IMG/VR virus record: IMGVR_UViG_3300031418_000001
Reading direction: 5' to 3' (one strand)
DNA from: a virus
Lineage: Duplodnaviria; Heunggongvirae; Uroviricota; Caudoviricetes
Length of the DNA stretch: 64,000 bases
Shown: one piece after another, positions 1-64,000 of the stretch
Numbering within the stretch: position 1 is the first letter of the stretch
Layout of the letters: each line of letters opens with the position of its first letter
Position numbers and translations under genes: made by a program
Notes under the pieces: model-generated
What the model was told of the DNA's origin: nothing
What the model saw: the letters and a program-made list of their open reading frames with translations, nothing else
Databases searched by the model: none

Positions 1-151
1 ACATGTAATAGCCCTCATGGTTCATTCTATGAAATTGGAGCTATTATTACTGATTTAGAGTATATGAATTTTGAGAAAGTACAGAAAGAAGAATTCTTAC
101 GTAACTCTCATATTCATAGTGATTTAATTGAATATTTAACAGGCGGTAACA

Positions 152-415
152 ATGATTAAAGTACATTCGGTTCAGCACCAGTTCAGCCACTTCATCTTTA
201 TTAATGAAATTGAAAATGAAGTACTGCGAACCAACATTCAGGAAAGTATGAACAAACTTATGGAAGATGGGTCTTATATTCAGTTCCAGGGTTCATTTGG
301 CTTTGTACTCGATTTGCAGGATGACAAAACGTATGAATGGTCAGAACAGTTTAAAAATTTGCTGCCATTAAGCCTTACTGCCCGCGAGAAAACAATTGCT
401 ATCCTGATGGATTAA
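152..415 (+). CDS. hypothetical protein
   Basis: ORF with upstream AGGCGG RBS in a co-directional gene run. Confidence 0.7.
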   Translation: MIKVHSVQHQFSHFIFINEIENEVLRTNIQESMNKLMEDGSYIQFQGSFGFVLDLQDDKTYEWSEQFKNLLPLSLTAREKTIAILMD

Positions 416-474
416 TCTTGATCTTATTGCCTGGTTCATGTACAATTCTCCTACAAAATCATGGAGTCAAAATC

Positions 475-660
475 ATGAAACAGGCAATGTTTATTTGTCT
501 TGCATTAGCAGTTATTTTAACATTTTTAACACCAGTGACCGAATTTTACTCAAGTACATTAAATACTTTCTTCTACTGGAGTAGTATTATTCTGTACATA
601 ATATCTGTAGTCTTAATTGTGATTGAGGAAAAGAAACATGGCTGGCCGTATCAAGATTAG
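475..660 (+). CDS. small membrane protein
   Basis: GGAG RBS before ATG 475; two hydrophobic segments. Confidence 0.65.
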   Translation: MKQAMFICLALAVILTFLTPVTEFYSSTLNTFFYWSSIILYIISVVLIVIEEKKHGWPYQD

Positions 661-889
661 TTACTCAGAAGAAACTGAACTTAAGTTAGATATGTTCCGT
701 GAGCTTCGACGGTTACTTAATGAAAATACGTCTGTACTTGTGATTACTGAGGTTAAAAAAGAACTTGAAGAAGTATTTGACAAATATGTTAAGTACTTCA
801 TGATTTTCATGAATCGTGGATTGTTAGAATACAAGTGCCATTCTGAATTAACCGAAGAAGATTTTGAAAAGGTTATGTACGAACTATGA
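638..889 (+). CDS. hypothetical protein
   Basis: GAGGA RBS before ATG 638; ATGA overlap with next gene. Confidence 0.65.
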   Translation: MAGRIKISYSEETELKLDMFRELRRLLNENTSVLVITEVKKELEEVFDKYVKYFMIFMNRGLLEYKCHSELTEEDFEKVMYEL

Positions 890-1341
890 CAAAGAACTAT
901 GAGCAATTATTCTTTGACTTCGTAAGCAAGCTACACGACAATCTTCAGTACAGTATCGTCACCCATTATGAAAATGGGTGGGTTGGATATAAATTTGTTA
1001 ATGGTATCGACATTGATACTGAACATTTTTATTACGATGGGTACTATGGTATTGATTTTAAGTTTGATGGATTCCGTATGTTCCTTATGGACGACTGTTT
1101 CTATTTTGTGGATCTTGAAGAAGAAGATAAAGATGTAAACACTATACCTGCTATTGATACCTGTTATGATGGCGGTACTGATATTGTGGATAAACACAGC
1201 TATTTCCAGTACTCAATCACTCATGATCTTAAAGGCATTCGCTGGCAGACTTTCCCTATGATTAAGAAGATAAGAGATACCTTCTTTGAAGGTGTTGGTA
1301 CTCGTATCTATCTTGAAGATGGATTCCAGTTCATTGTATGA
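886..1341 (+). CDS. hypothetical protein, C-terminal (Y/F/W)F(Q/N) motif family
   Basis: coupled ORF; motif SYFQYSITHDL. Confidence 0.75.
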   Translation: MTKNYEQLFFDFVSKLHDNLQYSIVTHYENGWVGYKFVNGIDIDTEHFYYDGYYGIDFKFDGFRMFLMDDCFYFVDLEEEDKDVNTIPAIDTCYDGGTDIVDKHSYFQYSITHDLKGIRWQTFPMIKKIRDTFFEGVGTRIYLEDGFQFIV

Positions 1342-1715
1342 ATCTAAGTGCAGAAGAATTAACTAATATCGAGAATAATATAATTAATTGTATAAAATGC
1401 ATATATCTTGTTATGGGAACATCTAACAATATGCACTACATCGACGGCCTAAACTATATTGGTCGTCTTGATGATAATTCCGTTGATGTATGGGTACAAA
1501 CAAATTCATATCAGGATGACGTATTTTCTTTGTATTTTGATTCTTTTGGATACTATCATACACAGTACTGCATAGATATTACTGATTCTGGTTTTGATTT
1601 AGAAAATGATTTCTTCCAGATCAGTACTGTATATCCATTTAAATTGAGTACTTACCAAGAGATAAGAAAACTCAGAATGGATATGATTGAAAAAGAAATT
1701 CTGTACAAAAGTTAA
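1338..1715 (+). CDS. hypothetical protein, C-terminal (Y/F/W)F(Q/N) motif family
   Basis: coupled ORF; motif DFFQISTVYP. Confidence 0.75.
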   Translation: MNLSAEELTNIENNIINCIKCIYLVMGTSNNMHYIDGLNYIGRLDDNSVDVWVQTNSYQDDVFSLYFDSFGYYHTQYCIDITDSGFDLENDFFQISTVYPFKLSTYQEIRKLRMDMIEKEILYKS

Positions 1716-1740
1716 GTACTTAATTTTAATGAAAAAATCC

Positions 1741-1769
1741 TGAAACGGATTTCTTTTATGTGCTATACT
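1741..1769 (+). promoter_or_regulatory. putative phage promoter TGAAAC-N17-TATACT
   Basis: one of four copies with the same hexamers and exact 17-nt spacing. Confidence 0.7.
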
Positions 1770-1799
1770 AATAGTATAGAAAGTGAAGGAGAGTAAAGA

Positions 1800-1943
1800 A
1801 TGCATCCGAATCCAATATATAGAAGTAATTCATTTGCTTATTATTTTAAACCAAAGCAGTATATTAAGAGTGATGAAATTAAGGAAGTATTAATCCCTAA
1901 TAACGTTATTCATGTTGACTTTGTAAGTAAGAAGAAACGTTAA
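1800..1943 (+). CDS. small hypothetical protein (47 aa, MHPNPIYRS...VIHVDFVSKKKR)
   Basis: AAGGA RBS directly downstream of the promoter; below the ORF-track cutoff. Confidence 0.55.
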   Translation: MHPNPIYRSNSFAYYFKPKQYIKSDEIKEVLIPNNVIHVDFVSKKKR

Positions 1944-1950
1944 GTACTAT

Positions 1951-2028
1951 CTCCCGTTAGCTCAGTTGGATCAGAGCAACGATCTTCTAAATCGTAGGTC
2001 ACTGGTTCGAGTCCAGTACGGGAGGCCA
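1951..2028 (+). tRNA. tRNA-Arg(TCT)
   Basis: cloverleaf; anticodon arm ACGAT-CTTCTAA-ATCGT; GGTTCGAGTCC; CCA. Confidence 0.95.
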
Positions 2029-2033
2029 AATAT

Positions 2034-2118
2034 GCGGGTATGGTGAAATTGGTAAACACCGGAGACTTAAAATCTCCCGCTTAATTGCTTGTCGGTTCAA
2101 GTCCGACTACCCGCACCA
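2034..2118 (+). tRNA. tRNA-Leu(TAA)
   Basis: GGAGA-CTTAAAA-TCTCC; long variable arm; CCA. Confidence 0.95.
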
Positions 2119-2141
2119 AATAGTAAGTTCATGGAAGAACA

Positions 2142-2585
2142 ATGAAAATAGAATTACACGAACCATTTTGTAGCAAATGGAAATTCGGGTACTTGAGAGA
2201 AAGTCCTGATAAAAGGAAAAGAATTGATTTATTCAATTCCAATGAAGATAGAACCACTATATCTTATTCAAGATACTTAATGTCAGTTCATGTTGGTAGG
2301 TTTCTTAATGATGATGAAGAAGTAGATCATATTGATGAAGATTGTACAAATGATGATATTAATAACCTTCAGATTTTATCTACCGAAGAACATCGTAAGA
2401 AGAATTCAAAAAGTAATAGTACTGGAAGAACAGTTACTGAACTTAAATGTGAATACTGTGGTAAAGATTTTATACGTGAAAATAGAAGTATAAGAAAAAC
2501 AAACTATATTTCATGTTCACGAAGATGTAGTGCACTTATTAACAATGCAACTAAGAATTTAAAATTTTCTAAACAAGCACCTTAA
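2142..2585 (+). CDS. HNH homing endonuclease
   Basis: VDHIDEDCTNDDINNLQIL..EEH HNH motif plus C-terminal CxxC...CxxxC zinc motif. Confidence 0.85.
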   Translation: MKIELHEPFCSKWKFGYLRESPDKRKRIDLFNSNEDRTTISYSRYLMSVHVGRFLNDDEEVDHIDEDCTNDDINNLQILSTEEHRKKNSKSNSTGRTVTELKCEYCGKDFIRENRSIRKTNYISCSRRCSALINNATKNLKFSKQAP

Positions 2586-2598
2586 TGGTGCTTTTTTT
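2575..2598 (+). terminator. intrinsic terminator
   Basis: AAGCACC-TTAAT-GGTGCTT followed by T run. Confidence 0.75.
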
Positions 2599-2611
2599 AT
2601 AAGGAATCAAA

Positions 2612-3028
2612 ATGAGGTATGTATTATTTGCGATTGCAATAATCTTATTCTTCGTGAGTAAAGATTATATACAGAATGATTACATAATGCCTAAAGAACA
2701 TCCTACCGTTCTTGAGAAATTAGGTCTTGATACTTACAAAGACAAGTACATACCATATGGTGTATTCATGCTTGTAGATGGAAGAGAAGTTAAATTACCA
2801 GTAACTACTGAGTTCTATGAAACAATTACAGTAGGAACTAAGGTTACTGTTCCTGTTAGACAAATGACTATTAAGTCTACTATCAGAGAAGATGTACTAT
2901 TCATTTTCATGCCTGTAATCACATTTACTGTCGTAATCATTGCTAATATGGCACTGTTTATATTGAGCCTTGAACGTTTTTTTAAAGACATTAAACAGTA
3001 CCGAGAATGTCGGAGAAAACGAAAATGA
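2612..3028 (+). CDS. membrane protein
   Basis: AAGGA RBS; N- and C-terminal hydrophobic helices. Confidence 0.75.
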   Translation: MRYVLFAIAIILFFVSKDYIQNDYIMPKEHPTVLEKLGLDTYKDKYIPYGVFMLVDGREVKLPVTTEFYETITVGTKVTVPVRQMTIKSTIREDVLFIFMPVITFTVVIIANMALFILSLERFFKDIKQYRECRRKRK

Positions 3029-3288
3029 ATATTGCACTAATGGTTGACTATCAAGCTGTCATTAAAGAAGCAGCTATACATTTAGGTACTAAACCTGAGA
3101 ACTTAAAAATGTATTCCTGGTATCTGATGTTTTCAAGTACTGCTGGCCCACGTACTGGTGTTATTGCGGGTCAGGCATTTACTGAATTTCAAGTACTTGG
3201 ATTTGAAGACAAGCACACTCATACATTTATTAAGTACTGCGATGGTGTATGGAAAGATTGGACTGGTCGTATTGGGGTACATTGGTAA
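3025..3288 (+). CDS. hypothetical protein
   Basis: GGAG RBS; ATGA coupling. Confidence 0.7.
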   Translation: MNIALMVDYQAVIKEAAIHLGTKPENLKMYSWYLMFSSTAGPRTGVIAGQAFTEFQVLGFEDKHTHTFIKYCDGVWKDWTGRIGVHW

Positions 3289-3668
3289 TGACTTTTGAAG
3301 AACTTAAAGTACGTATTAAAGACAATAGTAATGTTGTTCTACGTGCTAATAAATCATTCGTAAAGAAGTACTATAACATTCGACAGGATCTTAATTGCGA
3401 CAGCATTATACTTATTGCTGAACTTGAATTATCTGGTAGTTATCATCGTAATCATGTTAAGATTGAAGAAGAAGTTATTGCTGGCGGCTGCAAATTTCTA
3501 CGTGAGCACAATAAGAACATGTCAAGTGATGAAGCAATCCTGATTGCACATGCTGGTGGTAACAGTGATGATGGTCATGGTCTTGCAGTACTGTTCATTC
3601 ATAATGATGAAGACTGTTCTGGTATTGAAGTACTTAACGTTTGTGAGTATGAGGACTGTGGATTATGA
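3288..3668 (+). CDS. hypothetical protein
   Basis: TAATG coupling. Confidence 0.7.
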   Translation: MTFEELKVRIKDNSNVVLRANKSFVKKYYNIRQDLNCDSIILIAELELSGSYHRNHVKIEEEVIAGGCKFLREHNKNMSSDEAILIAHAGGNSDDGHGLAVLFIHNDEDCSGIEVLNVCEYEDCGL

Positions 3669-3892
3669 ATATCAACAACCAGCTTACAAATAATCACGGA
3701 AAATTCCTATCAGAACTCTCTGCTTTGCTTGCAAAACACGACGCAAGCATTACAATAGAGACTGATTGGAGTGAATATTCCGGTATGACTATCAACTGTT
3801 CAGGGTCGAAACTTGACGTTGGTTGTACCAAAGAATTATCTCCAACTAAAATTCGTTCAGCCTTACGTAATTACGAAAACCGTGGAGAATAA
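3665..3892 (+). CDS. hypothetical protein
   Basis: coupled ORF. Confidence 0.65.
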   Translation: MNINNQLTNNHGKFLSELSALLAKHDASITIETDWSEYSGMTINCSGSKLDVGCTKELSPTKIRSALRNYENRGE

Positions 3893-3894
3893 AA

Positions 3895-4113
3895 ATGTAC
3901 ACTCTCATCTTTATGGCATTACTTAATACAAATGTAAGTATCGTTGCCCCTGGGCTGGATCATCAAACATGTACTGATACATTACGTGATTTGGTGGGTT
4001 CAGTACGTGGAGTTGGGAGTGTTCGTTTTTCTCGATGTGTACCACAAGCAGATATTACCCTTAAAAATCAATACGGTCTTGATGATCTGATGAAACAGGA
4101 TCAAGGTAAATGA
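3895..4113 (+). CDS. hypothetical protein
   Basis: GGAG RBS. Confidence 0.65.
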   Translation: MYTLIFMALLNTNVSIVAPGLDHQTCTDTLRDLVGSVRGVGSVRFSRCVPQADITLKNQYGLDDLMKQDQGK

Positions 4114-4285
4114 AGGACTTCATTTGGTTTTTAATAGTAGGATCTTATGTACTTCTGATATATGTAGCAATAGCCCAAATATCTTGGGCTTTATTTGATT
4201 TCATTGATACGGATGAAATTCATATATTGATGACAATTGTGGGTGTAGTATTCTTCCATAAGAAATTACAATTCAGGGGTGAGCT

Positions 4286-4663
4286 TTGACTTATTTTAGT
4301 CCATTAATGAAGAATGTTAAAAATATATCAGAAATACTGGATACATTTGAGTTTGATCCTCCTGCATTTTTCAAAAGTACCGAAGTTGAAGAATATATCA
4401 GGATTCATTTTAACCAAAAAGATGAACCCGTATTCAACATCCGTTCTCAATACAGTACTGGTTATATATACATTCATGAAAAGTTTATTAAAATGAATGA
4501 TTATGATGAACAGGGTAATTTATCACCGATTAAATTTAGTACTGAAGCTGAAACAGAAATAGATATGTTCCAGCTACAATTAATGCAGAACTATCGTGAT
4601 ATAACTTTTGAAGATATTCAGAATTGCAATAAGATATATGAGTACTTCAGTAGCAAAGTATAA
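4286..4663 (+). CDS. hypothetical protein, C-terminal motif family
   Basis: motif DMFQLQLMQNYRDITFEDI. Confidence 0.7.
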   Translation: MTYFSPLMKNVKNISEILDTFEFDPPAFFKSTEVEEYIRIHFNQKDEPVFNIRSQYSTGYIYIHEKFIKMNDYDEQGNLSPIKFSTEAETEIDMFQLQLMQNYRDITFEDIQNCNKIYEYFSSKV

Positions 4664-4671
4664 GGAATATA

Positions 4672-5025
4672 ATGAAAGGAGTCATCGGATTATTATATTG
4701 TACTGAACTTAATGAGTTCATTGATACAAGTACAAATGATAAAACATTCAGTACTGATGAAATTACAGTTAAAATATATAAGAACAAGAATGGTGATCAA
4801 TGTATTGATTATACTATCATGATCATATACACCATTACTGTCAATTTAAATAAAAATAGTACCAAAATTAAGGGTTCTTATAATAACTGTTATATGGAAT
4901 TGCCATATGATTGTGAAGATAGAAATGAATTCTTCCAGTTAAATTGTTATTATGATTTCCATGATTTTAAGTTTGAAGATTTAATTAAAATACAGGAATG
5001 GACAAAGTACTTCCTGACTTTATAA
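4672..5025 (+). CDS. hypothetical protein, C-terminal motif family
   Basis: motif PYDCEDRNEFFQLNCYYDFHDFKFEDL. Confidence 0.75.
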   Translation: MKGVIGLLYCTELNEFIDTSTNDKTFSTDEITVKIYKNKNGDQCIDYTIMIIYTITVNLNKNSTKIKGSYNNCYMELPYDCEDRNEFFQLNCYYDFHDFKFEDLIKIQEWTKYFLTL

Positions 5026-5032
5026 GTACAAT

Positions 5033-5251
5033 GGGGCATGTTCCAAGAGGGTCGATTGGGCGAATAAACTATGAACGTCGCTGGCGTAAAAGCCGTCTGT
5101 TAACTGAATCACTGAATGTCTCAGAAGCACCTATAGCGGCCTGACAACAGGCGGGGAGAAACAAGCAAGGGAAGCGTAGTCTAAGGTGAGGAAGGCGTAT
5201 AGCGAGAGTTATACGTAGCAGAAAGTACGGGTTCGAATCCCGTATGCTCCA
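5033..5251 (+). ncRNA. ssrA: tmRNA (minimal, 219 nt), tag (A)ESLNVSEAPIAA
   Basis: GGGGCAT/ATGCTCC acceptor stem with G3.U70 and A73; 3' T arm ACGGG-TTCGAAT-CCCGT; pk1-like pseudoknot; TAACT-GAA resume context; tag frame 5106-5144 ending IAA-stop in a hairpin. Confidence 0.85.
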
Positions 5252-5265
5252 CAAAAGGAATAACA

Positions 5266-5511
5266 ATGAAATACGAAACTGATATTAAAGTTACACGCAT
5301 TAATAAAAGATACCATGCAAGGTTATTTGTTAATGGTAATCTTTATGATGAAATGGCATGTGAATACCGTACTGATATAGGGTTTATTTGTCGTCAGATG
5401 TTACGTAATGCTGATAAAATGGGTATATTTAATGCACATACTGAATCAGCACGTAAACGTATTACTACTTCTAACACTCATGGTAAAATCTGGTACAGGA
5501 ATAAGTTATGA
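5266..5511 (+). CDS. hypothetical protein
   Basis: AAGGA RBS. Confidence 0.7.
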   Translation: MKYETDIKVTRINKRYHARLFVNGNLYDEMACEYRTDIGFICRQMLRNADKMGIFNAHTESARKRITTSNTHGKIWYRNKL

Positions 5512-5858
5512 AAGAGATATTTGAAGATCTTCAAAACTTAAGGTACAGTGAACTGATTGATAAAAAATTCAGAATTGATGAAATAACATGTTCTGTTCGT
5601 TATACTCAACGTGGTATTGTTTTATTATTTGGTAATAAAGGTTATACAATAATATGTAATATTGATAATCATATCAGAATTATCTATGCTAATAATGATA
5701 AAACTAATGATTGGAGTATTCCATACAAATGTGAAGATAAAAATGAATTCTTCCAGTTAAGTACCAAATATGATTACCATAATATGAGTTATGAAGATTT
5801 ATATAACTTCCAAATCTTGTGCGGTGATATGATTAAAAGGAATTTAAATGAAGGATAA
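5508..5858 (+). CDS. hypothetical protein, C-terminal motif family
   Basis: motif PYKCEDKNEFFQLSTKYDYHNMSYEDL, close to that of 4672..5025. Confidence 0.75.
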   Translation: MKEIFEDLQNLRYSELIDKKFRIDEITCSVRYTQRGIVLLFGNKGYTIICNIDNHIRIIYANNDKTNDWSIPYKCEDKNEFFQLSTKYDYHNMSYEDLYNFQILCGDMIKRNLNEG

Positions 5859-6048
5859 AAAATATAAAATTGTATATGGTGGTGCTCAGGATCATCAAAT
5901 GCGTATGGTATATACAGTCTACCAGAAAAGTAAATTTTTATTCTGGAAGTACTGGAAGATATGTAAAACCTATACCAATAGACTTACTTATGCTGAATTC
6001 GAAACAAAAGAAGAAGCAGAAAATTTTATAAAAATGAATCTTAATTAA
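5848..6048 (+). CDS. hypothetical protein
   Basis: AAGGA RBS. Confidence 0.65.
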   Translation: MKDKKYKIVYGGAQDHQMRMVYTVYQKSKFLFWKYWKICKTYTNRLTYAEFETKEEAENFIKMNLN

Positions 6049-6073
6049 GTACATGATTTTTTTAAAATTTTCG

Positions 6074-6102
6074 TGAAACAAAAACAATTTATATCCTATA
6101 CT
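6074..6102 (+). promoter_or_regulatory. putative phage promoter TGAAAC-N17-TATACT
   Basis: repeat motif with exact spacing. Confidence 0.7.
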
Positions 6103-6122
6103 ATAAGGGTAAGGTAAAGAAA

Positions 6123-6329
6123 ATGAGCCTGATACATAAATTCGATTATTATACTGGTGAACCTATTACTGGTCAGCATATTAAAACTATTCTTTCATTT
6201 GGGCTTGAAATTCTTAGCATTGAAGCTGATAATTCTGGTGCAATTTATGTTTTAATTGCCGGTACATTCGACCAGCATCAGTGTATTAACAAAGACAGTG
6301 AGTTAGCAAAACTTTTTCGATTAGCTTGA
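6123..6329 (+). CDS. hypothetical protein
   Basis: AAGGT RBS after promoter; DYYTGEP motif shared with 58390..58578 (DYCTGEP). Confidence 0.65.
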   Translation: MSLIHKFDYYTGEPITGQHIKTILSFGLEILSIEADNSGAIYVLIAGTFDQHQCINKDSELAKLFRLA

Positions 6330-6337
6330 AAAAAAGC

Positions 6338-6366
6338 TGAAACAAATCAAAAAGATGTGCTATACT
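6338..6366 (+). promoter_or_regulatory. putative phage promoter TGAAAC-N17-TATACT driving the RNA cluster
   Basis: repeat motif with exact spacing. Confidence 0.7.
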
Positions 6367-6381
6367 AAAAGAGTAAGACAC

Positions 6382-6500
6382 GGAATCACGCAGCAAATTA
6401 AAAAACAAATCTTATCTGAAAAAAGAATCTTGCAGTTCAAGTCTGCACTACGCAAAGTCTTACATTAGCGTAGCCACGGTGGAGATATGTTTTGATTCCA
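6382..6500 (+). ncRNA. CAGCAA element 1, carrying a permuted tRNA-like body
   Basis: GGAATCA/TGATTCC closing helix; GCAGCAA; T arm TGCAG-TTCAAGT-CTGCA; CTACGC/GCGTAG acceptor-like hairpin. Confidence 0.6.
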
Positions 6501-6508
6501 GTTAATAC

Positions 6509-6581
6509 GTTCCCATCGTCTAACGGCTTAGGACGGCTCCCTTTCACGGAGCAAATCGGAGTTCGATTCTCCGTGGGAACG
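6509..6581 (+). tRNA. tRNA-Glu(TTC)
   Basis: GCTCC-CTTTCAC-GGAGC; GTTCCCA/TGGGAAC acceptor. Confidence 0.9.
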
Positions 6582-6621
6582 CAACATAGTTCCTCCTTTT
6601 CTATGTGTGTTGTGGTTGTTA

Positions 6622-6673
6622 TGGATTCTGACAGCAATTTAAACTCTTATGCTAAAGAAAAAAACGGAATCCA
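6622..6673 (+). ncRNA. CAGCAA element 2 (inner hairpin loop with GCT)
   Basis: TGGATTC/GAATCCA helix; ACAGCAA; TCTT-ATGCTA-AAGA. Confidence 0.6.
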
Positions 6674-6678
6674 GTTTT

Positions 6679-6754
6679 GCACAGATGGCTGAAAGGTTGA
6701 GGCAACGGATTGCAAATCCGTACTATGCAGGTTCGAATCCTGTTCTGTGCTCCA
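6679..6754 (+). tRNA. tRNA-Cys(GCA)
   Basis: ACGGA-TTGCAAA-TCCGT; U73; CCA. Confidence 0.93.
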
Positions 6755-6798
6755 ACATTGTTAAGTACTTTCATAGTAGAGTACTTAATAATGAATTT

Positions 6799-6854
6799 AG
6801 GAATCTAACAGCAACTTTAAAATCTTATGCTTAAAGAAAAAAGAATAGATTCCT
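6799..6854 (+). ncRNA. CAGCAA element 3 (inner hairpin loop with GCT)
   Basis: AGGAATCTA/TAGATTCCT helix; ACAGCAA; TCTT-ATGCTTA-AAGA. Confidence 0.6.
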
Positions 6855-6869
6855 GTTAAAAAAGAATTA

Positions 6870-6923
6870 TGGATACTTACAGCAACCTAAAAACTTTTAT
6901 TGGAAAAAGAAAAACGGTATCCA
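6870..6923 (+). ncRNA. CAGCAA element 4 (inner hairpin loop with TGG)
   Basis: TGGATAC/GTATCCA helix; ACAGCAA; CTTTT-ATTGGA-AAAAG. Confidence 0.6.
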
Positions 6924-6932
6924 GTTAAATTT

Positions 6933-7016
6933 GTGGGGCTGGCAGAGCGGTCGATTGCGGGGGACTGTAAATCCCTTCCGAAAGGCACGGTGGTTCGAAT
7001 CCATCGCCCCACACCA
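6933..7016 (+). tRNA. tRNA-Tyr(GTA)
   Basis: GGGGA-CTGTAAA-TCCCT; variable arm; CCA. Confidence 0.95.
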
Positions 7017-7040
7017 AATTAGTAAGAGATATAATGGATT

Positions 7041-7562
7041 ATGTCAAAAGTTAGTAAAATTAATAGTATATCAACAACTGAATTTAAAACAATTGTTGAA
7101 TCTTGTTTCTCTATAAGAGAAATTGTCGAGAAAATGGGATTTTCAAGACAGAGTGGAAGTATGGCAATTAAAGTTAAAGAGAGAATTGCCAAAGAACAAA
7201 TAGACACTTCACATTTTTTAGGTAGATTGTCTGTAAAAGGAAAACATATCCGTATTGAAATGGAAGATATATTAGTAAAGGACTCAACTTATACTAATAT
7301 ATACATGCTTAAAAAAAGACTCGTAAATGATAAACTTCTTAAGTATGAGTGTCAACTGTGTAAAAATGATGGTACATGGAATGGTCAAAAATTAACTTTA
7401 CAACTCGATCATATAAATGGAGATCATAAAGATCATAGATTGGTCAATCTAAGGTTTTTATGCCCAAACTGTCATTCACAAACTGAAACTTTCTCAGGTA
7501 GAAATGTTAAAAAATACCCTGAAGTTATCACACTGGTAGGTAGGCCACCCATTATCCAGTGA
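7041..7562 (+). CDS. HNH homing endonuclease
   Basis: CQLC...LQLDHINGDHKDHRLVNLRFLCPNCHSQT. Confidence 0.9.
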   Translation: MSKVSKINSISTTEFKTIVESCFSIREIVEKMGFSRQSGSMAIKVKERIAKEQIDTSHFLGRLSVKGKHIRIEMEDILVKDSTYTNIYMLKKRLVNDKLLKYECQLCKNDGTWNGQKLTLQLDHINGDHKDHRLVNLRFLCPNCHSQTETFSGRNVKKYPEVITLVGRPPIIQ

Positions 7563-7681
7563 TGCGGAACGATTAATTAGTATAACGATAACTATAGAGG
7601 TATAGTGCACACCGGTTCAGGTACTATATTGATATAGAGACAATAGTACTATGAAGGTGGTTCGAATCCACACTTCGGGGC
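7517..7681 (+). ncRNA. tRNA-ended structured RNA (unknown)
   Basis: CCCTGAAGT/ACTTCGGGG terminal helix; 3' T arm GTGG-TTCGAAT-CCAC; internal hairpins. Confidence 0.5.
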
Positions 7682-7780
7682 GAAAGGTTTTTTGCTTTTC
7701 AATATATATCTTATCCTTAATCAATAGTATTCACATCCGGGTATGAAAATATCGAGTACTATTTCTTAAGATAATATTAT

Positions 7781-7863
7781 GGGGATGTGGTGGAATGGCA
7801 GACACGGCAGTTTTAGGCACTGTTTCCTTTGGAGTGAGAGTTCGAGTCTCTCCATCCCCACCA
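7781..7863 (+). tRNA. tRNA-Leu(TAG)
   Basis: GCAGT-TTTAGGC-ACTGT; variable arm; CCA. Confidence 0.92.
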
Positions 7864-7871
7864 ATTAATAC

Positions 7872-7942
7872 AGGGGCTTAGCCAAGCGGTTAGGCGGCTG
7901 TCTCCAAAACAGTTGAGGCGTGTTCGACTCATGCAGCCCCTG
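7872..7942 (+). tRNA. tRNA-Trp(CCA)
   Basis: GCTGT-CTCCAAA-ACAGT; AGGGGCT/AGCCCCT; G73. Confidence 0.9.
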
Positions 7943-7961
7943 CAAATATAAGTACAATATT

Positions 7962-8324
7962 ATGAATGAACTTGAAACTATTATATTTGAAGTACATGAT
8001 CATATAATCAACAATAAGCATCTTGATGAAGATATTTTATTTAGATTATATAAAAATAATATAATAATTAAGTACTTTACCTTTACTCTTTGTCTTAAAA
8101 AACAACATTTTATATTTCAACTTGACCCTACTGGTCTGGTTCGTTATTTCGAACATTATGTAATCGAGAAAGATTTACATTTTGAATTGAACATAATGGG
8201 GTTAGGTCTTTGTAACTTAGAATGTGTACAGAAGATGATCGAATTACGAGAATGGCATGGGTTAACTACTAATATTGAGGCTAATTTTTTGATTGATTAC
8301 CATGAAATTTCATCAACTAATTAA
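7962..8324 (+). CDS. hypothetical protein
   Basis: ORF from ATG 7962; the longer track ORF overlaps tRNA-Trp. Confidence 0.65.
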   Translation: MNELETIIFEVHDHIINNKHLDEDILFRLYKNNIIIKYFTFTLCLKKQHFIFQLDPTGLVRYFEHYVIEKDLHFELNIMGLGLCNLECVQKMIELREWHGLTTNIEANFLIDYHEISSTN

Positions 8325-8556
8325 GTACATTGAACAGGATAGAGATTTATATCAGTACGTAAGAGAACATGTACAAAATAAACCGAGAGTGTACGGTACT
8401 GAAATGTACAATACTTTGTGTTCTATACTTGAACACTTTGTGAATGATGAACTAAGGTTCGATTACATATCTGATGTACTTGATGCTTTAACTGGTCAGT
8501 GTCATGTGAATTGTATTATTGGTACTGGTGATTATCACCTCGATAAAGGTAATTAA
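8302..8556 (+). CDS. hypothetical protein
   Basis: ORF in gene run. Confidence 0.6.
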   Translation: MKFHQLIKYIEQDRDLYQYVREHVQNKPRVYGTEMYNTLCSILEHFVNDELRFDYISDVLDALTGQCHVNCIIGTGDYHLDKGN

Positions 8557-8557
8557 A

Positions 8558-9379
8558 ATGATTACTTGGTTAATCCAAGATACTGCGAGAATGTATTCAG
8601 CAGTTGAAAATGAAATTACACCACTCAATAAGTTGGGTTTTCAATTCAGAACCTTTGGTGTAATTCCATTTACAAATACTATTACTGGTCTTGATGATTT
8701 AGATCCTAACGGAAAATATATCGTTCGTGGTGGAACCAAGATTGTAGACTTGTTAAGTACTGGCGTATCTGATAATCTTTCTCCTGAGCTTATGGAAGCA
8801 CTTGCTAAAGGTGTATCATATAACAGGATGAACTTTGACCAAGCTTATTATTCTGAATTGGATTTACCATTACTGAATGCTAAACCAGAAATTCTGGATT
8901 TAAACGATGATAAGAATCTTCATGCATCATTCAGTACTGATAAGTTTGTTAAACCAAGTTCAGATCTTAAAGCCTTTACTGGTGGAGTAATGGAAGCTGG
9001 TGAAGTACTTAAGTACTTCATTGAAAGACATTATCACCGTTCCGGTTATGCAGAAGAAACTGCACTGGTTCATGACGTTGAAGAAATTAATTCAGAGTAC
9101 CGATTCATTTGCTTAAATGGTAAAGTGCTACAGGGTTCACAGTATCGTGGTAAACATGATCTTAAACTGGATGCTAATATTCCTTCTGAAATGATGAATG
9201 CAGCAGTTCAGTACGCTACGTTATACAAGCCAAGTGATTTATACACGATGGACTTAGCTGATACTCCTAACGGTATTAAAATTGTAGAGTACAATTGCTG
9301 GAATGGTTCAGGTTTGTATGCAATGAATGTAGAAGAACTTTTCACTAAGGTTCAGGAATATTATGAAAGTAAAAGCTAA
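8558..9379 (+). CDS. ATP-grasp domain protein (DUF4343/R2K-like)
   Basis: FVKPSSDLKAFTG, EYRF, GSQYR, MDLA..NGIKIVEYN motifs. Confidence 0.8.
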   Translation: MITWLIQDTARMYSAVENEITPLNKLGFQFRTFGVIPFTNTITGLDDLDPNGKYIVRGGTKIVDLLSTGVSDNLSPELMEALAKGVSYNRMNFDQAYYSELDLPLLNAKPEILDLNDDKNLHASFSTDKFVKPSSDLKAFTGGVMEAGEVLKYFIERHYHRSGYAEETALVHDVEEINSEYRFICLNGKVLQGSQYRGKHDLKLDANIPSEMMNAAVQYATLYKPSDLYTMDLADTPNGIKIVEYNCWNGSGLYAMNVEELFTKVQEYYESKS

Positions 9380-9569
9380 AAGTAATTTCTATAATGTATT
9401 TGGTGCTGACAGCTTTATTCAACACTGGCCTGAAATTTTAACTACTGGTATTGAAATTAAGAAAGATTCTTCTTTTTATTATGTAATAGTGGATGGGAAG
9501 ATTGCTCATGATTCAGCATTCTTTTCTGAAGAAGAATTCGAACAATGTCTTGAAATTATAAGTCAATAA
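9363..9569 (+). CDS. hypothetical protein
   Basis: AGGA RBS. Confidence 0.65.
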   Translation: MKVKAKSNFYNVFGADSFIQHWPEILTTGIEIKKDSSFYYVIVDGKIAHDSAFFSEEEFEQCLEIISQ

Positions 9570-9766
9570 TTAATCTTGGTACTTTAATTTTTCCCCCACA
9601 AAAAGACGTACTGGAAGTGACTCTTACAGATACCTCATGTTCTTGCAAGTGGGTATGTTGTTGCAAGCGGGTTTGATGCTTTGACGAAAAGAATGCATTC
9701 ATTGACTGGCAGTGGTAAACCAGAGGGTACGGCCTTTACCCTAACGTAGTCGGATAGGCATACTAC

Positions 9767-9839
9767 TGTCATGTAGCACAATCGGTGGTGCGTTCGCCTG
9801 TTAAGCGAGTGGTTGCAGGTTCGAGTCCTGTCATGACAG
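9767..9839 (+). tRNA. tRNA-Asn(GTT)
   Basis: TTCGC-CTGTTAA-GCGAG; TGTCATG/CATGACA; G73. Confidence 0.9.
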
Positions 9840-10009
9840 CAAAAATAAGTACTTAGATCCGTATTAAGTACTAAAGAAATACTTTTGTATCAAGCTGTTA
9901 TGAGTCGTGTAGCTTGTAAAATTATATAAGACGATCCGCGATGCACCTTGTATGGGTCAATCCGTAATGGTTAAATACATACAGTACTGAGAGCGGCAGT
10001 ACACAATAA

Positions 10010-10092
10010 GCGGCATTAGCTCAGTTGGTAGAGCACCTGATTTCCAATCAGGAGGCGTATAGTTCACACGGGTTCGAATCCTGTATGCCGCT
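10010..10092 (+). tRNA. tRNA-Gly(TCC) with expanded variable region
   Basis: CCTGA-TTTCCAA-TCAGG; U73; about 15-nt variable region. Confidence 0.85.
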
Positions 10093-10101
10093 CAAATACT
10101 A

Positions 10102-10195
10102 TATCGGTGCAGGTTTGCATTAGGGTTCGACTCCCACTAATCCAGCGGGCTGGACACTCGGCAGAGTGTATAAGGTTCGACTCCTTAGCCGATAC
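10102..10195 (+). ncRNA. tRNA-like RNA with five arms and two T-loops
   Basis: TATCGGT/GCCGATA acceptor-like helix; GGTTCGACTCC occurs twice. Confidence 0.55.
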
Positions 10196-10222
10196 AAATT
10201 AACTTTACATAGAGAATATAAA

Positions 10223-10417
10223 ATGGTAAATTCTAAATCAACTGATAAATTAAATATCATTTGTAGTACTGCAAAAGAGATCCTTACCAGTAATCCAGAA
10301 ATGCATGATAAGCTGAAATCAGTTTCCATTGTGTGGAAAGAAATTGATGGGATGGCAGTACCTGATGTTAAAATTGAATTCTATGAAAAAGGTTTAAATT
10401 TAAACAAGAGCGTTTAA
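10223..10417 (+). CDS. hypothetical protein
   Basis: ORF from ATG 10223. Confidence 0.6.
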   Translation: MVNSKSTDKLNIICSTAKEILTSNPEMHDKLKSVSIVWKEIDGMAVPDVKIEFYEKGLNLNKSV

Positions 10418-10427
10418 ATAAAAGTTT

Positions 10428-10592
10428 TGAGTACTTGTGTTCGCTTAGTCGCAGAGAATTACACTGATTCACGGTAATAGCAGTCGGCACGGCAACCATA
10501 AGCCCTGGCAATATAGTACTTAATAGTGTTGTACTATATCAAGAGCAGTCTATGATGTGGGTTCGAATCCCAACCAGTGACACAAGTGCCCA
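10428..10592 (+). ncRNA. structured RNA with internal T arm (unknown)
   Basis: GTACTTGTGT/ACACAAGTGC closing helix; TGGG-TTCGAAT-CCCA; no ORF. Confidence 0.45.
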
Positions 10593-10687
10593 AATATTAG
10601 TACTCTTAGGTGAAGACGCAGTAGGAAGTTAAAGCCCGTCATAATCTGATAGAAGTAATCTAAGAGTACTAATATTTAAAAACTTAT

Positions 10688-10761
10688 GGGGTAGTAAGCT
10701 AATGGTAAACTGGCCGCTTGTTTAGCGGTATTTCCCTGTTCGATTCAGGGCTATCCCGCCA
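10688..10761 (+). tRNA. tRNA with GTT anticodon (Asn), atypical U37
   Basis: GCCGC-TTGTTTA-GCGGT; GGGGTAG/CTATCCC; G73; CCA. Confidence 0.75.
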
Positions 10762-10777
10762 ATATTAAAGGTTCAAT

Positions 10778-10996
10778 ATGAGTACTAAAGTTACATTACA
10801 TGTATCTAATGAAGATATGGATTATGCACATTCAGTTTGGGATGCAGCAGAAGTCGCACTTCAGGCAGTAAATGAAGTATTGAAAGAAAAAGGTATTGAT
10901 ATTGAATTCAATGTGGAAAATCATGGTTGTATTCAAGATGTTCCTGCTGAATTCTATGGCGAAAATGGTGAATGGATAGAGGTAAAAGAACTATGA
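10778..10996 (+). CDS. hypothetical protein
   Basis: AAGGT RBS. Confidence 0.7.
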   Translation: MSTKVTLHVSNEDMDYAHSVWDAAEVALQAVNEVLKEKGIDIEFNVENHGCIQDVPAEFYGENGEWIEVKEL

Positions 10997-11152
10997 ATAA
11001 ACCAGATTTTAGTATTCATGATATGCTTGGTGAGATTAAACCATTTTCAAGAGAAGACCTGGAAATCTTACGTACTCATGAAGAAATGCATCGTCTGATG
11101 CAATTGGCAAAACGTTTCCCTGTGGAAATGAAGAAAAAGAATTAAGTACTAT

Positions 11153-11225
11153 GGGATAATAGCTCAGTTGGTAGAGCATCTGATTGAAGATCAGAGTGTC
11201 GGGGGTTCGACTCCCTCTTATCCCA
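11153..11225 (+). tRNA. tRNA-Phe(GAA)
   Basis: TCTGA-TTGAAGA-TCAGA. Confidence 0.93.
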
Positions 11226-11413
11226 CAAACAGAACGAATGTATCCAGCACTGATAAAACTTATAGTGTGGTGTAGTGAACCCGTGTATGCAGTGTAGCTT
11301 TAATATAATTAAGCAGTTACGTTTCCATTGCTTAGAGATCACACCTCTAAGTACTCACTATGGATAAAAAAAGCAGTACTAATATCTTTGGATAGGGTGT
11401 TAGTACTAACTTT

Positions 11414-11486
11414 GGGTTGTTAGCTCAGTTGGTAGAGCAAGATACTTTTAATATCGAGGTCACAGGTTCAAGCCCTGTACAGCCCA
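11414..11486 (+). tRNA. tRNA-Lys(TTT)
   Basis: AGATA-CTTTTAA-TATCG; GGGTTGT/ACAGCCC. Confidence 0.92.
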
Positions 11487-11514
11487 CAAACTATAATAAA
11501 TTGAGTACCAAATA

Positions 11515-12003
11515 ATGAATTCATCAGAAATTAAACAATTCAAAGTTGCTTTGAAAATGTTTTATGATAATCCTGAACGATTGAATAAACTTTATACTTT
11601 AAACCAGTTGAAGTTGTGTAAATCTGGCACATTTGTTCTTTCACATATTTTATCAGATTCAGTTGATAAAATTGATAAAGAGATAATGAGCGATAGTGTC
11701 ATTTTGGCTTTAGAAATCCACGAACATGAAATGTATTTAAGAACAGTTATTACTGGTGATTTCTATAATGAATTACGTCAGAGATACCTTAGAGTACTGA
11801 ATGTCAGAGCCATGAATAATGAAAATAATCCAACATCATCAAGTCATTTAGTATGGATGTTATTACAATTAGGTTCTGGTGAAATGTCTGAAACCAAGAA
11901 ACATCGTTGGTTAGGATATATTCAGGGTTGTATGGTAATGAAGAATTTTATTACTGTACAAGAAGAAAGAGATTTGACACGTGGTGTTTTCAACGGAAAA
12001 TAA
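11515..12003 (+). CDS. hypothetical protein
   Basis: long ORF; C-terminal KHRWLGYIQG motif. Confidence 0.7.
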   Translation: MNSSEIKQFKVALKMFYDNPERLNKLYTLNQLKLCKSGTFVLSHILSDSVDKIDKEIMSDSVILALEIHEHEMYLRTVITGDFYNELRQRYLRVLNVRAMNNENNPTSSSHLVWMLLQLGSGEMSETKKHRWLGYIQGCMVMKNFITVQEERDLTRGVFNGK

Positions 12004-12004
12004 A

Positions 12005-12412
12005 ATGAATACTTTAATTGATAGTTGGATGAAGAATGTGAAAACTTATCCACCTGCTGAGATTTTCTTTGAGAAGTACGGTAAAGACGCAAAAGCTGAA
12101 GAACGTATTAAAACAGTGTGTGAAGAAGTATATCGCTTCTGCTTCCCTGAAAGTACAAAGAATCCATTAGGTGATCTTGGTGCGTCCTATCGTGAATTAG
12201 AAGTAGCGTATAAAATTGGTTTTGAAGGTATGAAACCGGAGTATATTACAAAGGTTAAAGATGCTTTCTTGGAAGATGCTAAGTATGCAGTTAAAGCACT
12301 TGACGAATTATTCAAGAAAGACCAGATTCTTCAACAATATTATTCTTCCTGGAAAATTAAGTACCAAGATATTAGTACTGAAGTTTATAATATGACTAAA
12401 AATTATATTTAA
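12005..12412 (+). CDS. hypothetical protein
   Basis: ORF from ATG 12005. Confidence 0.7.
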   Translation: MNTLIDSWMKNVKTYPPAEIFFEKYGKDAKAEERIKTVCEEVYRFCFPESTKNPLGDLGASYRELEVAYKIGFEGMKPEYITKVKDAFLEDAKYAVKALDELFKKDQILQQYYSSWKIKYQDISTEVYNMTKNYI

Positions 12413-12418
12413 AAAATG

Positions 12419-12447
12419 TGAAACAAATACAAATTATGTCCTATACT
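12419..12447 (+). promoter_or_regulatory. putative phage promoter TGAAAC-N17-TATACT
   Basis: repeat motif with exact spacing; upstream of tRNA-Asp. Confidence 0.7.
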
Positions 12448-12470
12448 TATAGTATAAGATAAAGAAATAC

Positions 12471-12545
12471 GGTTCCATCGTTTAGCGGCTATGATACTCC
12501 CCTGTCACGGGAGAGACGCGGGTTCGATTCCCGCTGGAACCGCCA
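12471..12545 (+). tRNA. tRNA-Asp(GTC)
   Basis: CTCCC-CTGTCAC-GGGAG; CCA. Confidence 0.95.
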
Positions 12546-12549
12546 ATTT

Positions 12550-12641
12550 GGTGAGGTGGCAGAGCTTGGCTTATTGCACTGGTCTTGAAAACCAGCGGAG
12601 GTTAACCCCTTCCGAGAGTTCGAATCTCTCCCTCACCGCCA
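12550..12641 (+). tRNA. tRNA-Ser(TGA)
   Basis: CTGGT-CTTGAAA-ACCAG; long variable arm; CCA. Confidence 0.95.
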
Positions 12642-12646
12642 TATTA

Positions 12647-12711
12647 TGGATTCCCGCAGCAAACCATTATGAAATAGACTTTTAATCTAAACCTTCAAAA
12701 AATGGAATCCA
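12647..12711 (+). ncRNA. CAGCAA element 5 (Lys TTT anticodon stem-loop)
   Basis: TGGATTCC/GGAATCCA; GCAGCAA; TAGA-CTTTTAA-TCTA. Confidence 0.65.
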
Positions 12712-12743
12712 GCTAAATTACGTGAGTTATCACAACTGAATTA

Positions 12744-12809
12744 AAGAATCCCGCAGCAAACCCCAAATGAAAAAGACTTTTAATCTTATACTTCAATAAA
12801 TGGATTCTT
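12744..12809 (+). ncRNA. CAGCAA element 6 (Lys TTT anticodon stem-loop)
   Basis: AAGAATCC/GGATTCTT; GCAGCAA; AAGA-CTTTTAA-TCTT. Confidence 0.65.
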
Positions 12810-12831
12810 GTTAATTTTAAGGTACTAAAAA

Positions 12832-12888
12832 ATGGACGATTCTTACTGGTTACTGCTGTTAATTATTGTAGTAATTATTCTGTTATAA
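12832..12888 (+). CDS. putative 18-aa hydrophobic peptide
   Basis: TAAGGT RBS; MDDSYWLLLLIIVVIILL. Confidence 0.4.
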   Translation: MDDSYWLLLLIIVVIILL

Positions 12889-12897
12889 GGTATTAAT

Positions 12898-12966
12898 ATG
12901 AGTATCTTATTAGCTATTTCTATATTAATCCTTGCTTGTATTGCAATAGGATTCTATATTGATTGA
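12898..12966 (+). CDS. putative 22-aa hydrophobic peptide
   Basis: TAAGGT RBS; MSILLAISILILACIAIGFYID. Confidence 0.4.
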   Translation: MSILLAISILILACIAIGFYID

Positions 12967-12990
12967 TGAAAATGTCCGAGGATTTATAGA

Positions 12991-13107
12991 ATGATTAGTG
13001 TATTAGTAATTTTTGGTAGTATTGTAGTAATGACATTCAGTGCAGGTATTGCAGCAGTTGTTGGGTACTGGATGGTGAAGAAACTTGCCGACTTACTTGG
13101 TAAGTAA
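12991..13107 (+). CDS. putative 38-aa membrane peptide
   Basis: GAGGA RBS; single hydrophobic helix with basic tail. Confidence 0.5.
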   Translation: MISVLVIFGSIVVMTFSAGIAAVVGYWMVKKLADLLGK

Positions 13108-13110
13108 TAT

Positions 13111-13182
13111 TGGGAATTATTTCAGTGGTAGAAAGCACAACTGATAATTGTGAGGTCGCTGGTTCGAATCCAGCATTCCCAA
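13111..13182 (+). tRNA. tRNA-Ile(GAT)
   Basis: CACAA-CTGATAA-TTGTG. Confidence 0.92.
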
Positions 13183-13215
13183 CTAATTTTAACAATAACT
13201 AAGAATCCAAACAAT

Positions 13216-13881
13216 ATGTCAAAAGATAAAGAAGTTAAGTACTCAACTGTGAAATATAACTCTTTAACCATTTTTAATAACCCGAGCTTTGCTACACATA
13301 CAATTGCTGGTGCTATTAATGATACATCCTTTAAAGACTTTCGTGATTTTTTGAATAAAGTATTCGAACATAATCAGAAAATTGATGAAGATGATCGTGA
13401 GTTCAAAGAGAAAGAAGCGTTTAATAAGATCCATGATCCAGAAGCTAAACCAACTTTCCGTAGTACTAAAACCAAAATCGAACGTATCAACCTTATCGTT
13501 GATAGTCGTGGTGGTTCATGTTCTTCAATGACTAACATTGTTGCTCTCATGAATGCATCACCTATTCCGATTGATACTTACTGTTTCGGTGCTGCAATGA
13601 GTGCAGGCTTCATGATCTTTATCCACGGTAAACGTCGCTATATCGACGGTACAGTAGACCTTATGACGCATAGTTTAAGTACTATGGTATGGGACGATGC
13701 ACCGAGCATTAAGCGTTATACTGACCATATTGTTCGTTTGAATGATATCTATCAGCAGATGATCGCAGATAAAACTGGTCTGACCCTGGAATGGATTAAA
13801 CAAAACGAAGAACGAGATATTCACTTTATTGCTGAAGAAGCACTTAAGTCTAAAATCGCTGATGTTTTGGTAGTTAATTAA
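13216..13881 (+). CDS. clpP: ClpP-like serine protease (peptidase S14)
   Basis: INLIVDSRGGS, TYCFGAAMSAG (catalytic Ser), LMTH (catalytic His), FIAEEALK..IAD; start moved downstream of tRNA-Ile. Confidence 0.85.
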   Translation: MSKDKEVKYSTVKYNSLTIFNNPSFATHTIAGAINDTSFKDFRDFLNKVFEHNQKIDEDDREFKEKEAFNKIHDPEAKPTFRSTKTKIERINLIVDSRGGSCSSMTNIVALMNASPIPIDTYCFGAAMSAGFMIFIHGKRRYIDGTVDLMTHSLSTMVWDDAPSIKRYTDHIVRLNDIYQQMIADKTGLTLEWIKQNEERDIHFIAEEALKSKIADVLVVN

Positions 13882-13891
13882 TAAAAGAATT

Positions 13892-14020
13892 TGGAATTAA
13901 ACAGCAAAAACTTTATAATGGGAACAATTGGTCGAAGGTTCGAATCCTTCTCTCCCGACCATTTCTGACGGGAGATAGCTCAGTGGTAGAGCACTTGTAT
14001 ATAAAACAAAATTAATTCCA
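13892..14020 (+). ncRNA. CAGCAA element 7 containing a circularly permuted tRNA-Pro(TGG)
   Basis: 3' half (TGG...T arm...TCTCCCG-A-CCA, 13919-13961) precedes 5' half (CGGGAGA...D arm...CTTGT, 13969-14000). Confidence 0.8.
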
Positions 14021-14039
14021 GTTAAATTCAGGTACAAAA

Positions 14040-14423
14040 ATGAATACTATTGAAGCAATTAACATTGTTCATGATAATCTCACTAATGGTATGTTATATC
14101 CTTATTACTTCAGATATGATCAACCACCTGTAGTAGCATTTAAGTACTGCCATCCTACTGAACTTGATAAGTACGTTTATGTACTTCCTCCTATGTGTAC
14201 TTCTCGTATCGTATGGACTTCATTCAGTAAAGATGACGGCGTTATTATTGAACGCAAAAATAACAGACATGTCTGGTATAATAATGGTGATACAATCACT
14301 ATTCCTAAGATTGATGCAAGCAATGATAAGTGGTTTAACTTTTCAGTACGTTTCAATCTTACTAAAGAACTGTACCAGAAGTACCTTGATATTTTGAAAC
14401 ATGCTGAGAAACTTACACCATGA
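14040..14423 (+). CDS. hypothetical protein, C-terminal motif family
   Basis: IPKIDASNDKWFNFSVRFNLTKELY. Confidence 0.75.
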   Translation: MNTIEAINIVHDNLTNGMLYPYYFRYDQPPVVAFKYCHPTELDKYVYVLPPMCTSRIVWTSFSKDDGVIIERKNNRHVWYNNGDTITIPKIDASNDKWFNFSVRFNLTKELYQKYLDILKHAEKLTP

Positions 14424-14833
14424 ATAATTTCAAACTTACTTATGGTGAAGTACTTCAACTTTTGGTTGATAACCTTGATAGTACACAATTCTTATCTCAT
14501 TTAGATGATGAGGATGATTGTGACGATGAAGGTGAAGCGTATTGGCTATGCTACCATTATAAAGATTATGAAATTAATTTTTATTTGGAAGATTTTACGT
14601 ACTACAGTACATCAGATGGTAAAAATCCTTATTCATGTTTCAGACCATGTTTCAGTACTCGAAAGGGCAAACACAGTTATCTTAATATCGGTATACCTTG
14701 TGCTACTGACATTCCTAAAACAAAAGAGGAATGGTTTAACTTCGGTCTTATATATCAAGAGACAAAAGCTGATTTCGAAAACTATCTTAAATTAGTGGAA
14801 CATCTTAATAATGAGAAGAATAAGCTACGGTGA
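14420..14833 (+). CDS. hypothetical protein, C-terminal motif family
   Basis: IPKTKEEWFNF. Confidence 0.75.
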   Translation: MNNFKLTYGEVLQLLVDNLDSTQFLSHLDDEDDCDDEGEAYWLCYHYKDYEINFYLEDFTYYSTSDGKNPYSCFRPCFSTRKGKHSYLNIGIPCATDIPKTKEEWFNFGLIYQETKADFENYLKLVEHLNNEKNKLR

Positions 14834-15158
14834 ACTACTTCGAATTATAGTACAGAATCTTGATAATCATTATTATCAGTTCGATAAGTTCACTATTGAG
14901 TACGAACAGTACAAGATAAGTTATGACCTTCGTGATTCAGTGTTGTATTACCGTTATCAAAATACGGTAGTTGATAGTTTTTGCTACTTCTTTGAATATG
15001 CAGAAGGTGAATTTTATTACATCAGAGATAATAGTCAAACCATTCCAGTACCACAAACTAAAGAAGACTGGTTTATGTTTGCTATAGAGAATGAGCAAAC
15101 TAAAGAGGATTTTGATAACTTAATTAAGATTCATGAATATGCCAAAAACATCAAATAA
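14811..15158 (+). CDS. hypothetical protein, C-terminal motif family
   Basis: VPQTKEDWFMF; N-terminal SYGELL..IVQNLD shared with neighbours. Confidence 0.75.
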   Translation: MRRISYGELLRIIVQNLDNHYYQFDKFTIEYEQYKISYDLRDSVLYYRYQNTVVDSFCYFFEYAEGEFYYIRDNSQTIPVPQTKEDWFMFAIENEQTKEDFDNLIKIHEYAKNIK

Positions 15159-15579
15159 TTGTCTAAGCTATGAACAAATTCTTGAGTACGTAAGTAATAA
15201 TCTTGACCTTATTAAACCGTTCGTTCTTGATGATGTTGTTGAACTTTGTAGTAAAGTAGATGAACACTTCATGAAAATTAGAATTGATGTAACATATTCA
15301 AAGTTTCATGTTCTGTATTTTATTGATGAATGTTATAATATTACTAATAATATAGAAGTTTTTAAAAAGTTCATTAAGAAACATGATAATTATTACTACT
15401 CTGAACTTCCAGCTAAAAGAACTCCATATGAAGTTATTGATTCTGAAATTCTGTTGGATATTCCTCAGACAAAAGATGAATGGTTTAATCTTCTTATGAC
15501 TGATGATTTGTCACAAGAATACTTTCTTAAATTCAAAGAGATAATTGTGCACTGTGAAAAGTTACTCGGATTTGCTTAA
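15133..15579 (+). CDS. hypothetical protein, C-terminal motif family
   Basis: IPQTKDEWFNL. Confidence 0.75.
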   Translation: MNMPKTSNNCLSYEQILEYVSNNLDLIKPFVLDDVVELCSKVDEHFMKIRIDVTYSKFHVLYFIDECYNITNNIEVFKKFIKKHDNYYYSELPAKRTPYEVIDSEILLDIPQTKDEWFNLLMTDDLSQEYFLKFKEIIVHCEKLLGFA

Positions 15580-15889
15580 AGATATTAAGAAAGATATAAA
15601 AAGAAAAACTCATTATCGTGTTTTTTTGGGTTCTCATGATATTATCGTTTTTACTGTTGCTCTTAATTCATTTAATGGAAACAGGGTTACTAAAGTACCT
15701 AAATTAGCAGGTACATTGCGGTTTGAATCCGATAATAAAGTCTATTACCACTTAGATGATTCGGGTGATAATATTAGAGAACTTCCAGAAGAAAAAGATG
15801 AGTTGTTTAACTTCATGGTTTTCACTGGATTAACTCAAGAAGACATTGATATATTTTGCGAAATTGTAGATTTATATTATGAAAATTAA
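15545..15889 (+). CDS. hypothetical protein, C-terminal motif family
   Basis: LPEEKDELFNF. Confidence 0.7.
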   Translation: MCTVKSYSDLLKDIKKDIKRKTHYRVFLGSHDIIVFTVALNSFNGNRVTKVPKLAGTLRFESDNKVYYHLDDSGDNIRELPEEKDELFNFMVFTGLTQEDIDIFCEIVDLYYEN

Positions 15890-16205
15890 TGAAGTACTTG
15901 ATAGAATAAAAGTGCAGTTAGATACAAATCAACCAATACGACGAACATCAGGTAGACATTACATGTTGTTCGAATATGATGTTGTATTTGATGGTTCATC
16001 ATTTATTCAATCAACATTGGAAGATTCATTGTGTCATGATAGTTATAAAAATTTGTTGGTATATTTTCCTGACATGAAAAGATACAACAATATAGTAGTA
16101 CCAGAAAATGATAAAACAGAAATGTTTAATTTTCTGATAAGCAACAACTTGAGTACTGATAACATTGAAACGATGCATAGAGTACTTAAGATTTATTACA
16201 CATAG
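15879..16205 (+). CDS. hypothetical protein, C-terminal motif family
   Basis: VPENDKTEMFNF. Confidence 0.7.
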   Translation: MKINEVLDRIKVQLDTNQPIRRTSGRHYMLFEYDVVFDGSSFIQSTLEDSLCHDSYKNLLVYFPDMKRYNNIVVPENDKTEMFNFLISNNLSTDNIETMHRVLKIYYT

Positions 16206-16215
16206 TATTAATATT

Positions 16216-16287
16216 CTCCGGTTGGGTCATGGGTTGATCGCTTGTTTTGGGAACAAGAATAAGGAAGTTCGAGTCTTTCACTGGAGA
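16216..16287 (+). tRNA. tRNA-Pro(TGG)
   Basis: CTTGT-TTTGGGA-ACAAG; C1-G72; A73; atypical D arm. Confidence 0.8.
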
Positions 16288-16306
16288 CAAATAATAAGGA
16301 CATATT

Positions 16307-16549
16307 ATGAACACATTAAAAGAAATGGTTCAAGGCGGTAAAGTAGTTAAATTTCAGTACTATCAGGAACACGAGTTATGGTACAGTACTGAATGTGGAT
16401 TTATGTTTCCTGTGCCATTAGATGATACGGGAAATGCTGTGTTTAAGAATGAAGACAAGGCATCTTTCTTTATGCGTTGGATTCGCAAGCATATTGATTA
16501 CATTAAAAAAGCACAACAAAATGAAAACAGTACTGGAACAGAAAGCTGA
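16307..16549 (+). CDS. conserved phage hypothetical protein
   Basis: AAGGA RBS; FPVP..DTG.A.F...DKA..FMRWIRK motif. Confidence 0.75.
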   Translation: MNTLKEMVQGGKVVKFQYYQEHELWYSTECGFMFPVPLDDTGNAVFKNEDKASFFMRWIRKHIDYIKKAQQNENSTGTES

Positions 16550-16964
16550 AACACTTTTAACGCTCCTTGAGAATGCAAATCTGAATAATATTAAGGGATT
16601 GACTGAAGTTACAATGTCAATCCCTGATGATTTAGTACCACATGGTGCAAACATCAAAGAATGGAATTCCAGAAACAGAATTGGTCTTTCTGATTCAATC
16701 AATCAATTACAGCCTGGTTATTGTCATTTCTTCTTTTTTGTTGATAAAATATCAATCTACTTTTCTAAAGATATAATTTATATCATAGTGGATAATGGCA
16801 ATGATGAGAAAGATGCTGTTTATCGCAATGAATTCTCTGAGTTCATTGATAATTACTTTCAATTGAGTACTAAAGATGACTTGATTTTTAGTAAAGAATT
16901 ATATGAAAGAGTGTTTAAGTACTCAAAAGAATTCAATTGGGTATATAAAGATGAAAGAGAATAA
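16521..16964 (+). CDS. hypothetical protein, C-terminal motif family
   Basis: DNYFQLSTKDDL. Confidence 0.7.
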   Translation: MKTVLEQKAETLLTLLENANLNNIKGLTEVTMSIPDDLVPHGANIKEWNSRNRIGLSDSINQLQPGYCHFFFFVDKISIYFSKDIIYIIVDNGNDEKDAVYRNEFSEFIDNYFQLSTKDDLIFSKELYERVFKYSKEFNWVYKDERE

Positions 16965-17250
16965 TATCCTCCTTGTTTGCTGGGAACAAGATCAAGGTGG
17001 GTTCATTGTATTTGATATGTTATTCATGGATGAATATGAAGCACAAAAGTATGAACCTCGTCACCAGATGACAACCTCTTTTAAATGTCTTACTCCTGAA
17101 CAACAATTTAATGAATTTATTGATTCGCTTGACACATATGAATTCCATCATTTGATGTATGAATTAGTTTGTTATTGTGAATATAATGAAGATACTACAA
17201 TATTCCATGATGAATTTCATCCTGTAATGGTAGGACTTGAGTGTAATTAA
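16951..17250 (+). CDS. hypothetical protein
   Basis: ORF in gene run. Confidence 0.65.
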   Translation: MKENNILLVCWEQDQGGFIVFDMLFMDEYEAQKYEPRHQMTTSFKCLTPEQQFNEFIDSLDTYEFHHLMYELVCYCEYNEDTTIFHDEFHPVMVGLECN

Positions 17251-17253
17251 TCA

Positions 17254-17574
17254 ATGAATGTATTTTATATTTGTTATGAATACCGATACGAGCAGATTAA
17301 AAAGAAATATATTAGAAGTAAATTTATTGTTTCATGGGGTGTTTATGGCGGTAAGATTCGTCATCTTTTGGATCACTATGAATTCAGTGAATTAGCACTA
17401 TTTGATTGCTTAGTACCGAAAGATGAACTTGAACAGTACTTTTCTGATTTAAAGAAATATCCGTACAAATACGATAAAATCATGAAGTTTCTTATCGAGA
17501 TTGAAAGCACTGATTTAGTAGATAATAATCCAGATGTTTATTTAAATATGTTTGGATTAAGAAGTAAAATATAA
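17254..17574 (+). CDS. hypothetical protein
   Basis: ORF in gene run. Confidence 0.65.
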   Translation: MNVFYICYEYRYEQIKKKYIRSKFIVSWGVYGGKIRHLLDHYEFSELALFDCLVPKDELEQYFSDLKKYPYKYDKIMKFLIEIESTDLVDNNPDVYLNMFGLRSKI

Positions 17575-17578
17575 CAAT

Positions 17579-17653
17579 TGGGGATTAGTTCAGTTGGTAG
17601 AACATCGGATTTTGATTCCGACGGCGTGGGTTCGAATCCCGCATCCCCTGCCA
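17579..17653 (+). tRNA. tRNA-Gln(TTG)
   Basis: TCGGA-TTTTGAT-TCCGA; U1.U72 mismatch; G73; CCA. Confidence 0.92.
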
Positions 17654-17710
17654 AATTATAGAGTCCAGTACATCAACGTGTACTGGACTTTTTTCATATC
17701 AGGATTTTAT

Positions 17711-18082
17711 ATGTCAGAACAAGAAGAACTGAAAGTAATACTGGAGAAAATAAAGTACTACGTCGAGGATGTAGAAACAAGTATGACGCAGCGTGGATAT
17801 GGTTCAATGCATGGTGGATTTTGGTATAACAGAGATAAAAATGATAACGTGTCTGTACTGGCTGTCAGTACATTCTATCCTGATATTACATTACCATTAA
17901 TTATCCATCGTACACACGTAACATTTAATGATAACTGTTTCCAGTACGACACTGTAACTGACAAAGATTCATATTTCGCTCAAAGTACAATTGATGATAT
18001 TCGATTATTTGAAATTGAAGACTTTGAATTACTCAGAAAAATTTATACGAAGATGACCGGATATGTCCACCGAGAGAATTAA
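17711..18082 (+). CDS. hypothetical protein, C-terminal motif family
   Basis: AGGA RBS; DSYFAQSTIDDI. Confidence 0.7.
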   Translation: MSEQEELKVILEKIKYYVEDVETSMTQRGYGSMHGGFWYNRDKNDNVSVLAVSTFYPDITLPLIIHRTHVTFNDNCFQYDTVTDKDSYFAQSTIDDIRLFEIEDFELLRKIYTKMTGYVHREN

Positions 18083-18440
18083 ACAAGATGTTAAGTACGT
18101 AAAGAATATTCTGAAGTTCTCTAAAAAATATGTACAAACTGTAATTGAACCTAATAAGATTCATCGAGGGGATTATACTAAGATTAGTATTGGTCATCGT
18201 ATTACTATACAGAAAACTGATAATTCTGATTTTTATTATTTCTTCTTCCTGGGTAATCAAATCTTCAATTTATATGATGATGAGATATTAATATCAGGTG
18301 CAATAAAATTTAACTACAAAGAATATCAAGAGAAAGATGTATATTTTAATGCCATGATAAATGATTCACTTCATGGATTTAGTAAGCAAGACTTCTCTGA
18401 TATGGAGTACTTATATAAGAGGCTTAGAACTTTGTTATGA
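18063..18440 (+). CDS. hypothetical protein, C-terminal motif family
   Basis: DVYFNAMINDSL. Confidence 0.7.
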   Translation: MSTERIKQDVKYVKNILKFSKKYVQTVIEPNKIHRGDYTKISIGHRITIQKTDNSDFYYFFFLGNQIFNLYDDEILISGAIKFNYKEYQEKDVYFNAMINDSLHGFSKQDFSDMEYLYKRLRTLL

Positions 18441-18853
18441 TATATTTAAAAGACATTTTAAATGAAGCTAAAACGGGTGGATACTTTTATTCTAACTATA
18501 CATTAAGTAAACTTTTTATAGTAAAAAAATATCATGAAGATCATATTTACCGTTTGTATCGTGGCAATTTAAATTGTTTATATCTTAGTATTCATGATCC
18601 AGGTGATCGTACAGATATGAATATTACTTTAAGATTCATCGGTGATCACACGTACATAAATTTTGGTGGAGAAGAAGAATTTATATTGATCCCAAATGAA
18701 AATGCGGGTTCAGATGAGTGGTTCAACTTTAATATACAAAATAGTTCATTGAGGAAAAGTGATTTTTATCCTGAACTCACTGGTTTATTAGATTTCTTAA
18801 CTGAAGAATATAACCGAGTTTTTATGAAGATGCTGGAAGATAAAGGATTGTAG
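18437..18853 (+). CDS. hypothetical protein, C-terminal motif family
   Basis: IPNENAGSDEWFNF. Confidence 0.7.
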   Translation: MIYLKDILNEAKTGGYFYSNYTLSKLFIVKKYHEDHIYRLYRGNLNCLYLSIHDPGDRTDMNITLRFIGDHTYINFGGEEEFILIPNENAGSDEWFNFNIQNSSLRKSDFYPELTGLLDFLTEEYNRVFMKMLEDKGL

Positions 18854-19207
18854 ATGTTACTCACCGGAAAATGCCCTAAATGCGGCTGTACGGGCATTCA
18901 TGCCTGTATGGGTGCACCAGTTGCACCAATGACTGCACATCAGCTACAGAAGCTGGAAAACGTAATTAAACACATAGCTCAATCAGAAAAAGAAAGGAAA
19001 AATACAATGACATTAACTAAAGAACAAATCAAAAACCTCGCTATTTTTGCTGGTTTTCATGTACAGGATATTAGTGGTTCAGAAGCAAGTACTGAATATG
19101 TAGTACGTGACGGTACTATTACTGGTGAAAATGGTGCACCTGATTATAACGGTCTTATTGCATATGATCGTGAATATCCAGAAGATGGAGCTATTTCTCT
19201 TGACTGA
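18854..19207 (+). CDS. hypothetical protein
   Basis: N-terminal CPKC..GIHAC; possible internal start at MTLTKEQ with its own RBS. Confidence 0.65.
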   Translation: MLLTGKCPKCGCTGIHACMGAPVAPMTAHQLQKLENVIKHIAQSEKERKNTMTLTKEQIKNLAIFAGFHVQDISGSEASTEYVVRDGTITGENGAPDYNGLIAYDREYPEDGAISLD

Positions 19208-19622
19208 ATATTTACATCCTGGAAAAATTAACGAGATTCATGATAAGATTAAACACCTTCTTATGAACTTTAATAAATTATCCAAGTCCATGAATAGAAG
19301 TCATTATGAACTTCCTGGCGTGAACTATTTTATTGAAAGTGGAATTTACCGAAACAGATTCTTTTTTGTTATAATGACAATGGATCATGAGTATCTATTT
19401 TCAATCGGTAATATGATGGATAGTTTTGTTGGAATGGAATTTTATTGTGGTAATGATGAACCTTACTTAGTAATTCCATTTCCAGAAGAGTTAAGTACTG
19501 ATGCATATTTCAATTTAAGTACTTTACATGATCTTAAGAATGTATCTTTGGAATTCATGATTGATTCAAAAGAACTCTATAATAAACTGGAGATTTGTAT
19601 TGGACACAAAACTATCATTTAG
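19185..19622 (+). CDS. hypothetical protein, C-terminal motif family
   Basis: DAYFNLSTLHDLK. Confidence 0.7.
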   Translation: MELFLLTEYLHPGKINEIHDKIKHLLMNFNKLSKSMNRSHYELPGVNYFIESGIYRNRFFFVIMTMDHEYLFSIGNMMDSFVGMEFYCGNDEPYLVIPFPEELSTDAYFNLSTLHDLKNVSLEFMIDSKELYNKLEICIGHKTII

Positions 19623-20070
19623 AAGTGCTATTAATAAGGGTCAGGCTACAGCGGCCCTTTCTGCATTAGGTCATATGAATATTGTTAGTTCAATTAATAA
19701 TAATTGGGATTTAGCTTCAAAAATTAATCCAGAACATCTTGATTATATTAAACTCAATAGACAATGCCAATGTTTCAGTACTCACATCCTTAGTATACCT
19801 TTAGATACATATGAAATATTTGTAGTAATTGATCAACAAACTGATTATTTTGAAGTATTTTATCCTAATCATTCATTGTGTATGGTAAGTGCAGATAATT
19901 TTACATCCCTTGATGATGGTTCATCATTCGGTTTATTACTTCCAACTTATTTGAAAATTGAATGTAATGGTGATTATTTTAATTACACAGTAAATTCAAA
20001 ACTGATACCAGTTCCGTATGAATTTTTTGAAGTACTTCATGTATTACATGATAAGATAAAATTATTATGA
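19561..20070 (+). CDS. hypothetical protein, C-terminal motif family
   Basis: GDYFNYTV; start uncertain. Confidence 0.65.
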   Translation: MIQKNSIINWRFVLDTKLSFRSAINKGQATAALSALGHMNIVSSINNNWDLASKINPEHLDYIKLNRQCQCFSTHILSIPLDTYEIFVVIDQQTDYFEVFYPNHSLCMVSADNFTSLDDGSSFGLLLPTYLKIECNGDYFNYTVNSKLIPVPYEFFEVLHVLHDKIKLL

Positions 20071-20465
20071 TAGCAGATTCAATTAAAGAATTTTTCTTCG
20101 AAATGGTTAAAGATGGGATCAGCCTTATCGCTGGATCAGATACACATCATTCAGAAGACCAATCGTGTACAAGAATATTTTCTATACAAACACTGTACGG
20201 GAATACTATGTTTATAAGAACATATGTTCCTAAAAAAAGTATAATCAGTAATACAAATTCGATTGATATTGATGGAATCAGTCTCATGTTTAGATTACTG
20301 GAACGTGGTATAGTAATTTACACAGATGATTCAGAATATACATTTGGATACAATTGTACACAACAAGAAATCGACAGTACTAACTTTGAACTAAAATTAG
20401 ATACTGAATGTATTAAATTAATACACGGCTTTAAGACCTATATTGACAAGTACTTTATTAAATAA
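20067..20465 (+). CDS. hypothetical protein
   Basis: coupled ORF. Confidence 0.65.
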   Translation: MIADSIKEFFFEMVKDGISLIAGSDTHHSEDQSCTRIFSIQTLYGNTMFIRTYVPKKSIISNTNSIDIDGISLMFRLLERGIVIYTDDSEYTFGYNCTQQEIDSTNFELKLDTECIKLIHGFKTYIDKYFIK

Positions 20466-20495
20466 TCTTAGGATTATTTTCATAAGGTACTGGTA

Positions 20496-20852
20496 ATGTA
20501 TTATAATAACTTAAAAGTAGAAAAGATTAGTGCTACAGAATGGAAACTTCTGGAGGACTTAGTATATATGGATGTTAAGCATGGTGCCATCGGTGTTCCA
20601 GTTGACTATGTGACTGATTTTGCAAGTGTTCCGAGATTACCAATAGTATTTGACTTTCTTGGTGATATAGGTCATGCTGCTGCCACAATTCATGATTATC
20701 TCTATGACAATGGTAAGCTGACCAAAAAAGAATGCGATGATGTTTTTCATCGTGCATTACTTGATGATGGTATTGGTGCAATAAGATCATATATCATGTA
20801 CAGTGGTGTAAAACTATTTGGATTCAGGGCATTTAAAAGAGCACGTTCTTAA
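20496..20852 (+). CDS. DUF1353 family protein
   Basis: VP.DYVTDFASVPR and AATIHDYLY motifs. Confidence 0.85.
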   Translation: MYYNNLKVEKISATEWKLLEDLVYMDVKHGAIGVPVDYVTDFASVPRLPIVFDFLGDIGHAAATIHDYLYDNGKLTKKECDDVFHRALLDDGIGAIRSYIMYSGVKLFGFRAFKRARS

Positions 20853-20898
20853 TAATTAAAGTACCACTTGTTGGTACTTTTCTTTTGGGTAAAATTCA

Positions 20899-21330
20899 AT
20901 GATTAAATTCTCTCAAACTGTTAATAAAAGTACTTATCGTCGCCGTATGGCAAATTTCAATAATTTAATGAAAATCCTTAAAGATAAGGAAAGTACTTTT
21001 TTTCCTGAGATTATTAAACAGCTTAATGAAGATGAAGTACTTGGTGCATCATGGCCTCATGGTTACATGAATGATCTTTATGTTGAGTACGAACATTCAG
21101 TAGACTATATCAGTATCCAGGGTAAAACTTGCGGTATTAGAATCACACCGGAACTTATTTCTATTAATGTTCAAGGTATGAGCTTTATGGGTATCAGTAC
21201 TGATGCTTCTAAAGATGAATATTTCAATCAGTCAGTAAGTGAAGATATGTATAATTTAAATTTCAACAATATCTTGTACTTACAGGATTTGAAAGAAAAG
21301 ATTAATAACTATAAGAATTATGGAAAATAA
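20899..21330 (+). CDS. hypothetical protein, C-terminal motif family
   Basis: DEYFNQSVSEDM. Confidence 0.7.
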   Translation: MIKFSQTVNKSTYRRRMANFNNLMKILKDKESTFFPEIIKQLNEDEVLGASWPHGYMNDLYVEYEHSVDYISIQGKTCGIRITPELISINVQGMSFMGISTDASKDEYFNQSVSEDMYNLNFNNILYLQDLKEKINNYKNYGK

Positions 21331-21817
21331 CATGGAACACAAAAAACCTTTTAAGCAATTGAAAAATGCTCTGATGATTATTGCATCTAATCATTCATCC
21401 ATTATGAATGAAATATCCAAAAGTAAAAACTACAAAAAAATTGAGAATCCATTTATAAGTACTGCTGGTGCTCCTTGGCATACACTTAAGGCTCCGCGTA
21501 ATGATATTGAATTTGATATTACTATTGGTAATGATTATCTTCCACAATTACATCTACAAAAGCAGTCTAATAAGTTTATCATTATGTATAATGGTGCAAC
21601 ATATTACATTGATTCCTACAATATTTCAGCACATGAAGATGTTGGGTATCCTATACTTCAGGTAGACATTAGTGGTATTGATTCTAAAACTGATATGTTT
21701 AGTCTTAGTACGGTACGTGATTTCTTTGATTTGGACTATAATGATATTGAGGCATTGAATTACTATATGTCATCTGCTAACAGTGCTTATAATAAGTTGA
21801 AACATAATCATGTTTGA
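21320..21817 (+). CDS. hypothetical protein, C-terminal motif family
   Basis: TDMFSLSTVRDFFDLDYNDI. Confidence 0.7.
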   Translation: MENNMEHKKPFKQLKNALMIIASNHSSIMNEISKSKNYKKIENPFISTAGAPWHTLKAPRNDIEFDITIGNDYLPQLHLQKQSNKFIIMYNGATYYIDSYNISAHEDVGYPILQVDISGIDSKTDMFSLSTVRDFFDLDYNDIEALNYYMSSANSAYNKLKHNHV

Positions 21818-22025
21818 TTATATCACAACAGTACTTTCTGACGATGGTATAAGTACATTTGAAATTGTAGGTACTTCCGATAAAGTACTTTGTCTTAATT
21901 CTCTACTTGAGATCCTTCTTACTGATAATTCATTTGTTTGTGTGCAGGATAGTAACAGTGAATTGGGTTTTTATCGACATAAGTACCATAAACACTGTAC
22001 ATCTAAGATAGGTCATGCTTTATAA
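21810..22025 (+). CDS. hypothetical protein
   Basis: ORF in gene run. Confidence 0.55.
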   Translation: MFDYITTVLSDDGISTFEIVGTSDKVLCLNSLLEILLTDNSFVCVQDSNSELGFYRHKYHKHCTSKIGHAL

Positions 22026-22048
22026 GAAGGGCGGCAATGCCGCCTGTC

Positions 22049-23179
22049 TTATGTGCCTGATACGATGATTCTTGCCTGGATTGGATTGATAACTGAGATA
22101 GTTATATTTGATGAAGAGTCAACACTAATGGATTCATGTGATACTTCGTACACATCAGTTCCTGTTAATTCAGAAACCTGTACTACTACATCAGATGATT
22201 TGCTATGTTCAGATTGTGGAATACTTAAGGTAAAGTAGCCGTTCTGGTCTACCCAATCAGAAGTACTTACAGTCTTAACATATAAGTCATTTGTCAAAAG
22301 AAGAACATTAGTATCAGTTGGTGTTACCTGATTTAATGTAATATCATGTGAAGTGTTATTGTATGATACTTTTGGTGTATATACCTGACCAGTAGTGTAC
22401 TGAGTCTGAATGATGAAATCGGTTTCAGCATGGGTACTACCAAGTAGTACTGCACTGAATGAGTCATCTGACTGTTTGACGAATGATGCTTGCGGTATTA
22501 AGAAAGATAATACATTGTCATCATCACCAATTACGTTAACTGTACCATTAGTACTCTGATAAAAATCAGATTTAACGGTAACGACAAAAGTACCAGATGA
22601 TAATGCAGGTACTGGTATACTGAATGTGCCATCAGAGTTAACATCAGATGTATACTCAACACCATCAATCACAACCGTCACAGTCATTCCATCAGTGTTT
22701 AAACCTGCTGAACTGTATGGAAGAATAGTACCATTGATTACGGTATCACCTGCGTTTATACGTTCAAATACAATTGAACCTAATGGCGGTTTTGGTAGTG
22801 AACATGTAGGTGGTACAAGATTATATAAATGTCTTCCGTCTGCTAATATTACTTTATTGTCATAGAACTTAATAGCGAATCCATGATCGCCTTGCTCATT
22901 CATTGAACGAACGTAGAACTGACCAGGTTTAAGTAGTGATGGTAAGTCATCATCTGACATATCATAGTCAAGTAGTGAACCTTGTTTGTTCAAACCTGTA
23001 ATACGAAGAGACGGATAGATAGTACCATCTATGTCTCTTATATCATAGTCATATGAGTTGCGTTGCTTTTGTATTCTGGCATCTTTAATAACCGTGCCAT
23101 CTTTTAGTACTGCACCCTGAATAAGAAATCCACATATACCATAGGGATACCTTCCAGCGGCTGCTACTGTTTTTGCCAT
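22049..23179 (-). CDS. putative virion protein with Ig-like domain
   Basis: GGAGG RBS; TVTVVIDGVEYTSDVNSDGTFSIPV Big-like strand pattern; GGGGTAAATA upstream. Confidence 0.7.
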   Translation of the reverse strand: MAKTVAAAGRYPYGICGFLIQGAVLKDGTVIKDARIQKQRNSYDYDIRDIDGTIYPSLRITGLNKQGSLLDYDMSDDDLPSLLKPGQFYVRSMNEQGDHGFAIKFYDNKVILADGRHLYNLVPPTCSLPKPPLGSIVFERINAGDTVINGTILPYSSAGLNTDGMTVTVVIDGVEYTSDVNSDGTFSIPVPALSSGTFVVTVKSDFYQSTNGTVNVIGDDDNVLSFLIPQASFVKQSDDSFSAVLLGSTHAETDFIIQTQYTTGQVYTPKVSYNNTSHDITLNQVTPTDTNVLLLTNDLYVKTVSTSDWVDQNGYFTLSIPQSEHSKSSDVVVQVSELTGTDVYEVSHESISVDSSSNITISVINPIQARIIVSGT

Positions 23180-23214
23180 TATAACCTCCGGTTCTGAATA
23201 GAACTTAATAATTA

Positions 23215-23224
23215 TATTTACCCC
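23215..23224 (-). promoter_or_regulatory. putative late promoter GGGGTAAATA
   Basis: same motif at 36184-36193 and 39235-39244, each upstream of a - strand structural-type gene; resembles T4 late TATAAATA. Confidence 0.6.
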
Positions 23225-23240
23225 ATAAAAGAGATATTTT

Positions 23241-23633
23241 ATGTTCTATTTGTGGTTATTTCTAAGCATGATAGTACTTACAGTACTAAAAGATATCCTA
23301 CAGCAATATGTCTGGTTCAAAGAACGTTATCCAGATTATTCATACATAAAGAATGTTCTTTGGCATAGACGATTTGATATAAAAATAGAAGAAGATACTG
23401 AGTTATTCATAAGAACTTTATTAAGTACTTATAGTATGTCTTGTGAAAACTCTAAGTACTATATTGGTGATGATAATATTACTTTTAATTTAGAACTTAA
23501 TAACCGCTCATTGATATTGCAGCACGTGCAGTTTAATGCTAATGTCATCAACACGACCTTTATCACATTTGAGACAATGAAAGTGATTAAAGACGAGCAA
23601 AAGAAATTGACACGGGCATCGAAGTACTGTTAG
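23241..23633 (+). CDS. membrane-anchored hypothetical protein
   Basis: N-terminal hydrophobic helix. Confidence 0.65.
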   Translation: MFYLWLFLSMIVLTVLKDILQQYVWFKERYPDYSYIKNVLWHRRFDIKIEEDTELFIRTLLSTYSMSCENSKYYIGDDNITFNLELNNRSLILQHVQFNANVINTTFITFETMKVIKDEQKKLTRASKYC

Positions 23634-23749
23634 GATAAGACATAAAGAAAATTTTGGGTGCTGATGAAAGCATTTACGAATCGTAAAAATTTCGGAGCAT
23701 TGACCAACAATCAAGCTGAAGTTGAACAGATCGAAAGAGCGGGGATAAT

Positions 23750-24274
23750 ATGACTGTACTTGTAACAATGATGAAAAAATCAATGGTTGGTAAACCTGGA
23801 TATATTTCTGAGTATCCTGAAAACGTGTACGTATTTGATAAGTGTCTGAAAGTACGTGCATCTGAACTGGATATTGCGAACGTTAAAAAATGGGTATGCT
23901 TTCTTGAAGGTACACCAATTGTTCTGGTATTCGATGTTTTATTAACCCGCTTAAGTACTGGATACTTACAGGCTTTCATCTATAACAGCAAATGCGAAAT
24001 TAAAACTACTGATGCTGTTGGTGAATATAACACCAAAAATGGTACATGGTATGTTTCAGAAATCTATGGCGATAAACTTGTTACTTCTAAAGAACTGCTG
24101 GGTATTTGTCAGCGTAAGTACCTGAATAATCCTACATTTGATCCGGTTGGACAGGTACAGATTGCTCCGGTCAGTACTACCAAAAAGTCAGAGACTAAGG
24201 GTAAGTACAAAGAAGATCTGAAGAATATGAGTCCAGAACGTTTAGCTGAACTTAAACGTCAAATCTTTGGCTAA
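23750..24274 (+). CDS. hypothetical protein
   Basis: GGGGAT RBS. Confidence 0.75.
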   Translation: MTVLVTMMKKSMVGKPGYISEYPENVYVFDKCLKVRASELDIANVKKWVCFLEGTPIVLVFDVLLTRLSTGYLQAFIYNSKCEIKTTDAVGEYNTKNGTWYVSEIYGDKLVTSKELLGICQRKYLNNPTFDPVGQVQIAPVSTTKKSETKGKYKEDLKNMSPERLAELKRQIFG

Positions 24275-24476
24275 CTATATGCATAAAGTATTAGCTAATC
24301 AGTACTGGAAACACTACAACGGTAATGAATATGAAGTACTAATGCTCACTAATGAGTTAAGTACTAATGAACAGTATCCGGTTACAGTAGTGTATAAAAA
24401 TATACATACTGGAAGTACCTGGTCTAAACCACTATCAGACTGGCACAGAAGTATGACGTTAACTAAACCCGCTTAA
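24267..24476 (+). CDS. DUF1653-like protein
   Basis: WKHYNGNEYEVL...VVYK...WSKPLSDW pattern. Confidence 0.75.
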   Translation: MANYMHKVLANQYWKHYNGNEYEVLMLTNELSTNEQYPVTVVYKNIHTGSTWSKPLSDWHRSMTLTKPA

Positions 24477-24488
24477 GGCGGGTTTTTT
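24466..24488 (+). terminator. intrinsic terminator
   Basis: AAACCCGC-TTAAG-GCGGGTTT followed by T run. Confidence 0.75.
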
Positions 24489-24503
24489 CGTATAGGATAT
24501 TTA

Positions 24504-24890
24504 ATGCCGATTTTAACCGGAACGGAAAAGAGGGTTGATGAATTTACTGAGTACTTACTGGATAACAGTACTCTTACACTATCAGTAACTAACTACTTTA
24601 ATAATGTTAGAGTTCTATCTAAAAATAATGAACCTTACATCGTTATTAAGTATTTCAGTGATGACTCAAGACAAATTCATTTACATTCAAAAGGATTTAA
24701 AATAATATCTACAACTCAAATAGAACTACATGATGGAAGAGATTATGTAGTATATTCTATTGAACAAATACAGGAAGAATATGACAACGACAAGTTGTTT
24801 GGTATTATGACTGTGTATTCGTGTTGGTACTTACGTGAATTTATAGAAGACTTTGAATTACAAAAAGTACTTGATTTTATGAAATTCTAA
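24504..24890 (+). CDS. hypothetical protein
   Basis: AGGA RBS. Confidence 0.7.
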   Translation: MPILTGTEKRVDEFTEYLLDNSTLTLSVTNYFNNVRVLSKNNEPYIVIKYFSDDSRQIHLHSKGFKIISTTQIELHDGRDYVVYSIEQIQEEYDNDKLFGIMTVYSCWYLREFIEDFELQKVLDFMKF

Positions 24891-24950
24891 TTTGAAAAAG
24901 TTTGGTATTTGAGTTCACGGATTTATTTTGTTTTTATCTCACTAAAGCAT

Positions 24951-24979
24951 TTGACAGGAGTAGGGGCTTTTAGTATTAT
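24951..24979 (+). promoter_or_regulatory. sigma70-type promoter TTGACA-N17-TATTAT
   Basis: consensus hexamers; no ORF downstream for about 450 nt. Confidence 0.7.
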
Positions 24980-25442
24980 TTCATCACACCGAGACGAAAC
25001 GGAAACAACAGTGCTTCCGGTTCACAGTAAAGCGATAATGCCTGAACTCAATAAAGAGGATTGAACGCAGATGTAACAGGTTAACAAATAAAACCGATCT
25101 TATATTGCTGATGAATCTTAGAAAATATTAGAGTTACGGAAAGATTGTGGGAGATCTGGAAGCCTCGTTAAACATTTGAATACTAAATCCCAATAACCGA
25201 GGGGTACTTACGTAAATGTGATAGCTTAATATAAAATTGAGATCATAGATACTTAGGAATTTAGAGGGCTGGTACGGGTATGTACCAGCTTCTCACGGAA
25301 ATATATATTAAGAGTTATTTTTAAGTACTTTTACTATATCTTTTCTTTCTTGCAGTTATCTGATTCATTAAGAAAAGTTTGCATTAGCCTGAACGCTGTG
25401 ATAAATTATTCTTAAGATAAAAACTGGCAGGGGGATGGAAGA

Positions 25443-25664
25443 ATGAGTGTTCTAATTTCGTACATCACTGCGTTGTTGAGAAAGCATGACATTCATAATT
25501 TGAATAGCATAGCGACTTCGGTATACTGTGGTGATTATACTGTACAAGAAGCTGTACAGATATTCCGGTTAAACCTTAAAGATGTGGATTACCTGGCTGA
25601 TGCAGTCAATAAGTACTATCAGCATGAAACCTACATCCAAGAACGTGTAAGAGGTAACGCATAA
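25443..25664 (+). CDS. hypothetical protein
   Basis: GGGGGAT RBS. Confidence 0.65.
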   Translation: MSVLISYITALLRKHDIHNLNSIATSVYCGDYTVQEAVQIFRLNLKDVDYLADAVNKYYQHETYIQERVRGNA

Positions 25665-25974
25665 TGAAACAGTACCTGGTTGAATATATTCGTACTGGCG
25701 TATCCAGACCTGACCAGAAACAGGTTGGTGCATATAACGAAACTGATGCTATTCGTCGTGTTCGTGAAGAATATGGTTTCAACAATGTAACTATCAAAAG
25801 TTGTCGTGAAGCACGTTAATTACATTGTAGTACCCGAATAAACAAAAAAGCCGGAATAAAGAATCTGGCTTTTTTATTGCCTGCAAAACAAGATTAATAC
25901 CATTCACGTACTTTCATATAAGTATCAAAATGTTGTATTAGTATGTTCCCCTTATTATAAAGAGATAGTACAGA

Positions 25975-26937
25975 ATGGCTAAAGAGTTGAACTTAGATAA
26001 CCACATTGAAGATGAAGTACTGAATGAGATTTTCACTAACGAAAATAATACATTTGAGAACTTAGCCGCTTTAGACTACGAAAGTGTTGAAGAAGTTGAA
26101 CGTGAAATCATTACCGCAAAACCAATCAAAGGTAAATCCGACAAAACGAATGAAGAACTTGTGATCCTTATTCGTGCTGGTGTTGATGTACAAAAGAACC
26201 GTGAACGCCTCGTAGTACAGAATGCTGGTATTGTATACAAAGAAGCGAAAGCATGTACCTGTCGTATTCCATTCGATGATAAAGTACAGTACGGCTTTGA
26301 AGGTCTGATTAACAGCATTGAAGGTTTTGATCCTACCTTGAACTACAAGTTCAATACTTATGCAGGCCGTATTATTCGCCAGCATATGTATCGTTATGGA
26401 AACCGTGAAGCCCGTGGTATTGAAATTCCTGAGTACTTAAGTAAAGAAAACATTGTTATTCAAAAGTACTTAACTGATTTCGTAAATGATAACTCTCGTG
26501 AGCCTTCAGAACAGGAAATTAGTACTGGTACTGGTATTGCTCTAAGCCGTGTTAAACGTGCATTGCGTCATAACAGTAATTCATATTCATTAGATACACC
26601 AACTACATCTGATAATGAACTGACATTGCAGGATGTAATTACATCTGATGATCCTAATTACAACCTGAATGAATATGCGAAAAGTACCCCATTGCATGAA
26701 GTACTTGATATTGTATTCCCTGAAATTAAACCACTTGAAGCAGAAATTATATCTCTGGTTCATGGTTTAAATGGTAATAAGGTTCATACCTTTGATGAAA
26801 TTATTGATTTAGGTATTGTTGATGATAACGGTTCCTTCATTAGTTCTAAGCCGACTCTTTCCCGCCGCTACAAAGCCGCTATTGAAAGCGTTAAGCGTGT
26901 GATCTCACGTAAGAAGATTTATCTTAGCGATTTTTAA
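25975..26937 (+). CDS. phage-encoded RNA polymerase sigma70-family factor
   Basis: region 2 (RERLVVQNAGIV...GFEGLINSIEGFDPTLNYKFNTYA..IIRQ), region 3 (REPSEQEIS...YSLDTP), divergent region 4. Confidence 0.9.
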   Translation: MAKELNLDNHIEDEVLNEIFTNENNTFENLAALDYESVEEVEREIITAKPIKGKSDKTNEELVILIRAGVDVQKNRERLVVQNAGIVYKEAKACTCRIPFDDKVQYGFEGLINSIEGFDPTLNYKFNTYAGRIIRQHMYRYGNREARGIEIPEYLSKENIVIQKYLTDFVNDNSREPSEQEISTGTGIALSRVKRALRHNSNSYSLDTPTTSDNELTLQDVITSDDPNYNLNEYAKSTPLHEVLDIVFPEIKPLEAEIISLVHGLNGNKVHTFDEIIDLGIVDDNGSFISSKPTLSRRYKAAIESVKRVISRKKIYLSDF

Positions 26938-27134
26938 TAAAAGTATTATTAAAAGATAAAAAATATATCAAGTACCTGATGCTAATGTAATGTTGGTATC
27001 AGGTATCTTTATTGAGAATCAATCTCAATCGTTTATAAGCAAATGTGATATAGATTAGATTTTGTGATTTAGTACTTGTGTATCAGGGCCAGTACATCTA
27101 TAATGGGTTCATGTTGGTTGACAGGGGGATTTAT

Positions 27135-27305
27135 ATGAACGAAGACCCACCCAATAATAGGAATTTTCCTGATCATGAAAATTATGAAGATGCCTATTTA
27201 GCTGCTATCCTCAAAACCGATTTACTTGAGGCATGTGGTAAAATTGATTATAATGAAATTTTCGCTATTAGAGACAAAAGGTTGAATAAGAATGGAAACA
27301 GCTAA
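27135..27305 (+). CDS. hypothetical protein
   Basis: GGGGGAT RBS before ATG 27135. Confidence 0.55.
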   Translation: MNEDPPNNRNFPDHENYEDAYLAAILKTDLLEACGKIDYNEIFAIRDKRLNKNGNS

Positions 27306-27549
27306 AAGCATTGAAATCAAAAAGAGTCTCGTGCTGGAAAAAGAAGCAATCATTGAGTCTCAGCGTTTAGAGATTAAAGAATTGTTCAACAAGAAAACCG
27401 ACATGATCCAGAACAACAACGGTATTGTAAACAAAGAAGTCGATGAAGTTACGCACAATATCAATCGTTTGTTTGATTCAAAAGCTAAGTTTGAAGCTGA
27501 AGTAAAAGTACTGAAGAATGATATTCTCAATCTGGTACTATATGCATGA
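27292..27549 (+). CDS. coiled-coil hypothetical protein
   Basis: heptad-like charged sequence. Confidence 0.7.
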   Translation: METAKSIEIKKSLVLEKEAIIESQRLEIKELFNKKTDMIQNNNGIVNKEVDEVTHNINRLFDSKAKFEAEVKVLKNDILNLVLYA

Positions 27550-28028
27550 AGTGGATTAAAGCCCTGATTTCAGGGCATAAAGAAACCGGAATTAGATTGG
27601 ATGATTATCTTCATGACTTGAAATTTGAAGTACACGAAGATAAAAAATATAGTAATATGTTCGATGTTCAGTACCGTATTGAGTTTTCTGAAGATAAGAA
27701 AGGACGTATTATAAGTGCAAGAAATTTACCATATATAGTTATTGTCAAGTACAATAATGAAGTACTTCAATCATTTGAACTATATCAATCATCGTTCTCA
27801 GTAGATTATAAGTTACAGATGAAAGTCGATTATCATGAACAAATATTCATGATGAAAATGAAGTATACTGATGATGAAATTAGTACTTTCAGATTTGAAG
27901 ACATGAGAAGTCCAGATTTTATCTTCAATTATGATATTGAAAATGGTGCTGGTGAACAAATTAAAGCGTACATTGAAGAAATAGATTTCTTGTTTACAGA
28001 ATACGGTTCCCGCAAATATTTGAGCTAA
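27546..28028 (+). CDS. hypothetical protein
   Basis: coupled ORF. Confidence 0.7.
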   Translation: MKWIKALISGHKETGIRLDDYLHDLKFEVHEDKKYSNMFDVQYRIEFSEDKKGRIISARNLPYIVIVKYNNEVLQSFELYQSSFSVDYKLQMKVDYHEQIFMMKMKYTDDEISTFRFEDMRSPDFIFNYDIENGAGEQIKAYIEEIDFLFTEYGSRKYLS

Positions 28029-28086
28029 ACCCTTGCTTTAATCCTGTTTTTATGTGATAATCCTTTCATAGACTGAACAGGGGGAA

Positions 28087-28872
28087 TTGACCATGACAAC
28101 AAAAACTGACGCTGAAATTATGGCAACCATCAACAAGAGCTTTAGCTCAATGATGGACACTGTTGAATGTATCATTGACCCCTTCAATCCGATTCGTGCC
28201 ATGATTGTCAGTGGTGCTGCTGGTGTTGGTAAATCATTTAACCTCATCAAACGTCTTGAGCAAGCCGCAGAGAACCTGGAATGTACTTACCACAAGATCA
28301 GCGGTAAAATTACTCCATTGGGTTTGTATCAAGTACTTCATGAATCACGTAACTTAGGATCAGTACTGTTACTTGATGACGCAGATGTTTTCAGTGAAGA
28401 AGGTACTTTAGACCTGCTGAAAGCTGCTCTTGATAGTTCCAAGACTCGTACTGTATCGTACATAACGAACTCACCAACTCTGGCTAAGCAAGGTATTCCA
28501 AGCCAGATTGAGTACTTTGGTAAGATTATATTCATCACGAATAAGAACTTCTCAAAAGTACTTAAAGGTACTTCTAAAATGAAAGACCATGTTCGTGCTT
28601 TAATTACCCGTGGTTCATTCATTGATTTGCACCTTCATGATAACCGTAGCATTATGTTACAGATTGAAGATGTAATGAAGAAGTCTAATATTATGTCACA
28701 GTACGGCTTAAGTACTGGTCAGTGTAATGATGCGTTAGTATTCATGAAAAACAACGTAGAACGCCTCATGGAGCCATCATTACGTATGGCAGTAGAGATT
28801 GCTGGCTTTATGCTCAAGTACCCGCAGAACTGGCGTCAGCTTGCAGAAGTTAACTGTTTGTGGCCTGAATAA
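28087..28872 (+). CDS. AAA-type ATPase
   Basis: Walker A GAAGVGKS, Walker B VLLLDDAD, sensor IIFITN. Confidence 0.85.
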   Translation: MTMTTKTDAEIMATINKSFSSMMDTVECIIDPFNPIRAMIVSGAAGVGKSFNLIKRLEQAAENLECTYHKISGKITPLGLYQVLHESRNLGSVLLLDDADVFSEEGTLDLLKAALDSSKTRTVSYITNSPTLAKQGIPSQIEYFGKIIFITNKNFSKVLKGTSKMKDHVRALITRGSFIDLHLHDNRSIMLQIEDVMKKSNIMSQYGLSTGQCNDALVFMKNNVERLMEPSLRMAVEIAGFMLKYPQNWRQLAEVNCLWPE

Positions 28873-28873
28873 G

Positions 28874-28899
28874 AAAAGCCAGCGTTAAGCTGGCTTTTT
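28874..28899. terminator. bidirectional intrinsic terminator
   Basis: AAAAGCCAGC-GTTAA-GCTGGCTTTT between convergent genes. Confidence 0.8.
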
Positions 28900-28900
28900 G

Positions 28901-30052
28901 TTATACAGTATCTTTGGCAAGTTTAAATGTAGATGTTGTGAAGTTCACCACGTTAGCAGTTGCACCAGGCGGTAACTGATAAGCACTGATATAATCACCA
29001 GCCATCATTATTTCATTATTACCCTTCTGGTAATAAGATATACGACTATTGTAATTGAATCCTGTAATATCTACTGGTAATGTTGGAAGTGCAGTAAACA
29101 CGTACTTATAACCAGTTGAACCTGTACCTGAACCATATCCCGAATCCCCTGAATAGTACCAGTTATTATTAATAAAGATGTGTGCCATTCCACTACCAAC
29201 GCTGATCCGTGTTGGAACCCCAGGTAAATTTGTCAATAATTTCAGTACGTTGTTGGCTGATGTGTTAGATGAGCCTGTACCCAATCCTAACGCACCATTG
29301 CTGTTATTCCCACACACATACATTCCATTATCAGTAAGGGCGTAGAATTGCATCTGCCCCGCTGCAATCTTGTTTACCGAGGCTAAGCCTGGTATTGTCG
29401 TTAACGTGGTGACGTTCGCATTAGATGCAGTACTGAAACCACACTGTGTATTAGCATTATTACCTGCTACTTTAACAGTACCATCCTGCATTAAGAAATA
29501 AGTACTTCCCCCATCCGTTGACATTTTAATATCAAGTACTGAACCGAATGTACTAAGATTTCCAAATAATGATAAGGATGAAACTTTTAATGTATCTCCA
29601 GTGAATAGCCCACCGTAAGAATTAGTACCAATCCGGTACATATCACCTGCGTCAGTTACGCCAATGAAAGCATTAGTACCTAAGCACATAAATTTATAAT
29701 TATTGAATCTACTGAAAGAAGTGGTTATATTCTGCCATGTTGGTGTAGTACTACCGGATGGATTAAGTGCCTGGTTGTTACCACACCAGTACCATGAATC
29801 ATCAATGGTTCTTATAAGTACTGCTGAACCTGAATACCAGAATTGTTTAACGTCTTCTCTCAGTACTTTCCATACTGTTGTACTGGCTGTTGTTCCATCA
29901 CCAAAGGTTGAACTGTTTTGTCCGTAAACATATAATCTTCCAGCAAGATCCTGAACGTATATAGTACGGAAACTTGATTGTATATCAACAATCTTATTTG
30001 TTATTACTGTTTCCTGATTAGCATATGTAATTAGTATACAAAAAGGTAACAT
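28901..30052 (-). CDS. MLPF-leader RCC1/BLIP-II-like beta-propeller protein
   Basis: GGAG RBS before ATG 30052; G.N..G.LG repeats. Confidence 0.8.
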   Translation of the reverse strand: MLPFCILITYANQETVITNKIVDIQSSFRTIYVQDLAGRLYVYGQNSSTFGDGTTASTTVWKVLREDVKQFWYSGSAVLIRTIDDSWYWCGNNQALNPSGSTTPTWQNITTSFSRFNNYKFMCLGTNAFIGVTDAGDMYRIGTNSYGGLFTGDTLKVSSLSLFGNLSTFGSVLDIKMSTDGGSTYFLMQDGTVKVAGNNANTQCGFSTASNANVTTLTTIPGLASVNKIAAGQMQFYALTDNGMYVCGNNSNGALGLGTGSSNTSANNVLKLLTNLPGVPTRISVGSGMAHIFINNNWYYSGDSGYGSGTGSTGYKYVFTALPTLPVDITGFNYNSRISYYQKGNNEIMMAGDYISAYQLPPGATANVVNFTTSTFKLAKDTV

Positions 30053-30106
30053 AATAATTCTCCATGTTGTTTGAAATGTTAAATAAAAGTTAAATTTATT
30101 TAGCAA

Positions 30107-30175
30107 TAAAAAAAGCCAGCATTTAGCTGGCTTAATTGAATTTGCGTATTGTACCATTCGTGGAAAAGGCAACAT
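30107..30175 (-). pseudogene. orphan MLPFP leader stub running into a terminator
   Basis: MLPFPRMVQYANSIK then AAGCCAGC/GCTGGCTT-T run hairpin; preceded by an 11-G tract. Confidence 0.55.
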
Positions 30176-30189
30176 GTTCCCCCCCCCCC

Positions 30190-31032
30190 TTAAACTATTT
30201 TGTATAAAGTACTTGTACTTATAGCATATGCATGGTTGTAAGAACATACAAGACCACCTTCAGCATGTCCAACTGGTAATGAAGAATTTAGTAATGTCCA
30301 ACTGTTAGTACTTAATTTATAAGCATATAAACCATTTGTTGAACTACGTGCATATATGTTATCACCCATACGTGAGATCTTTTGTCTTGAACCTGAGCCT
30401 GGATAATTAGCCAGTGTACTCCATTTATTAGTTTCTATTGAGTACTTTGCAAAATTATTACCATAAAGATAATATATATAACCTGAACTATAGATCCAGC
30501 CACCTTCAGCACTATTTGTTGTATAAAATGGCAAAGATGCTGACCCAGTAGTAATCCATACATTATTAACAATATCGTACTTATAGAATACGTTATTTTT
30601 CTGGTAATATATAAAGTCATTATTATCATAATCTACGCATATTGAATGGTCATAAGTAGCGGAGGGTAAATTAGCTAAAGTATCCCATGTTCCTGTTGTT
30701 AAATTATAACGGTCGAATCTATTAGTATTGCTATATCCACCTGCACAATATATATATTGACCATTAGTAGTGAATGCAATGTTTCTAACCGATACTGGAC
30801 GTGTTGCTATTTGAGTAAATGTATCGTCTTCTGGATTAATTTGAAAAATTTGCGATGATTGTGTTATAGCAAACAATTTCTCTTTGTATGAAGTCATACG
30901 AGTGCCATATGCACCAAAATTAGTGTTAGTACCTAAAGTACTTACCGTTCCAGTTAGTGAATTAGGATTCTTATCATCATCATTTCTAACTACTGTATTG
31001 CCGTATCGTGTTAATTGTGAAAATGGTAGCAT
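30190..31032 (-). CDS. MLPF-leader Kelch-repeat protein
   Basis: IYCAGG...RYNLTTGTW Kelch pattern. Confidence 0.8.
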   Translation of the reverse strand: MLPFSQLTRYGNTVVRNDDDKNPNSLTGTVSTLGTNTNFGAYGTRMTSYKEKLFAITQSSQIFQINPEDDTFTQIATRPVSVRNIAFTTNGQYIYCAGGYSNTNRFDRYNLTTGTWDTLANLPSATYDHSICVDYDNNDFIYYQKNNVFYKYDIVNNVWITTGSASLPFYTTNSAEGGWIYSSGYIYYLYGNNFAKYSIETNKWSTLANYPGSGSRQKISRMGDNIYARSSTNGLYAYKLSTNSWTLLNSSLPVGHAEGGLVCSYNHAYAISTSTLYKIV

Positions 31033-31040
31033 ATTTCTCC

Positions 31041-32198
31041 TTAAAATCCAGTTGGCATCTTTATTTGCACATATTGTGCGGTTGACGACCCACCCTGATT
31101 AACCAATGCACCTAATGCATATAACCTATTGTTTCCTGCTGTTCCTTTGTAAAAAAGAATACTTTCTCTTAGATCAGTACAGTACATTTCAGGAATAATA
31201 CCCACTTCAGCCGCAGGTAGTGAACGTACAAAAGTTTTCGCAGTAGTTTGAGAATTAGTATTAAGTATTGGTATATTATTAGTGTTACCATGAGCATAAC
31301 AAGCACGAGAAGTCGCATTGGCATAATAAACATATGATCCTGCTGCACCAGCAATATCATGACCGGAGCTAAGAGAATAACCATTAGTTGCGTTATTAGC
31401 TCCACTTGCGTTAACAACTCCACTTATACCAGAATATACTACAGCACCTGTAGTTGTTAATGCTAATATATTTGCTACTGAACCAAAATAAACTTTTTTA
31501 ATGTTTAAATTTGTTAATGATGCAGTATATGTAGAATATGAACTTGTTGTTGTTGAATTGATTTGTTTAAATGAGTTGCTACCTGACATATACAATTTGT
31601 TATTATAATCTAAAATTGCAGAACTGTCATACTGATTATACATACCATAAAAGAATACATCCATTACTGGAGTACTTGTACTGAATGGTACTAAAGTATA
31701 AGTAGTTTTGCCACCACTCATTCCAAACATAGTATAACCATTCGACCCACTCCAGTATAACTGACCATCATTGGTAAGTAATGCACTTGAGTAATATCCA
31801 GGTTTAATGTACTTAATGTTGGTGACAGGAACTGGAATACTTGCAGTTATATTAACCCAAGAACTAATAACTCCAGTACCCATTGCAACTGAACCAAACA
31901 TGTTTGAATTTTGAACCTGTCCACAAGCCCACACTGTTCCATCGTTTTTTATTACTACTGTACAACGTGAGTTATTACTGAATACACGTGCAACATTATT
32001 CATTTCATTACTTTTGTACCACTGTGCAGTAGTACCATTTGTTGTACCATTACCAAAATTACCATAAGTATTAAATCCATAAAAGTACAGATCTCCTGCC
32101 CCTGAAACAAAAGCAAAGCTGCTGTTTCCGGCATCATATGATACAATCTCACTCTTAGGTAATATTGGGGTCTGGCTTATAATTGGGAAGGGTAACAT
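31041..32198 (-). CDS. MLPFP-leader RCC1-like beta-propeller protein
   Basis: DGTVWACG, GFNTYGNFGNG repeats. Confidence 0.85.
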   Translation of the reverse strand: MLPFPIISQTPILPKSEIVSYDAGNSSFAFVSGAGDLYFYGFNTYGNFGNGTTNGTTAQWYKSNEMNNVARVFSNNSRCTVVIKNDGTVWACGQVQNSNMFGSVAMGTGVISSWVNITASIPVPVTNIKYIKPGYYSSALLTNDGQLYWSGSNGYTMFGMSGGKTTYTLVPFSTSTPVMDVFFYGMYNQYDSSAILDYNNKLYMSGSNSFKQINSTTTSSYSTYTASLTNLNIKKVYFGSVANILALTTTGAVVYSGISGVVNASGANNATNGYSLSSGHDIAGAAGSYVYYANATSRACYAHGNTNNIPILNTNSQTTAKTFVRSLPAAEVGIIPEMYCTDLRESILFYKGTAGNNRLYALGALVNQGGSSTAQYVQIKMPTGF

Positions 32199-32209
32199 TT
32201 TATTTTTCC

Positions 32210-33337
32210 TTAATTGTATGGTGTTGGCATTGGAACATAAACGTAACTACTATTAACAAGTATCATTGATGAATAACCAGCCGCGTATACCTTATTATCA
32301 TATACATAATAAGAAGCATTACTTACAGAACATATATTACTTATTGAACCTAAATTCTGTGAAGTTATAGAACCAAGAGCCTTTGTAAATGTAGTTACTG
32401 TGGTATTTCCATTATTAATCCCAAACCGCCCACCGCCATTACTACCAGTACTATACATTCCATCTGAAGAAATTACAGTACTCATATAGAAATCAGAAGA
32501 TACAGGTAATAAAGTACATGCGGTTAATCCTGGGTTATATGGTAATAACTGCCATGAAGTTCCAGTGCTTCCATTACCTAACTGTCCGTTACCTCCATTA
32601 CCACATATTCTTAATGTACCATCAGTCAGTATAAATGATGTATTATATTGTGAAGTACTAATATCAATACAGTTAAAAGATGTGTACTGCTGGAATGTTG
32701 TGAAAACGGTAGTCTCGTTTGAACCTAATAATACCCGATAAGTGTTAGTACCGGTACGCCATATCGTGCCATCATTCTTGATGATCCATGTTCCAGCTAA
32801 GGCACACTGAACCTTCTTAACGTTAGTACCATTCGCAAGTGCAGTCCATACAGAAACACCCGCAGTACTCGATCCTGAACCTAAACCATTGTACTGATTA
32901 CTGCCTATTCCCCATAACTTATCAGTACCATCAATAAGGAATAACCTTCCTATATCGGGAGCAGATTCAATGGACTTAATAGTACTTAAATCAAAAGTAC
33001 TGAACCTTGAAGTAATATCAACATATGTAGTACTCGTACCCGCTCCAGTAAAAACATAACCAATGTTTCCTGAACCGTATACCTTATTGTCATTAGTAAC
33101 TAATATACTGAAGTTCGGGCCAGAACAATATAAACGTACATTATCCTTTAACCGTGTCCATGCGGAAAGTAATGTAGTATCACCTGTTCCGTACTTACCC
33201 GAGCTATTAGTGCCTAACGCATAGGTATCACCTGAATTATATTGTAGTACTATACTGTTATTTGAAGATGATAAACGCCTGATCCCTGGATTTTCAGGCT
33301 TTATTCTTAAATTGTTAATTATTGGAAATGGTAACAT
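32210..33337 (-). CDS. MLPFP-leader RCC1-like beta-propeller protein
   Basis: DGTLRICGNGGNGQLGNG. Confidence 0.85.
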   Translation of the reverse strand: MLPFPIINNLRIKPENPGIRRLSSSNNSIVLQYNSGDTYALGTNSSGKYGTGDTTLLSAWTRLKDNVRLYCSGPNFSILVTNDNKVYGSGNIGYVFTGAGTSTTYVDITSRFSTFDLSTIKSIESAPDIGRLFLIDGTDKLWGIGSNQYNGLGSGSSTAGVSVWTALANGTNVKKVQCALAGTWIIKNDGTIWRTGTNTYRVLLGSNETTVFTTFQQYTSFNCIDISTSQYNTSFILTDGTLRICGNGGNGQLGNGSTGTSWQLLPYNPGLTACTLLPVSSDFYMSTVISSDGMYSTGSNGGGRFGINNGNTTVTTFTKALGSITSQNLGSISNICSVSNASYYVYDNKVYAAGYSSMILVNSSYVYVPMPTPYN

Positions 33338-33346
33338 ATTATATCC

Positions 33347-34495
33347 TTATTCCGGTGTTCTTATTGGCGTTAAAACATACGTATCTGCATCTAACCATAA
33401 TGCACTGACGCCACAAGCGTATAAAAGATTATTTGATACAACGAAAGTACTTCCACTGTTACTCGCCAACTGCCCTACTCTACAGAATGACTGTACTCCT
33501 GGTGCCGGAAGAGTCATTTCACTGAATCCTGTGTTTCTTGCAGTACTGGACGCAATGTTTGCACCCGCTGGCCCTGCTGCGTATAATTTAGTACCTGAAG
33601 TGTAAAAGTTCTGATAGTCGAAGTTAATATAACCTGTACCAAAGTTACTGAACTGATTATCAGCACCACCAGCACCTATAGTAAACTTAGTTACTGAAGA
33701 AGTACCATTAAATGGTATCTGACCACCTGAGTTATAACCGTTATATCCACAAAACAATATTCTGGTATCAGTTAAAGTACTGTCACTTGCAGCAAATATC
33801 ATGGAATTTCTGTAACCTTCATATGCCTGTACTGGATAAGTATAACCAGAAGGTAATGCAATCTGTACCCAAGTAGTCTGTATAGCATTACTTCCAGTAC
33901 CTAACTTGTAGTTATCACTATTACCAACACCCATTAGCTTATTATCGTTAGTAATGGCAAATGAACAGTTAAGATTATAATTAATGGACTTAACGTTACT
34001 AAGTGATAGCTGGAATGAAGTTATGGTTGAAGGTAATGCACCAAAGTAGGACTGATAGTTAAATCCAATCGCAAATAACCTTGAATCATTTAACAGTACA
34101 AAAGTACCCTGAGTTCCAGCTTGAATAGATCTTATAGTACTTGCAGGCGTGGATGTTAATGCATATAATTTATCGTAAACTATCCATGAAGTAGTACTAC
34201 TATTATAACCAAGAGAACGATAATAACCTGCACATAAAAATTGATCATCAGTTGTCTGTACTATAGTATGATTTGTACCGCACCAAACATCCTTAACATC
34301 AGTCCTGACAAGTACCCACTCCTTATAACTGTTAGGAGAAGTAATCCCGAACTGATTATAGTTATTAGCACCACGCATATATAAATGCCCGTTGCTGTAC
34401 AGTAATGCTAAAGTAATATCACTGGATACCACTTTCTTTATAGTACTTTTTATAATAGTATTACCGTACTCATTCATTATTGGAAATGGTAACAT
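33347..34495 (-). CDS. MLPFP-leader RCC1-like beta-propeller protein
   Basis: RGANNYNQFG, VGNSDNYKLGTG. Confidence 0.85.
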   Translation of the reverse strand: MLPFPIMNEYGNTIIKSTIKKVVSSDITLALLYSNGHLYMRGANNYNQFGITSPNSYKEWVLVRTDVKDVWCGTNHTIVQTTDDQFLCAGYYRSLGYNSSTTSWIVYDKLYALTSTPASTIRSIQAGTQGTFVLLNDSRLFAIGFNYQSYFGALPSTITSFQLSLSNVKSINYNLNCSFAITNDNKLMGVGNSDNYKLGTGSNAIQTTWVQIALPSGYTYPVQAYEGYRNSMIFAASDSTLTDTRILFCGYNGYNSGGQIPFNGTSSVTKFTIGAGGADNQFSNFGTGYINFDYQNFYTSGTKLYAAGPAGANIASSTARNTGFSEMTLPAPGVQSFCRVGQLASNSGSTFVVSNNLLYACGVSALWLDADTYVLTPIRTPE

Positions 34496-34504
34496 GTGAA
34501 CTCC

Positions 34505-35650
34505 TTATACTAATCCGGTTACATTTAATAAAGATAGTGTCGGTACGTTTGACGGGTAATCAGGCATAAGACCAGGATAAGTACTGTCAAAATAACCACA
34601 CGAATATAACCTGTTAGCCTTTACTGCTACCGTTCTGTATGAACCGTGTGCAATGTATGAACTTCCTTTAAGATCCGGTACTATACTCCACGTCGCCCGT
34701 GTAGTCTGTGAAGCAGAACTGTTGCCATCACCAATAGCCCACCTGTCAGCACCCGCCCCGTATACGTCTCCGTTACTCAGTACCATATGAACTGTGTTAG
34801 ATACTGAACCATAAACCTGCACCGGAAGCATTGAAGAAACTTTCTGAAGTAAATTACCGTTCCCATCAATTACACCTGTACCAAACTTACCATTCAGATT
34901 TCGCCCTACTGCATATAAACCATCACTCTTGAGTACATATAAAGCAGTCTGTGAAACCCACATATCAAGTGCTCCAGTAGTAACAGTAACAAATGTACTC
35001 CTGTTGGATGTACTCGATGAATCATTTAAATTATAATATTGGTTCAAACCCGCACCCCTGATAGTACCGTCTGTTCCCAACAAATAAGTATTCTCACCGC
35101 CTGGAGTAGTTAAAGCCTTCTGTACTGAACTTACACCTAAATCAAATAATCCATTGTAGTTACTCGTAGTTCCCTGACCTAACTGTGAATATAAACTGTT
35201 AAATCCTGAACCATATACCCTTCCGTTCTGTAAAGTAACAATACATGTATAATCACCTATACTCACGTACTTAATAGATGAACCTGAAGTACTTAACATG
35301 TTATTAAACATAGTACTAATATCAAACCACGTATTAGGTATAGTACTCGTACCAACAAACGGATAACCTCGCCCTGCGTAATACCACGTATTATCATTCT
35401 TTTGTATCAATGCACTAAGAGATGCATTTACCCATATATCCTGTACGTTTGAATTAGAAGCGTACCAGTAATCAGTCACGTTCGTTGTATCAGTCTTCCC
35501 TAACTGCTTAACTGTGTTCATCCCACGAGCATATAAATTCCCCGTCTTAGTAAGTACATATAATGTGTTTAATCCAGCATCAGCTTTCTTTATTATATCA
35601 GTACTTCCTAATGTATTGCCGTATGTACTCATTATAGGAAATGGTAACAT
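34505..35650 (-). CDS. MLPFP-leader RCC1-like beta-propeller protein
   Basis: GRVYGSGFN..SQLGQG, VGRNLNGKFGTG. Confidence 0.85.
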   Translation of the reverse strand: MLPFPIMSTYGNTLGSTDIIKKADAGLNTLYVLTKTGNLYARGMNTVKQLGKTDTTNVTDYWYASNSNVQDIWVNASLSALIQKNDNTWYYAGRGYPFVGTSTIPNTWFDISTMFNNMLSTSGSSIKYVSIGDYTCIVTLQNGRVYGSGFNSLYSQLGQGTTSNYNGLFDLGVSSVQKALTTPGGENTYLLGTDGTIRGAGLNQYYNLNDSSSTSNRSTFVTVTTGALDMWVSQTALYVLKSDGLYAVGRNLNGKFGTGVIDGNGNLLQKVSSMLPVQVYGSVSNTVHMVLSNGDVYGAGADRWAIGDGNSSASQTTRATWSIVPDLKGSSYIAHGSYRTVAVKANRLYSCGYFDSTYPGLMPDYPSNVPTLSLLNVTGLV

Positions 35651-35659
35651 ATTATCCTC

Positions 35660-36157
35660 CTAAAAATTATAATAACGTACCGGAGTACTTGCAGTACTCG
35701 GATTATATCTCATTACGTGCTTAGTATCTTCATCGTAATATATAAAGTCCGTAATCAATAATCCAGTGAAAGAACCATATGAGGAAGATGTTAATCCATT
35801 TCTTGATACAGCCAAATAAGAAGGATAAGTACTTCTGACTGAACCAGTGAATGCTACTAAACGAGCCGCAGAATAACCTACAGTCCACATCGCCTGTGAA
35901 GGATACATATGTCTTACAGCTAAGTACATTCTACTGTCATGCGTAACCCGTGTATTATAAGGAGAACCCCACATAGTACCACTTGTACCACCAATAACAG
36001 TACCGTACATCTTCATAGCCGATGGGTATGTATTAAAACCATTAACTAAATCTACCTTTGTATAGACAGTTCCGTTCATCAATTCATCCTTGAATAACTT
36101 ATATTCATCACGTAGTACAGTATTACCGTACCCGTTCATTATCGGAAATGGTAACAT
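35660..36157 (-). CDS. MLPFP-leader protein with LCCL-like domain
   Basis: MWGS...THDS..LAVRH...Y.AVSRNGLTSSSYG resembles the LCCL consensus. Confidence 0.7.
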   Translation of the reverse strand: MLPFPIMNGYGNTVLRDEYKLFKDELMNGTVYTKVDLVNGFNTYPSAMKMYGTVIGGTSGTMWGSPYNTRVTHDSRMYLAVRHMYPSQAMWTVGYSAARLVAFTGSVRSTYPSYLAVSRNGLTSSSYGSFTGLLITDFIYYDEDTKHVMRYNPSTASTPVRYYNF

Positions 36158-36183
36158 AATTTTCCCCTTTTAATTGTATTCAG

Positions 36184-36193
36184 TATTTACCCC
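36184..36193 (-). promoter_or_regulatory. putative late promoter GGGGTAAATA
   Basis: repeat motif upstream of the 36157 start. Confidence 0.6.
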
Positions 36194-36199
36194 AAAAAC

Positions 36200-36291
36200 A
36201 AAAAAGCCTGTTTATCATAAACAGGCATAATTTTATTATTCATTACATATCTTTTGTATTGGTAGACAGATATTATTGATATTAAAAACAT
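36200..36291 (-). pseudogene. orphan MFLISIIS leader stub running into a terminator
   Basis: AAGGAG RBS, ATG 36291, MFLISIIS (cf. MFPISIISQYGN), then GCCTGTTT/AAACAGGC-T run. Confidence 0.5.
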
Positions 36292-36301
36292 CTTACTCTC
36301 C

Positions 36302-37456
36302 TTAATATGGCATGTCTTCTGTAAGTGAAAATCTACTTTTAGTTACTAATCCAAATGTAGTTCCTACACCCTGACCAGTATGATATAACTTACCAGATAT
36401 ATTCATGAATGTTCCAAAAGTACTTGCTGGAGTTATACCAAGTACTGTATCTGGATTCTGTGTAGTGTATCCACTTACATTCTTTGAATACATAGAGTCA
36501 GTTGCAGTGTAACCTGTACCCCTTGCATAGTTTGTGCCTGCACCACTTGAATATATACCTCCCGTACTCCCAATCCCTAACCCAAAGTTGAATGTGGTTA
36601 TAGAAGAACCTACTATCTTTAGTGAACTGAATACATTATCTAATGCAGTTATTCTTGTATACGTCGATAAAGAACTGCTTGAATTTGTACCTAATATTCC
36701 AGTATTAGTTCCCGCTGCATATACCATAGTATTACCTGCTGTGTTCTTTAATAATATCATACTGGCTTGTGTACCTAATGTATAATCCTGTACAGTATAT
36801 CCAGTAGGATTACTAAATGCAGTGTAAGATACTAAATTACTTCCTGAACCTAAACTATAATTAGTACTGTTTCCACTTCTGTACATTATTCCAGAATTGT
36901 TAATAAATCCTGTTGCACCATTCATTGCAAATATAGTCTTTACTCCAGTAAATGCCAGATCTAATGTAGTCCACTGAGTTTTACTTAATCCTAACTCATA
37001 TGAATAAGAATAACCTAAACCGTAAAGATTGCCATTCTGTACTAATACCATAATTGAGTAACCAGCAATTTTTATATCCTGTATTGTACTAATATCAATT
37101 GAACTAAATGAAGATGTTACATCCGTCCAGACTGTATAGTATGTGTTAGTGGTAGTACTTGCAGTAATAGCACTCTTACAACCTACGTACCATATGGTAT
37201 TATCATTCTTTACTACTATACTTCCAAAATCAGCAGTGTAAAATAAACGAACATTTGTATTGCTTAAGTACCAATTGGTAGTAACAGAAGACGTACTTCC
37301 TGTACCTAATCTGTAGAAGTTTCCATTTCCCCTTGTATATAATTCTCCGTTGTCATAAAGTATTCCTATAGTATTACCACCTGAACTTACCTGCTTTATC
37401 TTCGGCGGTGATAATACAATATTCCCGTACTGACTAATTATTGATATTGGAAACAT
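36302..37456 (-). CDS. MFPIS-leader RCC1-like beta-propeller protein
   Basis: AAGGAGAGG RBS before ATG 37456; GELYTRGNG..YRLGTG. Confidence 0.85.
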   Translation of the reverse strand: MFPISIISQYGNIVLSPPKIKQVSSGGNTIGILYDNGELYTRGNGNFYRLGTGSTSSVTTNWYLSNTNVRLFYTADFGSIVVKNDNTIWYVGCKSAITASTTTNTYYTVWTDVTSSFSSIDISTIQDIKIAGYSIMVLVQNGNLYGLGYSYSYELGLSKTQWTTLDLAFTGVKTIFAMNGATGFINNSGIMYRSGNSTNYSLGSGSNLVSYTAFSNPTGYTVQDYTLGTQASMILLKNTAGNTMVYAAGTNTGILGTNSSSSLSTYTRITALDNVFSSLKIVGSSITTFNFGLGIGSTGGIYSSGAGTNYARGTGYTATDSMYSKNVSGYTTQNPDTVLGITPASTFGTFMNISGKLYHTGQGVGTTFGLVTKSRFSLTEDMPY

Positions 37457-37466
37457 ATTCCTCTCC

Positions 37467-38357
37467 TTAATTAAAAACGTACTGTTTATTCGTTCGAGAA
37501 CTGCCCTCATAACCAAGTACATAAAATATTTCATTCTTATTATTGCTCGGAAATAATGATCCAGTACTGCCAGTTATAGTACTGTTAACATATAACGTAC
37601 TCCACGTATTAGTACTTGAATCGTACTTTCCTAAGTTCATAACATTGTTAGATATACAATAAATGTTAGAGTCGTAATAATTGTATACCATCCTCCCAGC
37701 AATACTTCCATATAAAGGAATAGTGCTCCATTGTCCAGTACTTATATTGTACTTTTGTCCTGCACTTCCTTGACAATATAAATATGAACCATCGGTGCAC
37801 ATATCACCTGTACTGTTGTTTGCTATTGTGCTGGCAGTCAATGCTTTCCATGTATTTGTACTGATATTATATGAATATAAATTACTTGTACCAGGTGAAC
37901 CCCACAGATATAAATTGCCATCTCCTGCACTAACTAATTTACTATAAGTACTTTGAGCCGGTTTACCAATGCTTGTAGCATTCTGTGACCATGTATTTGT
38001 AGTTATGTTATAAACGTAAAAGTTATTATTGACTGCACCTTGATTATTCGTTATTCCACCAAAAAGATATATATTACCCATGTATGCACATAACGCAGAA
38101 CCATACGTACTTACTGGTGCATTTGATAATAATTTCCATTCCCTTGTAATTAAGTTAAAACTCCAAAGATCATTATATACAGCACTATTATTGTAACCGC
38201 CACATACATAAGCAATGTTTGTAGTACTATCATATGTATAACCAAAAATATTTCTCGGACTCGGAACAGTTGTAGTAGTATATAATGAACGTATGCCAAC
38301 AATGTTAATCTTTTCAATTTTATTCCCGTACTGACTAATTATTGATATTGGAAACAT
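37467..38357 (-). CDS. MFPIS-leader Kelch-repeat protein
   Basis: YVCGGY...DLWSFN...EW; IYLFGG...YNITTNTW. Confidence 0.85.
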   Translation of the reverse strand: MFPISIISQYGNKIEKINIVGIRSLYTTTTVPSPRNIFGYTYDSTTNIAYVCGGYNNSAVYNDLWSFNLITREWKLLSNAPVSTYGSALCAYMGNIYLFGGITNNQGAVNNNFYVYNITTNTWSQNATSIGKPAQSTYSKLVSAGDGNLYLWGSPGTSNLYSYNISTNTWKALTASTIANNSTGDMCTDGSYLYCQGSAGQKYNISTGQWSTIPLYGSIAGRMVYNYYDSNIYCISNNVMNLGKYDSSTNTWSTLYVNSTITGSTGSLFPSNNKNEIFYVLGYEGSSRTNKQYVFN

Positions 38358-38371
38358 TTCTTTCCCCCTTA

Positions 38372-39205
38372 TTATAAATTTGATGTGTTAATATTTGGAT
38401 ATGACCTGCCATCTCCCCAAATAATACGTACTGCACCATTAGAAGCAGTAGTAGTTCCTCCACCAGCTCCAAATGATAAAGTACTTCCCTTATCAATACT
38501 TCCAGCAGAACCACCGCCGCCATTTATGCCGCCAGCACCGTTTGTACCTTGTCCGTAGATACCAACTCCACCTCCTATACCACCTACTGTTCCAGTACCT
38601 GAACCGCCACCGCCAGCACCACCTGAACCCGCAGTACCATTACTCGAATTACCAACTCCACCCGATCCACCAACTCCAGAATATCCACCAGCACCACCCG
38701 ATCCACCAGTGTTTTCACCATAATAACCACCTTTACCTCCAATACCTCCATTACCTCCACCACCATTAATAGCATTCATATTAGTACCACCCTTCCCGCC
38801 AGTACCTCCACTTCCTCCATTAACCGCAGTCGCCCCTCCTGAACCACCACCCGCAATAACTAATATTTCATCAGATCTTGTAATAGATGAATTACCTCCA
38901 GTTATAGCAGTTGTTGTTGTAGTACTCACCGTTCCCGAAGCACCAACAATTATAGTTAACGTTTCTCCTGGAGTAACAGGAATGTTGTTTCTGTAACTTA
39001 AACCTCCGCCACCTCCACCACCTCCCGATATTCTGGTAGTTGAATTTTTATAAGTGTTTCTTCCACCTCCACCTCCCACAGTAACTGCACTAATACTTGT
39101 TACACCATCCGGTACTGTAAAATCATATGTACCCGCTGTCATAAAATCCTGCTGACCCTTCGGAGGTAATATACTTGTATTGCTTATCATAGGAAAAGGT
39201 AACAT
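38372..39205 (-). CDS. MLPFP-leader glycine-rich protein (fibre-like)
   Basis: FTVPDGVTSISAVTVGGGGG...VTPGETLTIIVG...GAVRIIWG glycine-rich domain pattern. Confidence 0.85.
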   Translation of the reverse strand: MLPFPMISNTSILPPKGQQDFMTAGTYDFTVPDGVTSISAVTVGGGGGRNTYKNSTTRISGGGGGGGGLSYRNNIPVTPGETLTIIVGASGTVSTTTTTAITGGNSSITRSDEILVIAGGGSGGATAVNGGSGGTGGKGGTNMNAINGGGGNGGIGGKGGYYGENTGGSGGAGGYSGVGGSGGVGNSSNGTAGSGGAGGGGSGTGTVGGIGGGVGIYGQGTNGAGGINGGGGSAGSIDKGSTLSFGAGGGTTTASNGAVRIIWGDGRSYPNINTSNL

Positions 39206-39234
39206 ACATACTCCTTGTATTTTATTATATCCGA

Positions 39235-39244
39235 TATTTACCCC
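39235..39244 (-). promoter_or_regulatory. putative late promoter GGGGTAAATA
   Basis: repeat motif upstream of the 39205 start. Confidence 0.6.
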
Positions 39245-39294
39245 AAAAAATAAAAATAGCCCGTACTGAACGAGCTATATTTACCTATGACATC

Positions 39295-39678
39295 TTATAT
39301 AATGTACCTGACAAAGTTATTGCTCGGTGTACCTAATATTCCAGTACCCAATAACCCATTACTAACCCCATTTACTACATATACGTAATTCTTATTACAT
39401 GTACTTCCTATGTTACGTAATTTGTTTAAACGAATAGCCGCTTTACGTATCTTAGAAGCAGATAAGCTAATAGCATCAATTATGTACATATCACCATCGT
39501 AATTGAAACTGAATATCTTATCGTTATAGGAACAACAACGGTTCCCATACGTATTAAAAGTACTTACCCCTGCACTCGCAGTTATAGTACTACCAAGTAC
39601 TCCTATACTTAATATAGTACCCTTAAGCCTTACGGGTGTTATCTTGCTCTTGTCAAAAAAGAATACTCCAGGTAACAT
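39295..39678 (-). CDS. MLP-leader protein, probably a truncated Kelch-type paralogue
   Basis: similar to the N-terminal part of 30190..31032. Confidence 0.6.
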   Translation of the reverse strand: MLPGVFFFDKSKITPVRLKGTILSIGVLGSTITASAGVSTFNTYGNRCCSYNDKIFSFNYDGDMYIIDAISLSASKIRKAAIRLNKLRNIGSTCNKNYVYVVNGVSNGLLGTGILGTPSNNFVRYII

Positions 39679-40760
39679 AATATCCCTTACTATATGATTG
39701 ATTCACGTGTAATCAATCCCCCTTGTAATATATTTAAAATACTATAAGGAATGGTAAGTACTTTTAAGCGTATTTATCTTTTATTGTGGGTTGATATCCA
39801 ACGGATTTCAACACACGAAAATGCCATACGGGAAGCCATATAGTAATAAAAAAGTTTTTAAATTAATATGCAAATACAATAAAGTACTAATACATAACAG
39901 TATCAATCTTTATAGTACTTTACATAACAGTATACATAATTACACAACATTATAGTACTTTACACAAGTCACTAAGATCGCATTCAAAGGCATTCAAAAT
40001 TTAGCATTTTATGTGAAGTACAAAATTATAGAAAGCATTATAATGTTAATGATTTTAGTGTAAGTTAAAATGTATGATGTATGCAAAGGTTGTGCCAAAA
40101 ATGTCGATTACCTTTTTGGAAAAATCTGGAAAGTACTCTAACTTAAAAGTGGATCGTGAAAATTTTGGAGTACCCTTGAGTACTCAGCTAAATGTTGGAA
40201 GTTTAATGAAAATTTCCTTGAAACGGTGGAGTCAGTCTGTTATATTAGACCTATCACGAAATGGCGTGATTGATACGTGCTTACGGATATGCCAGTACTT
40301 TATTCTGTCCGATGAAGTACTTGCATTCTGATAGCAGAGTGTGTAGTATATGCACTCAGGTAATGTGTGCTGGTGGATATGCCCTATCCCCCTTTGTCAT
40401 GCCACCAGCACACATACTACCCGTACCTTTATTGGTACTCAATGGGGATTTATCATTAAGAGCATTTAAAGTACTACAGAATGTACTTAGTGCTACATCC
40501 CTGTATAGTGTTTTAGTACTTTTCAGTACTTTCAAGCCATAGACAAAATATTCCCATGACAGCAAGGATGCTTCTTTTTTATAATGGTACTAAGGAATAG
40601 TACTTAATAGTTCCCCTCCCAAGATATACCCATTCTGTAGGTACTTTACTCCTGGAATTTTGATAAAATTAGGGTACTTTGATCCTGGTTTCTGGACGGA
40701 TTAGGGGCGTGTGAAAACGACCTAAAGTTACAATTAGGCTGCTAAGTACTTAACTCAAAT

Positions 40761-40833
40761 TGAGAATGATTATCGTTTACGATCTTAAATGATAATAGTT
40801 ATCATTCGTATTATCAAATGAGAATGATTCTCA
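40761..40833. promoter_or_regulatory. three Fur-box-like sites at 29-bp period
   Basis: TGAGAATGATTATCG 40761, TGATAATAGTTATCA 40790, TGAGAATGATTCTCA 40819. Confidence 0.65.
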
Positions 40834-41318
40834 TTCGCACGGATTTTGGCTGATTTGAGGATGCACCAAACGCACCGCTGATCTTAGATAGATCGGCAGT
40901 GTGTTACAAGCTCAAATTGTTTTTTGTTACCGCTATAGTACTATGATTGTTTAGTACTTGTCAAATTTATTTTTAAATGAGAATGATAATCATTTACAGT
41001 TATGGCTACATTTCCCCACCCTCTGGGGTAACGGCTTATCTGCCAATGAATATATAATATCAAAGTACTGGATTGAATGCAAGGATTATTTTGAAGTACT
41101 TTAAATGAGAATGATAATCATTTACAGTTATGGCTGGATTCCCCCACCCCTTGGGGTCATTATTAATATACCATAAAGGAAGTACTGACGCAAGGGATTT
41201 TAAAGATAAGTACTGAAAAAGTTTTGTACTATATAAAGGAAAGAAAGTATTCAAAGTACTTGCACTATATAGGATGCAATGATATAGTACTTCTATCGAA
41301 AACATGGGGGATAACAAA

Positions 41319-41594
41319 ATGGCTTCATACAGTGCAACTATGATTACTTTGGGCGTTTATGGCGAGCCTATCGCGGCGGGCGGTTCCTTTGGTAATATCA
41401 GTATTGACGGGCGTTTAACGCTGGATTCTGCGATTGAAGTAGCACGGGAAACATTCAAGCGGGAAGCCCAATTTAAGCACGCAAATTATCAGGGATTTGC
41501 GATTGAAAAAACTGAGCGTTTTGTGAACTACCATAATCCTAAAATGGTAGACACTAACTTAAAACCGTCAGAAGTACCTTACTTACTGCCATGA
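41319..41594 (+). CDS. early-region hypothetical protein
   Basis: own promoter, GGGGGAT RBS. Confidence 0.75.
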   Translation: MASYSATMITLGVYGEPIAAGGSFGNISIDGRLTLDSAIEVARETFKREAQFKHANYQGFAIEKTERFVNYHNPKMVDTNLKPSEVPYLLP

Positions 41595-41872
41595 TATTAA
41601 GTATAGTATTCAAGCCGTCAGAGCGTTCCTCTGGCGGTTTTTTCGTTTATGATAGTACTCGCGTACTGTTACGGATCTCTGAGCCTGTAGAATCGCTTAC
41701 AGACGTTTCCAGGGTACTTGATGATGCGATTCTACAGTTATTCAATGCGGGGCATAGGGGATTAGTACATATACAATTCTACGAGTATTATCGTCCGTAT
41801 GAGTGTATAAAAGGATACTTAGAATTTAAAAAGAATTACCCGAAGTACTTAAATGTACTTGACGTTAAGTAA
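41591..41872 (+). CDS. hypothetical protein
   Basis: ATGA coupling, but overlaps a terminator-like hairpin. Confidence 0.45.
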   Translation: MILSIVFKPSERSSGGFFVYDSTRVLLRISEPVESLTDVSRVLDDAILQLFNAGHRGLVHIQFYEYYRPYECIKGYLEFKKNYPKYLNVLDVK

Positions 41873-41912
41873 TATAATGTAGTACTATGTACGTATTGAA
41901 ACAGGGGGATAT

Positions 41913-42332
41913 ATGAATACCGAACAAATTAAAGCAGTATTAGTAGTACTTAAGAATATGCAGACTTGTATCAGTACGCAGGATACTTACCTTCCTGGCG
42001 TTGGGGATTGGGATAACAAGGATGATGATTATCGTTCACCGTTCAATCTGAGCGTTGCGGGTAGCGTGTGCTGGCATGTATATGCACATACGCACGGCGA
42101 TTTAGGGATCGGCTATGACTTCCTTAAACCTGTATTCCTGGAGTTAGGTTATAAGGATTGTGATTATCCGGTAGAAAGTACTTTAATGCCAGACGGGTCT
42201 ATTGATCAGTGGTTACAATACCGCCATAAGATTAACCCGTATAACCTGTACTTTAAAGACATTGAAGAATGTAAGATCCGTTGTAAGCTGGTGGATCAAT
42301 TAGTAGAGTACTTTGAGAATAAGCTAAAATAA
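41913..42332 (+). CDS. early-region hypothetical protein
   Basis: own promoter, GGGGGAT RBS. Confidence 0.75.
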   Translation: MNTEQIKAVLVVLKNMQTCISTQDTYLPGVGDWDNKDDDYRSPFNLSVAGSVCWHVYAHTHGDLGIGYDFLKPVFLELGYKDCDYPVESTLMPDGSIDQWLQYRHKINPYNLYFKDIEECKIRCKLVDQLVEYFENKLK

Positions 42333-42338
42333 TTTATT

Positions 42339-42376
42339 AAAAGTACCTTGTAATTTGTTATAGGGTACTTTATAAT
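42339..42376 (+). promoter_or_regulatory. stem-loop promoter cassette AAAGTACC-TTGTAA...GGTACTTTATAAT
   Basis: identical copies near 42736, 57613 and 57997 plus many variants; -35/-10 embedded in an inverted repeat. Confidence 0.8.
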
Positions 42377-42399
42377 GATGTTATTCGATAGGGGGATAT

Positions 42400-42726
42400 A
42401 TGAGTACTGTACAAGTTAATCGGGTTAATAACCTGGAAAATGAGTTTATCGCTAATGCGATTAGTATTGATGTTAATGGTACTGTAAGCATTAACCACGG
42501 GTATAATTCAGGCGGTTACGCATCGCACCAGTACTTTATCACTAAGGACGGTGGAACGCTTGCGATTCAAACTGTTATCGACGAAATTGATAACGTAGAC
42601 TTTAACGATGAATTTGATCCGCAATGGTACATTGTAGGCGTTGAAGTGAATTATGAGGATCAAGATCTTTGGGATTCCCATAATGGTTGTTTGATTGAGC
42701 CAGCATACAACCAGGAAGAAGAATAA
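42400..42726 (+). CDS. early-region hypothetical protein
   Basis: GGGGGAT RBS. Confidence 0.75.
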   Translation: MSTVQVNRVNNLENEFIANAISIDVNGTVSINHGYNSGGYASHQYFITKDGGTLAIQTVIDEIDNVDFNDEFDPQWYIVGVEVNYEDQDLWDSHNGCLIEPAYNQEEE

Positions 42727-42802
42727 TTTATTATCAAAAGTACCTTGTAATTTGTTATAGGGTACTTTATAATAAGTTATACATTGAACGGGGGATATAA
42801 AA

Positions 42803-43039
42803 ATGGGTTCACAACGTATTAGCGAAAAAGACATTGAATCACAAATTAACATCATTAACGCAATGTACAAAAATCGTGGCGTTAATGTAGTACTTAAATC
42901 TAATCCGCGTAATGGTTATGCAGGCGTGGATTATAATAAAGACGGTGCCGGTACTATGACGCTGATTTGTATGGAGTCAAACCGTAATACTTATAACCAG
43001 TTGGAAACGCTTATTAATGGCATCCAGCTAATGGGCTAA
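42803..43039 (+). CDS. early-region hypothetical protein
   Basis: GGGGGAT RBS. Confidence 0.75.
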   Translation: MGSQRISEKDIESQINIINAMYKNRGVNVVLKSNPRNGYAGVDYNKDGAGTMTLICMESNRNTYNQLETLINGIQLMG

Positions 43040-43317
43040 AACGGCCCAGGGAAGCATAACAGGCGATTCTGTAAAGTACTTAATCCGTTTGGTTGAGTAC
43101 TTTACAGAGTGGCCTGTAGTGCGTTCTGTGAGCTTGTAAATGCGAATGATTATCATTTACACTTATGGATAGTTCTCCCCGCCCCTTGGGGTCATGTTTA
43201 GAATAGCAAAGATGGGTACTGTAGTCAAGGAAAAGAAATAATAAAAGTACTTAAAAATACCTTGCAAATGATATATTGTTTTGGTACTATTATTACATCG
43301 AAAACAAGGGGGAATAT

Positions 43318-43551
43318 ATGGACGAACGTATTAAGATTTGTGAAGTACTTGGTGCTATTTTAAACTCATTTAACATGAGTGAAATTAACAAGCTCAAACA
43401 ACAGCATGAGAATGGCTGGAAAGAATATTTAAACGGCAATCGTAATTCACAGCTTGCTGCTGATCAAGAAATGACTAAGGTTATTACTGACCTGGTTAAT
43501 GGTCTTGATCCGGTACGCGTAGAGTATATTCTTAAAGCGATTAATAAGTAG
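43318..43551 (+). CDS. early-region hypothetical protein
   Basis: GGGGGAAT RBS. Confidence 0.75.
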   Translation: MDERIKICEVLGAILNSFNMSEINKLKQQHENGWKEYLNGNRNSQLAADQEMTKVITDLVNGLDPVRVEYILKAINK

Positions 43552-43622
43552 TATTAAAAGTACCTTGACTTATATATCAGGGTACTTTATAATGTACTTA
43601 TCGTAACAAGGGGGATATAAAA

Positions 43623-43814
43623 ATGGCTAAATGTACTATTTGTGGTAAAGAGATTGTTTTAAATCCGTCTGCGGCAGAACGTGCGGCGAAGTTTGGCGGG
43701 AAGCCGTCTGACTATACTAAACTGTTTACTACGCACTCTGATTGTGCAGTTAAACAGCGTTCCCAGGAAAGTACTGATTTAATGCGTCGGATTGCTGCGG
43801 AGGGGAAGAAATGA
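43623..43814 (+). CDS. small zinc-binding hypothetical protein
   Basis: CTIC...HSDC; GGGGGAT RBS. Confidence 0.75.
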   Translation: MAKCTICGKEIVLNPSAAERAAKFGGKPSDYTKLFTTHSDCAVKQRSQESTDLMRRIAAEGKK

Positions 43815-44065
43815 AAACGATTGTTATGGGTACTTATACTTATACGCCTGAAGCCGTATTAAAAGCATTCGTACACATTCAGGAACGTTTCCCTGATCTT
43901 AAAAAGGTAGAGTACGACGAAGAAGGTAACTGGTTATATTCTAATGCTGATGGTACTTTTCCGGCGTTTGATGGTCGAACTGATTGGTTAGATCAATCGG
44001 TACTGGAAGCAGGATCGGACGCTGCTTATTCAGTAGGCTATCCGGTTTGTTTCACATTAGCTTAA
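43811..44065 (+). CDS. hypothetical protein
   Basis: GGAGG RBS; ATGA coupling. Confidence 0.7.
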   Translation: MKTIVMGTYTYTPEAVLKAFVHIQERFPDLKKVEYDEEGNWLYSNADGTFPAFDGRTDWLDQSVLEAGSDAAYSVGYPVCFTLA

Positions 44066-44142
44066 GTACTATTAAAAGTGCCTTGCAATTATATTCAGGG
44101 TACTTTATAATGTACTTATTCAATGAAGTGGGGATTAAAGAA

Positions 44143-44388
44143 ATGAAAAGAAATAATGCAAAAGAACGTTTTCAGTCATTGATTGAAGGCCCACAAGTGT
44201 CGGATGCAGTTTCATTAATTCAGATTGCTGAAACACTTAATGAAATGTGCATTAATAAAGGTACTTTACGCGATCACTTTGCAGGACAGGCAATGATGGC
44301 CTATATTGCAGAAGGTAAATCTATACGCGACATACCTCACCTGGCATATGATATGGCTGACAGTATGATTGAGGCAAGAAAAAAATGA
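44143..44388 (+). CDS. conserved phage protein (TLRDxFA...AYxxADxM family)
   Basis: TLRDHFAGQAM...AYDMADSMIEARK. Confidence 0.75.
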   Translation: MKRNNAKERFQSLIEGPQVSDAVSLIQIAETLNEMCINKGTLRDHFAGQAMMAYIAEGKSIRDIPHLAYDMADSMIEARKK

Positions 44389-44663
44389 AACGCCAATTTG
44401 CTGGTAGTACTGATTTAGTACAGTACTTTAATACTAACCGTACTGAATACAAAGATAAAGCCATTGCTTTTATGGATGATATTGTGCAGTTAAATCGTGA
44501 TATGAACTATGACGATTTAGCAACAATTGTTTCTCCTGAATTCTATGATGATATTCATAGCGATATGTCATTAGATGATGTACTTGATAAGCATTTTATG
44601 GTTCACTTGGAAGAACATAAACGCGAATCATTCATTGCTTTACACGATTTTTATAATCGTTAA
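44385..44663 (+). CDS. hypothetical protein
   Basis: coupled ORF. Confidence 0.7.
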   Translation: MKRQFAGSTDLVQYFNTNRTEYKDKAIAFMDDIVQLNRDMNYDDLATIVSPEFYDDIHSDMSLDDVLDKHFMVHLEEHKRESFIALHDFYNR

Positions 44664-44736
44664 GTACCTACAAAGTACTTGTGATATATTAGCGAGTACT
44701 TTATAATGTACTTATTGTAACAAGGGGGATACACAA

Positions 44737-45225
44737 ATGAACAAGCCTAATATTCATCCGGTAACTGGTATTGCATACGGCGTAATTAACGCTAATAATC
44801 TTGATGGTGATGTACTTCATTCTATCAGTTTTGAAAATGGCATTGATATGGATTATGTCGATGCTCAGGCTGATTGGGCTAAACCTCTCGGCTTTGTTGC
44901 TCCGGTGGCTGATCCTGGTGAAAGTACTTACCAGTACTATAAACGTGTACAGGATGAATTAAACCAATTCGATGCTGAATGGCATACCTTTGAGCAAGAG
45001 AATGAAGATTTCACAGGTACTTCATTTTGTGCGAACTATGAAGGCGTGGACACTCTTTATAGTACTGAAGGTAATACAGTAATGGTTACTTACTCACCAC
45101 ACGTTAACAAAGTACAGCAATGTTCGCCTTGCTTCCCTAATGCTGGCGATCTCGATAACCCTGATGAAAATGGAATTATGGCCTATATGGTTCCTCTCAC
45201 CTGGTTATATAACGAATATAACTGA
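44737..45225 (+). CDS. early-region hypothetical protein
   Basis: GGGGGAT RBS; TGIAYGVI and CSPCFPNAGDLD motifs. Confidence 0.75.
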   Translation: MNKPNIHPVTGIAYGVINANNLDGDVLHSISFENGIDMDYVDAQADWAKPLGFVAPVADPGESTYQYYKRVQDELNQFDAEWHTFEQENEDFTGTSFCANYEGVDTLYSTEGNTVMVTYSPHVNKVQQCSPCFPNAGDLDNPDENGIMAYMVPLTWLYNEYN

Positions 45226-45494
45226 TTCTAACGCATTACAGGCGATTTAATAAAGTACTTAAAGGAATGTATCAAGTACTTTATTAAATCGCCTGTAATG
45301 CTTTCTGCTGCGTTTAAATGCGAATGATTATCATTTACATTAATACTTACTCCTTGCCACCCCTTGGGGCCATGTATAGAATAACAAAAGAAGTACTTAA
45401 AAGCAAGGGATATTTTAAAGAAAATAAGTTAAAAGTACCTTGCAAATGATATATGTTTTTGGTACTATTATTACATCGAAACAAAGGGGGATAT

Positions 45495-45689
45495 ATGGAA
45501 AAGTTAAAGTTATTCAAAATTCAAGTGCAGTTAGCTCGTCAGTACTTAACTGGCAAAGATTCTTGCTTTAAGTTTTCGCGTGATTTGTCAGCACGTCACG
45601 CCAGCAATGCTGAAAAAACTTTGGATCTTAATCTTGATCCTTCTATGTGCCTGGAAGATCGTATTAAGTGGATGGAAGCATTTAACTAA
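45495..45689 (+). CDS. early-region hypothetical protein
   Basis: GGGGGAT RBS. Confidence 0.7.
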   Translation: MEKLKLFKIQVQLARQYLTGKDSCFKFSRDLSARHASNAEKTLDLNLDPSMCLEDRIKWMEAFN

Positions 45690-45759
45690 GTACATTAATA
45701 GTACTTTACTTATATGGTAGAGTACTATATAATGAACTTATTCAATAGGGGATAGAATA

Positions 45760-45951
45760 ATGAAACGTTATATTAATACCAAAACCGCTGGTAAGACTGA
45801 GACTATTGACGAGTTTAACAGTACTGACTACAGTACCATTAAAGAGTTCAACGCCGCTATAGCTACTCGCGTGGGATCATACAGAATGACTTTTAAATCT
45901 TCTGATGTTTATGTTTCATCGCGTAGTACTAAAGATTGGACGGGGAATTAA
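45760..45951 (+). CDS. early-region hypothetical protein
   Basis: GGGGAT RBS. Confidence 0.7.
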   Translation: MKRYINTKTAGKTETIDEFNSTDYSTIKEFNAAIATRVGSYRMTFKSSDVYVSSRSTKDWTGN

Positions 45952-45953
45952 TC

Positions 45954-46172
45954 ATGGCTAAACATTTTAATACCAGAAGTAAAGAATCAAAAGGTTTATT
46001 ATTCATTGATTCTGAAGTCTTTAATAAAGAATTACCAGCAGGTACTACACTGGCAGACATTAAAGATCTTTTTCAGATCAAAGGTAACTTGAGAAAGAAT
46101 GCTGATTATGGCAATTCAGTACAATATAAGTTGACAGATAGCTATTATAGTTTCACTATAAAATTTCTTTAA
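45954..46172 (+). CDS. hypothetical protein
   Basis: GGGGAAT RBS. Confidence 0.7.
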   Translation: MAKHFNTRSKESKGLLFIDSEVFNKELPAGTTLADIKDLFQIKGNLRKNADYGNSVQYKLTDSYYSFTIKFL

Positions 46173-46244
46173 GTACCTACAAAGTACCTTGCAAATAGTA
46201 TCAGGGTACTTTATAATGTACTTATTGAAACGGGGGATAAGAAT

Positions 46245-46667
46245 ATGAGTACTCCATGCGTTATCGGTGTAAAAGAAGGCGAGAAAGTTACCTGGGTACA
46301 TGTACACGGCGATGGCGGTATTAATGTAACTGGTCTGCGTCTGGTTAATCATTATGAGACTTTGGATAAAGCAAAGGATCTTATTGCTGGTGGCGATTTT
46401 GCTTACCTGGAAACAAATAAAGATAACATCCGGTACTATGCTGAAGCAGGCGAAAGGAATGTTGATCCACAAGTAGCAGATCTGTTTATGTTCTATCGTT
46501 GCAACAAATCCATTATTAAGTACTTGTATGAAGATGGGTTATGGTACGGCGTTAAATGGTTATATCATAAGCCAGGTGAGTATGTTCCTTTCATGGAACA
46601 ATATAAACTTGAACCGTTAAACTACGCACTGGAACATAGTATTAATCCTTTTGACAGTAATGATTAA
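46245..46667 (+). CDS. conserved phage hypothetical protein
   Basis: MST..IG...HxDG...G..L..HY...LI..GD pattern. Confidence 0.75.
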   Translation: MSTPCVIGVKEGEKVTWVHVHGDGGINVTGLRLVNHYETLDKAKDLIAGGDFAYLETNKDNIRYYAEAGERNVDPQVADLFMFYRCNKSIIKYLYEDGLWYGVKWLYHKPGEYVPFMEQYKLEPLNYALEHSINPFDSND

Positions 46668-46895
46668 GGTAAACAATTATGACACGTTTTGATTATTGTC
46701 GTGAATGTGGTGAACGTTGTAAAGTACTTAATAATGGCGTTTCTCATCATGTTGACGAAAATGATAACATTGATTATGATGCTGATTCGGAACATGTAGC
46801 AATACCAGAAACTGAATAAGTTTATTAAAAGTACCTTGCAAATAGTATCAGGGTACTTTATAATAAGTTTACAGTAAACCAATGGGGATTGGAAA

Positions 46896-47465
46896 ATGAA
46901 ATTTGAAGAACTGAACGAAGAACAGCAAGCCAAAGCACTCGATAAACATCGTCAGATTAATGTTGACTATGATGATTGGGATGATTTTCTCCGCGAAGAT
47001 TTAAAGAATGCCGTTAAAGATTATGGCTTTAACGATATTACTATCTACGCTGATACTTCTTTCTGTCAGGGTTCTGGTGCATGTTTCACCTGTGATCCGA
47101 TTGATATTGAAAAGTACTTACGTAAATCTAAGCAGTACACTAAGTACCGCAAGTTACATCAATTGATTAAAGATGGTGATTGTACTGGTAAAATTGAACG
47201 TACTTCTATCATGTACAATCATTCAAATACTATTGATTCTAATCTGATAGTATCATATAATATTGATATTACAGCAGAGCAGGATCGTTTAGTTGGCGAA
47301 CTGCAACAAGATATTATTGATTATGTTCGCCGCGAGTGTGACGAATGGCATAAAGTACTTGAAAATAATTATCTGAATATGACAAGCGATGAACAAGTTA
47401 AAGAAACAATCATTGCTAATGATTTGGATTTTGAAATTAAAGATCCAGTAGTAAGTTATTTGTAA
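46896..47465 (+). CDS. conserved hypothetical protein
   Basis: FEEL.E..Q.KA and QGSGACF motifs; GGGGAT RBS. Confidence 0.75.
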   Translation: MKFEELNEEQQAKALDKHRQINVDYDDWDDFLREDLKNAVKDYGFNDITIYADTSFCQGSGACFTCDPIDIEKYLRKSKQYTKYRKLHQLIKDGDCTGKIERTSIMYNHSNTIDSNLIVSYNIDITAEQDRLVGELQQDIIDYVRRECDEWHKVLENNYLNMTSDEQVKETIIANDLDFEIKDPVVSYL

Positions 47466-47641
47466 AAGTACTTGACAGGGGATAGCAATATCCCCTATAA
47501 TTTTATCAGACCCCGAGGGGCGGGAAGGGGTAGGTATAAGTGTAAATGATTCTCATTTACATTTAGATAATTAAGTACTGAAAAGTCCTTGCATTTATTG
47601 TATCAGTATTATAGAATGTACTTATTGAAACAGGGGGATAT

Positions 47642-48013
47642 ATGAATCTTACACCATCACAAATTAGCCACACTTTACACGAAATGGCTGGTAAAACTAT
47701 TAAAGATATGCCAGTGGTTCGTTTTCTACCTGAGTACGATCCCTTTAATCCTGATGCTGGTCGCACGTATGACTACCACAAGATCACTTCTGACCTGGTA
47801 GGAAAGCAGGTTAGCATTGAGATTTATAGTGTATGCCGCGATGCTGATAACGTTCTGCGTGGCTGCTATCGTCAGATTAGCGGAGTAATTAAAGAGCTTA
47901 TTCCGTGTGGTAATAGTAGTGTTATCTTTATCGTATTTGAAAACGGTAAAGTACTTGATCCCTATAGCCTTACTGACATTAAAATTGAAGTCCTGGAGGC
48001 GTCTTATGTCTGA
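47642..48013 (+). CDS. early-region hypothetical protein
   Basis: GGGGGAT RBS. Confidence 0.75.
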   Translation: MNLTPSQISHTLHEMAGKTIKDMPVVRFLPEYDPFNPDAGRTYDYHKITSDLVGKQVSIEIYSVCRDADNVLRGCYRQISGVIKELIPCGNSSVIFIVFENGKVLDPYSLTDIKIEVLEASYV

Positions 48014-48230
48014 TGTTACTATTTCAGGCGTTACTGTTACTGAGCTTGATAGTTGCAGTAAAGATGGTAAAGAACTGAAATTATTAAAGTATGAAAATTC
48101 ACATGGTGAAAAGTTCTATCGTGTGCAGTACCGTTTTAATAACGGTGGCAGTGGTGAATCTATGCCGGTATCATTATATTCTGATGCAAAGCGATATTAC
48201 AGTTTTGCAAAGGGAATTATTATAAGCTAA
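48006..48230 (+). CDS. hypothetical protein
   Basis: GGAGG RBS. Confidence 0.7.
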   Translation: MSDVTISGVTVTELDSCSKDGKELKLLKYENSHGEKFYRVQYRFNNGGSGESMPVSLYSDAKRYYSFAKGIIIS

Positions 48231-48378
48231 ATAGATTAAAGTACTTGACTGATATGGTTAAGTACTTTATATTTTAAGTGTCCCCGAGGGGCGGGGAATT
48301 GTAGACTTAGTTGTAAATGATTATCATTATCGTTTATAAATAGAATACAAGTTCATTATATAACATGGAAGTTTCAAA

Positions 48379-48621
48379 ATGGTTCATACAACAGACATTA
48401 ATCACCTACTTAAAATCAACCGTATCAATATAAGAGATCTGGCTAATTTTTTGTACCAGGAAGGTTTCAAGGGTGAATCTCGTTTCAGTACAGAAGATTT
48501 GCGGATCTATGTTTCGGATGATGGAAAATATATGATCACTCTGGCGGGTCGCTTAGGGAAGATTTACAGTACTCAAAATCAAAAAAAGCCATTGCATATG
48601 TTTAGCGTGGTAAAAGAATAA
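48379..48621 (+). CDS. hypothetical protein
   Basis: ORF followed by terminator hairpin. Confidence 0.65.
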   Translation: MVHTTDINHLLKINRINIRDLANFLYQEGFKGESRFSTEDLRIYVSDDGKYMITLAGRLGKIYSTQNQKKPLHMFSVVKE

Positions 48622-48751
48622 GGCACTCATGTAGTGCCTTTTTTTATTGTTATCAGTAAGTTAGTTGCATTACAATGTACTTTTAGAAAAAAGATTAGAG
48701 AAAGTGCAAAAAGTACTTGCGTATATATCAGCGAGGCGGTATTATTACCAC

Positions 48752-48945
48752 ATCGAACGGCAACGCAGAAATGCAAAGCCCGGACGGTAAAGCGGAGTAA
48801 GGTTCGCCGCATGATAAGGAAAGGGTTACTAAGGGTTCTAACGTATCCTCTGTAACAGGCGAGTAGCTAATAAAGCACCGCCAGCCTTATAAAAGGTATC
48901 GAAAAGGCTTTAATGATACCGTCCTATCTACTCCGCGAGTTCGAT
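48752..48945 (+). ncRNA. promoter-driven multi-stem structured RNA (unknown)
   Basis: TTGCGT-N17-TATTAT promoter; nested helices ATCGAAC/GTTCGAT, GCGGAGTA/TACTCCGC, ATAAGG/CCTTAT, GTTAC/GTAAC, GGTATC/GATACC. Confidence 0.65.
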
Positions 48946-49103
48946 AATGTACATTGAAGTACGAAAATCGAAAAAAGTTTTAAAAAGTACTTGCAGGATA
49001 CCTCGAAAAGTAGTAAATTACTTCTCAAGGGAAACGAAGTACAAGAAGTACAAAAACAAAATAAAACGTAATTCAACAAAACACTATACAAGAGGATTTA
49101 CCC

Positions 49104-49721
49104 ATGACTACTACTAACGCTGCTGTAAAAGAAACTAACACCAACGCCGCTGCTAACAACGCTAACAACGGTGAAGATAACAACGCTGATACCGCTAAAG
49201 GTACTCGCGTTACCCTGATCTCTGCTCTGCTGGCTAATGACTCTGAAGCGGTTGCAGGTGTACTGCTGAAACAAGGTCGCAGCCTGGACGAAATCAAAGC
49301 GTTTGCTGATACCTTCAAAAAATCAGTAGCGTCCTTTAAAACGCTGCACACTCAGCAAGAAGAACAGCGTAAGAAAGAAGAAGCCGAACGCGAAGCAATG
49401 CGTAAAGAAGAAGAAGAAGCACGTCAGAAAGCATCTTCTCTGATTGAAGCGGCGAAGAAAGAAGCGATTAACAAAATGGTCAAAGACCTGGAAGAACAAG
49501 GCGTATCGGCTACAATGGCTCTGTCAATCGCACAAAGTACCTTGGGCGGCTCTACCGGTACTCGCGGCAGCACTGCACCGAAACAGCGTGTTAAATGCAA
49601 ATACAACGGCGTAGAATACACTGTTGCGGTAACTGGTAACAACAAAGACGCTACTAAGAAAGCGATTGAAGAATCTGGCCTGACCCGTGAAGCCTTTATC
49701 GAACAGTACAAAGTAGCATAA
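49104..49721 (+). CDS. H-NS/StpA-like protein (divergent)
   Basis: coiled coil plus C-terminal KKAIEESGLTREAFI resembling H-NS KKAMDEQGKSLDDFLI; paralogue of 55158..55676. Confidence 0.55.
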   Translation: MTTTNAAVKETNTNAAANNANNGEDNNADTAKGTRVTLISALLANDSEAVAGVLLKQGRSLDEIKAFADTFKKSVASFKTLHTQQEEQRKKEEAEREAMRKEEEEARQKASSLIEAAKKEAINKMVKDLEEQGVSATMALSIAQSTLGGSTGTRGSTAPKQRVKCKYNGVEYTVAVTGNNKDATKKAIEESGLTREAFIEQYKVA

Positions 49722-50060
49722 GGCATCAAATATAAGGGGGCATTTAGCCCCCTTAAGAAGTTTTTACAAAGTACTAATACAGTAAGATAGTACTTTATAA
49801 AAGTTTCTCTAAAGTACCTTAGAACTCTCCTGGTTAAGCCAGTTTTTTTGTGCCTTTAAATGAGAATGATTATCATTTACATATATAGCTACAACTATCC
49901 ACCCCTTGGGGCCATGTACAGAATAGCAAAACTGCTGGTACTCTGTCAAGGAAAAGAAACAAAAGAATAAGAAACAAAAATACTACTCTAAGCACTTGCA
50001 CTATATCTGATATAGTACTATAATCATTTTCATAGTCCAGAATGAAGTACTTAACAGAAT

Positions 50061-50357
50061 ATGAAAACGCCACACACTAAAGCATACAGCTACATTGCAC
50101 GTAATACAGTTAATGGAGAAGTACGTGAAAGTACTTATATCATTGCATTGTTACCTACTGCACCAGGTATTAACCAATACATTGATCGCCTTAACACACT
50201 GGCTAACGGTGATTATCGTATCGTTGAGGAATTACCTGTTAGAACTGCAATTTTCAAGCGTGGTCTTGCTGGTGGTATGATTGCTACTGATTGGCGACTG
50301 TTAGAAGGTATGATGTTTCATTCAGTAGAAGTAGATAGAAAAGTACTTGTAAATTAG
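50061..50357 (+). CDS. hypothetical protein
   Basis: ORF after promoter. Confidence 0.6.
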   Translation: MKTPHTKAYSYIARNTVNGEVRESTYIIALLPTAPGINQYIDRLNTLANGDYRIVEELPVRTAIFKRGLAGGMIATDWRLLEGMMFHSVEVDRKVLVN

Positions 50358-50403
50358 AAATAGATCTGTATAATAGAACTATATTAACAAAGGGGGAAAG
50401 GAT

Positions 50404-50616
50404 ATGTTTAATAAGATTTCAGTACAAGCTAATGTAGGTCGCGGATCTGTTTATCTGGTATCACATGATAAAGAACCGGAGGATCTGCATAAGGCACTGA
50501 CCGAAAAATTCAATCATGAGGTTGGAACGGTTTATATCAGTTATCTTGAGTCCTGGAATGTAACAGAACTTAGTGCTGTAGCTTATGGGAAGATTGAGGG
50601 GATCATTCAACTGTAA
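50404..50616 (+). CDS. hypothetical protein
   Basis: own promoter and RBS. Confidence 0.7.
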   Translation: MFNKISVQANVGRGSVYLVSHDKEPEDLHKALTEKFNHEVGTVYISYLESWNVTELSAVAYGKIEGIIQL

Positions 50617-50692
50617 GTACTATTAAAAGTGCCTTGCAATATATTGTCGGGTACTTTATAATGTACTTATCGTAACAAAGGGGATAAATGAC

Positions 50693-51118
50693 ATGGCAAT
50701 GTCTAAACTTGAATGGGTACTTAATGGTATGAATGTTTTCCTTAGTGGAGAGTTATATAATCCCACTAACAGGGAAAATCACTCATGGCAATGTAATGCT
50801 TTCACTCGTGGTTATAACTTCGTTTATAATCTTTACCTGGAAGGGCATACTAACTATGAGAACGTTCGTGAACTATTTGAAGTGTTCACGAAAGAACCAT
50901 TAAACCAGAACGTAAAAAAACATTGCATTGCCATTCAATGTACTATACAATCTAAACCAGGTCATGAAATTACGGTTACATTACCCGTTATGACCAGGAC
51001 ACAATTTTTCTGTGCAACTGTCAATAAGGCAGTTACCGATGTAAATGAGGTTAAGCGTAAGCTAACTGAATTTATCGAATCAGAAAAGTTTAAGATTATT
51101 AATTCAAATATTGTTTGA
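50693..51118 (+). CDS. hypothetical protein
   Basis: GGGGAT RBS. Confidence 0.7.
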   Translation: MAMSKLEWVLNGMNVFLSGELYNPTNRENHSWQCNAFTRGYNFVYNLYLEGHTNYENVRELFEVFTKEPLNQNVKKHCIAIQCTIQSKPGHEITVTLPVMTRTQFFCATVNKAVTDVNEVKRKLTEFIESEKFKIINSNIV

Positions 51119-51202
51119 CTGTAGTCCAGCAATACTATATAGTTAACTATAAAAGTACTCTATTAATATTAGTAGGGTACTTATAGTTACTTAGGAGCGT
51201 TT

Positions 51203-51598
51203 ATGAAAGGTTCATTGTTTCACGTAAAAAGAGCGGATCATTCTCAATATAATACGGTACAGGATTATCTGAATGCTTTTAATGAAGGTTCAGACGTTCT
51301 TTATAAGAGTATGTTCTTTCAGGATTTAAGTACTGAAAAGAAACAAATCATTGAAGAAGCCTGGGCTAAGTATCATGAAGAGAAGCGGGAAAAACTACGC
51401 GAAATAGAAGCCTTACAACGCCAAGAAGAACGCGAAGCAGCTAAACCATATCCAAGTATTACCGAGATACTGGAACGCCTTAAAATGCATCCTGAGCTTG
51501 TACACCACTTTATTGGTTTACTTGAGCTTGATAGTACTTGCCTGGAATATCGAGATAATATAAGAAAGGCTGTTTGGTACTTTAAGAACAACAATTAA
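51203..51598 (+). CDS. hypothetical protein
   Basis: AGGAG RBS. Confidence 0.7.
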   Translation: MKGSLFHVKRADHSQYNTVQDYLNAFNEGSDVLYKSMFFQDLSTEKKQIIEEAWAKYHEEKREKLREIEALQRQEEREAAKPYPSITEILERLKMHPELVHHFIGLLELDSTCLEYRDNIRKAVWYFKNNN

Positions 51599-51919
51599 AA
51601 AAAGGGGGATAAGCATCTATATCCCCTATGTCTATGGACTGACAAAAGTTTCCTCACGTCTCGCAACGCACTGGAGCACTCACTCATAGTGCAAATCTAC
51701 AATATCCTATCTTTGTAATTTGTCAACACAAAAAATTACTTGATTATTCTCTGGTACTTTAGTATTATTGGTACTGACCCCAAGGGGCGGGATGATTTAG
51801 TACTTAATGTAAATGATTATCATTCTCATAAAATATTTTAAATTAAGTACTGAAAAGTACTTGCACTATTTCTTGATGGGTGGTATATTAATTACATCGA
51901 AACAAGGGGGATATACAAG

Positions 51920-52147
51920 ATGCTAAACAAATCCGAATTAGTGGATGAAGTTATCGTGATGCTTCATTCAGGTAATGTAGCTGGTGGCGTTGAGAAACTT
52001 CTTAAAGGATGTAAGACTAAGCCAGTTAAAGTTGCTATACTTTCGAGTATGGTAACAGAAAGTTTAATGCGTAACAATGATACGCAGACATTGCGATTCT
52101 TTGTTGAAAAACTCGAATACTACCAAAACCTTAACGTATCATTCTGA
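51920..52147 (+). CDS. hypothetical protein
   Basis: GGGGGAT RBS. Confidence 0.7.
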   Translation: MLNKSELVDEVIVMLHSGNVAGGVEKLLKGCKTKPVKVAILSSMVTESLMRNNDTQTLRFFVEKLEYYQNLNVSF

Positions 52148-52456
52148 AGGGGGATAAAATGAAAGATCGCCGCTATACAGTAAAACCTGAGTTCACTGGT
52201 CACATTTCTGGCAAAAAACGTTTTGTGATCCGCTTCCTGGATAAACGTATTACCGATCATGCCTCGCGTGATGAGGCCGAAAAAGAAGTAGCACGTTTAA
52301 AGAAAGAACGTGATATGAAACTGGCAACGGTATAACTTATTATCAAAAGTACCTTAATGATGTTAGGGTACTTTATAATAAGCTGTATAAAAATTCAGTA
52401 AAATAAATGAACAAAACAGCTTGACTCATTAGTACTTAGTACCATATAATGTTCAA

Positions 52457-52561
52457 GTCAAATCAAGTCTTCCTGTTTAAACTGTCAGTGCCGACAGTGT
52501 TTTAGGCAAAAGCGTCCTCTCCGTATCCCCCATATACAAAGACGCTTTTGCCTATTTTTTT
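52457..52561 (+). ncRNA. candidate small RNA ending in a hairpin with anti-GGGGGAT loop
   Basis: TTGACT..TATAAT promoter, no ORF, 14-bp terminator stem with 24-nt loop containing GTATCCCCCATATAC. Confidence 0.55.
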
Positions 52562-52733
52562 GTACTACTCATTATTATTACAGACAGATCTACCCGCCCC
52601 TCGGGGTCAGTACTAATATAACAAAGTACACAATTAAAAGCAAGGAAAAGAAATAATAAAAGTACTTAAAAATACCTTGCAAATGATATATCCGTTTGGT
52701 ACTATTATTACATCGAAACAAGGGGATAACGAA

Positions 52734-53174
52734 ATGGTACAAGTACTGAGGGTAGAATTAAAGTTCTCAATTCTGGATAAAGATTTCAAAAAGAGTTGGG
52801 ATAGTTGTAATGCTGGCCCATATACTGGACGTTATCGGGTTGATCATATTGGTGGTTATCCCTTTCTGAAGTTACAAACTTCAATGGAATATCAGCCTGA
52901 ACCCGAAGAAGATGGAATGTCACATATTCCATATGGTAAAGTATTTGGATTCAAGGATATAGAACAATTTACGCGGTGGTTTAGTGATGATATGGCATGG
53001 TTAGACTGGAGTGGCTTTGTCCTGGCCGTGTATGAAGTACCGGAATCATCTATAATATATGGAAGAAGTCAATTAGCTTTTTCTTTAAAAGAAGCAACGC
53101 TGGTTGAGTACTTTGATAGTTGTCGCCGTGTCTGGAAAGATCATTATCGCAGCAAAAGAAGAATTGCAGCATAA
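52734..53174 (+). CDS. conserved phage hypothetical protein
   Basis: GPY...P.P.EDG...FGF...F.RWF pattern; GGGGAT RBS. Confidence 0.75.
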   Translation: MVQVLRVELKFSILDKDFKKSWDSCNAGPYTGRYRVDHIGGYPFLKLQTSMEYQPEPEEDGMSHIPYGKVFGFKDIEQFTRWFSDDMAWLDWSGFVLAVYEVPESSIIYGRSQLAFSLKEATLVEYFDSCRRVWKDHYRSKRRIAA

Positions 53175-53528
53175 AAAACTTGACCTATAAGGCTTAGCCC
53201 ATTAATATACGTGTATCGACTTTCGATACACAAAATATGTCTCGAAAGGCATTAAACACTGTAATAGTGTTTTGTTGTTGTGCCTCAATAGATGGACGCC
53301 CCTGGTATTGTTGTTTCGAGGATTCCCCCTTGACAATGCTGGGGTTTTTTTGTATTATTTTATCTGACCCCGAGGGGTATAGTAAAGTAGCTGTAGTTGT
53401 AAATGATTATCATTCTCACTTACGCATTAAACTAAGGTACTGGATTGATATAAAAAGTATATCTTTTTGCTTGCCTTAATGGTAATACAGGCGTATACTT
53501 CAATTATCAAATCAAGAGGAATAACAAA

Positions 53529-53765
53529 ATGTCTAAGATTAAAGTACTGGATAAAGTTGTAAAGGTTTACAACGTACCGCAAAAGTTCCTGGATAAATGC
53601 TTAGAAGTAATTAAGCAGTACTTAAAAGGTGAAGTGCAAAGCAGAACTTTAGGTAATGGTAAGTTTGATGTGATTAGTGTTGGAAGGGAATACCGAATTG
53701 TTATTGATGGTGATATGTTCAGGGTGATGAATCACAATCATTATAACAAGTACATTGACCGTTAA
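53529..53765 (+). CDS. ParE/RelE-like small protein (tentative)
   Basis: ISVGREYRIV...MNHNHYNK resembles the phage/plasmid ParE-like family. Confidence 0.4.
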   Translation: MSKIKVLDKVVKVYNVPQKFLDKCLEVIKQYLKGEVQSRTLGNGKFDVISVGREYRIVIDGDMFRVMNHNHYNKYIDR

Positions 53766-53851
53766 AAATATATCAAAAAGTACTTGCTAATGATGTTCTG
53801 ATGTAATATAGTACTTCTAACGAAACAAACAAATCCTTGGGGGATTAAATT

Positions 53852-54214
53852 ATGAAAACTATCGCTTACAAATTCTTTGGTACTCGTGATCAGGCTCGTG
53901 GTGCTGCAAAAGAACTTAATGGTAAATTCGTTGACTTAGGTGCTGATGCTGCTAAGGGTGAGCGTTGGGCGGTTCAACTTTATGACGTGATTAATGTTCC
54001 TATGGCAGAAGTTGAATCCCATGAAATTAAGGGTATTCCGACTGCACACGATCTTAATAAAGAAATCGCTCTGCTGCAAGCCAGCATGAAAGCAGCACAG
54101 CCACAGTGCCAAGTTCTGGTAGTACAGAAGCCGTCTGAAACCGTTACTAACCTGAAAGGCAAGAAAGTACAGGTACATTATAAGAAGTCTGTACAGGTAC
54201 TACAGGCGGCGTAA
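53852..54214 (+). CDS. hypothetical protein
   Basis: GGGGAT RBS. Confidence 0.75.
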   Translation: MKTIAYKFFGTRDQARGAAKELNGKFVDLGADAAKGERWAVQLYDVINVPMAEVESHEIKGIPTAHDLNKEIALLQASMKAAQPQCQVLVVQKPSETVTNLKGKKVQVHYKKSVQVLQAA

Positions 54215-54276
54215 TGTCAAAAGTACTCCACTAAATAAGGATACATAATATGTTAACTAATAGTGGAGTACTTTAA

Positions 54277-54642
54277 ATGGCTTTATATTTTGATGATGAT
54301 CATCTTAACAGTGCGGATCGTAAGAAGAACGCAGACCATAAAAAATACAATGGCGGCGTTGATGGCATTGCTAAGAAGTGGGAAAAGACCCACGCTGATA
54401 AAAACAGCTACAACGGTGCTGGTGGGGCGTCAATGTCTCGTAAGCAGGGTACAGGCGACTTAGGCCGTGAACAGACCGTTCCTGGTGATGTGGTTGATAC
54501 TTCCCAAATGGAACCTGAAGAGAAATATCGTTATCTCCAGGCGTTGGGATTAATACCAGGTGCAAAGGGCCAGGTTAAATCTGATGAACCTGTACAAACA
54601 GTTAAGGTCAATCAAAACCGTCCTTTCAGACGTGGGCGTTAA
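54277..54642 (+). CDS. hypothetical protein
   Basis: GGAG RBS. Confidence 0.7.
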   Translation: MALYFDDDHLNSADRKKNADHKKYNGGVDGIAKKWEKTHADKNSYNGAGGASMSRKQGTGDLGREQTVPGDVVDTSQMEPEEKYRYLQALGLIPGAKGQVKSDEPVQTVKVNQNRPFRRGR

Positions 54643-54781
54643 TAGTACTTAACACAAATGAGTACTGTATATAATCACAGTTAAATGATTGAACGCAGCA
54701 ATATAACAAATCTATCAAAAAATGTTGTAGTACGGCTTGCGGATATATGAAGCCGTACTATAATTAAAACAGGTTGAAGAT

Positions 54782-55018
54782 ATGAAGCATTTTTTAGTTT
54801 TAGATGGCTTTGAGTTCTACATGACTGAAGGCGAGAAGCAATTAGATAATGTAGACACGATATTTAAGCGTATAGATAGTAAGAATATTCGCACTATCAT
54901 GCGGGCTGCTGATTGTACACGGACAAAGATGCGTAAGTCTCTCCGTACCAATCCAGTATTGAGTAAATTGCTAAGTAAAATCTTATTAGTTGGTTCAGGC
55001 AAACTCTCAAGTGCGTGA
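54782..55018 (+). CDS. hypothetical protein
   Basis: AGGT RBS after promoter. Confidence 0.65.
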   Translation: MKHFLVLDGFEFYMTEGEKQLDNVDTIFKRIDSKNIRTIMRAADCTRTKMRKSLRTNPVLSKLLSKILLVGSGKLSSA

Positions 55019-55157
55019 GAAATATTAACCTCTAATTAAATTGAAAAAACTTAGAAATTTACTTGCAATTAACAAAACGTTTTAGTACTATATATGCATC
55101 GACAGACAAACAGGTTTGTATTGATGCCTTAAAACTTTTAATTGTGAGGATTAAACC

Positions 55158-55676
55158 ATGAATACCACTACTAACAATAGCCGCCTTACTTTGGTTTCTG
55201 CTCTGGCAGATGGAAAGCCGTCTATCGTAGCAGAAGTATTAATTAAACAGGGCCGTACTGTAAGAGAAGTTAACGATTTTAACCGCACGTTAACCTCTGC
55301 TGTGAAAGTTGCTGAGCGTTGGTTTAAAGAAGAAGCTAAGAAACAAGCTGAAGAAGAAGAACGTCAGAAGAAAGAACGTGAAGAACGTGAAGCTATTGAA
55401 CGTGCTATTCAGCAACAGGCTCAAGCCGGTATCCAGGCTGCGAAAAACGTTTACTTACAAACGCTTATCGCTGGTGGCATGTCTGAGAAAATGGCTAACG
55501 AAATGGTAGAACGCGAGTTCAGCCATGTTTATCCCCTGGGTAAAGTTACCATTAACTACAAAGGTAAAGTTTTCGAAACCTCTGTAAAAGGTAAAGCAAG
55601 CGATGATCTCAAAGAAGTGATGAAAGCCACTGGCTGGAATCGCAAACAAATCATCGAGCATTTTGCAGTAGTGTAA
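55158..55676 (+). CDS. H-NS/StpA-like protein (divergent), paralogue of 49104..49721
   Basis: RLTLVSAL...LIKQGRT shared; YLQTLIAGGMS resembles H-NS YREMLIADGID. Confidence 0.5.
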   Translation: MNTTTNNSRLTLVSALADGKPSIVAEVLIKQGRTVREVNDFNRTLTSAVKVAERWFKEEAKKQAEEEERQKKEREEREAIERAIQQQAQAGIQAAKNVYLQTLIAGGMSEKMANEMVEREFSHVYPLGKVTINYKGKVFETSVKGKASDDLKEVMKATGWNRKQIIEHFAVV

Positions 55677-55790
55677 TTACTGTATAAATGTACATATTAA
55701 AAGGCTGCACGATTGCGGCCTTTTTATTTGGTCTGTACTTTACTTTACTTGTCAAGTACTTTATAATTACTAAGACAGGGCAGAGTTAGA

Positions 55791-56057
55791 ATGGAAACGG
55801 CCATGAAACGTAAAAAAGTTATCAGACGATATAAATGGATAGAGGTTGATAAGTCCGTGACTTTACAAGAGCAAGTACTTACACTAAAACCAGTTTCTGA
55901 GTTACAGTTTAATGACTATCTTGATGAACATGGTGATTTCTTGGAAGTCAGAAGTATTGGGTTTGTTGACCGGTACTATAATGATTACGGGGATCTCCTT
56001 GCAGTTCAAGATGGTATAGAAAAGTTTTACCTGAAAGGCGGTGTTAATGCAATATAA
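55791..56057 (+). CDS. hypothetical protein
   Basis: ORF after promoter. Confidence 0.6.
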   Translation: METAMKRKKVIRRYKWIEVDKSVTLQEQVLTLKPVSELQFNDYLDEHGDFLEVRSIGFVDRYYNDYGDLLAVQDGIEKFYLKGGVNAI

Positions 56058-56223
56058 TACATAACGGCGAAAGTACTATATTTTACTTTACTTTGGTACT
56101 ACATAAGTGCTAAGATAAAGAAACTAAACTATAGTACTTTCGCTTTTTTCATAGCGAAACAAATGAAAGATACTTTAAGTATCTAACAATATAACATTAA
56201 TACAGGTTAATGGGATCGTTGAT

Positions 56224-56637
56224 ATGAAAAAGCTAATTCTTGTACTCGCTGTAATGTCTTTTAGTACTGGTGCCGCTACAAGTACCGGCGACAAAAAACT
56301 TCCTGCGGTTGTTGCTGATAACATGTATTGCGTTGGTTACAACCAGGCAATCTATGAAACAACCGAGCCTGATACATCTATCAATAATGAATCTGAAGCA
56401 GCAATGCAGTACTTCTATAACCGAGGCTTTGAACTCGCTAAGAAGTACAAGATTGATGATGGTGAACCTGAAAGCGGCGGCGGTAAAGATTCCGAAGCAC
56501 TTAATTGGGCTTTCAGCTTAGGTTATGCAACGTACTTGCATGATAAAGAACCTATGCCTCACAAATGTATTAAGGTATATAGTGAAGCCGTTCAGCATAT
56601 GTCAGATAAAGAAGTACTACAACCGTATAATAACTAA
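56224..56637 (+). CDS. secreted/periplasmic protein
   Basis: signal peptide MKKLILVLAVMSFSTGA; two Cys. Confidence 0.75.
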   Translation: MKKLILVLAVMSFSTGAATSTGDKKLPAVVADNMYCVGYNQAIYETTEPDTSINNESEAAMQYFYNRGFELAKKYKIDDGEPESGGGKDSEALNWAFSLGYATYLHDKEPMPHKCIKVYSEAVQHMSDKEVLQPYNN

Positions 56638-56702
56638 TTAAAAGCCCTTGACAGATATATGTCAGGGGCTTTATACTTTGTATATCTTAACAAGGGGGAT
56701 AT

Positions 56703-56927
56703 ATGACAGGTGAAGAAAGTAGTTGGGATATGTTAGATCAAGCTAATGAATCATTTATGAATGATCATTGGGTTTGTCATCATGGTAATGAAGAACATGG
56801 CGATTTTGTAGAAAAAGGTCATGCATGTTCTGTTTGTAATGCAAAAGAAGAACCAGATGAAAGTATTGATCCAGGTTTCTTTTGGGAAGAACTTGCGGAA
56901 ATTGAAAAGATGAAGGAAAGAAAATGA
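56703..56927 (+). CDS. hypothetical protein
   Basis: GGGGGAT RBS; CHH..CSVC. Confidence 0.7.
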   Translation: MTGEESSWDMLDQANESFMNDHWVCHHGNEEHGDFVEKGHACSVCNAKEEPDESIDPGFFWEELAEIEKMKERK

Positions 56928-57172
56928 TCCATCAATATGCAATGGTAGATGCTAAAACTCTGCAAGTTATTGGTAAACACGTCAGTAGCTTACCACCAAG
57001 AAAGATGGCTAACATCCAATACCAGGTTGAAGATATTGATACTAATGAAGTACTATCTGAAGGTACTTGCTTTTTAAGTACTGCTCAAAAGTACTGGAAT
57101 GAAGTTAAAGATCCATTGTACCTGGTTACTGGCGAACAAGAAAGCAAATACGTTCGTACTGATTTAATCTAA
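56924..57172 (+). CDS. hypothetical protein
   Basis: coupled ORF. Confidence 0.7.
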   Translation: MIHQYAMVDAKTLQVIGKHVSSLPPRKMANIQYQVEDIDTNEVLSEGTCFLSTAQKYWNEVKDPLYLVTGEQESKYVRTDLI

Positions 57173-57333
57173 TTCAAAAAGTACTTGACTGTAATGGTTG
57201 AGTACTTTATTATTGTGTTGACCCCAAGGGGCGGGTAGATCTGTCTGTAATATAGAAAAGATTAATAAAAGTACTTGCATTATATTAGCTGGTGGATTAT
57301 AATCATTATATCTTAACAAGGGGGGTATAAAGT

Positions 57334-57603
57334 ATGTCATTAAACAAAAAGAACTTACAAGGCTTTGTAATCATCGGCCTGAACTTTGATACTAACTACG
57401 GCGAGGTACTTGATGCCTGCTGTCAGTTCGAATTCAAAGGCTATGAGATCTCTGTAAGCACTGGTGCGGTACGTCCTTCTATTGGTCAAGGTAAAAATTT
57501 CTTACAACCGGTTTTGGTTACTAATATCAGTACTGGTGAAGAAACTCAAATCAATGGCTCAGTAGAAGCCGCTATTAATTACGTAATCGAAAAAACCAAA
57601 TAA
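57334..57603 (+). CDS. hypothetical protein
   Basis: own promoter and G-rich RBS. Confidence 0.7.
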   Translation: MSLNKKNLQGFVIIGLNFDTNYGEVLDACCQFEFKGYEISVSTGAVRPSIGQGKNFLQPVLVTNISTGEETQINGSVEAAINYVIEKTK

Positions 57604-57678
57604 TTTATTATCAAAAGTACCTTGTAATTTGTTATAGGGTACTTTATAATAAGTTATACAAACAAGGGGAATAAAGAA

Positions 57679-57987
57679 ATGAATGAACATCTGCGTAACC
57701 TGGTGAACTTAATGCGTCAGGTTGAAAATGATAAGTACAATCCAGAAACGTATTTCAGTAATAACATTTCTGGTGAAGCTGGTATGTTAATTTCAAAGAA
57801 TGTGTTAGGTAACTTGTACGCTAAAGGTTATTCTAACATTGCTAATGTGAACTTTGAAATTTTCAAGGATCACAGTACCTGGCAGATTTGGGTATGGGGT
57901 TTCGAATCTGTAAAGTCTGAAAACAACCAGCTTTCAGTACCTTACTATAAGTACGACGATGTAATTGAATTCTTTAAAAACCTGTAA
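57679..57987 (+). CDS. hypothetical protein
   Basis: flanked by identical promoter cassettes. Confidence 0.75.
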   Translation: MNEHLRNLVNLMRQVENDKYNPETYFSNNISGEAGMLISKNVLGNLYAKGYSNIANVNFEIFKDHSTWQIWVWGFESVKSENNQLSVPYYKYDDVIEFFKNL

Positions 57988-58193
57988 TTTATTATCAAAA
58001 GTACCTTGTAATTTGTTATAGGGTACTTTATAATAAGTTCCATAAACAAAGGGGAATTAATCATGTGGCAATTATTATGTGGTTTATTAATCGGGTTTAT
58101 CTGTTTCAAGTTTTGGGGTGCTGTACAACCTGCTATCGTCGATAGCCTTGAATGGGTTGCTAACTTAGTCAGTTCAATCTGAGGATCGAAATT

Positions 58194-58388
58194 ATGCGTA
58201 TTACACCTATTGCACCTGTAGTACATTTGCGTAATGATGCAGGTACTAACAGCGACCAACGGCAGGCACAAAAAGAAGCTGCTGAAAGCGTTGTCGTTGA
58301 GTTGGGTACGCATAAATCACGTACTGGCGTATCCAGACTTACAGCGGATCGTGTACGTGAACATATCAAATGGTTAGAGAGCTTATAA
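58194..58388 (+). CDS. hypothetical protein
   Basis: GAGGA RBS. Confidence 0.65.
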   Translation: MRITPIAPVVHLRNDAGTNSDQRQAQKEAAESVVVELGTHKSRTGVSRLTADRVREHIKWLESL

Positions 58389-58389
58389 A

Positions 58390-58578
58390 ATGAGTGACGT
58401 AATAGTACTGAATGATTATTGTACTGGTGAACCGTTAGAGATTCACAAAGAAGCAATTAAGCACGTCATTACCAGTCGTGTCGGGAATATGGAGTATAGT
58501 ACTCTTATCTGTGACAATGGCTATCGTGCTGGTGTTATGCAAAGTGAGAAATATATTAAAGAACGCCTTGCAAACTAA
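58390..58578 (+). CDS. hypothetical protein
   Basis: ORF in gene run. Confidence 0.65.
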   Translation: MSDVIVLNDYCTGEPLEIHKEAIKHVITSRVGNMEYSTLICDNGYRAGVMQSEKYIKERLAN

Positions 58579-58637
58579 TGATTAGAATGTTAATATATCT
58601 TTACTGAATCGGGGATATATTAACATCAGAGATTATC

Positions 58638-58853
58638 ATGAGAAAGTATAAAATTTACTATCGCTTTACTATTCCTGATAAGTTTTATAGTTCCATGAAA
58701 CTTGAACAGAATGTTGATGCTTTTACATGCGGTGAAGCATGTGATAAACTCCGTACTCAATTACAGTCGGATGAGTTACAGCTTAACATCCTGGAAGTAT
58801 ACGAACAAGTACTGTCAGTACCTGAGAATATAGTACTGCCAGAAGATTTATAA
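58638..58853 (+). CDS. hypothetical protein
   Basis: ORF in gene run. Confidence 0.6.
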   Translation: MRKYKIYYRFTIPDKFYSSMKLEQNVDAFTCGEACDKLRTQLQSDELQLNILEVYEQVLSVPENIVLPEDL

Positions 58854-59064
58854 AGAACAAAGCACGGTGCGTAGCTAACCTTCAATCCCCCTTGACACGG
58901 TTACGCATTCGTGCTACCTTTATATCTGACCCCGAGGGGCGGGAAGAAGTAGGTATAAATGTAAATGATTCTCATTCTCATCTAACAAATTAAGTACTGA
59001 AAAGTACTTGCAATATATCTCTGGATGCGTATAATAGAATCATTGAGTTAAAGGAGTACTGTTT

Positions 59065-59364
59065 ATGTTTGAGTCAACGTTTATGAAGACTGTACGCGAT
59101 ATTCTTAACACTGCTGTTAACGAATGTGCTATCCAGGAATATAAACCTGAATACATTTTACGTCAATTCAATGCGAAATTGAATAATGTGCGTAAACATG
59201 TTGACAGTCAATCACTGAACCGTAACCAGAAAGCAAAGTACTACAAAGTACTTGACAATGCTAAACTTCCTTATATGAATGCTAAACACTATGACCTGAT
59301 GAGTGCTGATTTTCGTAGGAAAATCAGTGAGTTACCCAGCATGATTCAGTTCATAAAAAAATAA
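59065..59364 (+). CDS. hypothetical protein
   Basis: AAGGAG RBS. Confidence 0.7.
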   Translation: MFESTFMKTVRDILNTAVNECAIQEYKPEYILRQFNAKLNNVRKHVDSQSLNRNQKAKYYKVLDNAKLPYMNAKHYDLMSADFRRKISELPSMIQFIKK

Positions 59365-59443
59365 AATAAAGTACTAAATTTGCTTGACGATATATCTGTG
59401 AAGGTGTAGTATTACATTACAGACAATCAAGGGGGATTCAAAA

Positions 59444-59683
59444 ATGTCTAAATTCAAATCTCGTAAGTGGACTGACCAGGCTCAAATCTCTAAACCGTGG
59501 GATGTGGTATTCCTTAACCATCATACCAATTCGCAGCATTACTATCCTGATATGTGTTTCAGTACTCAGGTAGAAGCTGAGAAGGCTGCTGCTGATTTTG
59601 AATCTGCTAAAGCGTATGACGCTGCTAAGCAGTGGCCTATTGATGGCCCAATTTCTGATGAAAATCAGGACGTTGCGGCGTAA
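59444..59683 (+). CDS. hypothetical protein
   Basis: GGGGGAT RBS. Confidence 0.7.
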   Translation: MSKFKSRKWTDQAQISKPWDVVFLNHHTNSQHYYPDMCFSTQVEAEKAAADFESAKAYDAAKQWPIDGPISDENQDVAA

Positions 59684-59775
59684 GTTAAGTACTAAAAAAG
59701 TACTCAGATATATTTGACAGAAGTATCTGAGTACTGTATTATTACCACATCAACCGAACAATGGGGAATTGAAAA

Positions 59776-60645
59776 ATGATGGAAGTTACTCACGTACCAC
59801 GTAATAAACTGGATCTGCGTATCGGCGGTCAACTGCGTACTTATGATCGTGGTATCACGAACGAAGAACTGATGCAAGCCGTGCCGTCTGTTTTCCAGGT
59901 ACAGAGCCATGAATCACGATCTTCCCGCTTCGCACCTATCAGTACTATCAAGGTGATCGAAGAACTGCGTAAGGAAGGTTTTGTTCCATGTTTCGCCATG
60001 CAGTCAAAAGCACGTGACGAAAGTAAAATTGACTTCACTAAACACCAGATCCGTTTGCGTCCTGCGAACTATGATTATCGGAAAGATTGGAATGAAATCA
60101 TTCTGGTAAACGCAAATGACGGTACAAGTTCTTACCAGTTGACAGCGGGCCGGTTCCGTCTGGTATGTTCAAACGGCTTAGTACTTGGCGATGCTGAACG
60201 TTCACAGGTAATCTACCATAAAGGTACTACTATCGAACGTGACGTTATTGAAGGTGCTTTTACTGTAGTAAAAGACTTTGATGAAACTGATCGCCTTCGC
60301 CTGGAAATGGAAAAGATCCTGTTAACTGAAGCAGAACGCAAACAGTTAGCTTTCCTGAGTATGGTAATGTGTACTGGTAATACGGACGAATTTAAATTCG
60401 AACCTACCAAACTTTTAACACCACGCCGCTCAGAAGATACGATCCGCCCTGACTTGTGGAGTACTTTTAACATCATTCAGGAAAACGCCATTAAAGGCGG
60501 CGTGAAGTACTATAACGGTGAAACTGACCGTAATGCAACCTCACGCGAAATTAAAAGTATTGGCAAGAACATGAATATTAACCGTGCTATCTGGAACACT
60601 GCGAAACTGATGGTTGAAGATAAGCAAGCGGTTGTTAGTGCCTAA
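59776..60645 (+). CDS. DUF932 (DUF945) family protein
   Basis: HESRSSRFAPIST...LRKEGF.P...KH..RLR...EIILVNANDGTSSYQL.AG.FRLVCSNGLV. Confidence 0.9.
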   Translation: MMEVTHVPRNKLDLRIGGQLRTYDRGITNEELMQAVPSVFQVQSHESRSSRFAPISTIKVIEELRKEGFVPCFAMQSKARDESKIDFTKHQIRLRPANYDYRKDWNEIILVNANDGTSSYQLTAGRFRLVCSNGLVLGDAERSQVIYHKGTTIERDVIEGAFTVVKDFDETDRLRLEMEKILLTEAERKQLAFLSMVMCTGNTDEFKFEPTKLLTPRRSEDTIRPDLWSTFNIIQENAIKGGVKYYNGETDRNATSREIKSIGKNMNINRAIWNTAKLMVEDKQAVVSA

Positions 60646-60746
60646 CATCCTCGCCCTACACCACGTAGGGCGATTTAATTAAGTACTTAATACATTCCCT
60701 TGGGTACTTAATTAAATCGCTGTAAGACTCATTCAGGGGGTATACA

Positions 60747-61130
60747 ATGACACATGACGAATTAAATGTTATTCACAAAGACTTATTAAGTACCTTAAAA
60801 GACTTTGCAAATAAGCACGGGCTTTCTGATATTAAAACTGGTAATATGAGTTATAACACAAACGGTTTTAGTATTAAAGTTGAAGCGACGTTTGCTGGTG
60901 GCGAGTCTAAAGAAATGCGTAAACTTCGCCACAGTGCAGTACTGTATAATTTTAAGGAAAGCATTTGCAATGCTGAAATTAATTATGCTAAACTGAATGT
61001 GCGTGTTACAGGTATGCGTACTACTAAAGTAATTCTGGAAGATGTTATTACAGGTTCTCAATACCTGGCATCCATTAAGGATCTACAAGAAGTATGCCGC
61101 CGACATTATCCTGAGTTGTTGATAAGCTAA
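60747..61130 (+). CDS. hypothetical protein
   Basis: G-rich RBS. Confidence 0.7.
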   Translation: MTHDELNVIHKDLLSTLKDFANKHGLSDIKTGNMSYNTNGFSIKVEATFAGGESKEMRKLRHSAVLYNFKESICNAEINYAKLNVRVTGMRTTKVILEDVITGSQYLASIKDLQEVCRRHYPELLIS

Positions 61131-61262
61131 CAGCAATTCTATAAATTTTCGAGTACTTGACAAATTAAAGACGGATTGTTGAAATTTTCGAGTACTCTTC
61201 AGTACTTAACCTAATTATCGTGTACCCGCCAGCGTGTACGCGAATATACATAAGGTGCGTGT

Positions 61263-61475
61263 ATGCAGTCAGGTACAAGTGTACGTAGTGTATGTGGGCG
61301 TGTACGTATAGCGTATGATCCTACGTGGTCAGCAATAACCCCGTATATTATCTATCATGAAGGTACTCAAACAGTAAACGCAAAGACATTAGATAAAGCC
61401 GTTGAACTTTGCGAACATAAGTACCGTGTGAAGTTCTGTCAGGATAAGATCGAAAATGCCAAATCAAGCAACTAA
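61263..61475 (+). CDS. hypothetical protein
   Basis: TAAGGT RBS. Confidence 0.6.
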   Translation: MQSGTSVRSVCGRVRIAYDPTWSAITPYIIYHEGTQTVNAKTLDKAVELCEHKYRVKFCQDKIENAKSSN

Positions 61476-61671
61476 GAAGTATTCCGTACTGTTTAAAGAC
61501 AAGAACGGTGAATTTGATATGGTACATGTAAATGCGTCGAATGTTCATAACGCATCTGAAGTTTTCTTTAATGATAACAAACATTCAGATAAAACTATTG
61601 TTGTTATCTCTGAAGGTACTGAATTTAATAACACGTACCGTAATCAAAATGGTAGTTATGAAAAGTTATAA
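61456..61671 (+). CDS. hypothetical protein
   Basis: AGGA RBS. Confidence 0.65.
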   Translation: MPNQATKKYSVLFKDKNGEFDMVHVNASNVHNASEVFFNDNKHSDKTIVVISEGTEFNNTYRNQNGSYEKL

Positions 61672-62044
61672 TTACCAGTAGAAACTAATCCCCTGCGTAC
61701 CAGATAATAGGCACAATAATCCCCCGTCTATTATCTGGTACTTTTTTAGTACCGTAGCGTAGATTCCACGCATCACGATATTATCTCATAAACCACCAGC
61801 GGTTGTCAAGCATCTTTACAAATCTTTTTCTGTTGTAAACACGAATGAGAATGATTCGCATTTACACTTATAGCTACACCCCCGCACCCCTCGGGGCAAT
61901 TAAAGAATAACAAACCAGGTACTTAAAAGCAAGGGAATATATTAAAATAAGTACAAATAAAAGTACTTGCAAAGCCTGGCGAGGTTATGTAATATGTATC
62001 TCAACAGGGGGAATGAGTCTCCCTGGTAAATGGGGATTAAACTT

Positions 62045-62353
62045 ATGGCTCGTAAAACTACTAAAATCTGCTCTCTGATGCTCTCACAGCACGACGATCA
62101 TCGTAATGCGATTCTTTGTAATACTGAAACAACCGACAGGGAAAAGGTTCTGCAATTACGTGCAATCAATTCAATGATTGAATCTTTACTGATGAAATCG
62201 AACTGTTATCAGGGCTTTTCTTTTCCAGATCTGGAAGGTTTACGCAAAGTACAGGCAGAACATGAATCGACGCCAGGCAGTGACTATGAAACTGTAGTAC
62301 TGGATTCAGTACCTGAAAATAACCGTATGTATATTGGTTTACGCGATTGGTAA
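62045..62353 (+). CDS. hypothetical protein
   Basis: GGGGAT RBS before ATG 62045. Confidence 0.7.
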   Translation: MARKTTKICSLMLSQHDDHRNAILCNTETTDREKVLQLRAINSMIESLLMKSNCYQGFSFPDLEGLRKVQAEHESTPGSDYETVVLDSVPENNRMYIGLRDW

Positions 62354-62434
62354 AATAAATTTGACAAGGGGGATAACATCCCCCATAATGTCAGCATACC
62401 CCGAGGGGTGTCGGGAAGCGGTTATAAATGGTAA

Positions 62435-62579
62435 TAGTTCTCATTCGCATTTAGATAGTGAAGTACTGAATCTTTACAAAACTATTTGATAATAGCCCTT
62501 GTAATTAGTACTTAGATCCGTATAATTAATTACATCGAGAGGGGGAAATGATTTCCTCCTGGTATATGGGGATATACAA
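62435..62579 (+). repeat. intergenic regulatory cassette repeated at ~63166-63282 and 63901-64000
   Basis: near-identical direct repeats including Fur-like box, promoter, hairpin and RBS. Confidence 0.85.
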
Positions 62580-62580
62580 A

Positions 62581-63048
62581 ATGAACGCAGTACAGTTTAC
62601 CGCAAAAGTTAAAGAATCTTTTCTGAAGTACTTTCCGAATGGCTTTATCGGTTCCCATAGCTATTCCCTGGGTGATAAAGGAATTTACTTTAAAGCTGGC
62701 TTGATTGGCGACGTTAAAGATTGTTTCCACGGATACCGTGAAAATGATCCATTGCAAATCACTTTCGGGATCTATGATAACATCAAAAATAATTCAGAAA
62801 CCGAGATTGACGGCAAATTGATTGTTGAGTTCCAAGCTGCCGTTTTCTACACCAAACCAGATGAGGGATCTTATCTGGCAATGCAACGCAACAAAGTACC
62901 ATCACGCAAGATTAACAATGTACCGGAGAAAGTACTTGTAACACTGGATAAGTACTTTAAAGAAGCCCGCGACAGTATGAAAGTCCAAATGGATAATAAT
63001 AACATTTACGGACAGGAAAGAATCCCCGAGAAGTACTTAGAATTGTAA
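62581..63048 (+). CDS. hypothetical protein
   Basis: true start MNAVQF after GGGGAT; the track N-terminus is the repeated cassette. Confidence 0.75.
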   Translation: MNAVQFTAKVKESFLKYFPNGFIGSHSYSLGDKGIYFKAGLIGDVKDCFHGYRENDPLQITFGIYDNIKNNSETEIDGKLIVEFQAAVFYTKPDEGSYLAMQRNKVPSRKINNVPEKVLVTLDKYFKEARDSMKVQMDNNNIYGQERIPEKYLEL

Positions 63049-63283
63049 TCTTTACAATTCAGCCCTTGCAATGCAGGGGCTTTTTTTGTATCTTATAAGT
63101 GACCCCGAGGGGCGGGGAGAAGCAGTTATATACTTAGCACGCTAATAGTTTCATAATGAACATAAGTACTGAATCTTTACAAAACTATTTGCTCAAATCG
63201 CTTGCAATACATATTCAGATCCGTATAATTAATTACATCGAGAGGGGGAAATGATTTCCTCCTGGTATATGGGGATATACAAG

Positions 63284-63754
63284 ATGAATAAATTCAAAGC
63301 AATGTCAAAAGTACTTTCTTCTGAAATTATGAAACGTGATCCATACAACAATGAATGGAAATTCGTTTTCAAAGGGTTCGTGTTCGCTGTTATCAGTAAA
63401 AACGCTGGCAAGTACTTCCCCCACTACTCCGGTAGGAAAGGATCATTAAAAGTATGCAATAACTTTATGCAAGCCGTTGCCGAGATCCTGGAGTACTTCA
63501 TTGAGATCCATAATGCCAACATGGTAGCTGGTGGCGAAATGGTATTCAGTACCGACAAAGTACAAGCATTCATCGGCTCAGATTGCGAACTGTATATTAA
63601 ACCAGTACAGGGAACATTGTTACCAGTTACCACCAGGACAACCCTGGAACACTTACAGAAGTACTGCAAGGAGTTAGGCGGTACTGATACATTAAAAGAT
63701 CTCGCGGAAAGTATTAATTCAAATTACAATGATCACGCGATGAACTTAACCTAA
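63284..63754 (+). CDS. hypothetical protein
   Basis: true start MNKFK after GGGGAT. Confidence 0.75.
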   Translation: MNKFKAMSKVLSSEIMKRDPYNNEWKFVFKGFVFAVISKNAGKYFPHYSGRKGSLKVCNNFMQAVAEILEYFIEIHNANMVAGGEMVFSTDKVQAFIGSDCELYIKPVQGTLLPVTTRTTLEHLQKYCKELGGTDTLKDLAESINSNYNDHAMNLT

Positions 63755-64000
63755 CATCCCCGATAGTTAGCGTCCAGGGAAGGACGCAACCTATCACCTA
63801 ATCTTTACAAAACTATTTTGTACTTGCCCTTGCATATGCGAGGGCTTTTTGTTATCTTAACAGTGTCCCCAAGGGGCGGGGAAATGTAGTTATAGATAGG
63901 AATAGTTCTCATTCGCATTTAGATAATGAAGTACTGAATCTTTACAAAACTATTTGATAATAGCCCTTGTAATTAGTACTTAGATCCGTATAATTAATTA

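What the first reader, a model, noticed from the sequence alone, without database searches (positions are those of the whole stretch)
5033..5251. Minimal phage tmRNA (219 nt) with its own degradation tag
Seen: an Ala-type acceptor stem (G3.U70, A73), a T arm, and TCGA in the D-loop analogue. A pk1-like fold (ACGTC/GGCGT with GCT/AGC) is followed by TAACT and then GAA TCA CTG AAT GTC TCA GAA GCA CCT ATA GCG GCC TGA (ESLNVSEAPIAA*), with the stop in the hairpin GCCTG-ACAA-CAGGC. Established: E. coli tmRNA is about 360 nt and its tag ends LAA for ClpXP, and tmRNAs are known in some phages such as mycobacteriophages. Here only about 80 nt separate the stop from the T arm, so most of pk2-pk4 is missing, and the tag lacks the NDENY SspB-binding part. 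Inference: a stripped-down ribosome-rescue RNA that replaces or competes with host ssrA.
Basis: partly seen in the sequence, partly recalled or inferred. Interest (0 to 1): 0.78.

Follow-up and report, generated by a model that had tools for sequence, protein, structure and literature searches.

The report
Compact tmRNA-like RNA gene in jumbo phage
A giant phage carries a real, strongly conserved 219-base RNA gene built like a shrunken bacterial ribosome-rescue RNA (tmRNA), with an alanine-type tRNA end and a short tag-like reading frame, but standard tmRNA detectors reject it and tagging is unproven.

Summary
Window 5033-5251 (+) has a 7-bp Ala-type acceptor stem (G3.U70, A73), a perfect T arm, a UCGA-containing D-loop analogue, a pk1-like motif, and a 12-codon frame (5106-5144) ending Ala-Ala-UGA inside a hairpin.

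It is a real RNA gene:
- It is 96.3% identical between phage variants whose flanks are 72-94% identical.
- It has one compensatory acceptor pair.
- It is kept where the upstream ORF is lost.
- It shares 5' and 3' flank signatures with the phage's tRNAs.

A canonical tag-like frame occurs in only 0.1-0.55% of shuffled interiors (1.3% without the G-start rule).

Membership in tmRNA is not shown:
- ARAGORN defaults and Rfam RF00023 fail (10.8 of 47 bits).
- The TLD is atypical (16-nt D region; AGU instead of the conserved GAC).
- No regular helix 2 can be drawn.
- One natural variant changes the proposed resume codon (GAA to AAA).
- Only four variants, no more than 4% diverged, exist, and no SmpB was found.

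Best reading (about 45%): a pseudoknot-poor, compact tagging tmRNA that uses host SmpB. Rivals: a non-tagging TLD decoy, or a long alanine-type tRNA-shaped RNA. Earlier scan notes judged similar-sized RNAs in other large phages 'not tmRNA'.

The parts
5023..5029 (+). TAAGTAC motif ending 4 nt before the mature 5' end
   Evidence: The same motif lies just upstream of tRNA-Arg, Phe and Ile. It occurs 144 times in the window against about 15 expected. It is part of a genome-wide AGTACT excess, so its role (promoter or otherwise) is not established.
5033..5039 (+). 5' strand of the acceptor stem (GGGGCAU; G3 of the G3.U70 pair)
   Evidence: Pairs with 5244-5250. The C5-G214 pair changes to U5-A214 in three variants. 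Conservation between variants begins exactly at G1.
5040..5060 (+). D-loop analogue with GG and UCGA
   Evidence: ARAGORN at -ps80 assigns 1-31 as the 5' tRNA domain. Variable positions 10 and 17 lie here. Its 16 nt before the UCGA-U position exceed the 10-13 nt reported for tmRNAs (PMC1168896). A 3-4 bp D-stem (CCA/UGG) is also possible.
5069..5073 (+). Possible helix-2 5' strand (CUAUG, would pair with 5214-5218)
   Evidence: Complementarity only. It is invariant in all variants, so it is neither supported nor refuted. It competes with the base of the 5195-5216 hairpin.
5075..5093 (+). pk1-like motif (ACGUC/GGCGU plus GCU/AGC), or alternatively a simple hairpin UGGC-GUAAAA-GCCG (5082-5095)
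   Evidence: C53 to U keeps a wobble pair in either model, and A43 to U breaks the terminal pair. CGUAAAAGCCG resembles the 3' half of E. coli pk1, but the similarity is not significant against shuffles.
5094..5105 (+). 12-nt linker upstream of the proposed resume codon, with U-5, A-4, A-3 (5101-5103) and U/C at -1
   Evidence: Matches the natural consensus described in PMC2481249. The -1 base toggles U/C among variants.
5106..5144 (+). Tag-like reading frame GAA...GCG GCC UGA, reading (A)ESLNVSEAPIAA*
   Evidence: It is the only frame in the interior that meets the canonical tag criteria; 0.55% of shuffles do so, or 0.10% with the stop in a hairpin. Changes within it: AAU to AAC is synonymous; GAA to AAA occurs in variant V4. 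Positions 86-112 are invariant.
5139..5152 (+). Helix-5-like hairpin GCCUG-ACAA-CAGGC holding the UGA stop
   Evidence: Present in all folds. Same layout as E. coli GCAG-CUUAAUAAC-CUGC. Invariant.
5153..5194 (+). Purine-rich, nearly invariant linker in place of PK2-PK4, holding ARAGORN's alternative frame (5153-5179, GEKQAREA*) and Shine-Dalgarno-like runs
   Evidence: One change (A131 to C) would be Gln to Pro in the alternative frame. AGGUG (5184-5188) can pair with CACCU (5128-5132).
5195..5216 (+). 9-bp hairpin capped by a GAGA (GNRA) tetraloop
   Evidence: Constrained fold. G163.U184 becomes A-U in variant V2.
5219..5226 (+). Junction CAGAAAGU before the T stem; AGU stands where tmRNAs have the conserved GAC
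   Evidence: One search compared with PMC1168896 section 11. Invariant in all variants.
5227..5243 (+). T arm ACGGG-UUCGAAU-CCCGU
   Evidence: RF00023 positions 347-363, 10.8 bits. Identical to the T arm of bacterial tRNA-Ala(GGC) genes and of a TLD-only phage element.
5244..5251 (+). 3' strand of the acceptor stem (AUGCUCC) plus discriminator A73
   Evidence: It is followed by CAAA (5252-5255), the same trailer as six CCA-less tRNAs of this cluster.

Best explanation
It is a compact, pseudoknot-poor tmRNA: a one-piece ribosome-rescue RNA reduced to a tRNA-like domain, a pk1-like hairpin or pseudoknot, a 12-codon tag frame whose stop sits in a helix-5-like hairpin, a purine-rich linker and one GNRA hairpin. 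Proposed mechanism, with status: (1) It is transcribed with the phage tRNA cluster and cut out like a tRNA, by RNase P at G5033 and 3' trimming to A5251, followed by CCA addition. Shared flank signatures are shown; the processing is inferred. (2) Host AlaRS charges it through G3.U70 and A73 (inferred from established identity rules). [quoted passage not shown] (4) Translation resumes at GAA 5106, positioned by U-5/A-4/A-3, and adds (A)ESLNVSEAPIAA before stopping at UGA 5142-5144 (inferred). (5) This releases the ribosome and leaves a C-terminal ...IAA end resembling the ...LAA degradation signal, without the SspB-binding part (inferred). The likely benefit is to keep ribosomes free during a long jumbo-phage infection, or when defence nucleases cut mRNAs and tRNAs.
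For: It is a real, selected RNA gene. The element is 96.3% identical against 72-94% for neighbouring ORFs, and as conserved as tRNA-Glu, Cys and Tyr. It has a compensatory acceptor pair. It is retained where the upstream ORF is absent. Its G+C is 51% against 35.5% for the window, and its flanks are tRNA-like. It has alanine identity and a T arm. The reverse strand and two other long RNAs of the phage give none. The upstream context matches the natural consensus, and the -1 base toggles only between the two favoured bases (PMC2481249). One of the two changes inside the frame is synonymous. The landmarks are collinear with E. coli ssrA: TLD, the 3' half of pk1, and Ala-Ala codons forming the 5' strand of helix 5 with the stop at the loop. 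PK2-PK4 are replaceable, pk1 can be a simple hairpin, and pseudoknot-poor two-piece tmRNAs tag normally (PMC3968760). Phage tmRNAs exist (PMC4131195, PMC7162821, PMC11915505).
Against: ARAGORN calls no tmRNA down to 90% thresholds. The call at 80% is worthless, because there were 54 such calls in about 300 kb, and it picks another frame. RF00023 aligns only the T arm (10.8 of 47 bits). The TLD is atypical: 16 nt between helix 1 and the helix-2a position (10-13 nt known), U for the conserved C21, AGU for the conserved GAC before the T stem, and no regular helix 2a (against PMC1168896). Variant V4, seen in several samples, has AAA instead of GAA at the proposed resume codon, whereas natural resume codons are mostly Ala and sometimes Gly (PMC3968760). 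Positions 86-213, including the non-coding purine tract, are more constrained than the start of the frame, so the constraint is not simply on a peptide. Interior similarity to E. coli ssrA is not significant. The interior fold cannot be settled with four near-identical variants. No SmpB was found in the window or in five related jumbo phages. Relatives at 75% identity or less lack the element.
Confidence: 0.45

Rival explanations
1. A non-tagging tmRNA derivative or decoy. The RNA keeps the alanine-type tRNA-like end and engages AlaRS, SmpB, EF-Tu or stalled ribosomes, but does not template a tag. It would titrate or redirect the host rescue system, as proposed for the TLD-only RNA of mycobacteriophage DS6A, and the conserved interior would serve folding, stability or another binding partner.
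For: TLD-only phage RNAs are known and inhibit tmRNA (PMC4131195, PMC11915505), and one such element turned up here in an IMG/VR phage tRNA array (L010). The resume codon is not conserved. The TLD and helix 2 are non-canonical (against PMC1168896). tmRNA models fail. The strongest constraint lies downstream of the start of the frame.
Against: A decoy needs only about 60-110 nt, yet all 219 nt are under strong purifying selection. A frame with a canonical context, an Ala-Ala-stop end and a stop-in-hairpin layout is unlikely by chance (0.1-0.55%). The same TLD deviations that argue against tagging also argue against tight SmpB binding.
Confidence: 0.25
2. A long alanine-type tRNA-shaped structured RNA unrelated to trans-translation. 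This would be one more of the tRNA mimics that this and other large phages place in their tRNA arrays, for example as a decoy or partner for RNA-repair or Ro60-like proteins, or for anticodon-nuclease defences. The tag-like frame would be coincidental.
For: Earlier scan notes (unchecked AI notes) report 209-258-nt Ala-type RNAs in other large phages that lacked conserved tags. This phage carries many other tRNA-like RNAs. A tRNA-style D arm (CCA/UGG with A14, R15, GG and A21 analogues) can be drawn. MFE-type model B, with a closing helix 64-69/185-190, a GNRA hairpin and CACCU/AGGUG pairing, is 100% compatible with all variants. Positions 86-213 are nearly invariant.
Against: The interior is not unusually stable (z = -1.4) and is largely purine-rich single strand. 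The tag-like frame statistics and the tmRNA-like order of landmarks would have to be coincidence. The element shares nothing but the T loop with the phage's other long T-arm RNAs. The small helix 72-75/88-91 of the MFE fold is broken by two natural substitutions.
Confidence: 0.22
3. A small protein gene: the 48-aa ORF 4998-5144, which metagenome gene callers annotated across the 5' half of the element.
For: The ORF is open from ATG 4998 and was called on several contigs.
Against: Its start and first 12 codons are absent in variants L046 and L054, where no such gene is called, yet the element is kept. No homologue exists among 5.8 billion proteins other than itself. Conservation extends 107 nt past its stop, and the substitutions pair up as RNA helices.
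Confidence: 0.02

Closest known systems
Standard one-piece tmRNA (SsrA; Rfam RF00023), e.g. E. coli ssrA, 363 nt
   Same: A 7-bp acceptor stem with G1-C, G2-C, G3.U and discriminator A. A 5-bp T stem with a UUCGAAU loop. UCGA in the D-loop analogue. The order TLD, pk1-like element, about 12-nt linker, short frame ending Ala-Ala-stop, and the stop in a hairpin formed by the last codons.
   Different: 219 nt against about 350 typical and 250 for the shortest complete tmRNA in Burks et al. 2005 (PMC1168896). No PK2-PK4. No regular helix 2. A longer D region. U and AGU in place of the conserved C21 and GAC. A Glu/Lys resume codon rather than Ala/Gly. No encoded CCA. It scores 10.8 bits against a 47-bit gathering score.
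Phage-encoded tmRNAs (mycobacteriophages Bxz1, Catera and others; Bacillus phage G; huge phages)
   Same: A phage-borne ssrA-type gene in a genome rich in tRNAs and translation functions (PMC4131195, PMC7162821, PMC11915505).
   Different: Those were found by ARAGORN or tmRNA models, whereas this one is invisible to both at normal thresholds. blastn found no similar sequence among 50,697 phage records.
TLD-only ('Standard, no CDS') tmRNA of mycobacteriophage DS6A and similar mini-tmRNAs
   Same: An alanine-type acceptor plus T arm in a phage. The L010 element found here shares the identical 25-nt 3' end.
   Different: Those are about 65-110 nt with no interior, and L010 keeps the canonical UCGAC and GGAC motifs. 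This element has a conserved 165-nt interior with a tag-like frame, and lacks those two motifs.
Pseudoknot-reduced tmRNAs (two-piece alpha-proteobacterial and cyanobacterial forms; plastid forms lacking pk3/pk4)
   Same: They show that tagging does not need the full pseudoknot ring (PMC3968760, PMC1168896).
   Different: Those retain helix 2 and canonical TLD motifs and are recognised by Rfam models; this one is one-piece and more reduced.
Long alanine-type tRNA-shaped RNAs of large phages and megaplasmids
   Same: Size (about 210-260 nt), Ala-type ends, and a location in tRNA arrays of large phages.
   Different: Those notes report a large folded arm and no conserved tag. Here the interior is weakly structured and holds a canonical-looking tag frame. 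No sequence relationship could be tested (2 of 68 shared words).

Membership tests
tmRNA (SsrA, RF00023) | 7-bp acceptor stem with G3.U70 and discriminator A73 (alanine identity) | tested here: met
   GGGGCAU/AUGCUCC plus A. The 5-214 pair covaries. The closing pair is U7-A rather than the usual G-C, an exception also noted for Trichodesmium (PMC1168896).
tmRNA (SsrA, RF00023) | T arm (helix 12) with a tRNA-like T loop | tested here: met
   RF00023 positions 347-363 align perfectly.
tmRNA (SsrA, RF00023) | Reduced, stemless D-loop of 10-13 nt with conserved ...UCGAC, and a conserved GAC before helix 12 | tested here: not met
   UCGA is present, but it is followed by U. There are 16 nt between helix 1 and that position. 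AGU replaces GAC (5224-5226). A 3-4-bp D stem is possible (against PMC1168896 section 11).
tmRNA (SsrA, RF00023) | Helix 2 (about 8 supported pairs in 2a) joining the TLD to the pseudoknot ring | tested here: not met
   Only CUAUG/CGUAG (5 bp, 9 nt away from the TLD) or UCUGUU/AGCAGA can be drawn. Both are invariant, so they have no comparative support.
tmRNA (SsrA, RF00023) | pk1 (or a stable hairpin) shortly upstream of the tag frame | tested here: inconclusive
   Either a 5-bp stem with a 3-nt loop pairing downstream, or a 4-bp hairpin. The changes seen are wobble-compatible with both.
tmRNA (SsrA, RF00023) | Short internal frame with U-5/A-4/R-3 context, ending in Ala-Ala-stop, with the stop in helix 5 | tested here: met
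   Frame 5106-5144. However, the resume codon is GAA/AAA, not Ala/Gly, and its first base varies.
tmRNA (SsrA, RF00023) | Conservation of the tag frame in diverged homologues | tested here: inconclusive
   Only four variants, no more than 4% diverged. No further homologue was found in the phage, viral, metagenome or genome collections.
tmRNA (SsrA, RF00023) | Reaches the Rfam gathering score or an ARAGORN default call | tested here: not met
   10.8 of 47 bits. No ARAGORN tmRNA call at default through 90% thresholds.
tmRNA (SsrA, RF00023) | Alanylation, SmpB binding and trans-translation activity | not testable with these tools
   These need biochemistry or genetics. No SmpB gene was found in the window or in five related phages.
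TLD-only (CDS-less) phage mini-tmRNA, DS6A type | Little more than acceptor stem, D-loop analogue and T arm, with no interior or tag frame | tested here: not met
   A 165-nt conserved interior with a tag-like frame.
Canonical tRNA-Ala (RF00005) | Cloverleaf with an anticodon arm; reaches the tRNA gathering score | tested here: not met
   No RF00005 hit. ARAGORN's 'tRNA-???' with a 4-base anticodon at 5171-5252 uses a poorly paired acceptor.

The most novel reading that the evidence does not exclude
This is a natural, working minimal one-piece tmRNA of 219 nt. It would have a divergent tRNA-like domain, a miniature pk1, a 12-codon tag frame and helix 5, but no PK2-PK4 and no regular helix 2. 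It would be charged by host AlaRS and delivered by host SmpB, so that a jumbo phage runs its own ribosome-rescue and tagging channel with a tag, (A)ESLNVSEAPIAA, different from the host's. That would define nature's lower limit for trans-translation and show that current tmRNA detectors miss a class of phage tmRNAs.
Probability: 0.4. Interest if true: 0.72.

Novelty: new variant of a known kind. Interest (0 to 1): 0.52.

Why it matters
If it tags, it would be shorter than the shortest complete tmRNA (250 nt) in the 2005 comparative set. It would be a natural counterpart of the laboratory finding that PK2-PK4, and even pk1, are replaceable. It would also show that a phage can install its own rescue and tagging RNA that annotation pipelines (ARAGORN, Rfam) do not see, so phage tmRNAs may be under-counted. 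If it does not tag, it is a well-conserved example of the alanine-type tRNA-like RNAs that large phages keep in their tRNA arrays and whose roles are unknown. In either case it is a compact, testable RNA: 219 nt with clear predictions for charging, SmpB binding and tag detection.

Tried and rejected
1. ARAGORN with relaxed thresholds. At -ps80 it calls a tmRNA at 5033-5252 with tag GEKQAREA*. The same setting makes 54 calls in about 300 kb, 10 of them in the window, so the call is rejected as evidence. That alternative frame lacks an Ala-Ala end and takes a Gln-to-Pro change in variant V3.
2. Rfam in permissive mode, on 500 nt and on the exact element: only the T arm aligns.
3. Homologue hunts that found nothing useful:
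- blastn against 50,697 phage records.
- Five related jumbo-phage genomes searched by BLAST, RF00023 and my own covariance model R1. Only tRNAs matched, and one 232-nt hit was tRNA-Asn plus coding DNA.
- IMG/VR exact or degenerate patterns, five scans. The 25-nt 3' end hit only tRNA-Ala genes, att-like fragments and one TLD-only element.
- A JGI metagenome TLD-only gapped pattern: 8 loci, all tRNA-Asp false positives.
- Genome contigs, two scans, no hits.
- Protein search with the spurious 48-aa translation: only itself.
- The upstream ORF is an ORFan.
- Relatives whose downstream ORF is 75% or 57% identical lack the element.
4. Sequence homology of the interior to E. coli ssrA: not significant against shuffles.
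5. SmpB: tblastn of E. coli SmpB on the window gives E = 0.24, and PF01668 is absent from five relatives. The 349-kb contig itself could not be searched.
6. Covariation support for either interior fold: none is possible with these data.
7. Kinship with the phage's other long T-arm RNAs (7517-7680, 10426-10594): none beyond the T loop.
8. Calling TAAGTAC a promoter: not justified, because it belongs to a genome-wide AGTACT excess.
9. The tmRNA database supplement held no phage length data.

Full report
**What is there.** Window 5033-5251 (+) lies in a 240-nt gap between two small ORFs (4672-5025 and 5266-5511), inside a tRNA-rich region with 17 tRNAs in the first 18 kb. The window comes from a jumbo phage distantly related to GAP32, CBB, BF, XbC2 and Kaldavass.

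- A 7-bp acceptor stem, GGGGCAU/AUGCUCC, with G3.U70 and discriminator A.
- A perfect T arm at 5227-5243.
- UCGA in the D-loop analogue.
- pk1-like complementarities at 5075-5093.
- The frame GAA...GCG GCC UGA at 5106-5144, reading ESLNVSEAPIAA*.
- The stop inside the hairpin GCCUG-ACAA-CAGGC (5139-5152).
- 82 nt between the stop and the T arm.

CCA is not encoded.

**Is it a real gene?** Yes. The same element is 100% identical on 14 metagenome contigs from ENA, JGI and Logan, the longest of about 349 kb. Three diverged variants exist (L046, L054, L052/L053), each with 8 substitutions, or 96.3% identity.

In the same genome pair, neighbouring ORFs are 72-94% identical and several tRNAs are 77-83% identical. 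Only tRNA-Glu, Cys and Tyr are as conserved as the element. The probability of 8 or fewer changes at the flank rate is about 1e-5 or lower.

Further points:
- In L046 and L054 the upstream 117-aa ORF is missing, but the element is kept, and conservation starts exactly at G1.
- C5-G214 changes to U5-A214, a compensatory change. C53 to U and G163 to A keep pairing.
- G+C is 51%, against 35.5% for the window and 53% for its tRNAs.
- The 5' flank (TAAGTAC, then 3 nt) and the 3' trailer (discriminator plus CAAA) are those of this phage's genuine tRNAs. This suggests tRNA-type processing and CCA addition.
- The 48-aa ORF that gene callers drew over the 5' half is not conserved and has no homologue.

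**Does it qualify as tmRNA by the standard tools?** No.
- ARAGORN calls only a nonsensical 'tRNA-???' at 5171-5252, and no tmRNA at default through 90% thresholds.
- At 80% it recognises 5' and 3' tRNA domains at exactly these ends, but that setting yields 54 calls in about 300 kb, so it carries no weight. It also picks a different frame, GEKQAREA*.
- Rfam RF00023 aligns only the T arm: 10.8 bits against a gathering score of 47.

Measured against the comparative description of the TLD (PMC1168896, section 11), the element is atypical:
- 16 nt instead of 10-13 nt between helix 1 and the helix-2a position.
- U where C21 is conserved.
- AGU where GAC precedes helix 12.
- No regular helix 2a.

**The tag frame.** Published rules describe natural tmRNAs as follows. 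A at -4 is nearly invariant. U at -5 is highly conserved. -3 is a purine. C or U is favoured at -1 (PMC2481249). Tags have 8-35 residues, and helix 5 carries the stop (PMC3968760). That tags commonly end in Ala-Ala is my own knowledge.

I coded these rules as: a G-start codon, U-A-R at -5 to -3, 6-30 codons, and Ala-Ala-stop. I then scanned the interior (29-194). Results:

| Criterion | Frequency in 40,000 dinucleotide shuffles |
|---|---|
| Strict | 0.55% |
| Strict, with the stop in a hairpin of 5 bp or more | 0.10% |
| Without the G-start rule | 1.3% |
| Without the G-start rule, with hairpin | 0.2% |

- The reverse strand and two other long RNAs of the phage give no hit.
- Among the variants, the -1 base toggles between U and C, the two favoured bases, and AAU to AAC is synonymous.
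- Variant V4, seen in several samples, has AAA for GAA at the proposed resume codon. That is unusual, since natural resume codons are mostly Ala and sometimes Gly.
- Any in-frame resume point would still give the same ...APIAA end.
- Positions 86-213 are almost invariant, including the non-coding purine tract, so the constraint acts on the RNA and not only on a peptide.

**Comparison with E. coli ssrA** (fetched as L067). The landmarks are collinear: the 5' TLD, CGUAAAAGCCG (the 3' half of pk1), and the last two Ala codons forming the 5' strand of helix 5 with the stop at the loop. The interior similarity is not significant against shuffles (z = 0.9 and -0.3). The resemblance is therefore architectural and is not demonstrated homology.

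**Interior fold.** With the acceptor and T arm forced, the fold contains the stop hairpin, a 9-bp hairpin with a GAGA tetraloop (5195-5216), a possible closing helix 64-69/185-190, and CACCU/AGGUG pairing. A tmRNA-style model is equally compatible: helix 2 at 37-41/182-186, pk1, H5 and a 6-bp hairpin. The four variants cannot discriminate between the two. Overall stability is unremarkable (z = -1.4), as expected if much of the interior is single-stranded.

**Homologues.** I found none beyond this narrow lineage. Searches covered 50,697 phage records, five whole related genomes (by BLAST, RF00023 and my own model R1), IMG/VR, JGI metagenomes and 185,579 species genomes. Phages whose downstream ORF is 75% or 57% identical lack the element at this position. 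All gapped-pattern hits were ordinary tRNAs.

No SmpB gene is in the window or in the five relatives. The rest of this genome could not be searched.

**What is known.** Phage tmRNAs are established: mycobacteriophages, Bacillus phage G, huge phages, and 79 unique phage sequences in the 2025 database. So are TLD-only forms, which inhibit tmRNA (PMC4131195, PMC7162821, PMC11915505). PK2-PK4 are replaceable and pk1 can be a hairpin (PMC3968760). The shortest complete tmRNA in the 2005 comparative set was 250 nt (PMC1168896).

Earlier notes of this scan are unchecked AI notes. They describe several 209-258-nt alanine-type RNAs in other large phages that were judged 'not tmRNA', and the same stretch was noted twice in overlapping windows. 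I tested that rival reading here. It is not excluded, but this element differs in having a canonical-looking tag frame and a weakly structured interior.

**Verdict.**
- Most likely (about 0.45): a compact, pseudoknot-poor tagging tmRNA that depends on host AlaRS and SmpB.
- About 0.25: a non-tagging tmRNA-derived decoy.
- About 0.22: an alanine-type tRNA-shaped RNA with another role.

Formal membership in RF00023 is not met on three tested features: TLD motifs, helix 2 and model score. I therefore file it as a new variant of a known kind, and it works like a tmRNA only by inference.

Noticed in passing
L010:1394-1480 (minus strand; IMG/VR contig IMGVR_UViG_3300033463_000610): An element of about 80-85 nt made only of a tmRNA tRNA-like domain (GGGGCAUUGAUGGGUAUCGAC...GUAGGAC, T arm, AUGCUCCACCA), lying next to an array of 14 tRNA genes. 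It keeps the canonical UCGAC and GGAC motifs and shares the identical 25-nt 3' end with the window's element. It looks like a DS6A-type TLD-only mini-tmRNA.
   Followed up: partly
window, whole (e.g. 1941-1947, 5023-5029, 11143-11149): TAAGTAC occurs 144 times against about 15 expected. Its strand follows the local gene direction, and it often lies a few bases upstream of tRNA 5' ends. It overlaps the genome-wide AGTACT palindrome excess noted earlier, so whether it is a promoter element is open.
   Followed up: partly
window 7943-7947, 9840-9844, 10093-10097, 11226-11230, 11487-11491, 16288-16292, 5251-5255: Six tRNAs that lack an encoded CCA (Trp, Asn, Gly, Phe, Lys, Pro) and the 219-nt element all carry the same trailer, discriminator plus CAAA. 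Other tRNAs of the cluster encode CCA. This suggests a shared 3'-processing or CCA-addition signal.
   Followed up: no
window 4672-5025: The 117-aa ORF just upstream of the element is an ORFan, with no homologue among 5.8 billion proteins other than itself. It is present in some variants of this phage (window, L052) and absent in others (L046, L054).
   Followed up: partly
window 5153-5194 and 5128-5132: The purine-rich tract of the element contains Shine-Dalgarno-like runs (GGGGAG, UAAGGUGAGGAAGG). The tag frame contains CACCU, identical to the anti-SD core and complementary to AGGUG in the tract. This may be self-pairing or ribosome docking; it was not tested.
   Followed up: no
window 7517-7680 and 10426-10594: Two other long (about 165 nt) RNAs end in a GGUUCGAAUCC T arm with non-alanine acceptor-like stems. 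They resemble each other weakly and share nothing but the T loop with the 219-nt element.
   Followed up: partly
window 5136-5138 (AUA codon of the tag frame): The proposed tag uses AUA (Ile), a codon that is rare in enterobacteria. Earlier notes say this phage carries its own AUA-reading tRNA-Ile2 (split by a group I intron) just outside the window.
   Followed up: no
L006, L008, L011 (IMG/VR contigs): The 26-nt 3' end of a tRNA-Ala/tmRNA-type gene (T arm plus AUGCUCCA) sits directly after an ORF end, in an att-site-like arrangement. These are probably attachment-site remnants of temperate phages that integrate into such a gene.
   Followed up: no

What the first reader, a model, noticed from the sequence alone, without database searches (positions are those of the whole stretch)
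13892..14020. Complete circularly permuted tRNA-Pro(TGG) in a phage
Seen: the 3' half comes first: TGG-GA-ACAAT-TGGTC-GAAGG-TTCGAAT-CCTTC-TCTCCCG-A-CCA (13919-13961). A 7-nt linker TTTCTGA follows, then the 5' half CGGGAGA-TA-GCTC-AGTGGTA-GAGC-A-CTTGT-AT (13969-14000). Joining 14000 to 13919 gives the arm CTTGT-ATTGGGA-ACAAT, nearly the same as the normal tRNA-Pro at 16216 (CTTGT-TTTGGGA-ACAAG). The C1-G72 and A73 Pro determinants and an encoded CCA are present. The flanks pair (TTTATA/TATAAA and TGGAATTAA/TTAATTCCA) and hold the break point in an internal loop. Established: permuted tRNA genes are known from Cyanidioschyzon and some archaea and mature through a circular intermediate. Inference: it is either spliced to a functional tRNA or kept unspliced as a YrlA-like mimic with no cleavable anticodon loop.
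Basis: partly seen in the sequence, partly recalled or inferred. Interest (0 to 1): 0.88.

Follow-up and report, generated by a model that had tools for sequence, protein, structure and literature searches.

The report
Phage Y-like RNA mimicking proline tRNA
This is a real, conserved small-RNA gene shaped like a proline tRNA written inside-out. It is most likely not spliced into a working tRNA but is one of a family of tRNA look-alikes that jumbo phages pair with a Ro60-shaped ring protein.

Summary
Observation confirmed: 3' half 13919-13961, 7-nt linker, 5' half 13969-14000, identical in eight other assemblies.

The splicing reading is not supported. The halves sit in a 9-bp closing helix followed by an ACAGCAA box, shared by six other RNAs in the window and by 188 permuted tRNA-like elements elsewhere. 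Among nine orthologues only two encode CCA and two lost all proline identity, while the helices covary. There is no BHB motif, related phages lack a splicing endonuclease, and the break point varies across the family.

The handle tracks a DUF2828 gene: 36 of 48 contigs versus 0 of 50 controls. This phage's inferred copy folds like Ro60 (Foldseek E 2e-10) and lies among RNA-ligase and CCA-enzyme genes.

Best reading: an unspliced YrlA-like partner of a divergent Ro60 that displays a proline tRNA body, probably as decoy or scaffold in tRNA conflict. RNase P opening and prolyl charging remain possible. It fails YrlA membership (33 bits against a cut-off of 69; no 5' GNCGAAG). The scan noted this family before in at least 33 genomes. 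Expression and binding are untested.

The parts
13891..14021 (+). Whole RNA gene (ends inferred from the closing helix), intergenic between clpP and a 127-aa ORF
13892..13900 (+). Closing helix ('handle'), 5' strand; pairs with 14012-14020
   Evidence: compensatory changes in XaC1, GAP32, L447
13901..13907 (+). ACAGCAA box, unpaired; CAGCAA invariant in 12 homologues; presumed site for the Ro60-like protein (inferred)
13912..13917 (+). Inner flank helix, 5' strand; pairs with 14000-14005
   Evidence: sequence
13918..13923 (+). Anticodon remnant (A-UGG-GA) in a 6x1 internal loop opposite A13999
   Evidence: kept in 5 of 9 orthologues
13924..13928 (+). Anticodon-stem 3' strand; pairs with 13994-13998 (4 pairs plus C-U)
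   Evidence: all 5 columns show compensatory change
13929..13950 (+). Variable loop and T arm
13951..13975 (+). Acceptor-stem hairpin: 7 bp with C1-G72, closed by an 11-nt loop (A73, CCA, 7-nt linker)
   Evidence: CCA in only 2 of 9 orthologues
13976..13998 (+). U8-A9, D arm, position 26, anticodon-stem 5' strand
14012..14020 (+). Closing helix, 3' strand
6382..6499 (+). Sibling handle RNA with a degenerate permuted tRNA body (T arm plus acceptor-like hairpin); orthologues in L443 and L447
6622..6923 (+). Three short sibling handle RNAs (6622-6673, 6798-6855, 6870-6923) with anticodon-like loops (GCT, GCT, TGG)
12647..12809 (+). Two short sibling handle RNAs (12647-12711, 12744-12809), each with a Lys(UUU)-type anticodon stem-loop
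16216..16288 (+). Ordinary tRNA-Pro(TGG), no encoded CCA; it already supplies this decoding function
13216..13881 (+). clpP-like gene, used as synteny marker

Best explanation
The stretch encodes a ~130-nt Y-RNA-like RNA that is not spliced at its anticodon end. Steps: (1) It is transcribed with the tRNA cluster and trimmed to the closing helix (inferred). (2) It folds into a tRNA L-shape from T arm, acceptor hairpin, D arm and anticodon-stem helix; the two RNA ends leave through the anticodon loop into a handle (pairing shown by covariation; tertiary fold inferred). (3) The handle, helix plus ACAGCAA, is bound by the phage's DUF2828 protein, a divergent Ro60 ring (fold and co-occurrence shown; binding inferred). 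(4) The particle presents a proline-type tRNA body and anticodon remnant to tRNA-handling enzymes, most likely as decoy or scaffold in the fight over host tRNA-cutting defences and tRNA repair, not as a decoder (inferred, about 0.45 for this step alone). The 11-nt acceptor loop may be opened by host RNase P, as in M. smegmatis YrlA, but the family does not require it.
For: Same topology as YrlA, the best Rfam match (33 bits, E 1.9e-5; PMC4201824). Seven handle RNAs in the window, all + strand in the tRNA cluster; five carry no tRNA body, so the handle is the shared unit. 188 distinct elements elsewhere; 170 have a closing helix of 7 bp or more against 29 in permuted controls. DUF7788/DUF2828 in 36/48 contigs picked by the RNA pattern versus 0/50 picked by a scrambled motif; inside the fetched loci 39/107 viral and 35/55 genome loci versus 0/120 controls of similar length. 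XaC1, GAP32 and a contig of fHe-Yen9-04's length have both gene and RNAs; the contig of RaK2's length has neither. P0124, inferred to be this phage's copy, has an AlphaFold model (pLDDT 92.7) whose 13 best PDB matches are all Ro60/Rsr (E 2e-10, TM 0.58). Its 5' leader holds a conserved hairpin with an ACAGCA-type loop. Neighbours include an RNA ligase, a CCA-adding-like enzyme and Pth2. Intact family loops are enriched for UGU and UUU, the targets of AriB and P2-OLD (PMC12409363, PMC12445682).
Against: The Ro-like gene is not in the window and lies about 200 kb away in XaC1 and GAP32, whereas nearly all YrlA genes lie within 4 kb of rsr. Its assignment to this genome is by shared samples and contig signature, not by one contig seen whole. 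The decoy step rests on a post-hoc, family-level enrichment that fades when elements are clustered at 65% identity (p 0.08) and does not include UGG. This copy keeps all four ProRS determinants and a CCA, and CCA is enriched in the family above chance (25/139 against 2.8%), which a purely sealed mimic does not need.
Confidence: 0.75

Rival explanations
1. Two-piece chargeable mimic. Same particle, but host RNase P cuts at 13969 and 3' trimming exposes CCA at 13961. The two pieces stay paired, are never ligated, and ProRS charges them, as with two-piece tmRNA. This is a sub-case of the best explanation, not exclusive of it.
For: 7-bp acceptor stem and 11-nt loop; M. smegmatis YrlA with a 7-bp stem is cut by RNase P and gains CCA (PMC4201824). 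G72, A73, G35 and G36, the bacterial ProRS determinants (PMC11229370), are kept in 5 of 9 orthologues. GG loops associate with C1-G72 across the family, also after clustering (p 4e-5 to 1e-3). Missing CCA is no bar: several ordinary tRNAs of the window lack it too and the phage has a CCA-adding-like enzyme.
Against: Orthologues in XaC1 (5-nt loop, U73) and GAP32 (UUCG-closed) look sealed; L445 and L446 replaced the acceptor stem and lost the GG; 49 of 188 members have loops of 4 nt or less. The association may be inherited from a tRNA-Pro ancestor.
Confidence: 0.3
2. True permuted tRNA gene. The ends are cut at 13918/13919 and 14000/14001, ligated to a circle, and opened at the acceptor stem to give a working tRNA-Pro(UGG).
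For: The in-silico product is a valid tRNA-Pro. The would-be U33 is kept in 8 of 9 orthologues. In 79 family members the pairs from the two pieces add up to a full 5-bp anticodon stem. The phage has an RNA ligase.
Against: No BHB (against PMC3978253). No PF01974 endonuclease in four related phages, while it rings in 4 archaeal controls. The break varies (28/29, 29/30, 31/32 or later), so no single nuclease site exists. The product would have A32 and a C27-U43 mismatch. XaC1 and KP2025 would get G33. An ordinary tRNA-Pro(TGG) lies 2.2 kb away. Five sibling RNAs have the handle without any tRNA body.
Confidence: 0.04
3. The handle RNAs serve RNA turnover or regulation rather than defence: a RYPER-like tether or gate between the Ro-like ring and host PNPase, or titrators of a Ro-like protein that represses its own mRNA.
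For: Established role of Rsr-Y RNA with PNPase (PMC4201824); phage phiLo Ro60 forms such complexes (PMC12135203); ACAGCA-type hairpin just before the DUF2828 start codon in four genomes.
Against: Does not explain why the copies display different anticodon loops (GCT, TGG, TTT in this window) or keep amino-acid identity sets.
Confidence: 0.3
4. Non-functional debris of tandem tRNA genes (3' half of one, 5' half of the next).
For: It lies in a tRNA cluster; tandem tRNA pairs give similar BLAST hits.
Against: The halves pair with each other with compensatory changes in all 7 acceptor columns, and the handle is conserved.
Confidence: 0.01

Closest known systems
YrlA Y RNA (Rfam RF02553) with Rsr/Ro60 of bacteria and mycobacteriophages (Chen et al. 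2014, PMC4201824)
   Same: Order T arm - acceptor hairpin - D arm inside a terminal stem; partner with the Ro60 fold; a 7-bp acceptor stem as in M. smegmatis YrlA; extra simpler sibling RNAs (like YrlB).
   Different: ACAGCAA box instead of a 5' GNCGAAN0-1G; partner is DUF2828/DUF7788 (14-15% identity to Ro60), not TROVE; gene about 200 kb away in relatives; keeps an anticodon stem and remnant; 33 bits against a cut-off of 69.
Circularly permuted tRNA genes of Cyanidioschyzon, green algae and Thermofilum (review PMC3978253)
   Same: 3' half before 5' half, 7-nt intervening sequence, paired flanks at the break.
   Different: No BHB; break at about 31/32-33/34, not 20/21, 37/38, 50/51 or 59/60; no splicing endonuclease; orthologues lose CCA and identity.
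Two-piece tmRNA from permuted ssrA genes (PMC3978253)
   Same: Bacterial precedent for a permuted gene whose acceptor end is opened and used without ligation.
   Different: No tag reading frame, no alanine identity; opening is untested here.
Thermus phage phiLo Ro60 with Yrl1/Yrl2 (PMC12135203; PDB 9KOP, 9L5Y)
   Same: Phage-encoded Ro60 ring with partner RNAs closed by a terminal stem; structural match to P0124 (E 4e-8).
   Different: TROVE family, CGAA motif, RNAs adjacent to the gene; the passages read mention no tRNA-like domain.

Membership tests
Spliced circularly permuted tRNA | 3' half precedes 5' half and the join gives a cloverleaf | tested here: met
Spliced circularly permuted tRNA | BHB or BHL motif at the junction | tested here: not met
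   6x1 internal loop between a 6-bp and a 4-bp helix, no 3-nt bulges (definition)
Spliced circularly permuted tRNA | tRNA splicing endonuclease available | tested here: not met
   PF01974 absent from XaC1, GAP32, KP2025 and L055's record, present in 4 archaeal controls; this phage's own whole genome was not searchable
Spliced circularly permuted tRNA | Orthologues conserve a functional product (anticodon, U33, identity) | tested here: not met
   L445 and L446 lost GG and C1-G72; XaC1 has G33 and U73; L447 is shifted by one base
Spliced circularly permuted tRNA | Circular intermediate and charged mature tRNA | not testable with these tools
YrlA (RF02553) | T, acceptor and D stem-loops in permuted order inside a terminal stem | tested here: met
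YrlA (RF02553) | Rfam gathering score 69 bits | tested here: not met
   33 bits
YrlA (RF02553) | GNCGAAN0-1G motif near the 5' end | tested here: not met
   absent from the 5' arm; 1 of 188 family members; the match at 13931-13937 lies in the T stem and is kept in only 2 of 9 orthologues
YrlA (RF02553) | TROVE-domain Ro60 orthologue within about 4 kb | tested here: not met
   no such ORF in the window; DUF2828 about 200 kb away in XaC1 and GAP32, adjacent in KP2025
Y RNA in the broad sense | Genome encodes a protein with the Ro60 ring fold | tested here: met
   P0124 model matches Ro60/Rsr over the full length; same-genome link inferred
Y RNA in the broad sense | RNA is bound by that protein | not testable with these tools
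   only co-occurrence
Y RNA in the broad sense | tRNA-type modifications (Psi55, D) | not testable with these tools
   needs RNA

The most novel reading that the evidence does not exclude
The RNA is a protected tRNA precursor: held on the Ro60-like ring, it is opened at the acceptor end, cut at the internal loop and joined by the phage's RNA ligase into a working tRNA-Pro. That would be a permuted tRNA gene matured in a bacterial cell without BHB or splicing endonuclease.
Probability: 0.04. Interest if true: 0.92.

Novelty: new variant of a known kind. Interest (0 to 1): 0.6.

Why it matters
DUF2828 proteins occur in 711 phage records, and my literature searches found no RNA partner described for them. 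This RNA family is the obvious candidate, with a testable binding site. It extends the Ro60/Y RNA system with a second recognition code and with RNAs that display chosen anticodon loops, which suggests a counter-defence by tRNA decoys. The proline-type members are the best place to ask whether any Y RNA is aminoacylated, a question left open by Chen et al. 2014. It also warns genome annotators that permuted tRNA-like genes in phages are not evidence of tRNA splicing.

Tried and rejected
No whole genome is held, so the phage's own genome could not be scanned for an endonuclease and the distance to its DUF2828 gene was not measured. A strict pattern for Pro-type copies with CCA found nothing in viral contigs. 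A pattern for ordinary tRNA-Pro in four genomes returned nothing although such genes are annotated, so it was disregarded. Sequence search of PDB with the DUF2828 alignment gave no significant hit (phage Ro60 at E 1.2); only the fold search showed the relation. The sigma-70-like site at 13891-13919 lies inside the RNA and the region has fewer sites than shuffles: rejected. Minimum-energy folding does not form the anticodon-stem and inner helices (-25.0 against -29.6 kcal/mol) and z-scores are modest (-1.9 to -2.1); those helices rest on covariation. Concerted evolution with the tRNA-Pro at 16216 was rejected: L446, L447 and L449 have different resident tRNA-Pro arms while the element keeps its own. 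The first co-occurrence control had shorter contigs; a length-matched one was added. Conservation of the T loop and D-arm start in the family set is imposed by my search patterns and is not used as evidence. Paper searches for ACAGCAA, DUF2828 and phage tRNA decoys found nothing relevant; the library lacks most subscription journals.

Full report
OBSERVATION. The 3' half of a tRNA (13919-13961, ending A-CCA) precedes a 7-nt linker and the 5' half (13969-14000). ARAGORN finds 18 genes in the window but not this one. Joined in silico, the halves are called tRNA-Pro(tgg). The 129 nt are identical in eight other assemblies, one a 349-kb contig identical to the window over 20,666 nt, so an assembly error is excluded. 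The window belongs to a Rak2-like jumbo phage related to XaC1, RaK2, GAP32 and BF.

ANATOMY. The two RNA ends pair in a 9-bp helix (13892-13900 with 14012-14020). An unpaired ACAGCAA follows at 13901-13907. A 6-bp inner helix (13912-13917 with 14000-14005) stacks towards the anticodon-stem equivalent (13924-13928 with 13994-13998; 4 pairs and a C-U). Between them the anticodon remnant A-UGG-GA sits opposite A13999 in a 6x1 loop. This is not a bulge-helix-bulge as defined in PMC3978253. On 12 homologues 95.5% of cells pair, 18 of 30 pairs change on both sides, and all acceptor and anticodon-stem columns covary. The best Rfam match is YrlA, at 33 bits against a cut-off of 69.

THE HANDLE IS THE SHARED UNIT. 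Six more RNAs in the window have the same closing helix and CAGCAA box: 6382-6499 with a degenerate permuted body, and five short ones showing only anticodon-like loops (GCT, GCT, TGG, TTT, TTT). I found three of the six myself. The other three came as a lead from note e1-5595753 and were checked. Pattern scans of viral and genome contigs gave 188 distinct permuted elements with the box. In 170 a helix of 7 bp or more closes the RNA, against 29 when the partners are permuted. CCA stands at 74-76 in 31; 49 have acceptor loops of 4 nt or less. In 89 the anticodon loop is intact and closed, and the handle leaves from the 5' strand of the anticodon stem (2+3 or 3+2 pairs). In 40, the class the window copy resembles, the D-arm piece supplies nearly the whole stem. 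The break point is therefore not fixed.

CLOSE ORTHOLOGUES. Nine copies linked to clpP were compared. CCA is encoded in two (window, L444). L448, whose clpP is in the same 90% cluster, has ACA and a compensatory change in the T stem. L445 and L446 have a new acceptor stem and no GG. XaC1 is closed by a 5-nt loop with U73; GAP32's copy by a UUCG loop. Five of nine keep G72, A73, G35 and G36, the bacterial ProRS determinants (PMC11229370). The would-be U33 is kept in eight, but it is paired in the inner helix. So shape is under selection everywhere, proline identity often, and a spliceable, chargeable product not consistently.

THE PARTNER. Homologous RNAs lie right behind a DUF2828 gene in KP2025 and behind a TROVE gene in Atuin. 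Of 48 viral contigs picked only by the RNA pattern, 36 carry DUF7788/DUF2828; none of 50 picked by a scrambled motif does. Within loci of similar length the counts are 39/107 and 35/55 against 0/120. XaC1, GAP32 and L055's record have both gene and RNAs; the contig of RaK2's length has neither. These genomes are related, so the counts are not independent events. P0124 (531 aa) occurs in the same three samples as the window's clpP and has the same sources and longest contig (349,418), so I infer it is this phage's copy. Its model (pLDDT 92.7) matches Ro60, Rsr and phage phiLo Ro60 as the 13 best PDB hits. It lies among an RNA ligase, a CCA-adding-like enzyme, a 2H protein and Pth2. A hairpin with an ACAGCA-type loop precedes its start codon, and the stem is conserved in XaC1, L142 and GAP32, which suggests that the protein binds its own leader.

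MECHANISM. Shown: the fold of the RNA by covariation, the family, the Ro60 fold of the protein, their co-occurrence. Inferred: expression, binding at the handle, function. I favour an unspliced Ro-like particle that displays tRNA parts (0.75). Among intact family loops UGU (13/89) and UUU (10/89) exceed the background of ordinary tRNAs in the same loci. With GUU these are the targets of AriB (PMC12409363), and UGU is the target of P2-OLD (PMC12445682). The excess survives clustering at 80% and 70% but not at 65% and was noticed post hoc, so a decoy or repair-scaffold role gets about 0.45. RNase P opening and prolyl charging of this copy get about 0.3, on the M. smegmatis precedent and the family-wide excess of CCA and of GG with C1-G72. 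Splicing to a working tRNA gets 0.04: no BHB, no endonuclease in four relatives, variable break, sealed orthologues, and an ordinary tRNA-Pro at 16216.

COMPARISON AND VERDICT. It works like YrlA but is not a member: score, 5' motif and neighbouring TROVE gene all fail. It is not a member of the spliced permuted tRNAs. I found no paper describing the ACAGCAA family or an RNA partner of DUF2828, within the limits of the library. The scan's own notes hold 34 matching findings in at least 33 genomes; they agree but are unchecked and are not counted as support. Verdict: new variant of a known kind; interest 0.6.

Noticed in passing
window 6382-6923 and 12647-12809: Six more handle RNAs in the tRNA cluster; five show only an anticodon-like loop (GCT twice, TGG, TTT twice).
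   Followed up: partly
L143:9954-9985 (outside the window; inferred same phage): Hairpin with an ACAGCAA loop just before the DUF2828 ribosome-binding site; stem conserved in XaC1, L142 and GAP32. Possible autoregulatory site.
   Followed up: partly
L143:6223-19278: RNA-repair-like cluster round DUF2828: RNA ligase (TIGR02306), PRTase-like, 2H, lysozyme, HPF/S30AE, CCA-adding-like enzyme lacking the C-terminal part of PRK10885, NUDIX, YqeY, Pth2.
   Followed up: partly
window 5171-5252: ARAGORN reports a tRNA with an unassignable 8-nt loop; another note (e1-5595756) reads 5033-5251 as a minimal tmRNA. Not tested.
   Followed up: no
window 16216-16288: The ordinary tRNA-Pro has an atypical D arm (G9, GGTC/GATC stem) and a mismatched T stem; close relatives swap it for different tRNA-Pro types (L446, L447, L449).
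   Followed up: partly
window 10688-10761: tRNA called Asn by ARAGORN but missed by Rfam at gathering score; its loop reads TTGTTTA (U37).
   Followed up: no
window 2142-2585 and 7041-7562: Two HNH-like ORFs inside the tRNA cluster (by eye from the translations); relatives carry other HNH genes at 12-13 kb (L011, L012, L445).
   Followed up: no
window 28901-39205, minus strand: Array of about ten paralogous ORFs starting MLPFP or MFPIS, with RCC1- or kelch-like repeats by eye.
   Followed up: no
window 8519-9379: R2K-clade ATP-grasp protein within the tRNA cluster.
   Followed up: no
L003:3980-4110 (phage Atuin): A Pro-type permuted body like this one, but behind a true TROVE gene, without ACAGCAA and with a CCGAAG motif upstream: the same body seems to be used with either handle.
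   Followed up: partly
L359-L442: 84 stretches in bacterial genome assemblies, mostly gut MAGs, match the same RNA pattern; 35 of 55 loci with a parsed element hold DUF2828 within the fetched 8 kb. Whether these are prophages was not checked.
   Followed up: partly

Follow-up and report, generated by a model that had tools for sequence, protein, structure and literature searches.

We identified 16 compact modules (about 95 bp each) at positions 40974-63921 of a 64-kb stretch of DNA (hereafter, the window) from a RaK2-like jumbo phage, the nearest relative of which is Xanthomonas phage XaC1. Judged by sequence comparison, these modules are a trimmed, amplified, lineage-specific form of a promoter-plus-leader element, the core of which is common to every RaK2-like phage examined. 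In 13 modules, this leader is followed at a fixed distance by a box that resembles operators of the iron regulator Fur.

Module anatomy and location

The modules occur in both orientations, with 7 of the 16 on the - strand, among genes encoded on the + strand. The original prediction described a sigma70-like promoter, a CCCCRAGGGG palindrome at the predicted +1 and, 20 nt further, a Fur-like box; a scripted search recovered this anatomy. The palindrome is found 15 times in the window, all within 41147-63876 (0.01 expected), and the 16th copy, CCCCAGAGGG (41019-41028, - strand), retains an older form. The promoters reach a top score of 12/12 (47472-47501), and the first C of CCCC lies 8-9 nt past the end of the -10 hexamer, which places the palindrome start at about +1/+2 relative to the predicted transcription start. 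The box begins exactly 20 nt past the palindrome in 13 of the 16 modules, in agreement with the predicted fixed spacing. These 13 include 10 good copies and three degenerate boxes (61842, 62429, and 63897); the Fur-like 25-mer, with at most three mismatches, is found 10 times in the window (0 expected). The remaining three modules (52606, - strand; 57222 and 63103, + strand) contain no box. Two of these, given as ~52590 and 57220, had already been noted to lack the Fur half and to share a downstream sequence of their own; the third, listed at 63101 as degenerate, is box-less. The features are, by coordinates in the window:

39976..40050, no strand: predicted left physical genome end and start of the direct terminal repeat (colinear blastn matches to XaC1 and Munch)
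40759..40841, no strand: array of three Fur-like boxes with a 29-bp period, ~0.8 kb from the predicted end
40974..41084, - strand: module 1, older form, with promoter, leader hairpin GGC-agataa-GCC, CCCCAGAGGG, 20 nt, and a perfect box at 40974-40998
41102..41195, - strand: module 2, with promoter, CCCCAAGGGG at 41147-41156, 20 nt, and a perfect box at 41102-41126
43137..43229, - strand: module 3, back to back with the + strand promoter of the next gene; leads into a long hairpin at 43055-43125
45315..45407, - strand: module 4; leads into a 28-bp perfect hairpin at 45228-45306
47472..47565, + strand: module 5, with the 12/12 promoter, palindrome at 47511-47520, and box at 47541-47565, followed by the gene's own promoter
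48245..48336, + strand: module 6; box two mismatches off the 19-bp Fur consensus
49857..49949, - strand: module 7, with an extended -10 promoter; box one mismatch off the 7-1-7 consensus
51740..51832, + strand: module 8
52577..52645, - strand: module 9, without a box; tail CGGGTAGATCTGTCT, also present in XaC1
53330..53422, + strand: module 10
57185..57251, + strand: module 11, without a box; same tail as module 9
58892..58984, + strand: module 12
61842..61935, - strand: module 13, degenerate box (five mismatches)
62361..62453, + strand: module 14, degenerate box; at the head of a ~190-nt regulatory cassette
63061..63132, + strand: module 15, without a box; -35 hexamer within the terminator stem of the preceding gene
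63826..63921, + strand: module 16, degenerate box; promoter embedded in a terminator

The ~190-nt cassette headed by module 14 consists of the module, a second promoter, a ribosome-binding site, and the first 13 codons, and is 90% identical in front of two otherwise unrelated genes; it recurs at 63867 and, from its second half onward, also at 63164. Terminators are dense in this region (31 found vs 11 expected). The - strand copies provide a promoter without an open reading frame (ORF), and no clear intrinsic terminator was met downstream of them.

Confinement of the modules to the early region, as originally described, is real as far as clustering goes, but this region is better named the long terminal repeat. 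By blastn, window 40002-41095 is colinear with XaC1 27-1239, and window 40160-41029 with Munch 114-1091; window position ~39,976 corresponds to position 1 of XaC1, the termini of which were determined with PhageTerm (PMC11273794). If, as this colinearity (rather than read depth) predicts, the left genome end lies at about 40.0 kb of the window, the modules would occupy the initial 24 kb of the long direct terminal repeat. In XaC1, all 10 modules are inside the 32,031-bp repeat, at 3.6-30.7 kb. Matches in CBB are limited to 1-20.9 kb and 356.9-376.8 kb, that is, within its two 22,456-bp repeat copies, and those in GAP32 and Munch to the first 24 kb, with 0 matches to the reversed patterns used as a control in these three genomes. 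In these genomes and, as far as colinearity shows, in the window, the RaK2-like leader module is confined to the direct terminal repeat. In the related phage PA5oct, which depends on the host polymerase, the repeat genes are strongly transcribed early (PMC7318152).

Box arrays resembling that of the window were detected in Munch (690-800) and Muenster (785-905). Three genera have such arrays, about 0.8 kb in from the genome end; the arrays resemble repeat region 3 of T5, and that of the window shows blastn similarity to T5-like repeat_region and ~150-kb coliphage records.

The leader element of RaK2-like phages

The element found in all RaK2-like repeats examined opens with a sigma70 promoter, followed by a 5' hairpin whose stems covary strongly, a CCC-loop-GGG hairpin that does not vary, and a conserved tail. 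Among 47 full-length copies, 41 have a promoter scoring at least 9/12 (vs 14% of random 80-mers), with a -10-to-CCC distance of 25-28 nt in 32 of these 41, and 39 of the 47 carry the hairpin at a fixed geometry (vs 4.9 in shuffles). Pairing in the 5' hairpin extends to 70.7% of cells compared with 41.8% in shuffled alignments (0/500), and its covariation score is 0.638 vs 0.192 (slid controls, 17-43%). The loop of the covarying hairpin is purine-rich, of the G...A type (GCGAAA or GAGAAA).

The window modules share with this element the sigma70 promoter at a fixed distance, the CCC-loop-GGG hairpin, and a tail of the Y-G-S-G-G...TCTAT type; the window tail CGGGGAGAwGTAGCTATA aligns to TGCGGAGATGTATCTATAG of the relatives. 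The covarying hairpin is present in the window only at 41028 (- strand), and the other 15 copies begin at the GC hairpin. Whether full-length or trimmed as in the window, the copies have a 5'-terminal hairpin that starts within 1-2 nt of the predicted 5' end. The GC hairpin stem is invariant in the window, so that it has no covariation support there and a DNA dyad is equally possible. Tails agree within one phage and differ between phages. The 20-mers between palindrome and box, originally called semi-variable, are rather a conserved tail, with a mean pairwise identity of 0.56 and homology to the tail of the relatives.

An Rfam scan at the gathering threshold returned tRNAs only, and E-value scans yielded only sub-threshold generic hairpin (miRNA) models. 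We found no description of the RaK2-like promoter-plus-leader element in the literature searched and no Rfam family; the earlier statement that the modules have no described equivalent holds within that literature, but their core is common to all RaK2-like phages examined. In the ompA leader, a 5'-terminal stem-loop stabilizes the mRNA. The modules resemble this type of leader in the position of the hairpin relative to the (here predicted) 5' end but, unlike it, also include an operator and a conserved tail, and in many cases they drive no ORF. The PeSL (promoter-early stem-loop) cassettes of T4-type phages (PMC2839356, PMC4122927) are likewise short composite repeats of an early promoter and a stem-loop among small variable ORFs, with a terminator stem overlapping the promoter; in the window, one cassette is fused to unrelated gene bodies. 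PeSLs differ from the window modules, which have a conserved hairpin and tail after the start site and, at a fixed distance, a Fur-like operator, point either way along the genome, and are found only in the terminal repeat. The left terminal repeat of T5, with its repeat regions and injection stop signal (Davison, 10.1101/866236), is a long repeat of the same type and likewise has non-coding repeats and palindromes that are conserved; however, the T5 literature proposes DnaA boxes, not Fur, and T5 lacks promoter-hairpin modules of the window form.

The Fur-like box

The 19-bp Fur consensus GATAATGATAATCATTATC has 7 matches in the window (0.12 expected), and the 7-1-7 Fur motif has 23 (1.5 expected), including pairs with a 6-bp offset (40978/40984, 41106/41112, 48312/48318, 51808/51814, and 53398/53404), as in the offset rule for overlapping Fur dyads (PMC2189734). 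The original observation of a box one mismatch from the 7-1-7 consensus was confirmed for TGAGAATGATTATCA at 49861-49875. In E. coli K-12, the box pattern has 84 matches vs 34 for the reversed control, and the nine that were checked are all in iron-regulated promoters (ryhB, gpmA, fepB-entC, nohA, sufA, fecI, mntH, exbB, and feoA). By this sequence test on E. coli, the box is Fur-like; the relative XaC1 infects Xanthomonas. A search of five relatives revealed no phage Fur homologue, so that the host would have to supply any Fur acting on the box.

The architecture, a 19-bp site with overlapping 7-1-7 dyads at 6-bp offsets, is that of chromosomal Fur operators of Enterobacterales (ryhB, gpmA, fepB-entC, fecI, and exbB; Chen et al. 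2007, PMC2189734). Unlike these, the putative phage operators are positioned at about +33 to +57 and are repeated at least 13 times in a virulent phage. They lie 20 nt beyond the hairpin and ~30 nt upstream of the -35 of the next promoter, without overlapping the -35/-10 of a regulated promoter. Classical Fur repression acts over the -35/-10 region.

The fixed spacing, on which the original prediction had staked itself, holds in relatives: 13 copies in the window and 5 in XaC1 have 20 nt, Munch, Muenster (three copies), Kae01, and Yen9-04 have an equivalent spacing of 23 nt, and all five lineages compared keep 23-24 nt between hairpin and box. The box is missing from five XaC1 modules, and GAP32, CBB, and XbC2 have no Fur-like boxes at convergent pairs; taken together with the three box-less window modules, this indicates that Fur is not essential to the element. 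Relatives carry one to six boxes. Within each phage, the box variants have evolved in concert (CATTCGCATT predominates in XaC1, for example), and the dyad center varies freely (AATGA-N3-TCATT).

Proposed mechanism and alternatives

We propose, at roughly even confidence, that pre-early transcripts made by the host polymerase open with a hairpin leader at the 5' terminus and that host Fur gates them further downstream. The RaK2-like phages examined keep the element in the long direct terminal repeat only, the DNA expected to enter first, and host RNA polymerase would be expected to read this repeat. A strong sigma70 promoter would produce an RNA that opens with a small GC hairpin formed by its first bases (CCCC-RA-GGGG) and continues with the conserved G-rich tail. 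Relatives have an extra covarying hairpin at the predicted 5' end; in the window lineage, this hairpin was probably lost and the promoter shifted, such that the GC hairpin is again at +1/+2. We infer that the 5'-terminal stem-loop is the selected feature; it may serve to stabilize the RNA or to label it for a factor that acts on polymerase during transcription. At the putative Fur operator 20 nt further, iron-loaded Fur would act as a roadblock to elongation from the module promoter. Under low iron, read-through from + strand modules would extend into the next gene, and the 3' end of the preceding gene would receive antisense RNA from - strand modules. The original option of a composite DNA site, at which a phage protein or stalled polymerase pairs with host Fur about two helical turns away and makes early expression iron-responsive, may also apply.

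Alternatively, the box could owe its likeness to a Fur site to chance and serve as the operator for a phage-encoded protein or a different AT-tract binder of the host; the modules would then be a phage-autonomous pre-early timing switch. The concerted box variants, the dyad center that would fit any dimeric binder, and a position unusual for Fur are compatible with this possibility, which we nevertheless consider doubtful: the pattern finds nine bona fide iron-regulated promoters in E. coli, the same type of box is present in unrelated phage groups, and a search of 20 repeat ORFs found no DNA-binding domain, although most have no Pfam match at all. Lambdoid nut sites and HK022 put RNAs are small, phage-specific, promoter-proximal RNA hairpins with a cis effect on polymerase during transcription. 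A comparable role for the leader, with the 5' hairpin and conserved tail making polymerase resist the many terminators of the repeat and the box a secondary add-on, appears unlikely. The element is promoter-proximal and orientation-locked, has two small hairpins, one of them boxB-style with covarying stems and a purine-rich G...A loop, sits in a terminator-dense region, and has phage-specific tails like lambdoid N-nut pairs; however, the likeness ends there, given that the alignment contains no boxA-like sequence, neither a small arginine-rich N-like protein nor a clear arginine-rich small ORF was found, and the copies that oppose gene flow would flood early genes with antisense RNA.

A mainly DNA-level function in the terminal repeat, either as homology patches for PeSL-like cassette shuffling or as protein-loading sites (for injection pausing or DNA-end protection), would account for the shared ~190-nt cassette, the -35 hexamer embedded in terminator stems as in PeSLs, and the T5-like box arrays near the genome end. 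Hairpin covariation and the fixed promoter distance point to a transcribed function, and shuffling explains the spread of the modules but not the conservation of spacing and sequence across genera, making this a quite unlikely explanation. Very unlikely, too, is a Fur sponge, in which host iron uptake would be derepressed as Fur is drawn off by dozens of putative high-affinity boxes on each genome, their number raised twofold by the repeat and further by replication. The FURTA assay relies on just such titration by multicopy Fur sites (PMC2189734), and the box pattern, at up to three mismatches, has 35 matches in the window, all at 40759-63919, within the predicted repeat; a sponge leaves the fixed 20-nt coupling to promoter and hairpin unexplained, one to six boxes suffice in relatives, and host transcription is likely curtailed later in infection. 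Finally, the ORF-less promoters of the - strand copies hint that the RNA itself could be the product, as in the suggestion of a family of short guide-like RNAs that share a 5' hairpin and differ in the 20-mer. This suggestion can be set aside almost entirely: the 20-mers share 56% identity and show homology to the conserved RaK2-like tail, the longest complement that they have elsewhere in the window is 10.2 nt on average vs 9.9 nt for shuffled tails, and no consistent fold beyond the 5' hairpin was found among the copies.

A broader version of the leader-and-Fur reading is possible but tentative. In all RaK2-like jumbo phages, some of the very first transcripts may open with a structured leader RNA of a new class, acting on polymerase or RNA fate, and the XaC1-like lineage may have welded this leader to host Fur operators, so that host iron would set the whole pre-early program, sense and antisense, in a virulent phage with an iron sensor as a genome-wide roadblock switch.

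If gating by host Fur is correct, this would be the first virulent phage, in the literature searched, to wire its first-expressed region to the host iron regulator; the phage Fur boxes that we found described there are on temperate-phage cargo genes only (PMC6969025). The unit is compact and testable, and the relatives XaC1, Munch, and Muenster are culturable. For the RaK2-like leader, the first hairpin appears dispensable only if another hairpin takes the 5'-terminal position, which narrows the role of the leader. The modules also provide a link to the unexplained palindromes in the terminal repeats of T5-like phages.

Anatomy and genome context of the modules

The window has a G+C content of 35%, contains 18 tRNA genes, and encodes a sigma factor (25975-26937) and an RCC1/Kelch array on the minus strand. 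This sigma factor shares 55% identity with its homologue in Xanthomonas phage XaC1 and ~38-44% with the homologues in most other RaK2-like jumbo phages (Yen9-04, GAP32, CBB, Serratia BF, and Munch). The sole megablast match among 50,697 phage records was a 100-bp stretch of XaC1, itself one of the modules analyzed here. XaC1, which carries a 32,031-bp T5-type direct terminal repeat (PMC11273794), and Munch are colinear with the window in blastn alignments, with XaC1 position 1 and Munch position ~1 falling at window ~39,976-40,050. Given this colinearity, the window would cross the genome's left end, and the modules would fill the initial 24 kb of the repeat. A Pfam search of 20 ORFs from the repeat returned nothing useful.

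Exact matches to CCCCRAGGGG number 15 in the window and fall without exception within 41147-63876 (0.01 expected), and the 25-mer of the original prediction occurs 10 times at ≤3 mismatches (none expected). The order of parts is constant across the aligned copies: a sigma70-like promoter, T-G-A, the palindrome, ~20 nt, and the Fur-like box TGTAAATGAtwaTCATTCkCATTTA. Scripted measurement gave a total of 16 modules, counting an older-looking CCCCAGAGGG copy at 41028(-), with the box exactly 20 nt past the palindrome in 13 of them (10 good and 3 degenerate). The module promoters score up to 12/12 in a consensus scan, and because 8-9 nt separate the end of the -10 hexamer from the first C, the palindrome is predicted to start at ~+1/+2. 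The composite architecture, the 20-nt spacer, and the palindrome at the predicted transcription start thus bear out the original prediction. Its description of the spacer as semi-variable holds only in part: this is not a free segment, as it aligns with a tail conserved in relatives (e.g., CGGGGAGATGTAGCTGTAT in XaC1). An alternative in which the palindrome serves as a -35 surrogate with TATAAG as the -10 or a T4-late-like element was rejected: the most important positions of the -10 show little conservation, and relatives carry TCTAT at that place.

Features of the module region (window coordinates; box-less modules from scripted measurement)
40761, 40790, 40819: three-box array with an exact 29-bp period, ~0.8 kb from the predicted genome end
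43055-43125: long near-perfect hairpin, ~22-bp stem around AGTACT, between a gene stop codon and the box of a minus-strand module
45228-45306: long near-perfect hairpin, ~28-bp stem around AGTACT, same position
52606, minus strand: box-less module
57222, plus strand: box-less module
63103, plus strand: box-less module
62399-62585, 63103-63288, 63867-64000: ~190-nt regulatory cassette (module, second promoter, RBS, and first 13 codons, MISSWYMGIYKMN)

Seven of the 16 modules lie on the minus strand amid plus-strand genes. Plus-strand modules are located upstream of the gene's own standard promoter, and the -35 hexamers of several sit within the terminator stem of the preceding gene. Terminator-like hairpins with the next promoter's -35 in the stem (56641-56672, 47477-47496, 63061-63081, and 63826-63845) form very compact composites, the one at 56641 without a module. 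Minus-strand modules diverge from the promoter of the next gene and face either long hairpins or the preceding gene's terminator, approached from its reverse side; for the two near-perfect hairpins, Rfam gave sub-threshold miRNA-type matches only. No clear intrinsic terminator was found downstream of the minus-strand modules, so that an antisense or short non-coding RNA would result. A strong promoter (TTGACA-18-GATAAT with TG, 11/12) is present at 61780-61809 (-), downstream of module 13 and against the gene flow.

The ~190-nt cassette is 90% identical ahead of genes 62548-63048 and 63251-63754, which are otherwise unrelated. Judging from the sequence, these repeats look like cassette-mediated gene shuffling, the behavior published for the PeSL cassettes of T4-type phages (PMC2839356, PMC4122927).

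The leader family in RaK2-like phages

XaC1 contains ten CCCCGAGGGG modules, all within 3.6-30.7 kb, in which the promoter, hairpin, and tail match those of the window; in five of the ten, a box again follows at 20 nt. At the start of the XaC1 genome (1090-1170), two convergent modules lack the Fur-like box and have instead mutually complementary GGGTAGATCTG tails, which could let each transcript form one long hairpin. The same tail is seen on two box-less modules of the window, 52606(-) and 57222(+).

A relaxed search pattern, CCC and GGG separated by 2-5 nt and followed by a Y-S-S-type tail, was applied to the first 16-40 kb of Muenster, fENko-Kae01 (Kae01), Yen9-04, GAP32, CBB, XbC2, and Munch and detected this kind of unit in all seven phages on both strands. 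The full-length unit consists, in order, of a TTGACA-17-TATAAT promoter, a first hairpin (hp1) starting at ~+1, a 3-4-nt spacer, an invariant CCC-AYA/TAKA-GGG hairpin (hp2), and a conserved tail, TGCGGAGATGTATCTATAG. CCCCRAGGGG is absent from Yen9-04, GAP32, CBB, XbC2, and Munch because CCC-AYA-GGG is used there. The unit is strongly coupled to a promoter: a match of at least 9/12 was found in 41 of the 47 copies, compared with 14% of random 80-mers, and 32 of these 41 have a distance of 25-28 nt from the -10 to CCC. Whole-genome pattern searches yielded matches only inside repeats, and the reversed-pattern control yielded none. The CBB matches (1-20.9 kb and 356.9-376.8 kb) lie within its two repeat copies of 22,456 bp each (PMC5259590), those of GAP32 and Munch lie within the first 24 kb, and repeats of ~20 kb are annotated in Muenster and Kae01. 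No CCC-N4-GGG module was found in PA5oct, a related phage with RNA-seq data; Rfam contained no match for the leader family; and an IMG/VR scan with GACCCCRAGGGGYGGG gave 59 single matches, all in unrelated contigs, mostly of high GC, attributable to chance.

The hp1 sequences comprise ~30 different stems, including TCCA/TGGA, TGCA/TGCA, GACG/CGTC, GGAG/CTCC, and ACCG/CGGT, which close a purine-rich loop (e.g., GCGAAA, GAGAAA, or AGATAA). A Watson-Crick stem of at least 3 bp at fixed geometry is present in 39 of the 47 copies (4.9 in shuffles). In a MAFFT alignment, 70.7% of cells are paired (41.8% in shuffles, with 0/500 reaching 70.7%), the covariation score is 0.638 vs 0.192, and sliding the partner columns lowers pairing to 17-43%. 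The stem of hp2 is invariant and so carries no covariation signal; one Muenster copy reads CGCC-AG-GGCG at this place, where two changes together preserve the dyad. Folds of the first 62 nt, computed from single sequences, have only the 5' hairpin in common.

Within the window lineage, hp1 is kept only in the 41028(-) copy; in the other copies, the promoter is 17 nt nearer, and hp2 occupies the 5'-terminal place. By this sequence comparison, the window modules are a trimmed form of the wider RaK2-like leader family, and the full-length and trimmed forms have in common a putative hairpin at the extreme 5' end of the predicted RNA. This shared placement is the chief pointer to function.

The Fur-like box

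The 19-bp Fur consensus has 7 matches at ≤3 mismatches in the window (0.12 expected), and the 7-1-7 consensus has 23 at ≤2 mismatches (1.5 expected), including five pairs with a 6-bp offset, the paired-dyad arrangement published for real Fur sites (PMC2189734). A pattern derived from the phage boxes alone produced 84 matches in E. coli K-12 (34 for the reversed control), and nine checked matches are located, by annotation, just upstream of ryhB, gpmA, entC/fepB, nohA, sufA, fecI, mntH, exbB, and feoA. No Fur homologue was found in XaC1, Munch, Yen9-04, CBB, or Muenster. The excess over expectation and the retrieval of iron promoters argue for the originally proposed Fur-likeness of the box. 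The strong match upstream of nohA (NC_000913.3, 1636591) is on the packaging-gene side of the cryptic prophage Qin; a second strong match is at ~580.6 kb (580591). A mini-ORF reading of the box, ATG ATT ATC ATT CTC ATT TAA (MIIILI), was rejected: no Shine-Dalgarno sequence lies within usable range, relatives do not retain the stop codon, and translating the Fur consensus itself gives M-I-I-I.

In the window, all 35 matches to the box pattern (2.1 expected) fall within 40759-63919; in XaC1, the pattern is restricted to 3.6-29 kb. The boxes of Munch, Muenster, Kae01, and Yen9-04 are found mainly at convergent module pairs, 0.3-2.5 kb from the genome start, where one box is common to two facing modules; Munch and Kae01 share a further convergent pair at ~7.3 kb. 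GAP32, CBB, and XbC2 have convergent pairs, and the Fur-like box is absent there. The distance from hp2 to the box is 23 nt in six copies from relatives and 24 nt, counted likewise, in the window; thus, the spacing, which the original prediction had singled out for comparison, is conserved across genera, as it is in the five XaC1 copies. The three-box array has counterparts in Munch and Muenster and resembles both a T5-like repeat_region and stretches of ~150-kb coliphage records. It is preceded by CTGGACGGATTAGGGGCGTGT, conserved in Salmonella phage Munch (672-691).

Possible roles of the modules

The roles proposed below we infer from the module anatomy and its comparison among phages. The reading ranked first, to which we give about even chances, is a transcribed leader that opens with a 5'-terminal hairpin and is coupled to a host Fur operator lying downstream, which would act as a roadblock. 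The related phage PA5oct depends on the host polymerase and transcribes its repeat genes at high levels early (PMC7318152), which supports the timing. Our literature search found no paper that describes Fur boxes in regulatory regions of virulent phages. The CBB paper lists RpoD-like promoters with no downstream element (PMC5259590), and a preprint on the T5 injection stop proposed DnaA boxes (10.1101/866236).

Use of the Fur-like operator by a phage protein appears rather unlikely. It is unlikely that the leader is a nut/put-like antitermination element, and a role mainly at the DNA level in the repeat seems quite unlikely. Titration of Fur by the numerous boxes we regard as improbable. The guide-RNA idea, under which the modules would produce short RNAs with a variable 20-mer, is disfavored to the point of being hardly credible: complementarity of the 20-mers to the rest of the window is no greater than that of shuffled versions, and they align with the conserved tail.

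What is particular to the window is the trimmed leader, its fusion to the box on 13 of the 16 copies, and its spread through the whole repeat. Under the leader and roadblock reading, the module promoter would give rise to a transcript leader beginning with the 5'-terminal hairpin, host Fur bound at the downstream operator would form the roadblock, and sense or antisense read-through would depend on iron.
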